Shown here one piece after another: positions 1-64,000 of a stretch of 64,000 nucleotides of DNA (within the stretch, counting starts at the first letter, position 1; each line of letters starts with the position of its first letter). Source of the DNA: Fistulifera solaris (Eukaryota). The position numbers and the translations under genes were made by a program. The stretch is taken from positions 124,001-188,000 of the forward strand of contig AP026132.1 in NCBI GenBank assembly GCA_030295235.1, written 5' to 3'. The notes beneath the pieces are model-generated. The model saw only the letters and a program-made list of their open reading frames with translations. It did no database searches and was not told the origin of the DNA.

Positions 1-492
1 TATCAACTGAATCGCTTTCGATGCCGACCCAATCCCGCCAATCAAGGACGGAACAATGTCAACTTAGGACGTCCCATTCCTCCCTTGCACGAGTATTTGA
101 GTCACACGCCGTTTGATCACCCGACAGTCCGCAAAATCGAGCGTGTTTCCCCGTATTTTGATCGTATCGAAGTCATCAACATGGAACGAGGGAATTTACT
201 GGAACGGTTCTTTTGTGAAATACTCGATGCTAGCAAAACGTGTCAAAAACTGCAAGCAGGTCATTCTCCGTCCGCTGCAAATCAAGGCAAGACGCTCACA
301 TTCGATCGTCTTTCACAATATTTGATCGAACATAATCGGGTGAATTCGTCCCAAATTGATGATTTGCTGACAGAATTACGGATCAAAGTTCCCAATTACG
401 GAAAAGCCTCGAAAGAGTGTGCGGCATTGTCATTCATATTAGAGGAGCAAGAGAGGCTTAGCAATGATTCGAACCTAAAAAGGCTTCACTGA
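1..492 (+). CDS. 3' part of a hypothetical protein (5' end outside window)
   Basis: Frame 1 is open from base 1 (YQLNRFRCRPNPANQG...) to TGA at 490-492; no recognisable motif. Confidence 0.4.
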   Translation, partial: YQLNRFRCRPNPANQGRNNVNLGRPIPPLHEYLSHTPFDHPTVRKIERVSPYFDRIEVINMERGNLLERFFCEILDASKTCQKLQAGHSPSAANQGKTLTFDRLSQYLIEHNRVNSSQIDDLLTELRIKVPNYGKASKECAALSFILEEQERLSNDSNLKRLH

Positions 493-1351
493 TTTGTCCG
501 CCTCGCAACGTCACCGATCGACTGTTTCACTTCAGTGCCGAAACCGAACGCGCTTTGTTTCCCCTTGAATTTTCCCATGAGGCAATGTGGAATGATTTTG
601 CATCGAAATTGAATACAACTTTGTTTTGTGATGTTGATTTACAGGCTTATTTGCTTGCTAATGAAGCAGCGGGTGATGAAAACGCGCGTTAAAATGGGCC
701 GTGAAATTATTAGTAAGTCAACGGTTGACGTACAGGGTCCTTTGGTACATTTTGAACGGTGTCATCGTCGGAGGCGAGCTCGAGGACAAGAAGGATCAAG
801 AAAAATATTGTACAAGTATCAAACTATTCTTCTCCTCATCTCAAACAACAACGAACTAATTTACTCAAACTAGTAATTGGATTATTGCCTTAAGTGGTCA
901 TTGTCAGGGCCGTAGTTGTAGTCGTGCAAAAACTTATCAAGTCTATGACTTCGGGACTGAAAACCGGTTGAGTCGTCGTCAAAAAAAGTATTCTACAATC
1001 TGTATGATAGTCAATAGAGCGACAACAACATAAAAAGCGTGATTTCTTTTAACAACAACATCCGGGTCAACGAGACTACTACAATCATAACTAAATAATT
1101 AATGAAGCTTGTTCAACAGTTTGCACACATAAACGACAATCACAACCAATGCAAAATCAAAGAGGCACTTCGAAAGTCTACGTAGGAGCTTAGTAACCGG
1201 AACTTTTCGAATCGAATATCGTCGATTCTCGGGTCCGAAAGCTGCCAAAGCCTAACTTATTGCAACAACCATTGTATTGACGATCAATGGAAGTCAAGAT
1301 ATTCTGCGAAACGAACAAATTGTATGTACCATTGTCGCTGGAAAAATTTGA

Positions 1352-1410
1352 TTCATGATTGGAGTGCAGTCGTGGATAATTTCGTATACACTTTCAGCTA
1401 TAGTCAATTC
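1352..1410 (+). repeat. Solo copy of conserved hairpin+CTATAGT box (same family as 23.9-24.3 kb units)
   Basis: ttcatgattggagtgcagtcgtggataatttcgtatacactttcagctatagtcaa aligns with 24299-24355; upstream tcgctggaaaaatttga matches tcgctcgtaagaatttga. Confidence 0.75.
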
Positions 1411-1599
1411 AGCGTGCTTACGTCAAGACAGACGGAAATTCTGAATTTGTCTACTATGGACGTGCGGTGTAACGTACCCAGAAAATCTGGGAGATTCTAC
1501 ATGTTCGCGTAAATAATAACGCAAGACGAAAAACAACATCTCAAAAGGCTGCTACCAGTACAGGGCGAGACTTTTTGTTGAATTGATACTTTCATCATA

Positions 1600-2196
1600 A
1601 TGCACAAGTTCTTGTTGCCATTTCTAGTTTTATTCCTGCACAGTGTTCGTATTCCAGCGTTCCGTGGCTCTCGTAGGACAAAAAGAAACATGGTTGTGAT
1701 GCACGCTTCATCGTTGACTACCACAATGATTCCTCGTGCGGCCGTTTCGGTCGTCGTACACTGTCAATGGTCTTCGCAAAACTACTATTTATTGGTGCAG
1801 CGAGGAAAGGAACCCGCGAAAGGCAAATGGTCCTTTCCGGGTGGCAAAATTGAATGGGGGGAATCGACACTGGCGGCGGCGGTCCGCGAATTACGCGAAG
1901 AAACGAAATGGGCCACCCATCATCATCCACTCGAATGGTATCCCGGTACGGTGTGTACGAGTGACTCGATTGGATCGACGTATCATTATTTGATAGCACA
2001 ATGTTATGCACAAGTGACATTCCCCGTTTCGGAATTGCCGGTCGTAGCGGCTGCGGATGATGCGGCCGATGTGGGGTGGTGGACGTTGGATGACATGGAG
2101 ACATTGGATACGACGCCCGGATTGAGTGAAGTGATACGACGTATCGCACTATTGTCACAACACGGAATGCTTCCCACCGTGTCTCTCGAAGAATAA
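1600..2196 (+). CDS. Nudix hydrolase (ADP-ribose pyrophosphatase/MutT-like), possible N-terminal targeting peptide
   Basis: Nudix box GGKIEWGESTLAAAVRELREET preceded by LLVQRGKEPAKGKWSFP; C-terminal ADDAADVGW. Confidence 0.9.
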   Translation: MHKFLLPFLVLFLHSVRIPAFRGSRRTKRNMVVMHASSLTTTMIPRAAVSVVVHCQWSSQNYYLLVQRGKEPAKGKWSFPGGKIEWGESTLAAAVRELREETKWATHHHPLEWYPGTVCTSDSIGSTYHYLIAQCYAQVTFPVSELPVVAAADDAADVGWWTLDDMETLDTTPGLSEVIRRIALLSQHGMLPTVSLEE

Positions 2197-2309
2197 ACAC
2201 TCGTATTCTTGATGCACGTGATGGCTGGTAATGTTTATTCTATTGTACATTTGCTTTAATATTACAGATATTGCTCTTAAACTTTTCAAGAACGCGCTGA
2301 TAAAAGCCG

Positions 2310-5300
2310 CTATTCGGCGGCCCGATCAAATACATTCGAGTGCGGAGGGGGAGCCGCCAGCTCCAGCAGTTCCTGTGTACTCGTATCCAGCAGTGAATCC
2401 CACGCGAAGTAACTGGACTGGGAGTTGCATTCGAAACAGAAGGGGCCCGGAGGACTCAATTCCCAATCCACTTCCTCCATTTCTTCGCATTGCGTCAGGC
2501 GGAACATCTGTGTCGTGTCGACATCCGTGCGACCTTCGAGCTGTTCTCCCCAAATACAAAGGTTCTGTGCGAAAAAGCGACATCCTCGGAACATTTCTTT
2601 CATGCTACGGATGCTATCCAATTGCCAGGATGACAAATCTTGGTTGAACGCGGAGGCGGACAAGAACATTTGCTCCATACTCTGCACACGAGAGACATCC
2701 CAGTCGGATAAATCCGAGTTAAACGAAGATGCCCAAGAAAACATCCCGCTCATGTCCGTGACACTCGATACGCTCCATGACGATAGCTCGCTCGAAAAGG
2801 ACGTGGCCTGAGAGAACATTTTGACCGTGGTGGTTGCGTTGGAAACCGTCCAGCGGGACAAATCAGCATTGAATCGCGAGGCGCCTTCGAACATGGAAGT
2901 GAAATTGGTGACACTGGACACGTCCCAGTTGGACAAGTCCGCATTAAAGGAAGCGGCAGCACGAATACGGTTGCTGGAGAATAGCTCACTCAAGTCTCGA
3001 ATTCCAGAGAAGCACCAATTGCCGATCTCGTCTCCATATGTCGCTTCTAAGTATTCGAGAGTTTCTCCCAGCAAGTAAAGATCCACTGCATTGACAAGCT
3101 CTTCCTTCGATGAAAAGCACTTGACTGGAGCGGGTTTGGACGTTGGGCTTGATGTGGTGCTAGACGAGGGGCGGGATGTAGGCGGAGGTGGGGCGGACGA
3201 CGTTGGCTCCCCGGCAAACGCCCATATGTCTTGTCCTGAGAATACATCATCTACGAGGACTTCTTGAATGCTATTGCTGTCAAGTAAGGTACAAGTAGTT
3301 GTTGTTTCATCTTCTTGCAAACCCCTGCAATCGGCATTAAAACCAATAAATGGCAGATTTGTTGTTGAATTCGTGCCAAAGCAGATCTCACAAGAATTGC
3401 AAGCGATGCCATCAAACTCAATTTGGCATCGCAGTGCGAGGCCGTTGCGATTGTATTCGGTTGAGAAGCACGCATTCTCGTACCCTTGGGATCCACTCAG
3501 GTATTGCACGCATAATCTCTCCGACAAGTTGGAAGCTGCCCCTTCAATTGGTTCTCGTGACGTTGAAATAACGGTATCACCAGATGTGAACACATTGGTT
3601 CCGGAAACAACCGGCGCAATCGAAGCTGTCGGTGACGCTGCAGGAGACTTCGATGACGTTTGTGTTGGTGATGCTACAGGAGACTGCGACAGGGAGTCAA
3701 CCGTAGTCGGGCTTAAAGTTGTTGCCTGCGTGCTATTTGTTTCCTCATCGGACGAAATTGTTACAACTCTTGTGTCTGGGTCACGCAATGAAAGAACAAT
3801 TATAGCCACAGTCAGAGCGGCAATGGCAGCCAGCAACATGAGAATGATGCGCTTGAGGGGTATACCCCACATGCTTGATTGCTTATTGTAGTAGCTCTTG
3901 TCGGTTGGGTAGTTATCCCACGCATCATCTTGGCGATTGAACGAAGCTTTTTCATCATTTCGAATTGCAGAAGAAGGAGCGTGTTCAACCGACGCCTCGT
4001 AGTCCTTCTCATATTCATAATCGTAATCCTCTTCGCTATAGCCAGCATCGTCGTAGTTATTACCTTTTTCTCCTCCATAAGCAATCGCTCTTGATTGAAT
4101 TTGTTGATTGGGTACACTGTGTTCTCTTTCTGCTGCAGGTGATGGCTGGATAGGTCGTTCATAGTCGTCGAACGCAGGGAAGAACTCTGTATCGGTTTCA
4201 GGAAGCGATTCCCTTGCTTCCTGCGATGCTGAAAAATCCATTACGTATTCTGAGTGTTCAGATTTCTTCCAAGATCCAGAGGACTGGTCAGATGCTCTTG
4301 ATTCATTGCGACTTCTCAAAGAACTACTCCCACTTGCTTTGTTCCCAGCGTGCCGACTGAGTACACCTCTTTCTTCGTCAGAATCTGTAGGCGAGTCTTC
4401 ATCGTCGTAAAAGCTATCATTCTCATATGAAGTCTCCCGTTCATCGTCTTTTCTCAATGCTTTACTCTCATGATCAAAGCCAGGAGATAAATGCCTGGCG
4501 TACAACCCTTCACTATAATGGGCTGAGCTACTTTCATCGTCCCTTGATGAAGCCGATTGTGATTCGCTTCTGCTGCGGTAATCGTCTCCTGTCTCCCTAT
4601 CACTTTCATTTCTATCATCATCGTCGAGTCGTTGGGATCCGTCCCTATACCCATTGCCTCTGGGCTCACTATGTTCATCGTCGCCATAGGAACTATCATT
4701 TTCATACTCGTAATCGACGTTACGAGTAGCACAAGTCGCGTCTTTGTACCCGGTCTTTGTTTCGTCGTCTGCATATTGACTGAAGTGTGAAGTTTCGCTG
4801 TCATCGTCGTCGTCTCGGGCGCTTCTGTCTGTATAAGAGTTGACGTTTCCTTCAACGCTGTTTTCAGACGCCAATATTGCCTCTCTTGCCAACCACCTGT
4901 CATCTCCAATCACCACACCATTATCATTTTGAGCAATTTCGTCTTCGGAATCAAATTTACCGTGACCTCGCCTTCCCAGTCTATCACTGTCTGTGTGATT
5001 TGCAATTTCTCTTTCTCCGGCATCATCATCATCGACTTGAGATTCAGCGACAAAACTGACATTACTATAACCTTGGCTGTCCGACTTGAATTGGGATTTG
5101 TGCCTGTCCTCGATATCATTGCTATTTTGCGATCTGCCGCTGCTATCGGAATTCTCGAAATTGATGAAATGGTCCTCATCGTTATCTGACCCTTCATCGT
5201 CGCCATAAGCCCGGTCCGGAACGTAATTATTATCATAGCCTTCTTCGTCAACGTAAGCATCTTGATTGAAATGTGATCCTTTGCCGCTATGACCACTGCG

Positions 5301-8300
5301 TGCTGTAATGTCTTTTGTTTCTTCTGTGTCGCCGCCATATGCCGCGTTGTATTCTTCGTCTGCGAAACTTCCCTCGTCTCGACAATCGTTGTCGGGCTCG
5401 GACTCGGTATCAAACTCGAGACCGTTGTCAATACTTCGGCTAGACTGCGAACCGTCACTGCCCCCGTAACTGTTTGCATCCTTCTCATGGTTATAGTCGT
5501 GGGGCGCGCTCTCCTGCTCAGCGCCGTTGTATGATCCTGTAGTATCGCTGTTTGTCTCATCATAATCCCGATCGTCATGATAGTCTTTATCTTCATCGTC
5601 AACATTACAGCCAAACAATGATCTGTTAATGTAGTTGCCATCACGAGGTAAATTTTGTCCCCCTACCTCTGCGTTGTCGGCTTGATCTTCACGATCAGAT
5701 TCAGAGTTGAACTCTTTTGAAATTTCGATACTGTGGCTAGAATGTGATCCATTATTGCCCTTGTATTCGCCTGAGTCATTCTCGTCGGCGTCGGACTCGG
5801 ACTCGTCATTCTGCTTATCACTGTCGCATGATCCTTCTGCTTCGTTGTTTCTCTCATCATAACCCCGATCGTCATTATAGTCATTAATCTCATGGTCAAC
5901 ATCACGGCCGGAGAATGAACTATCATTGTAGTCGACATCATAAGCTGACTCTTGTCCCCCTGCTTCTGCTTTGTCGGCGAAGTCTCTTTGTCATTCTCAA
6001 CAAAAGTCGCGCTTTCTTGATTTTTACGATCAACTTCAGAGTTGGACTCCTGTAAATTGTCGATACTGTGGCTAGAATGTGATCCAAGGCAGCCCTTGTA
6101 TTCGCCTGAGTTTTTCTCATCGCCGTCTGATCCGTTGTACTGAGTTTCGTCATGACCTGATAACCGGCTTTCATTGTAATTCTTGTCTTGGTCCGGTTGG
6201 TCATAATCACAATATTCGTCGCTGACATCACGGCCAGAGTAGGATCTGTTGCTATTACTATAGTCCTGACCTCCGAATTCTTCTTCTTCGTCCTGTGAGT
6301 GGGCACCATGGGCAGTGTCGTACTTATCGTCGGCGAAACTAGCGTCGTCTTGACTCTCCTGATCGGAATCGGACTCAGGATCCGATGCAGACTCATGCGT
6401 GCTGTCAACATTGTGGCTAGATTGTGATCGATCACTGCCCCCGTAACCCCCATAGTCATCGGCGTTGTTGTCCTCGTCTTCGGATCCGGATTCCTCGCCA
6501 TCGTAAGAGCCTCCACTGTTCATATCCTCATTATAATCGTCATCTTCATTGTCAGCGCCACGGCTGCCATGAGAACCGTTGCTGTAATCGTCATAAACTC
6601 CTTCTACTTCTGCGTTTCCAGCATAAGATGCATGTGCATGGTGATCCGCGAGACGGGCATAATTATGATCATTGTCGTTAAATTCTGACCACGATCCAGT
6701 TGACTGTCCATCGCTGCCCTGATAGAGCTCTACGTCATCATGACTGCCTGTCGCTCCATCGTAAAGTTTGTTGCCGCGGTCTGATGGTCCGTCACCGGTG
6801 CTAGATTCGTCAATGTCTCCACCGTCGTTATAATCATCGCAATCATCATTGACGCTAATAGGATGTGATCCGTCACTGTAGTCTCCATCATAGTCTGATG
6901 CGTCACTGGCATCTTCCAAGTCATCGCATTCAGGTGCGTCGCATCCTTCACCGGCAAAGCTGTCGTTGTTCTGACTCTGGATATTTGAATTACTAAACTG
7001 GAGTTCCGAATTGCGTAGGCAGTCGATGTTTTGGCTTCCTTGCGATCCGTCATCGCTCTCACAGTCAACTGCGTCGTTTTCATCGCAGCCGCGCTCGTTG
7101 TATTGTCCGTTGCTACAAGTCTCATTATTGTGTAGATTCTCATTGCAAATATCTTCTTCCTCTCCAAATTCACGCCCGGAGTGCGATCCGTCGCTATAAT
7201 CACCACTACAATAAGATGCCTCACTGGCCTCTCCTAAGTCGTCGCAATCGATGGCGTTGCATCCTTCTTCGGCGAAACTGTCGTTGTTTTGACTCTGATC
7301 TATATATTGGGGTTCCGACTCGTGTATGCTTTCAATACTGGGGCTTGCTTGGGATCCATCGTTGCTCTCGTGGTCAACTGCATCGTTCTCATCACCGCTG
7401 TCTTCATTTATTTGATCATCGCTGCGCACCGAAACCTCTCCATCTCCATCACTATACGTCTCATCACGGTCCAGATTGTTATTTTGATCATCGAATTCAT
7501 CTTTGATAATACGACCGAAATCTGATCCTTCGCTGTAATCACCGTCATGACCTGACGCTCCTTCTTCATGTACGTCACCGTCCTCGGGCGCGCTGTAATC
7601 GTCGCGAGCGAAACTATTATTCTTTTGACTCTCTTGACTAGACTCAGATTCCCACTGGTGCGAATTGTCGACATTGTGACTTGATTGTGATTGATCGCCG
7701 ACTCCGTAGTCTTCTGCGTCTCTCTCGTCGTCGCGCGATTCACCGTAGTGTTCATCACCAGTCTCGTCAAAGTCCAAATCGTCATTGACATCATCATATT
7801 GAGGGTCGACATTACTGTCAACAGCGAATCCGTTGCTGAGTTCGCCGTCATGAGGTGCGGAACATTCTTCTTGGTCAAGTTTGGACTCGGACTCGGACTC
7901 GGATCCATGTCCATGGCTACTACCGCTAGAATGAGACCCGTCGCTGCCATAGTAATTGTCTGCAAGGTCATAGTGTCCATCACCGAATGTACTATCGTGG
8001 TCTTCATCTTCATATTCGTCCCCACCGTCAAGGCAAGAAGGCGAACCTCTGCTTTCATCGTTGTTTCCTTGATCGTCGTCGGCAAAGCTGCTATTACTTT
8101 GACAATCATTATCGGGCTCAGTATGCTGATCGATTCCTTTCAATTGGCTGAATTGTGATAAGCCACTGCAAGAAGCATTGGCTGTACTGCCGCGATGTCC
8201 TTCGTCGTTTACGTGTAAGTTGCTGGTGTTTCGAAATGATTGCGTGCGGTTGTTGTAAAAGTCTTCTTCATCTGCATAGTCATTACAAGCTTCGGAGACG

Positions 8301-11300
8301 CCATGAGAGAATTTTTGTCGGTTGGCGTTTCTGAAGACATTTCCGTAATGTGTGCATCATCGATGCAGCGACTAGAATCTTTAAAGCCATCATTGACTCC
8401 GTCCATTGTTTCATCTTTATTATTGTTGATTGTGTTTAAGCTTTCATTGCATGGTTCGCGGTCAAAACCTTCGCCGTAAGTGCCGTCTTGAGTTTCGTAC
8501 TGTTTGCCATCAAGGCTCGACTGGTTATTGTTGCTGCAAACCATACAATTGTCATTGTCTGCATCCTCTCTGCTATTTTCGGTATCGTTGTAATCGACAC
8601 CATTATTTTCTCTTTCGCAAAAGAGCCGCGCCTTGATTCGGATCCTACTTCACCCCCCGACGACAGTTGCTACAGTTTTCTTCATAATATCATGCTTGTA
8701 CTTGATGTCTTCATCGCCCATCGTTTGGTTCCCTGGTTCATGTTCGTATTCGTCGATGTCCTCGTCCATATCATTGCTTTCCAGACACCTACTACTACCG
8801 TCAGCGCTCGCTTGAGAACCCTGGCTGTAGCCTTCCTCATCGGCGTATCCGTTTTGTCCATCATATCTTGTATCGTCGAAGCTTCCGTCTTTATTGTCGA
8901 TAACTTGGACCAATTGCGGGCCAATACGATAAGCGAGCCCATCGGTAGCATCTCTTTCGAAAAATTTATTGTATTCTACAGTGTCCTGTAAAAGCATTGA
9001 CTCGCCATCGTTCGCTAAGGGTCTATCGCCTGAATAATCGTCTTCATGTGGTTCCCCGGTCATGCCATCGTCACAATCTGTGTTCGAAACGTCGTTGTAT
9101 TCAGCGCCATCGTATTCGTACTTCTTATCGCCAATCTCGCCCTCTGATTGGGAAGCGCCATTACAATCATTTTCGTCACCGAGCCCGCTTGAACAGTCTC
9201 GAGAATAATCTTTTTGGTGTTGAATATCATCGCAGTCACCGAGCCTGGCTTGTGATTCGCCGATGTTCTCATCAGCAACTGTATCCTTGATCTCGGACTC
9301 AACTTGGTGCCCTATATTGTCTTTGAAGCTTGATCCTGAAATTTTATTGTTATCAATACTTGAAGCAATGTCACTCTCAGAGTTGGCATCCGTTTCCCGC
9401 AAATCGCCCTCTAAATTATCGTTTCCATCGTGCTCGACAAGACTCGTCTGTGACGCATCGCTGTTGGCCCCATCGTGTTCTTCAGGGTCGTCACTACCAT
9501 TTACGTACTCGTTCGTAATGTCAAGGATTCCAGACTCGTTACCATCGTTCTCTGCCTGCGATACTTCTTCCCCAGCTTCGATTTCGGCCTCATGGTGACA
9601 AGCGCTGACATGCATTTTAAAGTCTCGGGTGTTTTCAGCAAAACCTTCAAAATGCTCGTGACATTCCTCTAAAGGTCGAGGTATCTTTGCTACGGTGATC
9701 TTATCAACGCCATTTTCATCCTCTTGGTCTGTCGAATCCAAAGTCTTGTTTGCTCTCATGCCATGATGACAACTTGATTGTGATTCATCCAGACACTCCA
9801 TCTCCTCCACAGGCCGATCGGCTTCGCGATCACTATACTCACCGTAAACCTCACTACTACCACCAACGTACCTTGATTCACCAATGACCTCCTCTTCAAT
9901 CCCATTTTCAACTTCTTCGTCCGTGTAAGAGGTATCCGTTGATTGCGCAGTATAGTCTTTGGTTGCTTGTGCTTCGTCATGGTTTTGTTGATCCTCCGAA
10001 ACGACTTCACTACCGTCGTCGACGCTGCCGTGATCATCGGCGCCATCACCAGTATTCCTGTTGTCGCCTAAACGTGACCCGTCACTCTCTTGATCCTCCT
10101 CTCTAGTCAAAGTTTCGTCTTCAACTTCTTCCTCGGTATAAGAAATCTCGTTGTCATTTCCATCGTTGTCGCGCCCGCTGGACCGTGACACGTCTATACA
10201 GTCCTCTTCCCATAACTCTCTGCTCGCTTCTTCGTCGCCTAGCAAACCGTCGCTTTCATCTTCATTGTCATCACTTTCTCTTGAAAGAGATTCGCTATGA
10301 TACTCCTCATCATCTTCCGATGGATCCTCTTCGTGCGTTTCTCCCCGGGCGGAACATTCACTGACACCATCCTCTTTCTCTAAAGCATCGTGCAGATTTT
10401 CCTCATCACTATCAGGCAGTTCGGTACTTGTCACTGAAAAACTGCTGTCAAAACTCGATGCTGAATACCGTGGATTTGCCGCCATTTCTCTCAAAGCGGT
10501 CATAAACTCTTCTTCTCGATCCGCAAATTGCTCTAGCAAGAAATCAAGATTACCCAACTGCTCCGGCATCACGTCAGCCACGAGCTTTTCTAGTTTGTTC
10601 CGACGAGCCACTTCGTCATCCTCTTCTTCATCACTGCTCGTGCCTGCCTCTGCCGCGTTTGGATTGCTGCATTCTGAAATATCGTGAGGGTAATGGTCTT
10701 TGGAAATATCATCGACATGAAGCGGCGTCGTTTGTGGGTTGTTAGCATCGCTTACTCCATGCCCCACGTCTGAGAGTTCAGTATCACGAGGTTTGGCCGA
10801 ATCATCTTGTACCGTAGCATGAACCTGAAGGAAAGTGTCCGCTTTGCTAGATGCAATTGACGATTCTGTCGACAGGGATTGCGATTGTGTTTGACCGGGA
10901 CTCGAGGTTTCTTCATGCTTGATAAAGGGGTCAGCCAGATCGTTTCCTCTTATATTCTCATTGCTCGTCACTAAGCTGCCTGCAACACTACTTTCTAAAG
11001 AATCGTCGATATCGTCTTGGTTACTGCGCGAATGACTGTTACGGCTGTCATCATCGCGTTCCGAGCCTCTCTGACTGTAATCTTGACTGTATGAATTTTG
11101 GCTCTGGTTGTCTCGATGGGAGCTGCTGTCATCTCTACGACGTCGTCTCCCACGTCTATGAGTACTTTCCTTATCCGATTGATGGGAAGCGCTACCGTCC
11201 TGGCTCATTGCACTCCGACTACCGGCATCGGTGTCACTATACAAGCCCCCGCTTCCTTGACTGTCATCCACCATTTCATGAATAGGTTTGTGACTGCTCA

Positions 11301-11841
11301 GACTATTGTCGTCAACCATGTGATGGGAACTATCCTGGCTGTCATCAACAAGGTATGTTTGCCCCTCTTGACCCCGGCTATCGTTGTAACTTGTTTCGCT
11401 GACGTCAAAGGACTCCTCCTGCATCGATCTGTCCTGCCCACTGTCACTCATAATGCTGTGACTCTCCTTTGAGTAGCTTTGGTCGCTATAGCTGTTGTTA
11501 CTACTATCCCTGGAACCTCCATCGTTGTAACTGCGATTGTCGTCCGAACTGTGTTCCGAAATGTGGTGGTGACTTTCTTCGTCGAAGTACTCGCCATCGC
11601 TCTCGGCAGATGATACACTGGTCTGATCGCCGCTGTATTTCTTGCGAATGAGCAGATTGTTGTCACCGATTCGACCGTTTCCAGCGTCTTGTGTGTCTTC
11701 GCTGAGAATACTGTAGTCATCAATCGGGGGAATGAATCTTTTTTCCCCGGCATTACAAGATTCTTTTGTTAGGATCAGATAACGAACTAGGACTTGTTTA
11801 GAGAGTCGGGGATGCTTTTCGTTGAGTTCAATTGCATCCAA
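2310..11841 (-). CDS. Giant (~3000 aa) acidic low-complexity type-II membrane protein with C-terminal DUF285/BspA-like repeats; split into ORFs 8650-11841, 8209-8544, 5663-8143, 2310-5618
   Basis: Continuous D/E/S/G-rich composition on one strand across four ORFs, with breaks near homopolymers (e.g. C7 at ~8653); TM IILMLLAAIAALTVAIIVLSL; S/T/P linker; Cys-rich domain; repeats FNADLSNWDVSSVTNFTSMF. True start uncertain (possibly ATG 11753). Confidence 0.75.
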
Positions 11842-12270
11842 ACAAACGGTTCCAAGAGCTGGAGAATAAAATGGATGAGGGCGAGAAGCGAGAAGTCACA
11901 AAAGGTCTCGTCGCACAAAAGTCACAGGCCTTACAAAAATCAATAGGGAGCGTGACTTCACCGCTACGACATGAAGGCTGTAAACAAGTGCATAACATTC
12001 ATGTGCCGGATTTTATAGCCCCGATTAGCAGTATAGTCATAACTGTAGGAATAATGCCCAGTGGACTTTCATACTATTATGCGCTTAGTGAAAAAAGTCG
12101 AACAGATGTACAACGGACATTGTCTTGTGATACATTGTGTACAGTAGTCGATCTTAGCGTTTCCGTTCAAGATTGTTTCGACAAAATCTCCTTAAACCCT
12201 GAACCCCAATGTTCTTGAAAAACTAGGTATGAAAGACGTTAACATTCTATCAAAAATTAGCCTTAGCAAC

Positions 12271-15200
12271 TCAGAAGCCACAGCGAAAGCAAAACGGACT
12301 AGGTGGACTCAAAGAAAAGTCGATTTCGCTTGTAGTAGGGCATTGTGTGAGACTGAATACTGTTGACGCATTTACGATTCGTCCCTCCAGTTGATCGGCC
12401 CAGGAGCACAAGTCTTGAGAGAAAAAGCGAGCTCCGCGAAACATTTCATTGAACGATTCGAGACTACCCAAATCCCATGAGGAAAGGTCAATGTTATAAG
12501 CGGACGCTGAAAAGAACATCTGATCCATCTTTCTAACACTTGATACGTCCCAGGAAGAAATATCTGCGTTGAAAGACGATGCCCTTGAAAACATGCCGGT
12601 CATGTCCGTCACGGATGAAACATTCCATGACGATATGTCACCGGTAAAAGAGGTTGCTTGGTTGAACATATTGGCCGTACTTGTGACCGAGGATACATCC
12701 CAACCGGATAAATCCGAATTAAAAGTGGACGCACCCTCGAACATGGATGTTAGGTCAGTGGCTCCCGAAACATCCCATCCTGATAAATCTCCATTGAACG
12801 TCGCCGCAGAGGGAGACCGAGAGAGAGAAAACAGGAAACTGAGGTCTTCAACATTGGAAATGCACCAATCTCCAATGTAAGACCCTCCATTGACACTGTT
12901 ACCAGCAATGAATTGATCCACGGCTAGTATAAGGTCGTCCCTTGAGGAAAAACAGTCGTCGGTTGAATTGGGAGCTAGAGTAGGAGCGATCGTCTCGTTC
13001 AGTGTTGAGTTATCCGTTGGAGCAACAACTGGCGCAGATGTTACGGTCGGCCAAATATCTTGATCGGAAAATGCTGGCCCCACTAAGAAATCTTGGATGT
13101 TATCCTCCGTGAGCTCTGTGCAGTTCGTGGGATCGCCACAGTCAGTCTCGAAACCGACGTATGGGAGATTACTTTCTTGAATTGTGCCAAAGCAAATGGA
13201 ACATGTGCCACAGCTACTACCGTCGTATTCGATCATACACCGAATTGCTAGTCCATTTCGATTGTAAATAGTGGAGAAACAGGCTTCCTCGTACTGCTCC
13301 GAACCGGCCAAATATTTGACACACAATTTCTCAGATAGATCAGAACTTGTCCCTTCGATTGGCTCTCGCGAACTTTGTATCTTAGCGTCCCCTGATATGT
13401 AAACGTTATCTGGCAAGAGGGTCGGAGGTATTGTTTCTACGGGAGCACGTGTCGGTGGATTGGACGTGACATTAGTCACAGTTGGAGTTGTTGTCGAGTT
13501 GCCGACATTGTCGATACTGATGGGAGTGGTGCTCGAGTCGCGTCCCCTCACGATCAATATTATAATGACCACCAAAAGTATGAGTACAAGGCCAATGTAG
13601 CCATAGTGGCTTTTGCCGGGCCAGAAAGAATCTCCCTTAGGACCCTCTTTCCTGTCTGTGAAGTGTTCGTCAGAGTTAGATTTCGTTTTGCTCCACAGCT
13701 GAAATGAATTCAGAAAATCAAAAAAGCGTGGTGTATTTCTGGCGCCGTTATTCTCTCTTTTTGATAAACTTGTGCTTCGACGTCATCATCACTGCTATTA
13801 GATTTACTCCCGAAAGCATCAACGGCATGATCATCCTCAGCAACAACGCGAGCATGCTGCTCATCGAAGTTGCTTTCCTGAAAATTAAATCCATATACAT
13901 TTTCGGAAGCCTTGGCGCTCTCATAACTTGGGCTTTCTGACCTATATCCGTGTGACGATGGATTCCATTCGACATCATGCACGTCTGACATTGGGCCATC
14001 ATTGAACTGATTAGAAAATTCCGTGAATTTATATTGCTCGTGGGAGTCACTAGCACTTCTATCAGAGTTGTCTGCATCACCATCTTCAATCGTACCACGA
14101 CCATCAATCTCGATGGAACTCGCAGCCGATTCACTTTCCGAAAGCTCGCGATGTCTCTCCCTTGTTGAACTTTCATTGTCGTCATCATAGCGAGTATCGT
14201 CTTCGTGACGGTTCGTTTCAAGACTTGGTTCTGAGTAATCTCTGTCTCTGTCTGAATATTTATTATCACTTGGATCCGAGAATTCTTCAGCCGTTCGCCG
14301 TTTCTCGTCAATGGAGAGATTTTCTCCATCGCTGTAATTCTCTGAATAATCTTCATTAATGTCTACGTGCGCTGCCTCGTATTTTCCGTTAGCTGCTGAG
14401 CTCTCCTCATCATCTGTAGTGTCATCCGAATGTTCTTCATTGGCCTCGACTTCAAGTGTCACACGATTCTGGTGTTCTGTTGAACTTTCATCGTCATCAT
14501 TTTCGTCATCACCATATTCCCTTGTATATTTATAGTCGCCGTGCATCAAATCTTTCTCGTCTACATTATGTAAGCTCTCGTCGTCGTAATCACTACTCGG
14601 ATCTTTTTGGTAAGCTTCCACAGTCTCGACATCTTTGCTTGAAATATCTTTAAAAGTTGATCTTTCACCGTCGTAGCTACCACGCTCTCCTCCACTTTCC
14701 TCGTCCGATTCGTCATTGGATACGGAGTAGTCTCTGTTTCCAGCCAAATTACCGGCGTCGTAGATCCCACTTGTACGGTCCTCGGTCTCTTCGTCTCTAT
14801 TCATGGATTCGTCCTCATCGCTACGGCTTGTCGAATCTTCTCCGCTTCTTCTATTCTTTTGTTGATTTAATTCAACCGGATCTTCGTCACCGGTCAAATC
14901 CTCCTCCTCTTCATCGAAATTGCTGTCTTGCTTACCGCCACTCTCACCATCCGCTCCGATTGAGCCTTCATTATGGTTGATACTATCGACATTCTCACCG
15001 CCTCGTGATTCAATTGGTATTGTCTGATCTACACTCTCCGATGAGGATTCGTCGTGAGCTTCCTGCTCTCTCTGTGGTGCCTCCGCACGGTTGTCGTCCT
15101 CTTGAAGACCTATGTCATCATTCGAGCTTTCGTCCTGGTCACTGTTGTCTCTTGAAACAATAGGAATTGACTCACTTTGATCTTCGACTTCATTATCTAT

Positions 15201-15941
15201 GCTTTCTTTTACAGCTGAACTTGGTTGATCCTCATACCGATCGTCGTCAATTGAGCTTTCGTCAGAACTGCCACTCCTGTCGAAAGTAGTTCCTTCATTT
15301 TTACTTTCTGTATGCTGAAGTTCCTGCGCTTGATCATGATCTGCTTCTCCATCGGAGCTTTCATCGTAGTCGCTGCTGCCGTCCTCAGAGTCAGTTTTAT
15401 TTTCCACAGCAGGTGGAGGCAAGATATTCTCATTTTGATCCTCGCCTCCATTTGAGCTTTCGTCTTGATTTACTTCTCCATTCGAGCTTTCGTCGTAGTC
15501 GCTGCTGCCGGAGGAATGCCCCTTATTTTTCACGTTAACTGGTGAACGTCTTTCATCTTCGCCAGAATCATCGTCTCCATACGAACGATCACTGGAGTAG
15601 CTGCCGTCATCTTCCTTTTCCTCAAGCGATCCCCGCTGATCCTCCTCTTCATAGGATCGACTATCGTCTTCTTCTTCGCTGCTACTTCCCGAGTATTTGC
15701 CCCTCCGTTCGATAGGTGACGGCGGATCCTCGTCATCATACGAGCCATCGTCGGACGCACTGCTTCCATCGGAATAATTTCCCTTCCTTTCAATCGGTAA
15801 GGGCTCTTCATCGGAATCCTCGTCGCCGCTACTGCCGTCGGAATAGTGTCCTCTGGAGGCTCGCCGCTCGTCTTCTTCCGATGACGAGCTATGATCGTCG
15901 TCGTCTTCATCACTACTGCTATCGGAATAACCTTGACGCAT
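12271..15941 (-). CDS. Tandem paralogue: acidic N-terminus + TM + Cys-rich domain + DUF285 repeats (frameshift near 13700)
   Basis: ORF 13710-15941 is acidic; ORF 12271-13575 aligns with the 2310-3700 region (SSREPIEGTSSDLSEKLCVKYL vs TSREPIEGAASNLSERLCVQYL; FNGDLSGWDVS repeats). Confidence 0.85.
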
Positions 15942-16147
15942 CTTTCAACCGCTTTGACTAAACGATGGTGTGTCTTTTGATAAAATGCAAGGGAGATTGC
16001 TCGAATGTATGTGAAACAAAAGCGCTTGGTTCTGTTCTCCTTTAGGTAATGAAATGAATTGACAACTTGAATGAGTTCTTTGAAAATTTTCAGGGTGTAT
16101 TTTTGTTCTGTTCCGCCGAAACCGCAAAGACCTATTTTCGAAGTCCG

Positions 16148-16812
16148 CTCATGACTGAAAATCAGCCACGGTCAAAACGGACAACACATTGCGGCTATAG
16201 TAAGTTTTGGAAGTTCGCCGTTTTGGAGGATCCTCGACGTAAGACATGAGTAAATGAGGGAATCACTAAACATTAACCTAAAACACAAATTTACCTAAGC
16301 TAGGCACTTGTATCTGATCGTTAGAGCCAAAATAATAAAGGTAAAAGACAAAAAAATCAGATTGCCCATGGAGACCGGGACATTTAACCAAAGGAAAAAG
16401 GTCTCCGCGCTTATTTTGTTCCCGTCTTGATCCCATCTACTGAGGTTGTAGTCAACAAGTGCCTCTTGCAGCATCTGCACAACACGCCACGATTGTTTAC
16501 GTCGGAAATCATTTGACATTGTCCGCTTCTGTATTCACTATAGACACAGAGTGTTGGTTTACAGGGTTCACGACTGCATTTCAGTCCTGAATTGAAATTG
16601 CGTCAAGTCCGTAAATGACCACTGTCTTCCGTCTAACGTGCTAAATCGTGAACCCACAGGCCTCAATACTAATAAAAATATCTCGTGCACCATTTTCAAG
16701 ACGCAAATTGCTAGTCACGTCGCAAATACTTGCGAACCGACGTCTTTTAGTTTTTGACAATGGTTTAAAGTGTATGCGACCTTTTACCATGACTGGATTT
16801 CAGTCACGAACC
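16148..16812. repeat. Three degenerate copies of the conserved box: 16148-16245 (+), 16531-16590 (-), 16751-16810 (-)
   Basis: + tcatgactgaaaatcagccacgg..aacacattgcggctatagtaa..cgacgtaa; rc tcaggactgaaatgcagtcgtga..aacactctgtgtctatagtgaa; rc ttcgtgactgaaatccagtcatgg..tacactttaaaccattgtcaa; the minus copies are ~220 bp apart. Confidence 0.75.
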
Positions 16813-17246
16813 AATAGAATTTGAAATTTGAGGGGACGAAAAGTGGCACTTCATCTTGAGTTTATTACTCTACAGCAACTCGAAACACCAATAACACTTA
16901 GAAGGTAACATTGAAATGCCACCTTTTCCTTTCTAGCCTACTTCGGTAGCGCCACAAATTCCGCAATCAAAGAACGAATGAATACCAGGTACACCATTAA
17001 TAATTGGTCGCACCAACACCCGTGAAGAAGGCGGACGACCGACAAACGCGCGATTCTCGTCGCTTTTTTTCTTTTCGTCTCTTTCGCTCGTCCTCTCTCG
17101 AAAAGCAACCAAGCGGACGAGATGATGACGATGAACAACTAGTTACTAAACAATAGATTCATTTTCCTTCATTATTTTTACTCACAATCTACGCTTACTT
17201 GTCTGCGGCACAAACATAATCCTTTCTACACTTTAGCAATTCAAAA

Positions 17247-17636
17247 ATGGCGTGTTCCGCAGCATTATTTCAACTATCTCGACGAATGGGAAGGATGAGT
17301 TCTCTGCACTCGTTACGGTCGTTCCCCAAACGATCGTTCGTAAGTGACCATGACGATATTGACAAAAGTCTCTTTACGGAAGAAATCAAAATTAAAATGC
17401 CCGACATGGGAGAAGGAGAAGGAAAGATTTTGGAGTGGTACAAAGAAGAAGGAGATGTAGTGAAGCGCGGAGACGTTCTTTGTGACATTGAAACTGCAGA
17501 TTTCACGTTCGGAATGGAGACGGATGACGAGCAATTGGGAATTATGGGATCCATATTAGTTCCAGCGCCTTCGGAAATGATACCCGATGGAAAAACAATT
17601 TGTATCGTTCTGCACAAACCAAATCATCGCGATTGA
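17247..17636 (+). CDS. Stand-alone lipoyl/biotinyl-like domain protein with probable mitochondrial presequence
   Basis: IKMPDMGEGEGKILEWYKEEGDVVKRGDVLCDIET resembles 2-oxoacid dehydrogenase E2 lipoyl domains; R/S-rich N-terminus. Confidence 0.85.
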   Translation: MACSAALFQLSRRMGRMSSLHSLRSFPKRSFVSDHDDIDKSLFTEEIKIKMPDMGEGEGKILEWYKEEGDVVKRGDVLCDIETADFTFGMETDDEQLGIMGSILVPAPSEMIPDGKTICIVLHKPNHRD

Positions 17637-17798
17637 TCGAGAAGTAGAGTTTACGCGTGATGCAATACAATTGAATGAATGCTGAATGATCAAGTTATCG
17701 GGATTGCTAGTTAATTTACTAAAGAAAAATTAGTCAACTCATTTCTTTTTAGAAATAGTAGCTTCAAAAAGAAGAATTAAGCACACAGAGGTATCGTT

Positions 17799-19395
17799 TT
17801 AACAGCTGGGAGCGTTCATGACAGGATCTTGCGGATGATACACAACGTTCTGTTCCGCCGCACTGATTTTCTTCGTCGGCATACTGGTGACTGGTTCATC
17901 CTGTCCATCATTGAGCATTTCTTCACGACGCATCAGACAATACCGCTTTTCGTGACATCCGTACGCGTGAGGTGTCAGTTCAATCACATTGTTCAGCGGA
18001 ATGCTCACATAGGGAGCCTCTTTGCGATCCAAACCCATAAAGTAAGCGTACAAGATGCGCAATATGCCTTGATGACCGACAATGAGAACGGGTTCTCGGG
18101 TTCGTTCCATCTCTTGTGCGAGGGGCTCGAGTCGCAACGTCACGTCCATGTACGATTCACCACGGGGATATCGGTACGTGAGCTTGTCTTCCTGGCGGCG
18201 ATTGAATTCTTCCGGATACACTTGTTCAATGTCTTTGTAGGTCATACCATCACAGACACCGGCATACAATTCGTCCAGATTGCGACGAGCCATGGGTCGG
18301 AATTGCACCCATTCACCCGTATCTCCATTGTCCCATTTATACTTGAATTTCGAATGATCAATGAATTGCGTGGTTTCTTTCGTACGTCGTAATGTACTGG
18401 TCCACAATCGACAAGGTTGCTGTACTTCGCTTTCTTCGCCCGTGTTAGGATCTACCACTTTTCTGACGCCGATATGATCTCTGGCAAAGTCCGCCAACCG
18501 CCGCGCGTATTCTTTCCCTGCTGGAGTTAAACCCGAATCACCTCCGATCTTTCCCAGCAGATTGTATTCCGATTGGCCATGTCGTGTCAAGTAAAATGTT
18601 CTTGTTTGAGTGTGTAGATTCATGATGAAATGCACTACTTTTAGCGGTAAATAACCCCGAATATTGTTGACTGTGCGCAGTCGCAGAACAAAAGATGGCA
18701 ATGAGAACATACGATTTGCAAAAGACAAAAACATTGCATTGCAACGTACCGATAAAACGTTTACTGTTGATAATTTTAATGTGCGGTCCTTCATTTTCCT
18801 CCAATGTCTCGTAGACCGACATGTAATGGTCCCGACGGCGTTTAAAATCCGCGACTGCAGCTTCGGGTTCTAAATCACGATAGTCGGGTGTATTGAGCTT
18901 GACGCGACGAATGTTTTCTTCCAGTAGCTTTGAAAGAAAAAGTGAAAGCAAAGGAAAATGTGTGTGAGGAGAACAATTCAATAGAAAAGGCACAAAACGG
19001 CTTCTTTCAACACTTCTTTCTCTTTGAATACTTACTTGTTCATTGTCACAAAGACTTTCAAGAAAGATAATTTTGGCACCAATGCCACTCGATTTGAGCG
19101 ACTGCATGAGATATTCCCGACGTTCTTTAGTGCCGTTGGTGGCATCAAAAGCCGCGACACGGACGCCTTCCTGTTTCATGTAGGCAATCAAATCATCTAG
19201 GGCGGCATTGCAAGCCTTGATACGCGATGACGAACCTTCTTCATTGGTGGGATCGTAAAACGAAGCGGGCATGGTGGCCCCAAACAGTTGACGACGATAA
19301 TCGCCCGCATTGAAGATTTGCGACGGAATGTCGTGAAAGAAGGAAAGGAAACGGCAAATACGCTTCGCAATGTGTGTTTTGCCTTTATGAATGAC

Positions 19396-19426
<31 letters not shown>

Positions 19427-19723
19427 GAAATGAGAATTAAATGGGAAGAACAAGCAAAGAAGAAGAGACGAAACTGTCGGAAATTGCATCTTTTCCGTCG
19501 CATTCTGCGTTCTTCACTTACCCGTCGCCGGCAACCCTACCATTAAAATAATGAGCTTATCACTGGCCGTCGTACCAATGACTTCCAAAGGCGTCGCATT
19601 TTCTCCTTCCGGCAAACGATGGGGCATGGGATTGTCAATTCGAACGACGGGAGGAAGCTCTTCGTTGGGACGCACATCTTGCACGGCCGAAGACGCCGGG
19701 ACGGCGGACATGGGCATTTGCAT
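17799..19723 (-). CDS. PFKFB: 6-phosphofructo-2-kinase/fructose-2,6-bisphosphatase, 4 exons
   Basis: P-loop MVGLPATG|KT across intron; FNAGDYRR; FDATN; phosphatase RHGQSEYN, YRYPRGESY, VGHQG; GT-AG introns ~19383-19520, ~18927-19035, ~18671-18749. Confidence 0.95.
19396..19422. repeat. (AAT)n microsatellite in PFKFB intron 1
   Basis: aataataataataataataataataata. Confidence 0.9.
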
Positions 19724-20037
19724 AATTAAAGTGAGATTTTATTTCGCAGAGAATGACGAAACTTAACACAAATGTAACTTTAAGAATATCTAACTCGACT
19801 CGAACGATGAACGACAACTCCGTACCGGTATGTTTTGTTGTTGCTTTGGTTTTTCCTCTTCAACAACGGCACCTGCCATCTTTTCTTGCGCGAAAAACGT
19901 GGCGCGTCAGATCGGTTGGGACAATGGAAGCCCTCGATGACGCTTTGCACTTAACGCGACAGAAGTTGATAGTACAGGATAGTACTTCAAGCCCCTTACT
20001 GCTTGCATACAACGGTTTTCGTTATTCACTGGAACAA

Positions 20038-20452
20038 TTTCATTCATACAGAAAATCTGGGGAGCTCCAGAAATTCTGGACAAGTTAAGTTACATTATTA
20101 CAGAAAAAAATTCTGGGGCAATCCAGAAATTCTGGACCAGTTGTATTTCATTCATACAGAAAATCATCTGGGGCGGTCCAGAAATTCTGGACCAGGTGTA
20201 TTTCATTCATGCAGAAATTTTTGGGCGGTCCAGAAATTCTGGACCAGTTGTATTTCATTCATACAGAAGAGCGGGGGCGGTCCAGAAATTCTGGACCTGT
20301 TGTATTTCATTCTTGCAGAAAATCCGGGGAGGTCCGAAAATTCTGGACCAGATGCATTTCATTCATACAGAAAATAATCATCTGGGCGGTCCAGAAATTC
20401 TGGACCAGTTGTATTTCATTCTTACAGAATATCTGGGGCGGTCCAGAAATTG
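20038..20452. repeat. ~52-bp minisatellite, ~8 units, each with palindrome GGTCCAGAA-A-TTCTGGACC
   Basis: Unit tttcattcatacagaaaatctggggcggtccagaaattctggaccagttgta; palindromes at 20175, 20227, 20279, 20331, 20388, 20440. Confidence 0.95.
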
Positions 20453-20461
20453 CCCATCATC

Positions 20462-21452
20462 AATGCGAAAGATTTTCGGATCCAAGAATCGATACATTGC
20501 GTTTTGAATGATGATGATATTTCGTAACATCACCGTCAATACCAATACAATTGATCATACCCTTAATGCTAGCATTTGTGGACTTCATTGTTGCCGATTC
20601 ATTTATTATCGAATTTCGATCGTGACTCAAGTTCAGTCAAGAATTGCTTGAACTATCACTTTGATCCTATAGTGAATTTGCGGGTGATCGATGCGAAAGC
20701 TTTTCGGATCCAAGAAACGATACATTGCGTTTTGAATGATGATGATATTTCGTAACATCACCGTCAATACCAATACAATTGATCATACACTTAATGCTAG
20801 CATTTGTGGACTTCATTGTTGCCGATTCATTTATTATCGAATTTCGATCGTGACTCAAGTTCAGTCAAGGATTGCTTGAACTATCACTTTGATCCTATAG
20901 TGAATTTGCCGGTGATCGATGCGAAAGCTTTTCAGATCCAAGAAACGATACAATGCGTTTTGAATGATGATGATATTTCGTAACATCACCGTCAATACCA
21001 ATACAATTGATCATACACTTAATGCTAGCATTTGTGGACTTCATTGTTGCCGATTCATTTATTATCGAATTTCGATCGTGACTCAAGTTCAGTCAAGGAT
21101 TGCTTGAACTATCACTTTGATCCTATAGTGAATTTGCCGGTGATCGATGCGAAAGCTTTTCAGATCCAAGAAACGATACAATGCGTTTTGAATGATGATG
21201 ATATTTCGTAACATCACCGTCAATACCAATACAATTGATCATACCCTTAATGCTAGCATTTGTGAACTTAATTGTTGCCGATTCATTTAGTTTCGTGTTT
21301 CGATCGTGACTCAAGTTCAGTCAAGAATTGCTTGAACCATCACTTTATTCCTATAGTGAATTTTCCGGTGATCGATACGAAAGCTTTTCGGATCCAAGAA
21401 ACGACACATTGCGTTTTGAATGATGATGATATTATTTCGTAGCATCACCGTG
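20462..21452. repeat. 228-bp tandem satellite, ~4.3 near-identical units
   Basis: Units begin ~20463, 20691, 20919, 21147, 21375; ORF track repeats at exact 228-bp spacing. Confidence 0.97.
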
Positions 21453-21774
21453 AGGACCGTACCGCGGTTTCGTACCGTAGGGCTTCGTACATTTTTGACG
21501 TACGAAACTTTTTCTACGAAGCAACTTCCTAACGGAAATCGCCTTTTTCGTAGATTTCGTACGATTCACGAGAATTCGGGTCTCATGATCAGAAGCGTAT
21601 CACCATGATAATTTTCATTGCAAAGCAGTCGCTATGAAACAAAGAAAACTTATTTATTTAGCATTGTTCAACATAATTCGGACCGCGATAATATCAAGGG
21701 ATGTTCTTTGCGCATTGAAATTTGCTTTACCAGGTAATATGCGACGGAGACGACGACGACCGCATTTGCTTCTT

Positions 21775-21990
21775 TCTGGGACGGCCTGGGAATTTTGGAC
21801 CAGATGTATTTCATTATTCATAAAGAAAACGTGGGGTGGTCCAGAATGACTAGTTGTAATTCATTCTTTTTTAAAGAAAATCATCTGGGGAGGTCCAGAA
21901 ATTCTGGACCAGTTGTACTTTATTCATACAGAAAATCTGGGGCGGTCCTGAAATCTTGGACTAAATGCATTATTTCATTCTTACAGAAAA
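21775..21990. repeat. Second, more degenerate block (~4 units) of the 52-bp palindromic minisatellite
   Basis: ggtccagaaattctggaccagttgta at 21892; tttcattcttacagaaaa; same orientation as the first block. Confidence 0.9.
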
Positions 21991-22107
21991 CAGTCCCGGA
22001 AAAGGTGGAACACCCGAAATAGACTATTGAAAGCAGCAATGTTTGCCACAGAATTCTAGCACAGTACAAATCGTCTAGGTAGTTGTTCCCAAACCAGCAC
22101 TAAACAT

Positions 22108-23475
22108 TCAAAATGACACCATGATTGAGAAGAAGCAAGCACATTGGAACGCATTCATCGTTAAATAGCTCAGAAAGGATATACTAGCTAGATTGTTACG
22201 CTTTCTCTTTACAAGGAACACAAAAGGACCCTGGATGGTCGCCGACATGTCCGGATCCCTTGGATCCAGACACGGAGTCAAATGAAACATATGCGTCACA
22301 TTGGCTTTTCGAGGAAGCGATTGACGCCAAGCACACAAATCCCGTTGCAATGCCGATTTTTCAAACATGTGCGGCGCCCGAATCAAATTGACCACGGACC
22401 ATTGGGACAAATCTTGGTCAAACCGTTTTGCTTCTTGAAACATACTGCTCATATCGTGCACCAAAGAGACTCGCCATTCGCCGATACTTCTATTGAATTG
22501 ATGCGCATGACGAAACATGGAATGCATCGTGCGGACATTGGAAACATCCCACGTGGATACATTCCCATTGAACTTTGTGGCCGAAAAGAACATATGTTGC
22601 ATATTGGTCACCTTCGAGGTCTTCCATGCCGACAAATCTTGATCGAACGCGTACGCTTGGGAAAACGTCAAGGACATGCGCGTCACGCGTTCCGTATTCC
22701 AAGCCGATATATTTTGCTGAAACACCAAGGCACCGGCAAACATGCGATCCATGGTCGTGAGTGCCGACGTATCCCAATCGGCGATGGAACCATTGAACCG
22801 GTGCGCGCCTTGGAAGAGACTGGACATGTCGGTGACACGCGATGTATTCCACGACGACAAGTCTTGATCAAAGACTTGGGCTCCTTGAAACATTTTACGG
22901 AACGTGGTGGCGTGACTGACATCCCACGACGACAAATCGGCATTGAAGGACCGGGCATTGGGATTGCGGTCGACCGAGAAGATTGCCGTGAAATTCGTGA
23001 CGGCCGATACATTCCATGTCCCAATTGGCCAGCCGTACACTTGTGAGACAGTATGAGACGGATGACCTCGCACCAGATATTCGTCTACGGCTGCTTGCAG
23101 TTCTTCCGTAGAAGAAAAGGGGTGAAATGAGGTTTTCTGTGTTTGTGATGACCGATCGAGTGGGCTTGTACCGGGCGCAACTGCGTCACGTGGTGTTAGA
23201 GAAGAATGTTCTAAAGGAACAGAATTGCCGACGTAATAGTTTTGCATCATGCCGAATAAATGGGTCTGGAAATACCACGACAAGTATATACCGGACAAAG
23301 TTCCTAAAATATGACCCAAAAGTTCCGCTCTTCTTATTATTTGTTTCTTTTTTTCCGTTTCGCCGTTGACGACGCTTCGAAGATGTTGTAACTGCGCCTT
23401 CCAGGCTCGGACCTGCAATTGGTTGACGCGACGCACCAAGTCATCGTCTGTGGATTGTTGTGTATTTCCTCGCAT
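22108..23475 (-). CDS. DUF285/BspA-like repeat membrane protein
   Basis: About 8-9 25-aa repeats (FNADLSSWDVSHATTFRKMF, FDQDLSSWNTSRVTDMSSLF); ELQAAVDEYL..YGWPIGTWNVS cap; N-terminal hydrophobic segment. Confidence 0.9.
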   Translation of the reverse strand: MRGNTQQSTDDDLVRRVNQLQVRAWKAQLQHLRSVVNGETEKKKQIIRRAELLGHILGTLSGIYLSWYFQTHLFGMMQNYYVGNSVPLEHSSLTPRDAVAPGTSPLDRSSQTQKTSFHPFSSTEELQAAVDEYLVRGHPSHTVSQVYGWPIGTWNVSAVTNFTAIFSVDRNPNARSFNADLSSWDVSHATTFRKMFQGAQVFDQDLSSWNTSRVTDMSSLFQGAHRFNGSIADWDTSALTTMDRMFAGALVFQQNISAWNTERVTRMSLTFSQAYAFDQDLSAWKTSKVTNMQHMFFSATKFNGNVSTWDVSNVRTMHSMFRHAHQFNRSIGEWRVSLVHDMSSMFQEAKRFDQDLSQWSVVNLIRAPHMFEKSALQRDLCAWRQSLPRKANVTHMFHLTPCLDPRDPDMSATIQGPFVFLVKRKRNNLASISFLSYLTMNAFQCACFFSIMVSF

Positions 23476-23856
23476 GGCATTGAAAGATAACTAGTTGAAA
23501 GCAAGACTATTATCATTAGTCTAATTGCCTTGCGCTTTTGCGTCTCGACAAAACAACTTTTTACATCCGGAGATCCCAAACAATAGCCAATAGCTCGTCT
23601 TACAGAATTTCCGTAAGTTTAAAAATAATGCTCAGATTTTCTGTTCGCAGAAAGACACATCACAAAGAATTTCCGTGTGACTCGAACTGTTGCTGTTGTC
23701 TTGAACGTGATTGTCTTCCAATGAGTGCCCAACTGCTGGCTAGCACCTTATGAGGCGGAGAAGTGAATGTACAATAGGTGAATCATCATCTTATTCATTA
23801 CTAGACTAGCAAAAGTAAAATGTTAGTGAGAAGACAATCTTCACCGAACTTATGAC

Positions 23857-24357
23857 TTATGACTGAAATGCAGTCATGGTCTCCTTGAACCATCACTTTG
23901 GGTCTATAGTAAAATCCGGAAGACAACGTTTCGCAAGACTCTTCGACGTAAAATAGAATGACGTGTAATGCAAACGCTGCTAAAGCCTATTGCATTGTAA
24001 CACGACACATGGAGCTTAAAAACTGGCTGAACGAACGAATAGGCAGCACTATCGCTCGAAAGAATATTGATTCATGGCTGAGTTGCAGTCACGGCGAAAT
24101 GCGGACAACGCACTCTGGTCCATAGTAAGTACTCCGTACACGGGAGACAACGTTTCGCAAGACTCTGCGACGTAAAATAGAATGACGTGTAATGGAAACG
24201 CTGCTAAAGCTTATTTCTATGCAACAACGATAAATATATTTAAGACATTTTACTGAACGAACGTATCGTAGGCAGCATGGTCGCTCGTAAGAATTTGATT
24301 CATGACTGAATTGCAGTCGTGGAAAATTTGAGATACACTTTGTACTATAGTAAATAC
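23857..24357. repeat. Two diverged ~215-228-bp tandem units bounded by three copies of the conserved box
   Basis: agacaacgtttcgcaagactc..cgacgtaaaatagaatgacgtgtaatg..aaacgctgctaaagc repeated at 23921 and 24145; boxes at ~23857, 24071, 24299. Confidence 0.9.
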
Positions 24358-24746
24358 TGTTGTATTATTAGGAGGCAGACGGAAATTCTGAACTGCTGTG
24401 TGTTCTCGCAATTAACGACGCTCTTCTTTTCTTTCACAGAGGCTGCTGTTGCCATGAACGTGACTTGAAAAATGGGTGTTCTGAACTCCTTCCATTGATT
24501 GCCCGTTGATCTTGGTGCTGTTGTCACCTTTCCAGCTACTACATGCAAAAAGGAAATGTAGTGCGTATTTGGTGCGTATAGAACCCCGATGCAAACTCGT
24601 GATTGATGGTCTCGTGACCCGTTGAAGTTGTGACTTTTATTTCTGCGCCTCGCATCGCTTTGGATGTCCCACCCGTCTCTTTCGTCTTTTTTACCTCGCA
24701 ATCTCTATCTCGACTCCTCTACGTATTGCATTGAAAGTGAAGAAGT

Positions 24747-27700
24747 ATGTGGAATTTAACAGATTTGGCGAAACGAGCCCAAGAATTGCAAGAACAAGCC
24801 AATTTAGCGGCTTCGACGTTCTCGGTGGTAAGTCACTTTTGGCGGTGAGCTGTTTTGTTTCTTTCTTATGCCATTTATTGCGCGAAAACAGCACTTGATA
24901 ATGAAGGTTTATCTCACAGATCATTTCCTTCTACGAACATACCATTATCACTCGTCCTTTTTGAAAATACTTGCATTCGACAGACTTCGGGATTTTCATT
25001 GAATTTAGATGCCATGCAACAACAACAACACAACGAAACCACGGCCGCTTCGCCCGCAAGACCCGTCGAAACACCACCGATTCCACCGGACAGTCCAATG
25101 GATGGGACACCACCAATCGCCAACGGGAAAATGCCGGTGCCCCCACCTCAGAAGGAAGAGATTCCGATACCAACGACGGATGCGGAGGAGAACACAATAT
25201 ACGCTTCTAACACTTCAACAGCACCTGAGCCGATTCCTACAGGTAGCTCGGATCTCCCCACTACATCAGCATCCGAAATCACGGAGGATTCTGTTGCCGT
25301 ACAAAGTGAGATGGACACGAAGAATCAGGACACCGAAATACCGATCACAATACCCAATAATACTGATGAAGTTGGAGAGGACGTAAAACCGATTGAGCAA
25401 CATCCTGCCGAAATTGAAACGACGACTGAGAAAATTGAGGCAGACGAAATAAACGAAAGTCCGGATGAGACGGCACACGAAACAGCGTTGCCTACAAATG
25501 AATCCAGTCCACCAGTCATTCCAGAACGCTCGCCGCAAACGACAGTCCATTTACCGATAACAGAAACTAAGAAGCAATCACTGGTTCTCCTGGTATCGTC
25601 TTCCAATCAGTCGTTTCAGACAGCTCAAAACGCGACCGACACACTGTTACAATCCCGAAATATTCCGTACGAAACAATCGATATTGCAGACAAAGAAGCA
25701 AAAATAATGATTGATGATTTGCTTTCCGTGTCAGGGATCTCGGATGAATGTCCTCAGTTTTTCCTAGTCGATTTAACGACGGGGGAGGCGACATTTTGGG
25801 GTGACTACAGTCGATTTCAGAAATCAGTAGACAATAATCTGCTTGAAAAGGAGTTGTTTGGAAATCTACTTGACGAGGTTACTGAGTCCTCTCCTGAGAT
25901 TGACAATCCAACGATTAGCGAGTCAAAAGCAACAGAAAGCTCGTCACCAGAAGATGCCTTGCCGAATGGATCCCCAGAAAGCTTACTTGAACAATTCACT
26001 TTGCAACTTAAGCGACTCGAAGAGAATCACCAAGCAGAAATGTTAGATACCGAACGACGTCACGCACAGGAAATAGAATCGATCAGATCCTCTTTTAACC
26101 ACGATGAATGCGAGGCGACCCGGTTGCAATTAGAAGAACGGTTGATGGCTCAAATTCGGGAGAAAGAAGAACGCTTGCACGATGTCATGAAGAGGAATGA
26201 GGGATATCAATTGAAGCTAGATGTTTTGAAACGAGAAGTGGAAGGTACACAGGCTTTACTGGAAGCAAAGAAAGCAGATATGGGGAAATTCAGCGAAGAA
26301 AATTTGAAACATTTACGATTGTGGGAGAAAAGGGTAAATGAAGCAGAAGCGGAAATTGCGAAAGCGAAAGAGCACAGCAAGATGTTGGAAACTTCACTGG
26401 AAGATTCAAGAAAAGAGTTGTGTGTCGCCCTTGAACAACACGAAAAGTCACGCGGAAGGCTAAAAGAATTGGCGATTGAATTGAAAGCCCGTAGAGCAGA
26501 GTGCAGGCAGCTTCAAAACACTATCGATGAGATAACTAAGGAAAAAAAGCGCTTTGATCTCACAAGTTGAAGGTCTTGAATTTCAGCTTTCGGACAGAGA
26601 CAGAAGCGGATCGGAACGGTATGAAGAAATCGAAAAACTGCGCACGGAATTGTCGGTGGCGACAGCGGAAGTTGATAAATTGCAGAAGATCGTGAATGAC
26701 AAAGACGCTGACAACGAGAGAGTCCTTGCAGAGTACAAGAGAAAAACTCAAAGTGCTCTTGCCATGGCTAATTCGAGAACCGCATCTGCAATACAATCTA
26801 AGGAGGAAGCAGAGTTAGAAGCGCGAGCAGCGCGAAGTACAGCTGATTCCGCAATGGAGCGCGTTGTTCAAGCGGAGTTGACGAGTAAGGCTGCCGTTGT
26901 CGAGGCTCAGGCAACAGTAAAAGCCATGGCACTTGAAAGGGACGCGGCTTTGAAAAAACACGAAGAGTCCGTTGCTGTTCTTGAAGCAAAAACTGCGAGA
27001 ATAGAGCAGCTTCAAACTGAGCTTGTAGAGGCACTTGCTACTTTGAAAGGAAAAGAGGATGAGCTTGCAAAGCTATCATCAGACCTGTCAAACGAAAAAA
27101 CGACATCTTTGTCTTACCAAAAAGACCTCGTAGACTTGAATGCACGTATAAGTCTACTACGCGAAGAAGTAAAAACTCTGCGAGAAAAATTACGACACGC
27201 TGAAGATGCAGCTCCTTCACAAGCAGACCAACCTGATGATAAGAAACCTTCATTACAAAATGACGCGCAGTTGAGCAAAGAGGCCATTAATAGTAGTGCG
27301 GTTTCAATACTTCAGCAAGAGCTACGGGAGGCCAATCAGGAGATAACTGAATTGAAAGAAGCGTTGCAGAACGCTGTAGACATGAACGATAAAAACAAGA
27401 TGAATCAGGGGGAGGACACAGTTACAGCTGCAAGTACCGAATCCGACGGCCACGGAAACACTAATGGTAGCAACGACTCTATCCCTCTGTTTTACGCTAT
27501 GGAAAAGCAAGCTGAGCTAAATGTAGCTCGAAATGAAATAACACGCTTAGCTAATCTCCTTTCCAATGCACAGGCACAAAAAATGGAAGCTTTTGAAAAT
27601 GCCGAAGAGATGCGCAGGAAGATGGAAGATGCCGAAGCGCGATTAAAGCGTTTTGAAAAGCTTCGCCCGTCTTCAGGACGTGAAAGCACCGGTGATGCAC

Positions 27701-27975
27701 CAGATATCAGCACGCCTTCTCTTGAAGACAGCGGCGCTGTAAATATTGAATACCTGAAAAATATCATGCTCCGTTATCTCAATGCTACTTCGCTCTCGGA
27801 GAAGAGAGCACTGGTACCTGTCGTTGGAGCAGTGCTTTGTCTTACTAAGGAAGAACAGCAAAAAGCAATAGCTAGTCTCGAAGAGAGTGCTTCCATAGGG
27901 GGAGTAGGCAGCACGCTTTTTGGAAACATTCAGCGGAAAACTCATTTCGAAATAGATCATACTCGGAGTAAATAA
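24747..27975 (+). CDS. GRIP-domain golgin-like coiled-coil protein with internal SH3BGR/glutaredoxin-like domain
   Basis: Probable exon 1 MWNLTDLAKRAQELQEQ...|gtaag; long heptad coiled coil; C-terminal NIEYLKNIMLRYL..LVPVVGAVLCLTKEE (GRIP); +1 indel in A-run at ~26545. Confidence 0.85.
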
Positions 27976-28093
27976 TTTTGGCTACTGTAATAGCATCTTT
28001 GAGTATTTCGTCATTATAAACTTTAGAAAGTAGTCTTATTGATAGTGGGCAATTCGAACATACAAATGAATTATAAAAATAATCAACAATTTC

Positions 28094-29841
28094 TCAGTGG
28101 TTGCAAGTCGACCCATGAATACGAGACCAGATTTTGTCAAAGAAAACCTTTCTCCAGCCAGGCTCGAGTCTCGGCGATTTTCCCTTTTCTTCCTTGAGAG
28201 TAAGAAGTTGGTCTTTGATCTGCGAAGGGCACTTCCGGCATTTTAGAAGATGAGCGTGAATGTTCTGCGACGTCGAGTTCGTCGCAAGACTTTTGGCTGT
28301 GATAGGAAAGTACTTCCCCAAGCCGGCGTGGCCGTTACAATGGCGGCACTGAAATCCTGGGTAGCCGACAGGTCCTTTGGACCGAGCAACAAAGCGGTCG
28401 GCTTCCGTGAAGTGGCAACCTTCAACTTGGCGCATCAAAAAGTACACGTAAGGAGGAACCATCTCCACGTCCTCAGGATAAACAATATGTTCACCATCCT
28501 GAATCGATTTCATCTCGTTCTGGCCAATGCCATTCCTTTGCTGGGCAAGTCGAGCTTCCCCACTGGACATACCGGATGGTTGAGAAAACACCAACATCTG
28601 TCGTTGGTCCACAGAGAGGCGGGCAGGATCACGTGCAAAGCGGACGCCTTCCGGCGTTTCAATCAAACCAAGAGCCTTCGCAGAATCGGCCCAATACTGT
28701 CGAGTGCTGGGACTCCATGAGGTCTCCGTTTGGAGTTCTTTCAACTTCGCCTTTACGTCGACTGGAATCTCGCAGCATTGTTCGACGTGGACACACTGCC
28801 AGCGCTGGACACAGTCGAAGATGTCTGTCAGAGTCGTCGGATAAGTAACAGCAGCTTCTTGTTTTTCTGTTTCCGGTTGAGTTTTGCAAAACGACAGCAA
28901 ATGCCGACCTGATATGCGGCAACGGATTTGGATACATCATGGCTAACTTCCTCTTTAGCAGAAGCAACTGCAAAGGCTTCCACACATCGTTCCCTGATGA
29001 AGCAACATGAAGGACTAAGCCAATCCGCATCACGATCTTTCATGGCGAGTGAAAGACTTCCTGCAAACCAGTGTCCAGCCGCCGCAAAGGATTGACGCCC
29101 TGGAGATTGGGGCGAAACGAACGAATTTCTCAGGACTGGTTGTTGGAGTCGTTGATCCGAGTACATGGGTGACGCAGGAGGAATACCCCAAGGCCCCGCA
29201 GTTTTGCGAGCTTCATACGCTAGCCGGGCCCGACAACCTTGCTCATGGGCGCAGGCTGCTTGGTACGTTGGAAACGCTGCCACGTTACAGTAGTCACAAA
29301 CCCACGGACCCGGAGAGGGAGGAACCGAAGGATGTCTATGAAATGAATGAAACGGAGGATGATTTCGGTTCAAAAGCCACGGCGCCGGAGGGCTTCTCAT
29401 GGGCGTTTGCATCATAACAGGTGGGAACGCCGGCGGCATTGCGGGAGGGGGTCCCACGCGCGGAGGAAACGAGTATCTCCGCGGCCCCATTCGAATGTTG
29501 GGCGCAAATGTGACGCGTCGACTCAGGGGCGATCGCACCTCGGGTGACAAGGGGGCACTCTCATTTTTGGGCGACCGCGCTTCCCACGAAAAGATGCTGC
29601 CTTCATCCACGCTCTCGGTTTCTCGACTCATGGTATGAACAATGTTTGGCTTGTCTCGTTCTTCCGGCTCAAAGTTTGTCCCGGCCAGAGAAGCGAGAGC
29701 AAATGCAGATGCCAACTCACTCGCACCGACCTGTGCGTCGTCTTTCGGCGTCTTTTGGACCTTGTTCGCGGGCATTGTCATCGTTTCATCATCCTCATCT
29801 CGTTCCTTGCGTTTTTCAACGCGAAAAGGTAGCACATTCAT
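28094..29841 (-). CDS. Uncharacterised diatom-type protein with repeated Cys/His (CxxC) domains, putative nucleic-acid binding
   Basis: WVCDYCNVAAFPTYQAACAHEQGC; two related domains VGICCRFC...YWADSAKALGL and GFQCRHC...HLLKCRKCP; indel in T-run ~28890. Confidence 0.7.
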
Positions 29842-30580
29842 GATCAATTGTTGTGCAATAGCCAAGTCCTAATCGAAGTAGAACAGGGAGTGAAACAAAA
29901 TGATGCGAGGACCACAACCTGTGGGCAAAAAACCTTGCATCGTTTCATGGATCCGTTTCTACCCAAGTTTTCAACTGATGATAGATAGAACGGCTTTGGT
30001 ACTTGGGGAAGAGTGAAATTTTTGCGAGAGTATGCGTTGATGATTTGTATTTCAAGAAAGGGTGCGCCGAATTTTGTGCAACGACTGTAGATGAAGAAAA
30101 TGTCGCCCCCTGTCTTGAGTTGGGCGCGCCAAACAAGTTTTGTATCATGCATTTGAATTGAAATACTTAAGAAATCGCAAGATTTCGCGGATTTATTGGA
30201 CACGATAATACACCAAGCAATTTGGAGTTAAGCGTTATTAAAGCGTTAATGAAGAGCCGTTGCTCGTCCGTTCTTGAGCAGTCAAGACTATAAGTACTCT
30301 TTTATGTATTACGTCATGCTTATGAATAAGCCTACGGGACTGAAGAACGCGCTTTTTTTCTTGAGCGTTCCTCGTCCCGCCAGTCTGTCCGTCGTAAGAA
30401 CAAGATGCAGCTGTTTTGTTAACCTTACCGTGATGAAATATGAAAGTGGGTGCGCAACGCAACACAACAGTTCCATTTTGCAGTTCACTCCTATTATTTG
30501 TTTAAACTGTATCTAACACCCCCAAAGCAAGTTTATTTCTATCACTAAAACCCTTACAGAAAAGAAGAAAGAAGGCAACA

Positions 30581-31285
30581 ATGGACGTCGAAGAAGCAAC
30601 TGTCAACTTGGTGAGTCATTTTTGTCGAAAGCGGAAAAGATTTCGATGCGCTGCTCTGCAATGCGCGGTACTAACTCTTTTTTGTTTTCTTTTGCTATTC
30701 TTTATAGATTAGCAAAGACGGAGATTCGTTCCCTGTCTCGATCGGTGTCGCGAAAATGTCGGAATTAGTTCGCAGCATGATGGATGGTAAGAAGAATTGC
30801 AATGAGAAGCTTTCTGTTCTTGTTATTTGAGATCTTTTTCCTTTTGATAGAAACTCAACAGACTCACACTTCCATTTCTCACCACAGAGGACGAAAATGA
30901 AGACGAAAACAGCTCCATGGAAATCCCTCTGCCGAACGTCAAGTCGGAGGTTCTCCAGAAAGTCATTGAGTTCTGCCAGCACCACTTGGCCGAACCCATG
31001 AACGAGATTGAAAAGCCCCTCAAGAGTCAAAAGATGAGCGATGTCGTGCAAAAGTGGTACGCGGACTTTGTTGAACTCGAACAAGTCCTGCTCTTTGAAT
31101 TGATTCTCGCGGCCAACTACATGGATATCAAGCCGTTGCTGGATTTGACCTGTGCGACCGTCGCGAGCATGATCAAGGGCAAATCTCCCGAAGATATTCG
31201 TGCGACCTTCAATATTACCAATGATTTTTCTCCGGAAGAGGAAGCACAAGTCCGTGAAGAGAACAAGTGGTGCGAGGATGCGTAA
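30581..31285 (+). CDS. SKP1: S-phase kinase-associated protein 1, 3 exons
   Basis: [68 protein letters not shown]; introns ~30611-30708 and ~30788-30887. Confidence 0.97.
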
Positions 31286-31451
31286 ATTTGTAGGAGTCTT
31301 GTCTATTGGAAGACTTGTGGGTTGATGGACTTTCTATCTCGCTGGGGCGATAGGTGAGCTATATTCGCTTGTGCTTTTCTGAGAAGTGAATCAACTATAT
31401 TGACGCAATAAGGATCGAATATTTATACATATGAACTCTAGAAAAACGTCT

Positions 31452-33263
31452 CTACATTTTAGCGGGCCGTATGCACATGTACGTTTCTTCCGGAGGAAAA
31501 TCTTCTGCTACAAACGCACCATCCAAAAACGATTCACGTCTCCTCGTTTGACTAGGGGTACCACTAACCCATCTTCAACACGCTGTATTCGTCGACTGTA
31601 GATTTCGGGATAGGTCAGTATTAGTTCACGTCGTCTCTCTTTTCCATCATGCTTCCATGCACCTAATTGAAAATGAACCTGGTGTCGATCCTTCCAACGC
31701 AAAAAAGAACGCGGAGCCAGCATTTGAAAATGATGATCGCGCATCTCATCATTCGTCAGCACCAACGTTCCAGGACCGGCTACCAGTGCCGCTTGCATCC
31801 AAAACCAATCATCATTCATGTCGCGGGGTGTCTGATACAGTAGGCCGTGGTCCATCCATCGTTGCACGAGTGGTTGGACACTTTCGGGCATGAAATGACG
31901 TGCGAAATGGCGGCAATGCATCACCAATAATACTGACTTTCCTTGCTCGAGAAAATGCTGCACGGCCCAATTAATTTGATGGTAATCGACGTGTTTCGGA
32001 GAACCGGGAAAGTTGGTTTCAAAATAGCCGACGTTCGCACCATCAATGACCACATCAATCGTCTGACCGTCCGACAATCGTCGTGATAAATAATCTGTGA
32101 ACTGTTTCCAACATTGTTGTCGTTCTCCTGTATTCAAGACCGTCTTTTTCCGACCTTTGCGACCACCCTGATAATCTGATGTGTCGTTTTCCAATTTCCC
32201 CGAACTCGCAATCGTTTCGTTCATTTCTTTCATTTGCGCCCAAGCCATGCTGGACAGTTCGACCGGACGCAGTGGCGCGTCTTGTAAACAACCCGATAGT
32301 AATTTACCGGACGATGGATTGATACCGACATTTTCGGATACATCCCAATGAGTGTGACATTGCACCGGTCCAAGTAACACGGCTGGTTCTGCGTGAGGTT
32401 GTATTTCTTGCATCCAGCGATGTATGGTATCATTCTTCTCCGCGAATGCCTCTGGTAGAATCGCAAACTCGGACTGAAACCAGGATCGGATCGCTTGACA
32501 CGTCTCCTGACAAGGTACTAAAATATCTTCTGCCAAATCCGATAGTACACGTTCAAAAACACGTGCGTTCCCTGTCGCCGTAGCACATTGCAATAAATTC
32601 ACATACTCCTTTTCCGATAAAACGAGTCCTTGTTGCGACAATCGATGCCATACCCGTACCGCCGCTCCCAAATCTCCTTCATGACAGTACGCCAACAATG
32701 TCGCGGAATACAACCGCAATTTCGGCTTGCATTGAGCCACCTGTTCGGCTTCGGCCAAGAGTTCTTCCGCACGCGTCGTATCCTGGACTTTGAGGTGCAC
32801 TTTGATCAAGGCCGAATAGGCCGTTTCCGTGAGGGGGAATCCGAGTGATTGCATATGCTCGTAAAGACGTTTGGCATAGTTCAAACGCGTTTCAAGGTCG
32901 ACTACCGCATCTGGGAATGGTTGGGTCGTGGGTTTGCCTTTTCCGGCCGATTGTGAATTGTTTTGTGTTGCCTTGGGTGTGCCGACGTGCAAACTTCGTT
33001 GACCAAGACCATCGCATAAACTCAGTAGATTGTAAAAGGATTGGGCTTCAATTTTCAAACTGCTTTGACATGCTTCTTCATAGGCCTTTATGGCCTTTTA
33101 GTAGATCATTGTTGGAACAACAATCTTGCACCAGACGGCGAAAGGCGAGAACGTCCGGCTCCACTTTTTTGTTGCCGATCTTGGGCTTCTTTGTCTCAAT
33201 TATAGAGTCCTTGGCGGGTCGTTTCTGTCCCGCCGTACTGCTACAACGATTTGGATCTGTCAT
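31452..33263 (-). CDS. PRORP: Proteinaceous RNase P (PPR + NYN domains)
   Basis: PPR-like helices (PKLRLYSATLLAYC); NYN motifs VVIDGANVG, NDDWFWMQAAL, LTNDEMRDH; indels near 33075 and 31525. Confidence 0.92.
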
Positions 33264-33604
33264 CTTCGTAGAGTTTTAATAAAACTTTCCGTGTTCTTAG
33301 GATGTCAGAAGGAAAAGCTTTCTCTTCGACATGCTTCATTTTTTTCGTTTTTGTTCGTTCAAGCGAAAAAATTCGTGGATCGCAAGGAGCTGCATTACTA
33401 TAGCGTAATGTGTAGCTCTGGACGAGACGGAACCCAACTCGATTGCAATCCCGGCAATGGTCAACCTTGTTTTTTTGATTTCATTTAGTATAGTAAAAGG
33501 AACAAAGGATGGTACTGCAGTCGAAATTGCTTTGTTGTGATGTCAAAGGCGACGTTTGGTTTTTGTGAAAGGCATCGCGACAAATGAAACAATTGTGATT
33601 TGTG

Positions 33605-34595
33605 ATTCATGACCTACTGTACAATCCAGTCTTGGCTGGCGTAAACTAACACTCCGTTTCATAATAAAAATTCAAGGTGTCGATCCTCGGATTTTCGACG
33701 TGACAAATAAAAGAAACTCTTAACAAGTACTTCAGAATCATCATTGTTGCGACTTTACTTACCCGTAATTCTAATGATATTCGCAGTTGAATGGCAATGG
33801 ACGGATGCGAGAGACGCAAAACGGTACCCTTTGTTGTTCGGTTCATGACTACTGTACAATCCAGTCTTGGCTGGCGTAAACTAACACTCCGTTTCATAAT
33901 AAAAATTCAAGGTGTCGATCCTCGGATTTTCGACGTGACAAATAAAAGAAACTCTTAACAAGTAGTTCAGAATCATCATTGTTGCGACTTTACTTACCCG
34001 TAATTCTAATGATATTCGCAGTTGAATGGCAATGGACGGATGCGAGAGACGCAAAACGGTACCCTTTGTTGTTCGGTTCATGACTACTGTACAATCCAGT
34101 CTTGGCTGGCGTAAACTAACACTCCGTTTGATAGTAAAAATTCAAGGTGTCGATCCTCGGATTTTCGACGTGACAAATAAAAGAAACTCTTAACAAGTAG
34201 TTCAGAATCATCATTGTTGCGACTTTACTTACCCGCAATTCTAATGATATTCGCAGTTGAATGACAATGGACGGATGCGAGAGACACAAAACGGAACCCT
34301 TTGTTGTTCGGTTCATGACCTACTGTACAATCCAGTCTTGGCTGGCGTAAACTAACACTCCGTTTGATAGTAAAAATTCAAGGTGTCGATCCTCGGATTT
34401 TTCGACGTGACAAATAAAAGAAACTCTTAACAAGTAGTTCAGAATCATCATTGTTGCGACTTTACTTACCCGTAATTCTAATGATATTCGCAATTGAATG
34501 ACAATGGACGGATGCGAGAGACGCAAAACGGAACCTTTGTTGTTCGGTTCATGACTACTGTACAATCCAGTCTTGGCTGGCGTAAGCCAACACCC
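33605..34595. repeat. 235-bp tandem satellite, ~4.2 near-identical units, each containing the conserved box
   Basis: ttcatgactactgtacaatccagtcttggctggcgtaaactaacactccgttt(c/g)ata(a/g)taaaaa at ~33607, 33842, 34077, 34313, 34548. Confidence 0.97.
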
Positions 34596-34832
34596 CGCGT
34601 CATAGACCTCGAGTGAAGTCTCAAGGATTCGCAAAAAATGGCTAAAATGTAGACCTATTTTCACCTCATTTTTTATTTAATTAAAGCTTTGAACAACGAG
34701 CTCTTTAATCTTACCTAATCATTTCAAGTTTCAAGTATTTAATTATCTTCTAATTTATTTATTTATGTATGTTATCAGTGAAGCTTGGATAGACTACTGG
34801 TACCATACTTATTTATCACCAAACAAGATCAG

Positions 34833-37040
34833 TTACGCGAAACCATTATGACGCAACAGGGCATCGGGGCTCGGTTCGCGTCCTCGAAATTGCTTGAACA
34901 CTTCCATGGGATTTTCACCGCCACCCAAACTGAGCACCGTCTCGCGGAATTTCATCCCAATTTGTCTCACGGCCTCTTCATTGTCGAGGCCGACTTCTTC
35001 AAAAGCACTAAATGCATCCGCGCTCATCACTTCCGCCCATTTGTAGCTGTAGTAACCAGCGGCATAGCCGCCCGCAAAAATATGCGAAAAGCTACACAAG
35101 AAGCGATCGTCGGGCAACGGCAACAAATACGGAGTGTACTTGGCCGCCACCCGGTGCTGCACATCGAAAATCGATTCTCCCTCTCCCTTTTCTCCCGCTT
35201 CCGCGTCAAAGCTCGAATGCAGCTCCAGGTCGACTTGTCCAAATACCAGTTGACGACACGACATCATTCCCGCTCCGTACACACGTTGTTGCTTCAACTT
35301 TTGGAACATCTCTTCGGGCATCGGTTCACCCGTTTCCCAGTGTTTCGCGAAACCGTAAATAGTGGCACGATCGTAGCACCAGTTCTCCATGAACTGGGAC
35401 GGAAGTTCGACGGCATCCCATTCCACACCATTAATTCCTGAAACATCTCCAACCGTCACAGTCGTCAGCATATGCTGAAGACCATGGCCAAACTCGTGAA
35501 ACAAGGTTTCGACTTCACGAAAGGTCATCAGAGACGGTTGCGATCCCACTCGGGGGAGAGCCATTGCACGTCAAGTACGCCACAGGCACATGACGGTTCA
35601 CGGCCTCACTTTTCCCAATGCAAACATCCATCCAGGCTCCACCTTGTTTATCTTCTGGACGGGAATACGGATCGAGAAAGAAACTGGCAATATGCTGGTT
35701 CGTTGCTTTGTCGTACACTTTGTAAAAGCTCACATCCGGATGCCACACCTGCGCTTCACCATTGGCAGCTTTGACTTCAATGTTGAAAATGCGCGATACC
35801 AAGGCAAACATACCATCCAAAACCGCCGGCAACGCAAAGTACGGGCGCGTTTCTTCTTCCGTCAATTCGAATTTCGATTCTTTCAATCGTTCACTCCAGT
35901 ACGTGATATCCCACGCTTGTAATTTCTCCAGGTACTCTTCTCCTCCTTGGGCACGGGCCAGAGCGGTAATTTCTTCCAATTCTTGTTCGGCCGCCGGCAA
36001 CGCCCGCGCGGCCACCAAATCGGTCAATTCGGTCACGGCCTCGACACTGGGCGCCATTTTGGAAGCGAGACTCAATTCCGCATAATTGGCAAATCCCAAC
36101 AGCTTTGCCATTTCTGCCTTGAGTTTCAATGTTTCGTAAATGATAGGAATGTTGTTCTTTTCGGCACGGCATTCCGACGCCCGCGACAAGTACGCGCGAT
36201 AAATGGTTTCCCGAATGGTCCGATCGTTCATATGCGACATGACGGCGACGTAGGATGGCATATCGAGCGTGATTCTCCACGGTCCCTGGACCGGATCGAC
36301 CTCGGTTTGAGTAAAAGCCGCATGCGCACCGGCCCACAAGGCCTTGGCACTGTCGGGAACACCTTCAACTTGTGCCGGATCGTCTATCGTCAGTGAATAT
36401 TGCTTGGTTTCATCCAAAACATTGTTACTAAACGTGGTCGACAATTGCGCCAATTTCATTTGAATTTCATTGAATCGTTCCTTGTCGGCACCATCCAATC
36501 CGACACCCCCAATTGCATGGCCCGAAGTGAATTGGATATGGCCCGTTGTTGCGGTCGTGTTGTGCTTTGGATTGTTTGTAAAGCATCAAAGACGGGCTTA
36601 CTTTGCGAGAAACGACTCATGGCTTGTACAATTTTGGGTTGATTCTGTTCGTACGCTTGTCGCAAGGTGTCTCCATTGCGCACACCATTCAAATGTCCGG
36701 CGACACCCCACACGAAACTCAGTGGAAACTGAATGCGTTCGATTTCCGGCAAGACTTGATCGTATGCGGTTGGCTTTTTGGAAGAAGAGAGGCTGTCTTC
36801 CAGAGCGGTAAATTGTTCTTCCATTGCGACCAACAGTGTTTCGACGGCGGGTGTCAAAAATTCCGGTTCGAGTTGTTCAAATTGCGGAAGATCGTCTTGT
36901 AACAAAAAAGGATTGGTCGTTGTAGCAGTTTCGGTCGACGCCGTCGAGAAACGCTTCACTGGGGATCGAGACGCCCCGACCACCGAAAAGGCGTCCGTCG
37001 AGGAGAGCCAAAGAAGCGATGTAGCAACGGTCCATTTCAT
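34833..37040 (-). CDS. Oligopeptidase A (M3 zinc metallopeptidase), plastid-targeted
   Basis: [42 protein letters not shown]; signal peptide + TDA|FSV cleavage; two 1-bp indels (~36505, ~35550). Confidence 0.95.
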
Positions 37041-37480
37041 GATTAAATAGGTTTTATTTTAAAATGATGGTGAAAAAAGTGAATCAAGAGTGAGAAAGAG
37101 AGAACGCTGGAAGGTCAATTCTCTTCCTTCATCGATGATGATCTTTCTCGCTTCTCATCAACAACAAAAACAATTGACGCAACGAGAACGACGTGGAAAA
37201 GGCGCAAAAACGGAGATCTCGTTGACTGTCGACTCCAAAGTAGTGACACATTGACTCCCGAATGTCGCATTCACGGATACGCCGAACACGTCACTCTGCT
37301 GTTGCAGTGTCGGACCGTGATCAGCTGTTTTGCTGACTGTGCAAGATGTCGTTTTTGACTGACGATGATGACAGCAACCCAAAAGCATCGGATCCGAAGT
37401 GTCACTTCGTCGTCTGCCGTGTTATTTATTGTTGACTTACTTGTTACTAGAATTCATCTCTGGTTGTATTACAAAGGAAC

Positions 37481-38164
37481 ATGGTGAAACGTACTATTCT
37501 CCTATTAGCGGCCTTGACGGCATCCACATCGGCCTTCACGCCTCTTCAAACGGTGCGTCCTAAAGAGTTGCTGTCCAACGATCCGATTCTCATCTCGAGG
37601 CATCGTTAGTGTCACCTTCGATCTCTTTCTTTCTGTATCTATCGATTCGGCATACGCAATACACATTCCTCATACTTTCGTTTCGTTTCCATTATTTATT
37701 CTTGACACAGGATACGGCACGCCGCAACTTTTTGCAAAACACAGCGACCGCCGGCGCCGCGCTCGTCCTTCTCCCCACTGCCCCCGCGTGGGCGGAATTG
37801 GAAGTCCCTCCCAAAGTACCGAATACACTTTTCCTACCGATTGGGGCTTGACCTTCAAGTACGAAGAAGACGCCGCCAAAGTTCGTAAACACATGCTCAT
37901 TGCCACCGCCTTGGCGAAGGGAGCCCCGATATGGAAGATTTTGGCAAGAATTTGAAAAAGGAAATGGTCGATTTTGTTTCGTACTATCGTCGATTCCCCA
38001 AAGTCGCCGGTAAACCCTCTTTCAGTACGCTCTATACGTCCATCAATGTGGTAGCGGGACATTACACGTCGTACGGATACAAGTATCCGTTGCCGGAAAA
38101 GAGACGCAAGCGATTGTATCAAGAATATGCCGAAATTGAAAAGTCACTCAAACGTGGTCGTTAA
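37481..38164 (+). CDS. psb27: Photosystem II assembly factor Psb27
   Basis: MVKRTILLLLAALTASTSA|FTP presequence; intron ~37553-37710; twin-arginine ARRNFL + AWA; DFVSYYRR..VAGKPSFSTLYTSINVVAGHY..PLPEKRRKRL. Confidence 0.9.
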
Positions 38165-38445
38165 AATTCGAGTGATGCGACTAGCGAGAAGTAGTAACGA
38201 AAAAGCCAAACGCAAGCACTAAAATCGCTAGTTTTTTTCGTGTCATGCTATTATTTCGTTTGTTCTCTTGGTTACTCAAATGTAGGCGAGCGACGCGTAG
38301 GCTAGGCAAATGTGGCGACGATAATTTATTATGATTCAGAATACGAGTGGCGACGATTCATTCATTGCGCAACACACAAAGATTATTCGTTATCTACACT
38401 TTAGGTAAATCAACTCGTTTTCACTATTTTCCACGAAAATTTAGA

Positions 38446-39612
38446 TTACTTGGCTTCTTGACTTTGCGCCGCTCGTTGATTCGCGGATCGGATCTTGGCA
38501 TACGAATACAGAAAGCCTCCGCAGAGACTGACGGAAATAAAGAACCAGGTCTTGGAATCAATGACACTGTCAAAGATCAGGTAACCCAAAATGGCCACGG
38601 GAATTTTGTTCAAAGAACCGACAATGGCGTAAGTGGAAGGACCCGTGACGGACACACAATGGAGTGACGCAAAGTTGAGAAAGAATCCGATGAAACCCGC
38701 AAAGGCATTCTTGCCGGCATAATCCCAAGTGTGGACTTGTTCCGCATTCAGAAACGTGGCCAATTCACCATTGAGAAAGGCCACCGGCAACAACAATGCC
38801 ACACAGAGGACATTATTCACAAAGACCATGCCGAATTTGGACAACTTAATGTTTTGGGTCGCGAATTTCATGTACAAGACGTAACTGCTCGTCGCCAAAC
38901 AGTTGGCCACCATCCAAAAACAAGCCCGTGGCCGTGACATGAATATCATTCTGTGCCGCCGCGACGGCTCCCAAGAACATGACGGCAAAGGCGGCCATCG
39001 CCAGACCCTCCGGTTGACTGTCAAAAAGATGTAATCCCCGGCCGTCGTAATAATGTTGGTGACATTCTTGAACACCGTGACCATGGGCACCGAGTTGGTT
39101 TCCAATGACACCATTCCGGTAAAGAGCATGAGACAAAAAAAGACGTTGACGGGTGCCCACGCTTTGGCGGTTTCCCAATTCAACGGAGGGTACTGGACCC
39201 AATGCATCATCCGGCAGATTTCGACACTGACGGCGGCAATGATGGCTTGAAAGACGACGAGGAGTACATTGAGGTTTCCATCAATCAAGTGATTGTAACT
39301 GAAGAACAAGAAGAAGAAGTAGAAGAATTGAGAAATTCCTTCGAAAAGACGAAAGAAGAAAAACATTCGAGAGGCAGTCTTACCTACTCGCCAGACTCTT
39401 ATTCACCAGAATCATACTGACACTACAGAAACTGTAAAGGTACACGACGCTATGGCTTTGATGGACCCCGACGATACCAAGGATGTTTGCTTCACATCCT
39501 TGGTAATCAAGGGAGCCGGCGGTTCCTTGTTGGGTGAAGTGTGGGGATGACGATGCAACAAATGATGTTGCAATTCGACATCTTCGTGATCTTCTTCCTC
39601 ACGCGGTGACAT
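38446..39612 (-). CDS. Golgi GDP-mannose/nucleotide-sugar transporter (VRG4/GONST-like)
   Basis: AWAPVNVFFCLMLFTG; VPMVTVFKNVTNI; GPSTYAIVGSLNKIP; multi-TM; intron ~39320-39384. Confidence 0.88.
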
Positions 39613-39993
39613 TGTAGGACGGAAGGAGGAATACAACCGAATTGTGTTAATTGATAGCCAGCAATGCAATGCAATGCAATGCAATGAATTCTTCGAGTGT
39701 GTTTTTCCTTCCGGATCTTCGTAGGATGCTCGAAAATCTGTGAAAGGAGGTTTCAGATGGTTTCGCTGATTATCAATTAATTCTTGTTGGATGATTATTA
39801 TTTCTTCTTCGTCGTCCACGGATCAAAATGTTGGTTGGGAGCCAAACTTGTGAATGGCCAAAAACAGGAATTTTCAGTTGGTGGGAGTCGGCCGTCCATC
39901 GTGTTGGAAAAGGCGAGGAGTGCGCGCAGTGTCGGGTCTTGTAAACAAACGGTTGGCCGATTTCGAGGAGCACGCGGACGAGGATGACGTTTT

Positions 39994-40066
39994 GTCGTGA
40001 CTCAACAAGTCATGAGTGGTGATGCTTTAACCATGCTACACATCGATCCATAGTCTACATTGAGAC
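39994..40066 (+). repeat. Solo degenerate copy of the conserved box in a divergent promoter region
   Basis: tcgtgactcaacaagtcatga ... tacacatcgatccatagtc. Confidence 0.55.
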
Positions 40067-40208
40067 TGCCGCCTACAACTCATTGCACAGTCGAATACCA
40101 TACCTTTACTCGTTACGTCAGCAATTGGCACCTCAAGGCCGCATCGAGCGCTGCTGCTCCTCTCACCATGGGATTGCCGCTGCTTCAAATTACAATACAG
40201 CATCCATC

Positions 40209-40950
40209 ATGAGTCTGCACATTGCCATTCGACGCTCATCCAAACTATTGTTCTATCCCAAGACTAGCGCCGTAGCTACCCTGACGGGCCGATCGTTCAG
40301 TACCAAGCCCAGTACGAATGATTTGGAAAAGCCCGTCTTGAAAGACAATATCCTTCCGGTACGATACTTTGTTGCATCTTCTACTCGGTTCTTGTTTTTT
40401 TGCCTCTTAAGTATTCAACATCATCAACTCATCTCCTTCAACAAAACACACAGACTCCGTGGAGCGAAGTCTTGGACAATTCCTCGAAAGTCTTCTTTTG
40501 ACGGAAATCATGCGGGCCTTTTTACTCGCCGGAGAAGCCTTTTTCAAACCCAAGGCTACCATCAATTACCCCTTTGAGCACGGTGCACTGAGTCCACGCT
40601 TTCGTGGAGAACACGCCTTGCGTCGGTATCCGTCGGGAGAAGAACGGTGCATTGCGTGCAAACTGTGTGAAGCCGCTTGCCCCGCGCAAGCCATTTCCAT
40701 TGAAGTGGCGGAACGGGAAGATGGGGCACGTCGGACCACGCGGTACGATATTGATATGACGAAATGTATTTATTGTGGATTTTGTCAAGAAGCCTGTCCG
40801 GTGGATGCGATTGTGGAAGGACCGAACTTTGAATTTGCGACCGAGACGCACGAAGAACTCTTGTACGATAAGGAAAAGTTGCTATCGAATGGTGATAAGT
40901 GGGAACGACAGATTGCCAAGAATTTGATGAGTGAGCATTTGTATCGTTAA
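40209..40950 (+). CDS. NDUFS8: Mitochondrial complex I 23-kDa Fe-S subunit (TYKY/NuoI), one intron
   Basis: [50 protein letters not shown]; intron ~40359-40453. Confidence 0.97.
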
Positions 40951-42521
40951 AAATAGGGTAGTTTGGCGGACTTGCTTTGTAAAAATCTTAGAACGAGATC
41001 TTGTCGTTTCCACTCATTTTCATTGAGACTCGTTTAATTTGATGAGCCACCTTTTGTTTATTGAACACCTTGAACATCCTACTTTAGCTGTGAACTTTCA
41101 GTATAATGGGATACTTAGCTTTACAGAAATAGAGTTAACGAAAAAAATTCACCTGTGGTCAAGGCCAACCGCAAGTCATTGAACCGTTTCGACAGGAACA
41201 TTTATTAGCTGTGCAAGAAGCTTCAAGCTTGAACGTCTCACATGTTTTATTCAGCGTTTGGGAAAGCATGATGCTCCGTAAATGGCAATAGAATTCGCGA
41301 AACAAAGCAGAATGGTGACGACAGACAAGCGCCTTGTTGTAAATATGTATGAAAGGCTTGGTCGTTGTATAGCGCGCGGAATTTGATCAATTATGAGGAA
41401 TCTGTCGAAAAGGATGAGGCGATCCCTCGGTTGAGGCACGAAAAGGCACTGTTTCCTGCCGACCATCGAAAAGTATTCAAAGTAACCTCGACACTATTCT
41501 TGGAGAATCCCATAGCGTTCATAGTGCTGTCTTCGATGGTTACTTTGTCTTCTAAAGACATGGACCTCAAACTAAGAATTTCGTTCGTCGGCGACATTCT
41601 TTCGGGAGTTGGCTTAAAGACACGACGTTCCATTGAAGGATTGTATCGCGCGGCACCCGAGAAGTATTCAACACTCATCTTTGCTTTAATCAAACTTTAG
41701 AGGTTGCAAATGAGAATTGAGTTACACTTGCTTGGCCGAAATTTGTGAGGCTGGTTAGAAATGTGATGCGGGATGGAGATGGAGGCAAATTTTTTGGTGC
41801 ATCGGCGAATTTGAAATTGGAAAATTGGAACCCCTAACCGTCCATTTCTCCTAAATTTCTAATTGACTATGATTTTTTGTGTACTTCTTTTCGTGTTGTG
41901 CGAAGCTTTCCACGATTGTGAAACTGTCAATTTCGCCAAAAGTAGAAACAGTTGATCTATACAAAGCGATCGTACCGGTATTGGAACTATGCGCGATGAT
42001 TATTACTCGCTTGGATTACAAACCCGAAGCATTGCATTGAAGAAGTTACCATCGATAGACACTTCGAAGGAATGATTTTAAGCAGAAATATAGACCGTCG
42101 CAAACTTCGTCGTCGACTTGATTTATAGGCCTATTATGGGACCGTCGCTGGCTCCTCGCTCATTTAAGACTATGAACGCAAGGAGAATCTAGAATTTTGG
42201 ACACGAAAACTGTTTGCTTATGAAGGATAAGTTCGCTTTTACCATGACTATGGATGTAAAACCAGTGGGCTTAAAATTAATTAGAAGTAGATGGCTTCTT
42301 CAAATGGTTAAACAAATACTTGACTAAGCGATCATCTTTGGCTCGAAAATAGCATATTCACATCTAGAAACTCAACTAATCGGATTTCTGGACTGAGGCG
42401 TTCTAAAGATTTGGTCAAACACTCCATGGAAGTATGCCAAAAGAAGGTTGTACCATGGCGACGTCTCGTAATGCGTCAAGAAAAGCTAGATCCATTGCAG
42501 CACCGCTGTAGATGAAAGATA

Positions 42522-43045
42522 TCAATCCATCTTGTCCAAGGGTCTGTTGAAACCATGCTTTCGATTCATGTACTGTCTATACTTTCGTGCTTTATTCTTG
42601 GAGGCAGCTCCTTTGGCAGAAGTCGTGTGATTGTCTTCAACTTTTTGACCTTTCGTGGACCCGAATCCACTGGTAAACCCCAATAAAGCACGCATCTGCT
42701 CCTCCTCGTCCATTTCTTCAAGTTCCTCCGGATTTACTGCAATAATTTGTTCTTGAGGTCCTTTCTTTTCTTGGCCGCTTCGTTCGACAGATCTTGATCC
42801 AAGGCTGCTGCAATTTGGCGTTCTTCTTGTTCGTTTTCTGCACGCAAGCGGGCCATCCGAGCTCTTCGTTCCTCTTCCAGTTTATTGTTGTACATTTCCC
42901 CTTTCTCTTCGGAAGGACTTCTCGATCGTTCTCTGCCGCGCCTGGCATTTTCATTATGATTCCCTTCGTACCTGTCTCCTCTTCGTCTCTTTGCATCGTG
43001 ATACCGGTCATCTCGACGGTGATCGTAGGAAGGCGGGCGGTCCAT
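42522..43045 (-). CDS. SNRNP27: U4/U6.U5 tri-snRNP 27-kDa protein
   Basis: RS-rich N-terminus; MRALLGFTSGFGSTKG; RKYRQYMNRKHGFNRPLD; indel near 42750. Confidence 0.93.
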
Positions 43046-43372
43046 TATAAACTAGTCTATTGGTTTGTTGTGTTTACTTTGTTTAAGCTTCACTTTATCT
43101 ATGCATCTGCAACGTCGACGTTATTATGCTGCCCCGTCCGATTTGCTGTTGTTTTTGTTGTTGTGTGTGTTCAGTGTTCAGGGCAGTAAAAATGCAGCAA
43201 AGATTCCGTATTCCCTTTCACACTATAACGCCTAAAACCTAAAACGGAGTAAATAATAATCTAGGGTTACCTGGTACCTTGCCTGGTACACTAGGCGATC
43301 GCGAACACTGCGACCGCCCATACTATCTATAGATCTCTAAAGCACAATCAAAGACGTTTCTAGTCAAATGAA

Positions 43373-44870
43373 TCATGGATCTGTGACAACGACCGAATGG
43401 ACCCAACTCCGATGCACCTCGCGAATGGTCATGTCACTATCTTGCAGTAGCAACTGATCGAGCCACGGTGGCGTAAACAAGGCGTATTCCTGTATCTCCG
43501 GATCTTTCCACAAATGAACTTGATGGACAGTACGCCCGCTATTTCCAACAATGGTGGTTCGATCCATGTGGGCGGCAAACTGGCGTACCGGCATTTCAAT
43601 CACACCCGCAGGTACCAGTTGCACCGGCACATGGATGGGTACTTTGTCATCGGAGGCGACACCGACCGCCCAAACACTACCATCTTCCATTGACATGGCC
43701 GTGTGGTGGGAGCCACACGCAATTTTCTCAACACGCAGAGTCGGGGGTAACCCATGTAGTACAAATGGCAACAATGCGTCCGAAGCAATCTTCTTCCCCA
43801 CATCGTCCCCAAATGCCGGTAGAACATGTTTTCCCCAAATCAAGACACGATTATCGTCTGTCAATGCAGCGGAATGGATCAGTCCTGCCGCAACTTGTCG
43901 AACTTTGCCGATTCTCTCGTATACTGGTTTGCTGTTTCCTTCAAATGCGGCCACGACATCTTCCCTGACCCGTAAAGGAAAATGTCTTTTTGACAGGAAG
44001 CGCCGTGTGGGACTCTCCCAGGATTACTTCTTGACCCAACTGGCCCCGTTCGCCTTTACCCCAACAGAAAACTTCACCTTCCGAGTTCAAACAAATCGCG
44101 TGCTGCAATCCTAATTCCACCTGGGTAATGGGAAAGGATTGCTCCATCTGCGCCCGTGGACCTTCCGCAAACTCGGACGATAAACCAGTGACTCGCGTGG
44201 GGTGCCACAAATTATTTACCGTATAACCACTTCCACATTGCCCATATCCGTTGAGACCAAATGCGTAAAGGTGACCTTCGGTCGTAATGAATGCCGTAAA
44301 ACCCGCGGAACAAGCTACTGTAACAGGTTGATGGACGTTTCCTGCGGCCGCTTCCACTGCCGTCAAGGTAGACAATATCGACTGCGATCGAGCAGCTTCC
44401 CATCCTTTTGCATCGGGTGATAACGAATCCGATAACCATGACACCAAACTCCCTACCAATTCCGTCGGATTGAAGAGATCGATGCCTCTCGATTCTGTCT
44501 TCAGTTTGGGCGAGTCTAAAATGGTGGATTCAACCGTTTGTCGCACCGAATAGTCACGAATCATTTTGGGAAGACGTTTGAGACGCAGCAGTGCCGAAAA
44601 GTCATGAGGACGCCCCGTCAAGAGGAGTTCTCGATCTGGCGTCAAAACCGCCGTGTGTCCCCAACCGGTGGCCACTGAATGAACGGGGCCCGTATACATT
44701 GGTTTTAGGTTTGTAACAAAATCTTCTTCATCATCGTAATGTCCTGGAATATCTTCTTGAAAATTGCCAATCCCCAACGCACCCGTCCACGCTTCTCCCA
44801 CCGCATACACCGCGAACTGCCTCGTGTTCGGTCGAAGTTTTCGTTTGATACCGCCACGCGCGCTGATCAT
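43373..44870 (-). CDS. RCC1-repeat protein
   Basis: VATGWGHT; LYAFGLNGYGQCG; VFCWGKGERGQLG; IACGSHHT; indel near 43980. Confidence 0.88.
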
Positions 44871-45449
44871 ACTAAACTTTTATAAAAGATGCCTTTCTCT
44901 GCTTTGTTGCTGGCCATTGGTGATGCCGCACTCGTTCTCTTTCTCTTTTGCCGTGGTCGTTGTTTTCGTGATGATGTATGATGCGATTTGTCATGGCTCA
45001 CTCAACTAGAGTTGGGGTTCAGATGTCGAAAACTTGTTAAAAACTTGACCGGCACTTGATTGGTTAAGTCCAAAACAAAACTTGGTACCCGAAGAACGCT
45101 GTCGTCCTAAACAGCTGTTGAGTATTTGGCTGTAAGAACATGGTTTGATAGCCAAGAATTTTCCGAGAATACTGTCTATTATGGCGGCTGTCGGCCCTAC
45201 ACGACACCTTACAAGAACGCCGCGCACGCCGATCGCGACATCGCGCAAATACGTCCATCGTTCGTCGTTCGAAAATGCCTATCGTGAGGATACACACGAG
45301 TTGACTTGTTATCGATGGAGAGCAGGCCCGTCGCTGTTTACGACACCATTTCCGTGCCCATGCATTCAAACAACACTTTGTCTTTTTGACATTCTTTCTA
45401 AATAGAATTTCTAAATAGAAAGTCACGATAACAACTAGAAATCAACAGC

Positions 45450-45821
45450 ATGAGTCGTGAAATACAACGACGAAACTCCAAACAGCGTTTGGACGATGGA
45501 TGGGTGGACAGCATGGTCGAAGTCGCCAAGGTGTGCAACAATCTATTTACGAAGCAATGTAATCTTTGCAACATATATACCAACAAGCAAGTCGAATACG
45601 AATGGCGACAAGAAAAAACACTGCAAAGTAGTAGTAGTCCAGTCGAACGCGCCTTACAAAAAGTGGACCACGGCAACCTGGAAGTTCACCTCTATCGCCA
45701 GTTTCTGTTTGACGAAGAATCGGTGATTGCGGGAGCCAGTCTGCGTGAGGACGAAACATCGATTCAGCGCATGGGAAGTCAAGACGGAGAGCGAAGTGTA
45801 CTGACGCACGGAACCAACTAA
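45450..45821 (+). CDS. Hypothetical protein
   Basis: ATG-initiated 123-aa ORF with plausible composition in a gene-sized gap; no recognisable motif. Confidence 0.3.
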   Translation: MSREIQRRNSKQRLDDGWVDSMVEVAKVCNNLFTKQCNLCNIYTNKQVEYEWRQEKTLQSSSSPVERALQKVDHGNLEVHLYRQFLFDEESVIAGASLREDETSIQRMGSQDGERSVLTHGTN

Positions 45822-45884
45822 CTACGAATGAAGCGAAGAAACCAGAAGGCCCCTTCTTTGAAGCGCTTTCTATATTGTAACTTT

Positions 45885-47628
45885 TCAACCTGTGAACTCG
45901 TATTCATAAATAATTATAACCAGTGTTCTGTAAATGTAAACTCTCGGCTTTTTCATTTCATTCCATTCCTCTACTTCGTTTTCAAAAGGAGCTTCACTGG
46001 ATACGGCACCATCAAAATCACCGTTTCCGCGAGGACGATTGTCATCGTACTCTTCATCGTCTACCGTCACCCAATCAATCTCCATGGCTTCCTCTTCACG
46101 GGCTTCTTCCTCCATCGCTAATCTCTTGTAATCCAAGCAAGCAAATCGATCCCAGTCACAATCAAACTCATCTTCACGCTTTTGCCGTTCCATGAAAGGA
46201 TCTCGTTGTTCAAACATCAGATACTTGTTCAGGTTGAATAACGCATCGAACAAAGCTCCAGAAACTTGACAACATTCGGGTTGCAAAAAATCTTCCGCCA
46301 CCAAATGCTCCGTACTGGCCGGTTTAATCATATCCATCATTTGGCAAAGCATGTCCTCGAACTGAACGATTTCGTGGCCCATACACTGCATTCGGTGGAG
46401 CTGCACTGCGTAAAACGATCGCATTTCCATGTTATTCAATTTACCGTCACCATCCACATCGACGCAACTGAACCAGTAACGCACACTGACTTCATTGCTT
46501 TTGTCTTCTTCCGATAGCATAAAATAGATGAAATCTTCGTAACTCAAGTAATCTCGATTCGGGTTCGGTGGATTGAAGGGTCGGGGCGCCGCATCGAAAA
46601 TCCGATCCACAATCATGTGAGACAGGGAATGATCCCCGTATTTGAGTAAATCTTCTCGCGTGATGCGGTAATCGCGGTCGTGATCCAGTTCCCAAAAGCG
46701 ACAATAGAGTACATAAAAGTGCTCGTAACTGAGAAAGCGCGTGACATTGTTGATGTCTTCTTCTTCGTCGACTTGTTGAAAGGCTTGCAGTAGATCCGAT
46801 CGTCGTATTTGCCGGCTCGTGATGCGACCGGAATGGCACTTGTCAACACTGTAAAAGATACGAGTAATGACGGTGACAGCATATTTCTCCTGAAACTCAG
46901 CGTGACTCGACAAAAACTCGAGACCGGGATGATCGTTCAACAACGCCTTGATGAAGGGCAAAAAGTCATCGCGGAGAATAAAGTCATGTTCCGGTTTTTT
47001 GACCAACCGAAAGAAGCGATCCGATACATCGTACGGTTCCATTTCTTGCTTCCAATACCACTCGAGCATACGAAAAGTCACCACTTCCATCGGCGATTGA
47101 TGCTCCCCGAAGGCCTCATTCCACAAATCCAAGATCCGCTGATAGAGTGGCTGATTGAAAAACGAAGGGAACCGACAGACTTCTTTCGTAATACGAACAA
47201 AGGCATCGTGCGTCAAATATTTTCGTTCTAACTTCTGCGACTGTGGGTCGTCTTCCGATGTGACCGAACTGACGGAACCCGGTGAAGTCAAGGGCGGATC
47301 TTGACCCAATTCGTTGAAAATAACCTTCGCGTGATCGCGAGCACAGGTATTATTCTCGCGTGACTCTTCGTCGTCTTTTCTTTTCCTCTTCGAGCGGTTC
47401 CCATTGTTCGTGTGGTTGCGGTGCGGTGAAACGTCGTCGACGTCGTTCCTCGTTGCCGCGCGGATAAAAGGGAGGAATGATGACCGAACTGGGTGTCGAA
47501 TCCTGTTTCGTTTTCGCTTCTTCTTGAGCATGATAACGTTCAATCCATTGCAAGACTTGTTCGTACACGTCGTCGGAGGTGAGCCACGAGACGAGTAGTT
47601 CGTCCATTTTCACTGCGGAATACGCCAT
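45885..47628 (-). CDS. Protein phosphatase 2A regulatory subunit B'' (PPP2R3/TON2-type, EF-hand)
   Basis: MDELLVSWL; HPGLEFL..EFQEKYA; SYEHFYVLYCRFWELD; YWFSCVDVDGDG; indels near both ends. Confidence 0.93.
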
Positions 47629-48228
47629 GATGAAGGAGCGTCAGTTACTGCCGTGTCGTTGCGCAATTTACTATCCTTTTGTTTAGAAGGACTTCCCAGA
47701 GAGTATGTAAGGCAAAACAGAAAGGAAGAACGAAAGAATGCTTCAACAACTGTATAATGATGAACGTTGCAAAATGGTCGTCTTTTTTTTTGCGTTTTGC
47801 TGCGGTACTCGTTACTATAACTTTTGCTCCACAAACTTGTTCCGTGATTAATCAGGAACTAAAACCAAATAGAGGTTCACGTAACGATGCGATTCTATTA
47901 TAGCACTGTTAGGGAGGCGCATAAAAAATGAGGCCATCGCTCTTGTCTATCATACGTTGTGCTGTTTTCGACCACAAAAAGTAGACCAAACAAAGAACTA
48001 ATGGAAGAACAAGTCTATGTTGTCAACCTCCTTTGAAAGCTCTCACGTTGGGAGGGTTCTTCCTAAGGATGGTACACGACCGTGGATTTGAAATTATAAA
48101 AGCATGCTCAAGGCTCCCTCTAGAACTCTCTGTCACAGAGCAATAATTTCTCAAGAATTGTTTAGCAGACATCTTCACTTCAAGTTGCTACAAAGATGTG
48201 ACTGACATCTAAGAGAGATAAAGGCTTC

Positions 48229-50017
48229 TTAATGGTTTGACTCGAACCAGTTGTTGGCTTGATGGCTACCCCACATCGGCTTTGTCATCAATAAGATCCA
48301 CTTAATCTGAGAGTTTGTACATTTCCAAAGTTCCGTAACCATGCCCTCGCTTTCTTCCCGGGAAAGTAGACGGAGTCCCTTGTCGTGGGATACGGTGACC
48401 TTCTTCTCCTTCCCAGTGGACCTCTCAATGGCACTGACGGTAACCGCATCGTCCGCATCCACATACACGGTGACATCGATTTGGGGCTGCCCCGAGGCCA
48501 ACGGCAAAACCCCGTCCAAGCGGAACTCTCCGAGAAAGTTGTTGTCCTTTGTCATGGAATGTTCGCCGAAAATCCGGATCAGTACGCTCGGTAGGATATC
48601 CTTGCACACGGAAAAGGTCAGAGTCTTTTTGCAGGGAATGTGATTGTTTTGCCGGATAAACGTAATCATCCTCCCTCCGATACTTTCAACTCCGAGTGAG
48701 AATGGAGCAACATCGAGCAACAAAATCTCGGAGAGTTTCTCACTCTTCACACCCGAAAGAAGTGCCGCCTTTACGGTGGCTCCGAACGTGACAGCCTCGT
48801 TGGGGTTGACCCGTTTACAAAGCTCCATCCCATCGAAAAATGCCGAAGGCATGGATTGAAGTTTGGGAATACGAGTCGATCCGCCGACCAGAACAACCTC
48901 GTGTACCTGATCTTTGGGCATTTTTGAGTCACGCAATATCTGCTCACAAATACCGATACACTTTTCGAAGTAATCCATTCAAAGAGCTTCGAATCGAAAA
49001 CGAGTGATAGTTGCCAAGAAATCAATACCATCATACAGTGAAAGAATGTCAATGTGCTTCTGAGAAGAGAACGATAAAGTAATCTTCGCGACGCTCACAA
49101 GCCTGTAAACGGCACATCGAACTGTAATTGTGCGATATGTCCCGGTGATGGAGACGCTGAAACTCCTTCACAAAGTAGTCCACCATGCGATTGTCAATAT
49201 CTTCGCCCCAAACTTCGTGTCTCCCGCTGACGCTTTCACCGTATATTTCATCGTCCAAGGTGAGCAAGGAAATGTCCAAACAACCGCCACCCCAGTCGAA
49301 AATGAGCACATTTTTCTCGCAGCCCCTATGATCAATACCGTTAGCATTAGCAGCAGCCGTCGGCTCGTTAATGAGACGAAGAACATTCAAACCAGCGATC
49401 GAAGCAGCACACTTCGTAGCTTGACGCTGAGCGTCATTGAAACAAGCAGGGACACTAATGACGGCATTCTTGACTTCTTTTCAAGATATGCTTCGGTAAT
49501 CTCTTTCATTTCCATCAATATCATGGCACAAATTTCTTCAGCTTGAAAATGTCGCTCTTCTCCTTTGTAATGTGCCTTGATGATCGGGTTATCGCAAGGC
49601 CCGAAACAACGTCAAACGGCCAGTGTGTCATATTCGATTGGACAGCAGGATCCGTAAATTTGCGTCCTATAAGACGCTTGGCCGAAAATAGTATTTCGTG
49701 CATTCGCTGCATTCTGAGACATTGCGGCATCGCCCATGAGACGCTCCGTTTCGTTGAAGGCAACGTCGAAGGGATTGGCGTCGACCATGATAGTCGGTAA
49801 TGATTTCGACGCGATTGTTGCGCCATACACCCACACAACAATTAGTCGTTCCAAGGTCGATTCCTACAGTTTGTCCTGCGACTGGTGAAGATAATAAGAG
49901 AGTGAGTAGGGAATTTTGGTGTAACTGGAAATAAAAAGCTGTCCTTGGTAATGCCGAAGGCCCAGAAACTATTCGTCGTTAACAGGATGCACCCTAATTC
50001 GAATACTTACCCGGCAT
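48229..50017 (-). pseudogene. Degenerate cytosolic Hsp70, multiple frameshifts, no C-terminal lid/EEVD
   Basis: GIDLGTT after a short first exon/intron; [45 protein letters not shown]; at least 6 frame breaks and many non-conservative changes. Confidence 0.8.
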
Positions 50018-50778
50018 GATCATTACTTCGTTGCATCAATCTTTCACTCTTTAACGTTCACGTACTTCCTTATTAATAAAGTTTGAATACTTTCTTGCCA
50101 GCAATGCTTTAATGGAAGGAAAGGCTGCTGAATGATCTGCGGTTTTGAAGTGAAAACGAGCCGGGAAAATGACGAGGCCAAAAGAAAAGGGTTCGCGGTT
50201 TTTTCGTATGCGAAGTATGTGATGTCATAACTCATGACCCAGAAGCAAGAAACAACACAGATTTGCAAGAGGTCGATAGCTACCGGGTACCACCATTTCT
50301 CGCAGCACTGGTGATCAATAAGCTCCGGATTGTGGCAGCTCATGATGCTACTGTGCAGTCCATTATGAAAAGGCGTGATGTCCGCTAATGTAAGTCCGAG
50401 GCTCTTTGACGCTTACAACTGTATGATGAGTTTCTATCGTATACAATGCTTATCTCGAGTGGCATTTGCCTACTATCATCTTTGCTTTGCGGACAAGAAA
50501 ACGTCTTACTTGGTATCCGGGTTTCCAGCGTACTTGGTTCGATCAGGGAGCGTCGTGACAAGCATGAACGCGACGAAATAGCATCAGTTTGCACTTATAA
50601 TAGAGCAACGTCGGATGTAAGATTGAATTATAAATCATAGTGTAGCGTTGGCATGCACAGATACACTAAGTCAATTATCGTAATGCTCATTGAAAGGATA
50701 AACAATGACGAGTTCATTCAAAGGTTACAAGGCATGGTTGCAGGCCGGAACACGAGGGAAACCAGTATTCAAAACTAA

Positions 50779-51240
50779 CTAGTGATCAGTCGTTGATTCG
50801 GTGAGGGGCTGGACTTTGATCGTGGGAAAAGTGACTTGCACCGTGTCCGCAATCTCCTCCCTTTCCCGCCGTCTTCCCGAATCCACATAATAGCAATAAT
50901 ACACCGTCTTGGTTACAACTTCGAGCTCGTGCTCCTGGCAGATACACAAATCTGCGCGCATCGGATTCTTCATTCGTTTTCGTAGTTTCAACCGCTTCAG
51001 CCATTCTTTACGGATGCAATCTTTCTTGGCGAGGTTCAGGAGCATTTCCTTCTTCATCGATCGTTTGGGTGTGCTCTGCGCCCCCCGGCAATCGCTTGAA
51101 CGCACCCGAATAGTTTTTATTGTTGTGTTTACAGGATGGCACGCAGCATTTGGTGTTGTAGCTGGGTGGAGGACGGGGTTTGTTTAATTTTGTGACAGTC
51201 AAGGCGCCGTCATTGGTGGGAGGATGTGCACGGTTGACAT
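50779..51240 (-). mobile_element. THAP (C2CH) zinc-finger ORF remnant, likely truncated DNA-transposon fragment
   Basis: Joined frames give KCCVPSC..FKRLP..RKEWL..LCICQEHE, the THAP signature; no catalytic domain follows. Confidence 0.6.
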
Positions 51241-51635
51241 GGTTTGTCGGCGTCGCTTTTTGTCCCCGACGCTCGCTGGAATGAGATCCATCCTCTTCCG
51301 AAAGGAAAATGTAGAAGGCAGGATTAATTTCGCTTTGGAATAGTCTAAAATTGAGGTAATGATGCGATTGAGTTTATCATGTCGCCGAAAGGCGAAAAAC
51401 AACGCAATAAATTTTTCAAAACGTCGTCATTGGAGACCCGGATCACAGAGTCAACGGAAATACGTCAATTTTTACATAACAATAATCGAGTGACATAGTG
51501 TCGAAACGGTTATCACCTATGAAACCTCATTTTTGTCCGTGTCGCGCGTTATCATCCACAATAAAATAAAACGATCGCTACCAGGTATTCGCGATAAAAA
51601 CGCAATCTTATCTGATTTTTGTTACTGAAATAAGG

Positions 51636-52736
51636 ATGACCGACATAGATGACCTACCCTTGTACGAAGGAAAGGATCCTGAGTTGCTGGAAGCGCCCTC
51701 GCTGCTTTGTTTGCTTAGAAACTCCGGCCAAGCTCTTGCGATGCTCACGCTGTCAGTTAGCCTGGTATTGCAGCGCAACCTGTCAAAAAGTGCATTACGA
51801 GAAACATAGCTTCTTGTGTAAAAACATCGCCAAGGATCAGAAGCGTGCCGTCCAAGAAAAAGCTCGACTCTGCGCTGCCTTTGGCGAAAATATCTTCGAG
51901 ACCGAGGCTGGAAACTTTTATGGCTTGACAGAAACATATAATTACTTGGATATGACGAATGCTTTGATTAGCTGGACTTGTTCTATCGCTTACCAAAGCA
52001 ACGTGAAGCAAGTGTGGGAAAAGTCTCTTTTCTACAATTAGAGCATCTTCGGTTGGTGCTCTCGATCGCATGCGGTATCGATTACCATTCTTCTTGCTAC
52101 AGATGAATCGCTGACGATGGCGCTGTTTCGTTCATTTGACACTGGGTGAAGCTGAAGGATTTCGGGGATACTTTTCCGGATTGGGTTTATGATCTTCATA
52201 GAAACAGCAATGAAGGCGATTGGATCTACCCAGCGAAGTTGATTGCCGATACTCAGACATTTTCAAGGACGTTTTGGGAGGATGAGCTAGAAGAGGTGGA
52301 TCTATCATTTCTTGTAGCGCTTTTGATTATCAAGCTACAAATTTTGGCGGCTCAAGACTTAGCTACACGGTACATTGACTTTGCATTCGGAAGGGATTTC
52401 CGGACAGCGTATCCAGGAAGTGCGGCCTTTGATTGAAGAATTGGTAATTGGTCAGGATGTGGATTTGGATAGTCAGCGAGCGCAAGCCCAGCGGTTATTT
52501 AATATGATTCATTGGAAGAATCCTTCCATGCTTCCTGCAATAGTGAATCCGAGACCAATAATGAGTCAGCGCCCCCAAATAGAGTTTTGCACAGAGAAAT
52601 CAGACCTGGACACCCCTCCGAAGTTCAAGTGATTCTCAACTACGGCAAGGTTACCTTTCATTGAGTACCAGGTGCACTTGGTATGCTTGTGGCACGTTTT
52701 GGCGAGAATCCGGTTTATAACTGGTCTATGGACTAA
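51636..52736 (+). pseudogene. zf-MYND family copy 1, two in-frame TGA stops plus frameshifts
   Basis: CFVC..RCSRCQLAWYCSATCQKVHYEKHSFLC; TGA at 52137 and 52662 aligned with Arg codons of paralogues. Confidence 0.85.
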
Positions 52737-53770
52737 ACTGAGGCAGAAGGGGAGAACTGTTAAGTCTGTTCATGCCTTCGAGCATTCGGTGGGTGTGCTA
52801 ATGAGAACCTCGTGTCTAGTTTTCAAATAAAGTGAACCTATAGTTATTCAGGTTGCAACTAAAGGTATTTTAGATCTAAGGAGTCTCTTGCAAAGATGAG
52901 AGACGTAGTCTCCGACTCCTCCTCCTCAACTGACTTTCAAGTCCGGGCACCGTGGCTTTCGTTTGCATAAGCTATCAGTCGAATATTTTGATGCTTTTGA
53001 TGTTATAAATTCTGCTGTTGTCATCGATGCTATACGTTGCTGAATAAATTTGTGATCATTTGTAACCAGAATATTAGACTCTCAAAGTGTAGTTTTCATG
53101 AGATGTGACATAATTCACTTCAGTCCCGGTAAATTGCCAACGCATATCCGCGATGATGAAAGCGATGAAGGGCAAAAAGCTGCGTTTTCGACCGCCATGA
53201 TGAGCATGCAGCCATAAACACTGTCATTTACCAGTAAAACACGAAGATGCTGCTCGAAAGCGTTGCGGAACTTGTTATCTCGGGCGTTTTGATGACGAGG
53301 CTGATAGATGCACGAGGACACACGACCCTCATCCCACGACGACTCCTCCTCTGGCAGTGCCGTAGCTGCAGTTGTCTCGCGATGATCCTTGACAAAGCGG
53401 CAAAGCGCTTGGCATTTGCGATGAGACCGATGATGTTTTTGTTGTGTAACGGAGATTTCATTTGTGTCGAAAACCGCACTGCACATAACGTTTTTTTTTG
53501 ATTTCGAGTAACGGAAAAACTTTTGTCGTGTGAGATGAAAGAACAGTTTGTGAAGCTTTCGATTGATAGTTTTTGACAGACGACAACTGAGTTTTTAAAC
53601 GGGGAACGTTCCTAAAAACACCTATTCATTCCTTCTTTGACATAAATCGCGCGAAACTCAAGCTACGCGGCAAAACCGGAAAGTAGTCACGTGACTGGCG
53701 AGAAGGAAAAAAGGGTCTACCGACACCGACACAAAGTTGAGAGTTGGCTCTTGTCATAGCTACCGAAACA

Positions 53771-54872
53771 ATGACGAATGAGGCTCAGTTAGCAATATGC
53801 CAAGGGATTGATGCGGAACTATCGGAACATCCTCGGTGCTCATCTTGCTTCCACACACCAGCCACCAAGTTGTTGCGATGTTCGCGTTGTTATGAAGCCT
53901 GGTACTGCAACACTGTATGCCAGAAAAAGCACTTTGCAAGGCATCGCGACTTGTGTCAAATAATAGCCTTTTTTCAAGAAAACGTTTCGACAAGAAGAAC
54001 GCATCCTCCGGTCTGCTTTGGGGGATCGTTTGTTTGAGACGGATATTGGAAGCTTTTGGGAGGTGGAGCAGGCATTGCCGTACATGCAAGCCACCTATGA
54101 TCTGACAAACTGGTATTGGGCTATCGGTCTAGAATGCAACGTGAAAGAAGTTTGGGAGCGGGGACTTTTTCATTTGTTGGAGCTTCTTCGGCCAGGTGCT
54201 ACCGATCACACGGCAGCGCAAATGCGAGTGCCATTCTTCTTGTTGAACTAAATCGGGATGACGATGCTTATACTTTTGTTCGCTACTGGGTGCAGCTGGA
54301 CGATGCTATTGATTCGATTCCAGGTGTCGTGACAGATGCTCACCGAAATAGCAAAAGAGGCGATTGGATTTACCCACGTCAAACTAACTGTCGATTCTTT
54401 GACATATTTCAAGACATTTCGAAGGAGGACCCGCACCTGATGGAGCTTGCTTTTCTTGTGACACTTCTCATCATCAAGCTTCGTATTGTTGCGGCTATCG
54501 ATGCTACTTTGCAGTCGGTTGAGCTTGCATTCGAAGGTGCAGCTGGACAGCGTATTCAAGAGGTAAAAACCTTAGTACAAGGAATGCTCATTCGTGATGA
54601 TGTGAATTTGGAATATCAACGAGAACAGGTCCATAGATTGTTGGATGCTATTGACAAGAACAATCCTACTATGCTTCCTATTCTGCTTAATCCGGACGCC
54701 CCTTGACAGTCGGCCTCCGCCTCCACCTCATCTGATCGTTCGGGTCAACCCTCCGATCGTATACTGCTTTTCATCTTTGGGCGCAAGGTCCTTCTATCGG
54801 ATCCCAGGCTCGGTTGATTTGTTGAAGGAGCACCTTGGGCGCAAGCCATTGGGTCACAAGCATATGGAATGA
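53771..54872 (+). CDS. zf-MYND family copy 2 (several 1-bp frameshifts)
   Basis: CSSC..RCSRCYEAWYCNTVCQKKH..H..C; FETDIGSFW; LNRDDDAYTFVRYW. Confidence 0.8.
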
Positions 54873-55170
54873 GTCAGGACGGAGGACGAATAGCTGTCCT
54901 TATAGTGGCTAGTCAATTCAGAAGAGTGATTTGAATCACAATATTTTAGAGGATTATTAATTAGCTATGGTGCGTTTTCGACTGCATTGAGATACCTCCA
55001 TCAATGCATGTATGCTGTTGCTGTAAAAAAGTTGCTGCTGAATGAATGGCTTAACTACCTTACACTTAGTGACTAGGACACGACTCATTTTCAGGCGGGA
55101 CTGATTGTTGCAACGGAAACAAAAAAAAATGAAATGCTGGTGGCGGTGTAATATTCGCGAAAGAACGACG

Positions 55171-55295
55171 ATGAACGACAATACAATAACACCCATGTAC
55201 AAAGTAAAGGCACCTCGTTGTTTCCAGTGCCTCAGAACTCCGGACAAGCTATTATGGTGCTCACTCTGTCACGTAGCGTGGTATTGCAGCGCAAT
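55171..55295 (+). pseudogene. Truncated zf-MYND fragment
   Basis: PRCFQCLRTPDKLLWCSLCHVAWYCSA, then homology ends. Confidence 0.75.
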
Positions 55296-55809
55296 TGAGC
55301 GCGATGCGACCCCTATGGTGACGCGATAAACACTTGGAGTTTTTCGTTAACCATGATCTACGTCACAGTCACACGCTGTGAAGTGACAAAAGACAACGAA
55401 AGTGGTTGAGTCTGACGAATATTCGATGAGGAGGAGGCGTCGTATGTTCGACCAGCGCAATGCGAAAGTTCTTTTCTCTTTCTTATTGTTGACTTTCTTT
55501 TCACGCTAACGCAAGGTTATTCCACTCAACGCCACAGGAAGAAATTTCGTCAGCGAGATAAACGTCTCCAAAATAATCAACAGAAAACAGAAAGTAACTG
55601 CTGAGTTGTGCGCGGGAAAGTTCCTAAAGCTCTATTTACACGAGCAACGTACACTTTACTAACGCACGTATTTTAAGTCGGGCGAAACCTGAGCTACACC
55701 GCAAAACCAGTGAGTTTCCGCGTGATTGACGAGAAGAAAGGGCATTGAAACCGACACAAATTTGAGCGCCACCGCCGCCGGCGACGACCCTCCAGTCATA
55801 CTTGCCGAA

Positions 55810-56937
55810 AGTTGGCGAACGGGGTGCAGTTATAGCCATGTGCGAATGTATCGGTGCAGTATTATGGGACGAGCCTCGGTGCTTATCTTGCTTCCACACA
55901 CCAGCTACCAAGTTGTTGCGATGTTCGCGCTGCCGTGAAGCCTGGTACTGCAACACCGTCTGCCAGAGGAAAGACTACGCAAGTCATCGTGAGTTTTGTA
56001 AACAAATATCTCTTTGCAAGGAAACTCTTTGACAAGAGGAACTCATTCTCTGGTCCACTGTGGGGGATAGTTTGTTTGAGACACACACTCGAGACTTTGG
56101 GGAGTGTGTCGACGCAGTGCTGTACATGCAAGCCCTACATGACTTGTCATGCTGGTATTGGATTGCCGGTATGGAAAGCAATGTGAAAGAAGTTTGGGAG
56201 CGGGGACTTTTTCACACATTGGAGTTTCTTCGGCTTGGGGGCAACCGATCACATTGGAGTGCGGCACCGTGCTCCTTTCATCTTGCTGAACCTACATCGT
56301 GATGACGATGCTTATACTTTCGTTCGTTACTGGGCGCACCGGGTGATGGATTCGCTTATACCGTTCCAGGCATCGTGACAGATGCGCGCCGAAACAGTAA
56401 AGTCGGTGATTGGATCTACCCACGTGAAACTAACTGTCGATACTTGGACATTTTTCAAGACATTTGGACGGGAGGACCCGCATCTGATGGAGCTTTCTTT
56501 TCTTGTGACGCTCCTTATCATTAAACTTTGTATTGTGGCTGCGTTTGACGCTACTATGCGTTCAGTTGAGCTTGTTTTGGAAGGTACAGCTGGAGAGCAT
56601 GATGAGGAGATCAAATCGTTGATACAAGGAACGATAATTCGTGACGATGTGAACGTGGAATGTCAACGAGCAGGTCCACAAACTCTTGGATGCTATCGAT
56701 AGGAATAACCCTTCCATGCTTCCTGCTCTGGTTGATCCGACACCTTTGACTACTCAGCCTCCGCCGCCGATTCATCTCATCTTTCGGGGTCACCCTTCCG
56801 ATGCGTATGCTACCGTGTCTCTTTGCGGAAGGTCCTTTTATCGAGTGCCAGGCGACAGTAAAACTGTTAGAGCAACGCGTTGGTCGCAAGCCAGTGTACA
56901 ATTACAATATGTCGCCAATTGGGGAAAAGATGAATAA
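55810..56937 (+). pseudogene. zf-MYND family copy 3, closest to copy 2; in-frame TGA at 56030
   Basis: CLSCFHTPATKLLRCSRCREAWYCNTVCQ; many frameshifts; upstream region also duplicated from copy 2. Confidence 0.85.
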
Positions 56938-57325
56938 CCGCCCGTATAATGGATACTAGTAGACCTAATCAAGTTGATCGTGCAACTCGAATGCATCGTA
57001 CTCCAGGATCCCAAGTTTATTAATTGACAACATGGACTACGAATTTCGACTAACCCATTAGGTAATACATGCCATTGAAATTAGTCTACACTTATTATCT
57101 TGTTGATAGTGTTGTTGGGAATCGTCGTTTTGCTCGATCCAAACGTGTCCGTGCATTGGCGTGACTCAGCAGATGTGCAGTCCCGGATGTTGTAGAATAA
57201 AGATCGTCGTCGCTTTTATTATTATTGTTCATTATTTCCAGTTTGCATGAGGTAATCCTCTTGCAATTTGCAATACAAAAAGATAATTTAAAGCATAACA
57301 TCCCCTGATAGTTGCATTAGGAAGA

Positions 57326-58483
57326 ATGGGAAGCGACGCATTTAAGTCAATGTACGAAGGAAAAGATCCTCTTCTGCAGGACGAACCGAGCTGCTATCAT
57401 TGCTCCGTCAAGCCGACGACCAAGTTGTTGAGATGCTCACGCTGTCACGTTGCTTGGTATTGCACCCCAACCTGTCAAAAAGCGCACCATAAGAAGCATC
57501 GCTTCTTGTGTATGGAAATTGATAAATACACAAAACTTCGTTGATGACGAGGGAAACAGACTCTGTGCAGCACTGGGTGCGAACATCTTTGAGACTGAGA
57601 TCGGCAACTTTTGGGGCTTATTACCTGCGACAGCAACCTACATGGATCTCACGAGCCTTAGCAAACTGGTATTCGTCGCTTGCTCTCGAGTGCAATGTGA
57701 AAGAAGTTTGGGAGAAAGCGCTCTATCATCAATTGGAGCATTTGCAGCTGGGTGTGCTGGATCGGATGGACGCGCGATTGCGAGTGCCCTTCTTTTTGTT
57801 GTACATGAATCGCGACGACGGCGCGTTTACATTCATTCGCTACTGGGTGGAGACAAAAGAGGTTTTGGAGACAAATCCAGATGCGGTGTTTGAACGTCAC
57901 AGAAACAGCAAATCCGGCGATTGGCTTTACCCGCGTGAAACCGATGCTCGATATCTGGACATTTTTGATCAAGTACCGGGTGACTTAATACAAGAAATGG
58001 AGCTTCCTTTTCTTGTAGCACTTTTTCTCATAAAGCTTAGCATAGTGGCGTCTCACGACGATGCTACTGAATCCATGGATATTGGCGTTCAAAACCACCG
58101 GAGGGCAGCGTATTCAAGAGGTGCAATCGGCAATCGCAGAAATGTTGGTTCGTCAAGATGTGGATGCGGAGAATCAACGCCGACAAATTTATTGGCTCTT
58201 GTTTTTGATTCATCGGAGGAACCCGCACATGCTGCCGGGTCTAACCAATCCAGCACCCTACTTCAATCGACCGCCGCCCACGGACCGTATTGCGGGTGAG
58301 CCTTCCGAAGTTAGCATGTGTTTGTTGGATTGCAAGGTCGCTTTCTATCGGGTGCCAGCGGCACCCGAAATACTGAAAAAACATTTTGGCAGCAATCGAG
58401 TCGTCTGCACCGACGAGGCCACGAATTGGTTGCTGAAAACAGAAGTTAGCGCAATTCGGTACAGGTTTGTGAATGAAAGATGA
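57326..58483 (+). CDS. zf-MYND family copy 4 (several frameshifts)
   Basis: MYEGKDP..CYHC..RCSRCHVAWYCTPTCQKAH; FETEIGNFW; MNRDDGAFTFIRYW. Confidence 0.8.
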
Positions 58484-59210
58484 GCATTTATGTGATGATT
58501 AATGAGGATATGGCATGCACCTGTCTCTAATTGCCGGTGAAAGCTGACCTGCATACCTCGTACGCCGTGAAGTTCAGAAGTCACATGGCAACTACAGAAC
58601 TGTTAATGGGGAGAACGTTAAACAGACAAAATGTTGACTAGAGGCCTATCATTTGGACTCCATTTTATACCTTTAAAGAGCCTTTAACGACTCATATTCC
58701 GTACGGAGTAGTGAAACTAGTCTAAGTCTATCAGACGTCGTCTTGCGGCTTAGGTCCCAACCTAGGTGCTTCACTAGAGGTGGGCAAGCGACTATAAAGT
58801 CTTCTTAGGCGGTAGGTAAATCCTACTAATCAATGAGTTATTATTTAGTTTTTATTGTTAGTCTAAGTCTATCTTGTCATCATAGTTTTGGCTAGATTTA
58901 AATCACGTAACTGGTAAAAATGAGGTTTTGAGATGTCGCACGGTGCGGTATAGTCACCAACGGAGAGAGGAGTTTCTTTATTTAAAGCTTTTAGCCGTTG
59001 TAGCGCGCACGTCTTTTCGCGGCATCAGAACTAACCTTACCGGCTACGCCGGGTACTGATTTGACGCCTTTATTTATTTGGTTTGCGCGTGATTGATGCT
59101 CAATGCGATGTCGACTTTGACAAAAGAAATGAAAGCTGGAAAGTCAATTGCAATAAGCAGGAGAACTCTTGAATCAAAATCCGACTCTATTAGTCATACA
59201 GAAGAACAGA

Positions 59211-60312
59211 ATGGTAGATAACGATCTAAACATCAACAGAGATCGATTGCCGATGTACGAAGGAAAAGATCCGTTTCTGCGTGAAGAACCGTGCTGCTTG
59301 CATTGTTTCAAGACACCCGACACAAAGTTAGTGAAATGCTCACGCTGTCAAATAGCCTGGTATTGCAACGAAACCTGTCAAAAGAGCACTTTCCGAAACA
59401 TCGTGACTTCTGTAAGCACGTATCGGAATGCCACATAAAGGTTCAACTTATGAAGGAGTATCTTCGCTCCGAGCCGCAGGAAAGCGTGTTTGAGACAGAT
59501 ATCGGCAATTTTTGGGGCAGGGAAGACACCATACCTTTTATGCAATCGACCTTTATGTTAGCCAGCTGGTACTTTGTTGCCGCCCACGAAAGCGACATCC
59601 GAGAAGTTCTAGAAAAGGCGCTCTTTGTTCTTCTAGAGCATCTTCGATTGGGGCGTTCTCGATGAAAGAGAAGCACGATGGCGAGCACCTTTCTTTCTCT
59701 TGTCTTTGAATCGTGACGATGATGCGTATTCGTTCATTCGTTATTGGGTGCGGTTCAAGGAATTGTTAGATTTAGATCAAGATGATTTTCAAATTCCGAT
59801 AACTATTTGAACAGCAAAGAAGGTGATTGGATCTACCCCCGTGAAACCGATTGTCGATATTTGGACGTTTTTCAAGACATCTGGTCAAACGAAAATGCGC
59901 AGGAGACGGAGCTTGCTTTTCTGGTTGCACTCCTAATCATCAAGCTTCGAATTGTGGCGGCTCACGGCAGCCAAGTTTTCGATTGAACTTGCATTGGGAG
60001 GCGTAGCTGGACAGCGTATTCAGGAAGTGCAACCAGCAATCGAAGAGATGGTTATTCGTCAGGATGCGGACGTGGAAGGTCAACGAGCAAGTCCATCGGT
60101 TAATGGGCGTGATTCATGACAAGAATCCGTCAGTGCTCCTTGCCTTACTGAATCCGAGACCTGTTATGGAGGAGTCTAAACCAAAGTCTGGTGTCCCTTC
60201 CGATGTCCATAGAATACTCATGGACTGCAAAGCCGTTTATTATCGGGTGCCAGAAGCAGTCGAACTACTTAAGGAGCGCTTGGGCAGCATTCAATCCTCG
60301 GTTATTGCTTAA
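59211..60312 (+). CDS. zf-MYND family copy 5 (several frameshifts)
   Basis: MYEGKDP..CLHC..KCSRCQIAWYCNETCQK; FETDIGNFWG; LNRDDDAYSFIRYW. Confidence 0.8.
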
Positions 60313-60471
60313 GTCTTTTGCTTTTCCTATGGTCCGACAAGATATGAGGTACCGGAGTAATAAATAAGGCTTTAAAGCAAACTAGGAATAAGTTGATGTG
60401 TGGAGACAAGCAACATATCGACTCCACAGTAATTTCATAGAAACAGCATATTCACGCATAAATGACTATAA

Positions 60472-62794
60472 TCAGTCTTCCTCTTTTATCTTGGCAACGG
60501 GTAATTCCGGTGTTGCCCACTTGTAAGCATACTGCCAGGCTGGATACATATCTTGACATCGCTGGAGCTCCGATGGCTTGTAAAGCTCTCTTAAACGATG
60601 CAAAACCTGACCCACCACTGGCACGGAAAATGCGTTTCCAATAAGACGCATACAATATTCTTTTTGATTATAATGCAACAGCTAAAAAACAAGCAGCAAG
60701 TGAGGAAAGGGATGTGATGAGGAATGGTTTGCCGTTCATGCACTTACTGCTTGCTGTCCCGGTGACCCCTTTCTGCTTGGTGGCGGGGCAAGCTTGATTG
60801 AAGGTGGACATCCCTTTTCGAAACTGAAAGGCATTGCATCGTTTTTGAACGGTCGGCCCAAAAAGTTTCCCGCAAAACAATGCAGTTCCGGAGGCAGCAT
60901 TTCACGCCAGTCCTTCTCAAGTGGCCAAGTCTCTGCATCTTGTCCCTCCTTTTCACAACTATACTTGTTACAAAGCGCATACCCTTGACAATACAGAAGA
61001 TCAAAGAGCATAGACACTAATATGGGGCAAAAGTGAGAAACCAGTCTAACCGTTTCGATTGCAGACTTACCTGGCTCGCTGACGTATCCTTCCGGGTACC
61101 CCATGATTCGCTCTCGTTCTGCCACATTGTAGCACCGCATAAGGTACCTTCCCTTTTGCTTGGATGTACTTTGAAGATTTGCATGCGAGTGTCTTCAAGA
61201 CGTCCCTTGCTTGCCATGAAGGTATGTGCCTTAATCCGACGCTCTTCGGTGTCGTCCCCATCCTGAAATGGAAGCATTTGTGCAGGAACGTAGTCGTCAT
61301 CCAAACAACTCTTTAATGACGCAATGCAGCCTCGCTCTTCTTCTGATGGATCTGAGTACGGAATGTTCGTGAAAAATGACGTCTTCTTCGACCGGGCGAA
61401 AATTCCCACGCATCGATCTCGATGGGGTCCCACTTAAATCCAAATGCGGCCGAGATCTTGCTCAATTCTGATGGCATTTCATTCTCTAAAGACTCGTTCC
61501 TCGTTTCGTGGAGGTCATTGCCAGCCGAACTGTCCTTCCGTTTTAATGCCTTCCCAGTTTTGGTTGAAATTCTTTCTTTTCATAGTCTTCTCTGTCTGAT
61601 ATGACAACATTCTCTATCATGACGTGCAAGTCACGGGCTTTTTTGTTCGCGTTTGATGCTCTGGAAGAGCTTTCCCGTCAAAAGCATGTACTCGCCGTAC
61701 TTTCCCTTCGTTCCCTCTCTCTTGGCATTGACGCGGCTATAGTCGACACAGGGAGGGCCTCCGGTAATCAAATCGATTCCTCCTGCTAGCGATGATCATA
61801 ATGAGAATCCAAAAAGTTGCGTACGAAAAGATACAACATTGCACGTACCATTCTGTATATGCTTCACCGCAAAGGCGCGAAAAACTTTGTCATCCGAAGA
61901 ATCAAAGATATCTTCAAAGCGATCGTAGTAAACATGTTCGATTCCATCATCCGAGATCTTCCATTTCGATAGTCGCGCGTAGCCGCCGTCAAAATTACAA
62001 TCGGGTCCCATGTTCTTGGCTCGCTTTTGCTTGGCAAACTGGCGCAGCGACTCTACAAAAGCAAAGTCATGGTTCATACGAGTAACGAATGTCGCGACTT
62101 GATCGTGTTCGACGTGGATCACTTTCTTAATGGGAATATTCAATCGTTTGAGAACAACCAGTGCCGTTCCTGTACCACCAAACAGATCCAGAACTACCAA
62201 GCCTTCCTTTCGCTTGCACTCGGTTTGAATTTGAAAGCGCTTCATAACTTCTTCTGCATAAGAGTCATTCGTCATGAGTAAAGAACCTGGCAACGGCAAG
62301 TCACCCATATTGAAATAGCCCGACTCGAGGCGATTTCCTTTCTCGATTGATTCATTCGCTTCAACCGCCGTCACATAAACGTCGACGCTTTTCTTCTCGG
62401 TAAAGTCTATACTATCATTTGCCTGCACTTGCATCCCACCGTGACAGCAAAGACGATGAAAATGATCTGTATTGCATGAAAGGAACACACCATCGCACGG
62501 AATGTATTCATCATTGTACGCATCGAATATAAGCTTCGTTTTTCTCTTCGGTGAGCAATGACACACGGCACAACAGAAAGGGAAGCTCCGCTCAATTTCT
62601 TCATCTGTCTCTATTCGTTTCACATCGTCGTCGACATTGTCGTTCTGCGTGCGTTTGAGTTGTTGCCGTTCCGGAGCAGATTCCTCCTCGACTTCCGAGT
62701 CGTCGTCGTCGTCGTCCGGGGATGAATCTACATCGTCCACGGGTAGTTTTTGTTTATGAAAGTACGTAAGACGCTGTCGTTTGGGTCCGGCCAT
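60472..62794 (-). CDS. DNA cytosine-5 methyltransferase, DNMT3-like, about 4 exons
   Basis: Motif I VLDLFGGTG; II VEHD; IV DLITGGPPCVDYSRVN (rc ~61730-61780); VI MIENVV (rc ~61612-61625); VIII IDAWEFSPGRRRRHF-TNIP; IX ERERIMGYPEGY; X LIGNAFSVPVV. Confidence 0.9.
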
Positions 62795-63491
62795 GGTTAT
62801 GTTTCTTTTCCTTTTAGAAATTCAATGGTTTGCAAAACGAAGGAAAGGATGAACGAGCAAGCGATTGAAGTACAATGCAAATGAACGAAATAATGGCTCT
62901 TATTGTTGCTTATTTGGCTATATCGATAGAGCTGGAAAATGCGTCTCGTGACGGAAATCAGTGACGTCTCTTTATTGTGTAGAATTCGTACGAGACGCTA
63001 CGGCAGATGACGGGCGCCCCGCCACGCTGTTTTCTACACCCTGTTCCAAATAAGAGTCAATATTTTTTAAAAACTAACTAGGATCAACCTCTTTGATGAG
63101 AATGTTCATGCCATTATTATTGGTGGGTTCTTTTATGCTTTGTGTTCTACAGCTATTACGCAAAACAGGTGCTGAAGCTGTGTTTAGCTTCCGATACTTG
63201 TTTGAATCTGGGACTAAAACTCTCTATTTAAAGACTATCTGGTCCCTCGTTAAGGTTATAGATAGCCCCGTACCATGTATACCTTACCGGTACAAAATAT
63301 TACAGTAACTATAATGAGAAATGTGTTGCGTACTGAGCGAGTAGCATGAAAAAGAACAAGGCGAAAAACTGTTAAGGAAAAGAAAAAGTCCGCTTGCTGT
63401 CATTCATGTAAATATTTCTTATTTCTTCCGTAACGCATTCACTTGTACGTGTGTTGAGAGTCTTATCAACTCCCGCAAACTCGACCGCACC

Positions 63492-64000
63492 ATGTCGACA
63501 GAAATTCACGAGGACCCGAATGACGACTCCTCCTCGCTCAGCATGATTCCTTCCTTGTTAACACTCCCGTTCGATTGCCGCATCGCCATTTTGCAATGCG
63601 TCCCGAATCTTTCCGATATTGCTTGTACGTGTCGACAGTTGCGGCACGAACGGAATCATCCGTCCCTCGATCCAACGAGAACTGTCACCGTCAGGTTCCG
63701 CGGACCGACTTCGGGGGAAACTTTAGTACAGAGTTTGAAGCAGATGAAAGAGGCTCTCGGAAAGACCGGTTTTCCCCTGGAATTGCAACTCACGGGGTCT
63801 CCCTTTGTCATCCCGACAGATTTCAGTCGCTTTTCGCATTTCGTTCGTCAATGGAGTCTTCCGCAAGTGCGATTGCTCGATTTGTCGAATCGCATTGCGG
63901 AGGATGACGAACCGAAACGGATTGATATTAGTGTCCTCATGTTTCTCGCCATGGTGTTACCCAATTTACTCGAAATTGCATGCAAACCAACCAGTTTTCC
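63492..64000 (+). CDS. F-box(-LRR)-like protein, 3' end outside window (absent from ORF track)
   Basis: Open frame from ATG 63492: SLLTLPFDCRIAILQCVPNLSDIACTCRQLRH..HPSL; later VRLLDLS, LPNLLEI. Confidence 0.65.
   Translation, partial: MSTEIHEDPNDDSSSLSMIPSLLTLPFDCRIAILQCVPNLSDIACTCRQLRHERNHPSLDPTRTVTVRFRGPTSGETLVQSLKQMKEALGKTGFPLELQLTGSPFVIPTDFSRFSHFVRQWSLPQVRLLDLSNRIAEDDEPKRIDISVLMFLAMVLPNLLEIACKPTSF

Follow-up and report, generated by a model that had tools for sequence, protein, structure and literature searches.

A conserved box in a dispersed intergenic repeat family of Fistulifera solaris, tentatively read as a promoter-like cassette

Fistulifera solaris is an allopolyploid diatom, an oil producer and a target of genetic engineering; to our knowledge, the promoters and the repeats of diatoms are both poorly described. 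The stretch analyzed here (the window, 64,000 nucleotides of contig AP026132.1) is nuclear DNA of this species. Genes lying near the features described below include a NUDIX gene (ATG at 1601 by eye, NUDIX domain by Pfam), a large minus-strand gene, a minus-strand DUF285 gene, a plus-strand gene (ORF from 24849), a PRORP gene (ATG at 33263, placed from the N-terminus of P0001) and a 4Fe-4S protein gene (ATG at about 40209 by eye, Pfam Fer4). Between 1.3 and 34.6 kb, five intergenic loci carry strong copies of a single box. It consists of an imperfect dyad (two ATGACTG-type half sites), then ACACTYT and, after 3-4 nt, CTATAGTRA (the TATA-like part), often with CGACGTRA behind it. The two arms of the dyad are kept across copies; the loop that separates them is variable in length, from 5 to 12 nt.

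The original prediction of a recurrent bipartite motif was borne out. A 23-letter consensus with up to three mismatches matched the window five times, against a mean of 0.00 over 100 shuffles, none of which reached five. An nhmmer profile seeded with 10 copies found 16 strong copies (E <= 1e-8), all 16 outside long ORFs; these E-values are partly circular, because 10 of the 16 are the seeds and the other 6 are array siblings of seeds. CGACGTRA, expected usually to follow the box, does so in 10 of the strong copies and is missing from six (all four 228-bp units, 1352 and 24299). Three copies are weak by nhmmer. As to the weaker sites proposed originally, the one near 33392-33450 on the minus strand was recovered at 33418-33395 (E 0.015-0.046), and the one at 39994 was found on the same plus strand at 39995-40056 but scored weakly (E 0.1-0.2); the one at 41861-41930 on the minus strand went unsupported (E 4.9). 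From 42 to 64 kb of the window, nhmmer found no box copy. The features are listed here, with 'strong' denoting boxes at nhmmer E <= 1e-8.

946..1015, plus strand: degenerate, weak box, located upstream of locus A (E 0.33 with the nhmmer core model, match 950-1013)
1237..1347, plus strand: partial unit tail before box A (unit-level nhmmer E 0.29)
1352..1445, plus strand: box A, strong, with dyad, ACACTYT, CTATAGTCA and last part GGAAATTCTGAA (nhmmer E 5e-12)
16148..16375, plus strand: unit B1, strong box at 16148, dyad outermost on the left of the repeat block (unit model E 2e-28)
16379..16591, minus strand: unit B2, tail-to-tail with B1, strong box at 16591 (unit model E 1.5e-40)
16604..16811, minus strand: unit B3, strong box at 16811, dyad outermost on the right of the block (unit model E 2.6e-33)
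20037..20451, plus strand: 52-bp repeat array with a palindromic core around GAAATTC (Tandem Repeats Finder, 7.8 copies, 79% matches)
20459..21451, plus strand: 228-bp array of 4.3 units (Tandem Repeats Finder), strong boxes at 20619, 20847, 21075 and 21303
21452..21774, plus strand: tail after the 228-bp array with short TTCGTAC/GTACGAA-type hairpins (by eye; putative part of the family)
21775..21990, plus strand: 52-bp repeats, right flank of the 228-bp array (BLAST, 72-78% to 20056-20451)
23601..23690, minus strand: two ACGGAAATTCT copies, 52-bp-unit-like (by eye; one mismatch at 23601-23612)
23856..24068, plus strand: unit D1, strong box at 23856 (unit model E 2.8e-42)
24071..24296, plus strand: unit D2, strong box at 24070 (unit model E 1e-38)
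24299..24392, plus strand: box D3, strong, plus 45 nt ending in GGAAATTCTGAA (nhmmer, BLAST)
33357..33418, minus strand: weak box with only the ACAC...CTATAGTAA part kept (nhmmer E 0.015)
33471..33605, plus strand: degenerate unit before the 235-bp array, with TATAGTAAAA and CGACGT (by eye)
33606..34605, plus strand: 235-bp array of 4.2 units (Tandem Repeats Finder, 33606-34604), strong boxes at 33606, 33841, 34076, 34311 and 34547
39995..40056, plus strand: weak box; good dyad, lengthened spacer, CCATAGTC (nhmmer E 0.1-0.2)

Locus A resembles locus D, with 73% identity between 1280-1445 and 24227-24392 over 167 bp, and the similarity stops at 1445 (BLAST). The 235-bp array stops just past a box. 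By eye, the degenerate copy at 946..1015 keeps a dyad remnant and the TATA-like part.

Comparing loci allowed us to place the conservation within the unit. Between loci, identity is 0.71-0.76 in the dyad and 0.72 in CTATAGTRA, falls to 0.4-0.5 both in the spacer and over the following 40 nt, and is about 0.3, near random, in the remainder of the ~215-235-bp unit; the box is indeed more conserved than the rest, as had been proposed. The accompanying claim of near identity within a locus applies to the two arrays only: box subtypes differ among the three units at 16.1-16.8 kb, and likewise among those at 23.9-24.4 kb, also three. Such subtypes are common to different loci. Constraint on the box is seen at the level of the family, where it is the only part alike between loci and the part that other genomic copies share, but not within the arrays, where 6 of 132 box columns vary versus 15 of 265 columns in other parts of the unit. 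The neighbors D1 and D2 differ at 31 of 66 box columns, with fewer differences outside the box. Because the array box is no less variable than its surroundings and the D1 and D2 boxes have diverged, selection acting on individual copies where they stand is not evident, a point against the promoter-like reading preferred below.

The repeat family is multi-copy across the genome and dispersed among unrelated flanks, as judged from F. solaris contigs aligned to the window. Many contigs match only the box (its dyad or its TATA-like half) and then diverge. Matches start at 23859 in D1 and diverge at 16806 in B3: loose ends occur in X1 contigs at 23859 (14), 24326 (13), 16806 (10) and 23912 (8), and in X2 contigs at 23859 (17), 24326 (18) and 16806 (13). 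The loose-end consensus behind 24326 holds the second half of the box again at its usual spacing, and an X3 contig begins at 24389, at the repeat end of D3. A joint from 34585 to 34073 reveals a mini-unit elsewhere with little beyond the box. Contig depth reaches 895-2517 over the 235-bp array versus a baseline of ~30-40; the 228-bp unit, at only 104-177, is seemingly hardly repeated beyond its own array. Outside F. solaris, the box is absent from IMG/VR, JGI metagenomes and prokaryote genomes, as well as from the surroundings of PRORP orthologues in other, mostly diatom-like eukaryotes (552 kb). Among the DNA searched, the repeat family is restricted to the F. solaris lineage.

The main rival to the reading that we prefer below traces this pattern to an unclassified non-autonomous DNA transposon, perhaps a Helentron/HINE-type rolling-circle element read in flipped orientation, with the box as its cis-acting end, at which recognition, nicking or termination would take place. 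The box would then be conserved only because it is needed for mobilization, its promoter position would reflect insertion preference, and the arrays would be products of head-to-tail replication or unequal exchange. We consider this unlikely, although it deserves serious weight. The dispersed copies with unrelated flanks, the subtypes shared among loci, the mini-unit that is little more than a box and the restriction to one lineage in the DNA searched are all consistent with a transposon end, and conservation between families but not within arrays is expected if selection acts at copying. The dyad lies at outer block edges (left of D; both of B, inverted) and keeps both arms around its variable loop. 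In block B (16148-16811), inverted boxes stand at both edges and the flank is not duplicated (by eye); self-BLAST found no inverted ends in blocks A, C, D and E. The combination of terminal inverted repeats and target-site duplication that marks a MITE or other terminal-inverted-repeat transposon is absent from blocks A-E.

Canonical Helitrons have a 5′ TC and a 3′ palindrome (16-20 nt) located ~11 nt before CTRR, and insert between A and T with no target-site duplication. The F. solaris blocks share with them a conserved palindrome with a variable loop at the repeat-block edge. In contrast, CTRR within 8-15 nt past the dyad is present in one of 10 distinct copies as given and in none of the 10 when flipped, and no CTRR-TC (3′ to 5′) junction recurs in the arrays. 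None of the 65 window ORFs has a Rep, helicase or transposase domain, and none is a RepHel or reverse transcriptase. By eye, neither the B nor the D edges show a target-site duplication. Folded as DNA, the dyad reaches z <= -3.4 in five of 10 copies; the fold is weak in both array families (-2.7 kcal/mol, z -0.9 in the 228-bp unit; none in the 235-bp unit), which counts against a transposon end, as does the near confinement of the 228-bp unit to its own array. The weak box at 39995 has a dyad fold of -4.6 kcal/mol (z -1.9).

Another comparison is with HINEs such as Drosophila DINE-1 and oyster Cg_HINE. According to PMC4067079 and PMC7492417, these also occur as dispersed short arrays, each with 2-5 monomers 140-240 bp long, located in euchromatin and near genes, count palindromes or stem-loops among their conserved parts, and have monomers unrelated between families; both they and the F. 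solaris family are without coding capacity or obvious target-site duplication. HINEs as described in PMC4067079 carry subterminal inverted repeats of 12-15 bp, which lie 2-4 nt inside the 5′ end and 38-60 nt inside the 3′ end, and a palindrome of 5-10 bp at a distance of 8-35 nt from the 3′ end. When our units are flipped, the dyad lies ~10-14 nt and the CTATAG palindrome ~60 nt from the block edge, with no matching 5′ subterminal inverted repeat identified there. Additionally, in the loose-end consensus of other copies the flipped dyad is followed after ~10-14 nt by a T run, an arrangement resembling the HINE 3′ stem-loop and T string described there (PMC4067079). HINE signals, however, flank the array on its left and right sides, and it is these flanks rather than each monomer that are conserved in the oyster HINE (PMC7492417), whereas the F. 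solaris box is in every monomer. The flanks of the 228-bp and 235-bp arrays share no similarity at E < 1e-4 by self-BLAST of the two arrays. What survives of the rolling-circle end first proposed is its mobile-element flavor (multi-copy, dispersed, inverted plus tandem units), without the canonical Helitron end, HINE-type common array flanks or a RepHel ORF.

The periodic layout could also be attributed to a chromatin or replication organizer, either a CENP-B-box-like site on satellite-like arrays or part of an origin, as proposed for the putative centromeres of F. solaris. As in satellites with a protein box, one conserved box recurs per variable monomer of ~220-235 bp, much like the CENP-B box of alpha satellite with variable DNA between boxes. 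G+C is low, at 0.39 for both 20037-21990 and 33346-34832. A preprint (10.1101/2021.11.10.468027) describes conserved motifs at intervals on F. solaris chromosomes, tied to episome maintenance; these are likewise recurrent, 40-50 nt long, with internal dyad symmetry, and lie in low-G+C, little-transcribed DNA. However, their sequences differ from the box, and the three motifs that the preprint prints are absent from the window, where the best matches cover 27/49, 35/50 and 27/41 positions, no better than five shuffles each. The arrays are short (~1 kb), gene-adjacent and numerous per chromosome region, in contrast to CENP-B-box satellites, and five loci in 35 kb are mismatched to one centromere per chromosome. 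We regard an organizing role as quite improbable.

A further reading takes each unit as a small RNA gene, with the dyad and TATA-like element serving as an snRNA-type promoter (proximal element plus TATA), or else places the box within a ribozyme or other structured RNA, in the manner of retrozyme-like tandem repeats. An upstream element ~35 nt before a TATA-like box is a bipartite layout that, we presume, recalls snRNA-type promoters; the tandem repeats are ~230 bp long, and some RNA contigs hold unit sequence. For example, 33471-33547 is matched by an RNA contig of another locus, with poly(A) after the match. One poly(A)-RNA contig, also of another locus, spans an entire box and has 185 letters ahead of its TATA-like part, so the box copy of that locus sits inside the transcript, which counts against the promoter-like reading preferred below. 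In the whole window, no family of Rfam 15 (including hammerhead, twister and HDV-like ribozymes and snRNAs) reached its gathering score, the best match being a group II D5 model (E 0.0059; 24.9 versus 61 bits gathering), and nothing relevant appeared at E <= 10 in 16000-24700 and 33300-34800. Since DNA downstream of the box is ~30% identical between loci, no conserved RNA is present there. The units have no consistent T-run terminator, and RNAalifold predicted no pairs in a consensus structure of the box. Among nine pairs in 10 distinct copies, dyad changes are all one-sided (six G-T wobbles and three A-C mismatches, plus strand) and none is compensatory by eye. A small RNA gene is therefore very improbable, and with neither an Rfam match, a conserved RNA structure nor a compensatory dyad change, recognition at the DNA level is favored. 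Within the searches run, the earlier remark that the box matches no described element stands.

Recognition by a tyrosine or serine site-specific recombinase, with the box bounding cassette-like units, was also among the mechanisms first suggested. In some units, short CACT/AGTG-type inverted arms flank the CTATAG palindrome, and unit length is fairly constant. The arms are only 3-5 bp and are lost in some copies, the units have no cargo, and no recombinase is found among the 65 ORFs of the window; we give this reading hardly any credence.

The position of the copies relative to genes points elsewhere. The original prediction had put the clear copies upstream of genes, mostly between divergent pairs. 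All five loci do abut at least one gene 5′ end, but only two have divergent genes on either side, those at 16.1-16.8 kb and at 23.9-24.4 kb. Copies nearest a same-strand gene are all oriented toward that gene. Such orientation has little power as a test, since between divergent genes a copy faces a gene either way. The position and orientation of a core or upstream promoter element are found at box A, D3, 33418(-) and 39995(+). The TATA-like part of box A lies about 200 nt before the NUDIX ATG toward which the box is oriented, and that of D3, the copy closest to the downstream plus-strand gene, about 500 nt before the start of the ORF at 24849. The weak boxes at 33418(-) and 39995(+) are 139 nt and ~160 nt upstream of the PRORP and 4Fe-4S protein ATGs, respectively, and both of these decayed gene-adjacent copies retain the ACAC...CYATAGT part. 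On the minus strand, B2 and B3 are oriented toward the large minus-strand gene. The arrays are the exceptions: the two long arrays face the 3′ ends of the next genes, with no same-strand gene ahead. The box is not a general core promoter, because Skp1, a highly expressed gene of the window, has none. Among the three mechanisms first put forward, a putative protein-binding promoter box best fits position and orientation.

Our preferred reading, held tentatively and short of an even chance, is a lineage-restricted, duplicating or mobile intergenic repeat whose conserved core is a putative protein-binding, promoter-like cassette made up of dyad, TATA-like element and ACGT site. Monomers of ~215-235 bp (solo, in inverted pairs or in short tandem arrays) would have spread to many sites through transposition or duplication, with local amplification of some units and the long arrays as its by-products. 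The box may outlast the remaining unit because it is such a cassette. Sequence-specific factors would bind the dyad and the ACGT site, both of which resemble what we take to be bZIP-type half sites, CTATAGTRA would act as a TATA-like element with initiation ~30 nt downstream, and gene-adjacent copies would be present or former promoters or upstream elements of their genes. Loop variation of 5-12 nt between half sites is unusual for a dimeric factor and counts against the cassette.

This promoter-like cassette has parallels in transposable element-borne promoters and factor-site cassettes, such as co-opted MITE or LTR copies, which are likewise multi-copy, located in 5′ regions and oriented gene-ward; the F. 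solaris unit, too, combines a TATA-like element with palindromic factor-type sites. Unlike them, it has no terminal inverted repeats, LTR structure or target-site duplication, and its promoter activity is putative. A further likeness is a possible tie to expression differences of duplicated genes. In a survey of F. solaris promoters (PMC5935921), short motifs are over-represented less than 500 bp upstream of the genes of one subgenome, and a gene with the top motif tends to exceed the expression of its homoeolog without it. By eye, 13 of the 23 h-subgenome motifs given there can be read in the units or their flanks, including the TATA-like and ACACTYT parts, though by our own estimate the chance presence of 7-letter degenerate motifs in ~3 kb is high.

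If the family were concentrated in the 5′ regions of one subgenome, part of the published subgenome-biased motifs would be pieces of one repeat family and not independent factor sites, and the family would be a concrete candidate cause of the higher expression of one homoeolog. It would also serve as a marker to tell the parental genomes apart, and it might supply a compact native promoter cassette about 100 bp long. Were the box only a transposon end, it would offer a first way into a mobile element of raphid diatoms that belongs to no established class. In a bolder, improbable version, the ~220-bp unit is a minimal self-propagating promoter: an HUH/rolling-circle nuclease or other site-specific enzyme would recognize the dyad and copy the units, and TATA-like promoters would thereby be planted upstream of genes, in just one of the parental subgenomes, as a direct cause of homoeolog expression bias.

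Sequences beside the box also recur. GGAAATTCTGAA follows boxes A and D3 and appears again on the other strand ~130 nt upstream of the DUF285 ATG, and the ACGGAAATTCT pair at 23601..23690 is oriented toward the same gene. The 52-bp repeat array that forms the left flank of the 228-bp array has a contig depth of 1279 versus the baseline of ~30-40, and by eye it looks like the segment after boxes A and D3.

The box consists of a dyad of two ATGACTG-type half sites, a spacer and ACACTYT-n3-4-CTATAGTRA, and is carried once in each repeat unit of ~215-235 bp. A 23-letter consensus, allowed up to 3 mismatches, matched the window 5 times against 0.00 expected, and 5 matches were reached in 0 of 100 shuffles. 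From an alignment of 10 distinct copies we built a profile, which in a search of the window returned 16 copies at E <= 1e-8, made up of the 10 seeds and 6 array siblings of seeds, with E-values that are partly by construction. These strong copies and three weak ones are given below, together with the genes that some of them precede or face.

Box copies found by profile search of the window
1352 (+), strong: box A, ~200 nt before the NUDIX ATG
16148 (+), strong: unit B1, towards a biotin/lipoyl-domain gene (Pfam Biotin_lipoyl) 1.1 kb off
16591 (-) and 16811 (-), strong: units B2 and B3, towards a large minus-strand gene
20459-21451, 228-bp array: four strong copies
23856 (+) and 24070 (+), strong: units D1 and D2
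24299 (+), strong: unit D3, ~500 nt before the ORF at 24849
33606-34605, 235-bp array: five strong copies
33418 (-), weak: 139 nt before the PRORP start codon, the latter located by the N-terminus of the database protein
39995 (+), weak: ~160 nt before the ATG of the 4Fe-4S protein gene
950 (+), weak

Tandem Repeats Finder delineated both long arrays and a 52-bp array adjoining the 228-bp one. The profile search found no copy in 42-64 kb of the window, and a copy previously claimed at 41861-41930 scored E 4.9 and is not supported.

The central claim of the original prediction was that a conserved box punctuates divergent units. In whole-unit alignment, units of different loci are weakly homologous over their full length, with a between-locus identity of 0.71-0.76 in the dyad and 0.72 in CTATAGTRA, falling to 0.4-0.5 over the spacer and the next 40 nt and to ~0.3 elsewhere; the claim is therefore right. 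Two of its details need narrowing. The sequence CGACGTRA, said to follow the box usually, does so in 10 of the 16 strong copies, and the near-identity of units within a locus does not extend to 16.1-16.8 and 23.9-24.4 kb, where the units carry differing box subtypes. Variability of the box within arrays is not depleted, at low power, with 6 of 132 box columns variable and 15 of 265 in the rest (three 228-bp and four 235-bp units). D1 and D2 differ at 31 of 66 box columns and are almost identical across the following 60 nt. On both comparisons, therefore, the box is conserved between families but not visibly in place, as is expected if selection acts at unit copying, or if only some copies are functional.

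The dyad itself is imperfect, with a loop of 5-12 nt between two ATGACTG-type arms, and the sequence of both arms is conserved. Changes in it, whether transitions or transversions, are one-sided, comprising 6 G-T wobbles, 3 A-C mismatches and 3 others when counted by eye on the plus strand. No compensatory pair was seen by eye on the alignment, and RNAalifold on 13 copies found no consensus structure. Folded as single-stranded DNA, 5 of 10 copies form a good dyad (-5.4 to -7.5 kcal/mol, z <= -3.4); it is weak in the 228-bp unit and absent from the best fold of the 235-bp unit. One-sided changes, the lack of a consensus structure and patchy folding together argue that sequence is kept more than structure.

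Around the dyad, the copies also have in common ~10 bases upstream, AATTTGAT-like, and a spacer of ~22-25 nt before ACACTYT-n3-4-CTATAGTRA, with loose spacer subtypes common to different loci. A heat-shock element was considered as the identity of GAAATTCTG and rejected, the spacing by eye being 1 nt, not 2. Most units continue into a region of varying dyad symmetry with CGACGTRA at its end. In box A and D3, the copies nearest genes, the continuation runs for ~30 nt to GGAAATTCTGAA, and similarity ends at 1445 and 24392; A and D align over 167 bp at 73%, spanning the junction of unit tail, box and 45 nt. This 12-letter motif recurs with one mismatch on the minus strand, ~130 nt before the start codon of the DUF285 gene at 23.5 kb, where a second motif copy precedes the minus-strand GGAAATTCTGAA-like copy, and the 52-bp repeat that flanks the 228-bp array left and right has a palindromic relative of the motif as its core. 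Given this recurrence near boxes, near the DUF285 gene and in the 52-bp repeat, the box units, the repeat and the motif seem to be one superfamily. The 52-bp repeat, with its near-palindromic core, occupies 20037-20451 and 21775-21990, and in the tail after the 228-bp array (21486-21560) TTCGTAC/GTACGAA is the basis of several short perfect hairpins.

The reach of the family beyond the window was followed in contigs of four public sequencing runs aligned to 16000-35000 at 80% likeness. The organism's own run (X1) behaves as DNA, with an even depth of 30-40 across genes and spacers. A wetland metagenome (X2) contains 74% of the sampled words of 16000-25000 with matching repeat depths, and thus a near-identical diatom genome is present in an environmental sample. 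A further run (X4) behaves as RNA, because its contigs have poly(A) tails and spliced joints.

Summed X1 depth over repeat regions (summed depth is not copy number)
16000-17267: locus B, 53-69
19804-20437: 52-bp repeat, 1279
20438-21705: 228-bp array, 104-177
23608-24241 and 24242-24875: locus D, 527 and 280
33118-35000, three bins: 235-bp array and surroundings, 895, 2517 and 1417

The 52-bp repeat has the second-highest depth in the aligned stretch (1279 versus ~35) and seems to be a high-copy family of its own, related to the motif after boxes A and D3. At 34605-34830, the sequence to the right of the 235-bp array lies within the bin of depth 1417, which also covers the array end, and may be another repeat. 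Loose contig ends in X1 fall at the box: 14 contigs begin matching at 23859, on the first dyad base, 13 end directly past a dyad, at 24326, a further 10 end at 16806 and 8 begin at 23912. The corresponding loose ends in X2 number 17, 18 and 13 contigs. The flanks of these contigs disagree mutually (agreement 0.44-0.56), and therefore many genomic places have the box in common and little else. Behind 24326, the consensus of the loose ends gives the ACAC..TTTGGCTATAGT half again at the usual spacing, and contig joints reveal variants elsewhere with other loops, other spacers and a mini-unit of barely more than the box. Outside this genome, the 23-letter dyad consensus had no exact match in IMG/VR (0 loci), and a more degenerate 23-letter pattern likewise had none among 241 million records of JGI metagenomes or in a set of prokaryote genomes with one per species. 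Eighty metagenome loci around PRORP relatives (551,987 bases), mostly diatom-like, at best 58% identical in amino acids and none F. solaris-like, held no credible box; two matches at E 0.54 are identical in sequence. Within the DNA searched, the box family is confined to the F. solaris lineage.

There are possible explanations for what the box does. Our tentative preference, held at somewhat less than even confidence, is for a portable promoter-like cassette on a repeat that duplicates or moves. In this reading CTATAGTRA would be a TATA-like element, and the dyad and the ACGT site factor sites; genes would use the copies next to them as promoters or upstream elements, with the arrays arising as by-products. 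Strong copies never lie inside long ORFs, and the copies nearest a same-strand gene are oriented towards that gene. The location mostly between divergent gene pairs that was originally proposed is narrowed to 2 of 5 loci, and all 5 adjoin a gene 5′ end. Highly expressed Skp1 is without a box, which is therefore not a general core promoter. Several observations count against the cassette. Both long arrays adjoin the 5′ ends of PFK2 and PRORP yet face away from them, each towards a neighbouring gene's 3′ end; the loop varies in length; and a whole box is read through in an RNA contig that derives from another locus. No X4 contig covers 16000-17267, 19804-21705 or 33752-34385, which is uninformative on expression. 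One X4 poly(A)-RNA contig from another locus matches 77 bases of a degenerate unit (33471-33547) and then passes into poly(A), so a family copy elsewhere provides a transcript 3′ end.

Alternatively, the box may be no more than the cis end of a non-autonomous transposon of unclassified, perhaps rolling-circle, kind, a reading that we regard as rather unlikely. An insertion preference would explain the promoter position. However, the window offers no defined ends, target-site signature or partner, and the 228-bp unit seems barely repeated beyond its own array. The boxes at the two edges of block B are inverted, and inspection of blocks B and D by eye showed no target-site duplication. Among 65 long ORFs of the window, Pfam found no transposase, reverse transcriptase or Rep/helicase, and a protein search with an ORF running through the 235-bp array gave no relatives. 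A canonical Helitron end (palindrome, ~11 nt, CTRR) is present in 1 of 10 copies, and in 0 of 10 when flipped. When flipped, the dyad would form a stem-loop at the 3′ side, ~10-14 nt away from a T-rich edge, which resembles the Helentron non-autonomous elements (HINEs) described in PMC4067079 and PMC7492417. However, the two arrays here are without common flanks, no 5′ subTIR was found and, in contrast to HINEs, the signal is present in each monomer. The cassette and the transposon end both survive these comparisons and are compatible with each other. The kind is familiar, being a dispersed family with short arrays and a conserved core in gene-proximal DNA, and the family itself is absent from the literature searched. 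Neither it nor its dyad was found there; the 15-letter dyad core occurred in no paper and, among the matches listed, 12-letter pieces occurred only in unrelated papers.

A chromatin or origin element, a small RNA and a recombinase site are each highly improbable as readings of the box. Across the window no Rfam family reached its gathering score, and the repeat regions gave no relevant match at E <= 10. An F. solaris preprint (bioRxiv) links three motifs to putative centromeres and replication origins, and these three centromere/ARS motifs are absent from the window. The non-coding repeat block 20037-21990 (1954 bp, G+C 0.39) resembles in size and G+C the putative centromere that the same text gives for Chr 22_h (1952 bp, 37% G+C, small repeated elements), which is probably coincidence, because the published motifs are absent there.

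The main interest of the box is a possible tie to expression bias between the homoeologs of an allopolyploid alga. The window DNA, from the pennate diatom Fistulifera solaris, is nuclear. An F. solaris NCBI protein with locus tag FisN_30Hh081 matches the ORF at 31508-33097 (-) at 100% identity, and from this tag we infer that the window belongs to the ‘h’ subgenome; a second protein, 87% identical, is probably the homoeolog. According to PMC5935921, motifs biased to one subgenome were sought in 500 bp upstream of predicted starts. There, the top motif is a degenerate word of 7 letters, reported upstream of homoeologous genes in both subgenomes (2113 in h and 1588 in l), and the homoeolog with this word is more highly expressed. 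In Table S4 of that survey, 13 of 23 h-biased motifs can be read by eye in the box units and flanks.

Table S4 motifs (PMC5935921) read by eye in box units and flanks
Motifs 1, 5, 9 and 22: TATA-like part
Motif 20: ACACTYT part
Motif 14: after boxes A and D3, and in the B1 spacer
Motif 10: 52-bp unit
Motifs 12 and 23: 228-bp unit
Motif 3: degenerate unit at 33.58 kb
Motifs 2, 11 and 13: right flank of the 235-bp array

By our own arithmetic, chance presence in ~3 kb is 0.5-0.9 for each 7-letter motif and ~0.16 for each 8-letter motif; 6 of the 10 8-letter motifs in that table are present by eye. As a lead, no demonstration, part of the published list may be pieces of the box repeat family, and the further interest is that published ‘promoter motifs’ are possibly fragments of one repeat.

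By Pfam, the 65 long ORFs represent ordinary host genes, including NUDIX, large DUF285 proteins, PFK2/FBPase2, a GRIP-domain protein, Skp1, PRORP, an M3 peptidase, an EamA transporter and a 4Fe-4S protein, among others; no tRNA or tmRNA was found in the window. Three DUF285 genes share 35 kb with all box loci. On the minus strand, 2310-16171 holds very long DUF285 (BspA-like) ORFs with internal repeats at 5.3-7.9 kb and strongly negative AT and GC skew. A gene family has expanded locally at 51600-60300, where five paralogous units of ~2 kb stand in tandem with mutual identities of 60-74% and one ORF has a MYND zinc finger.
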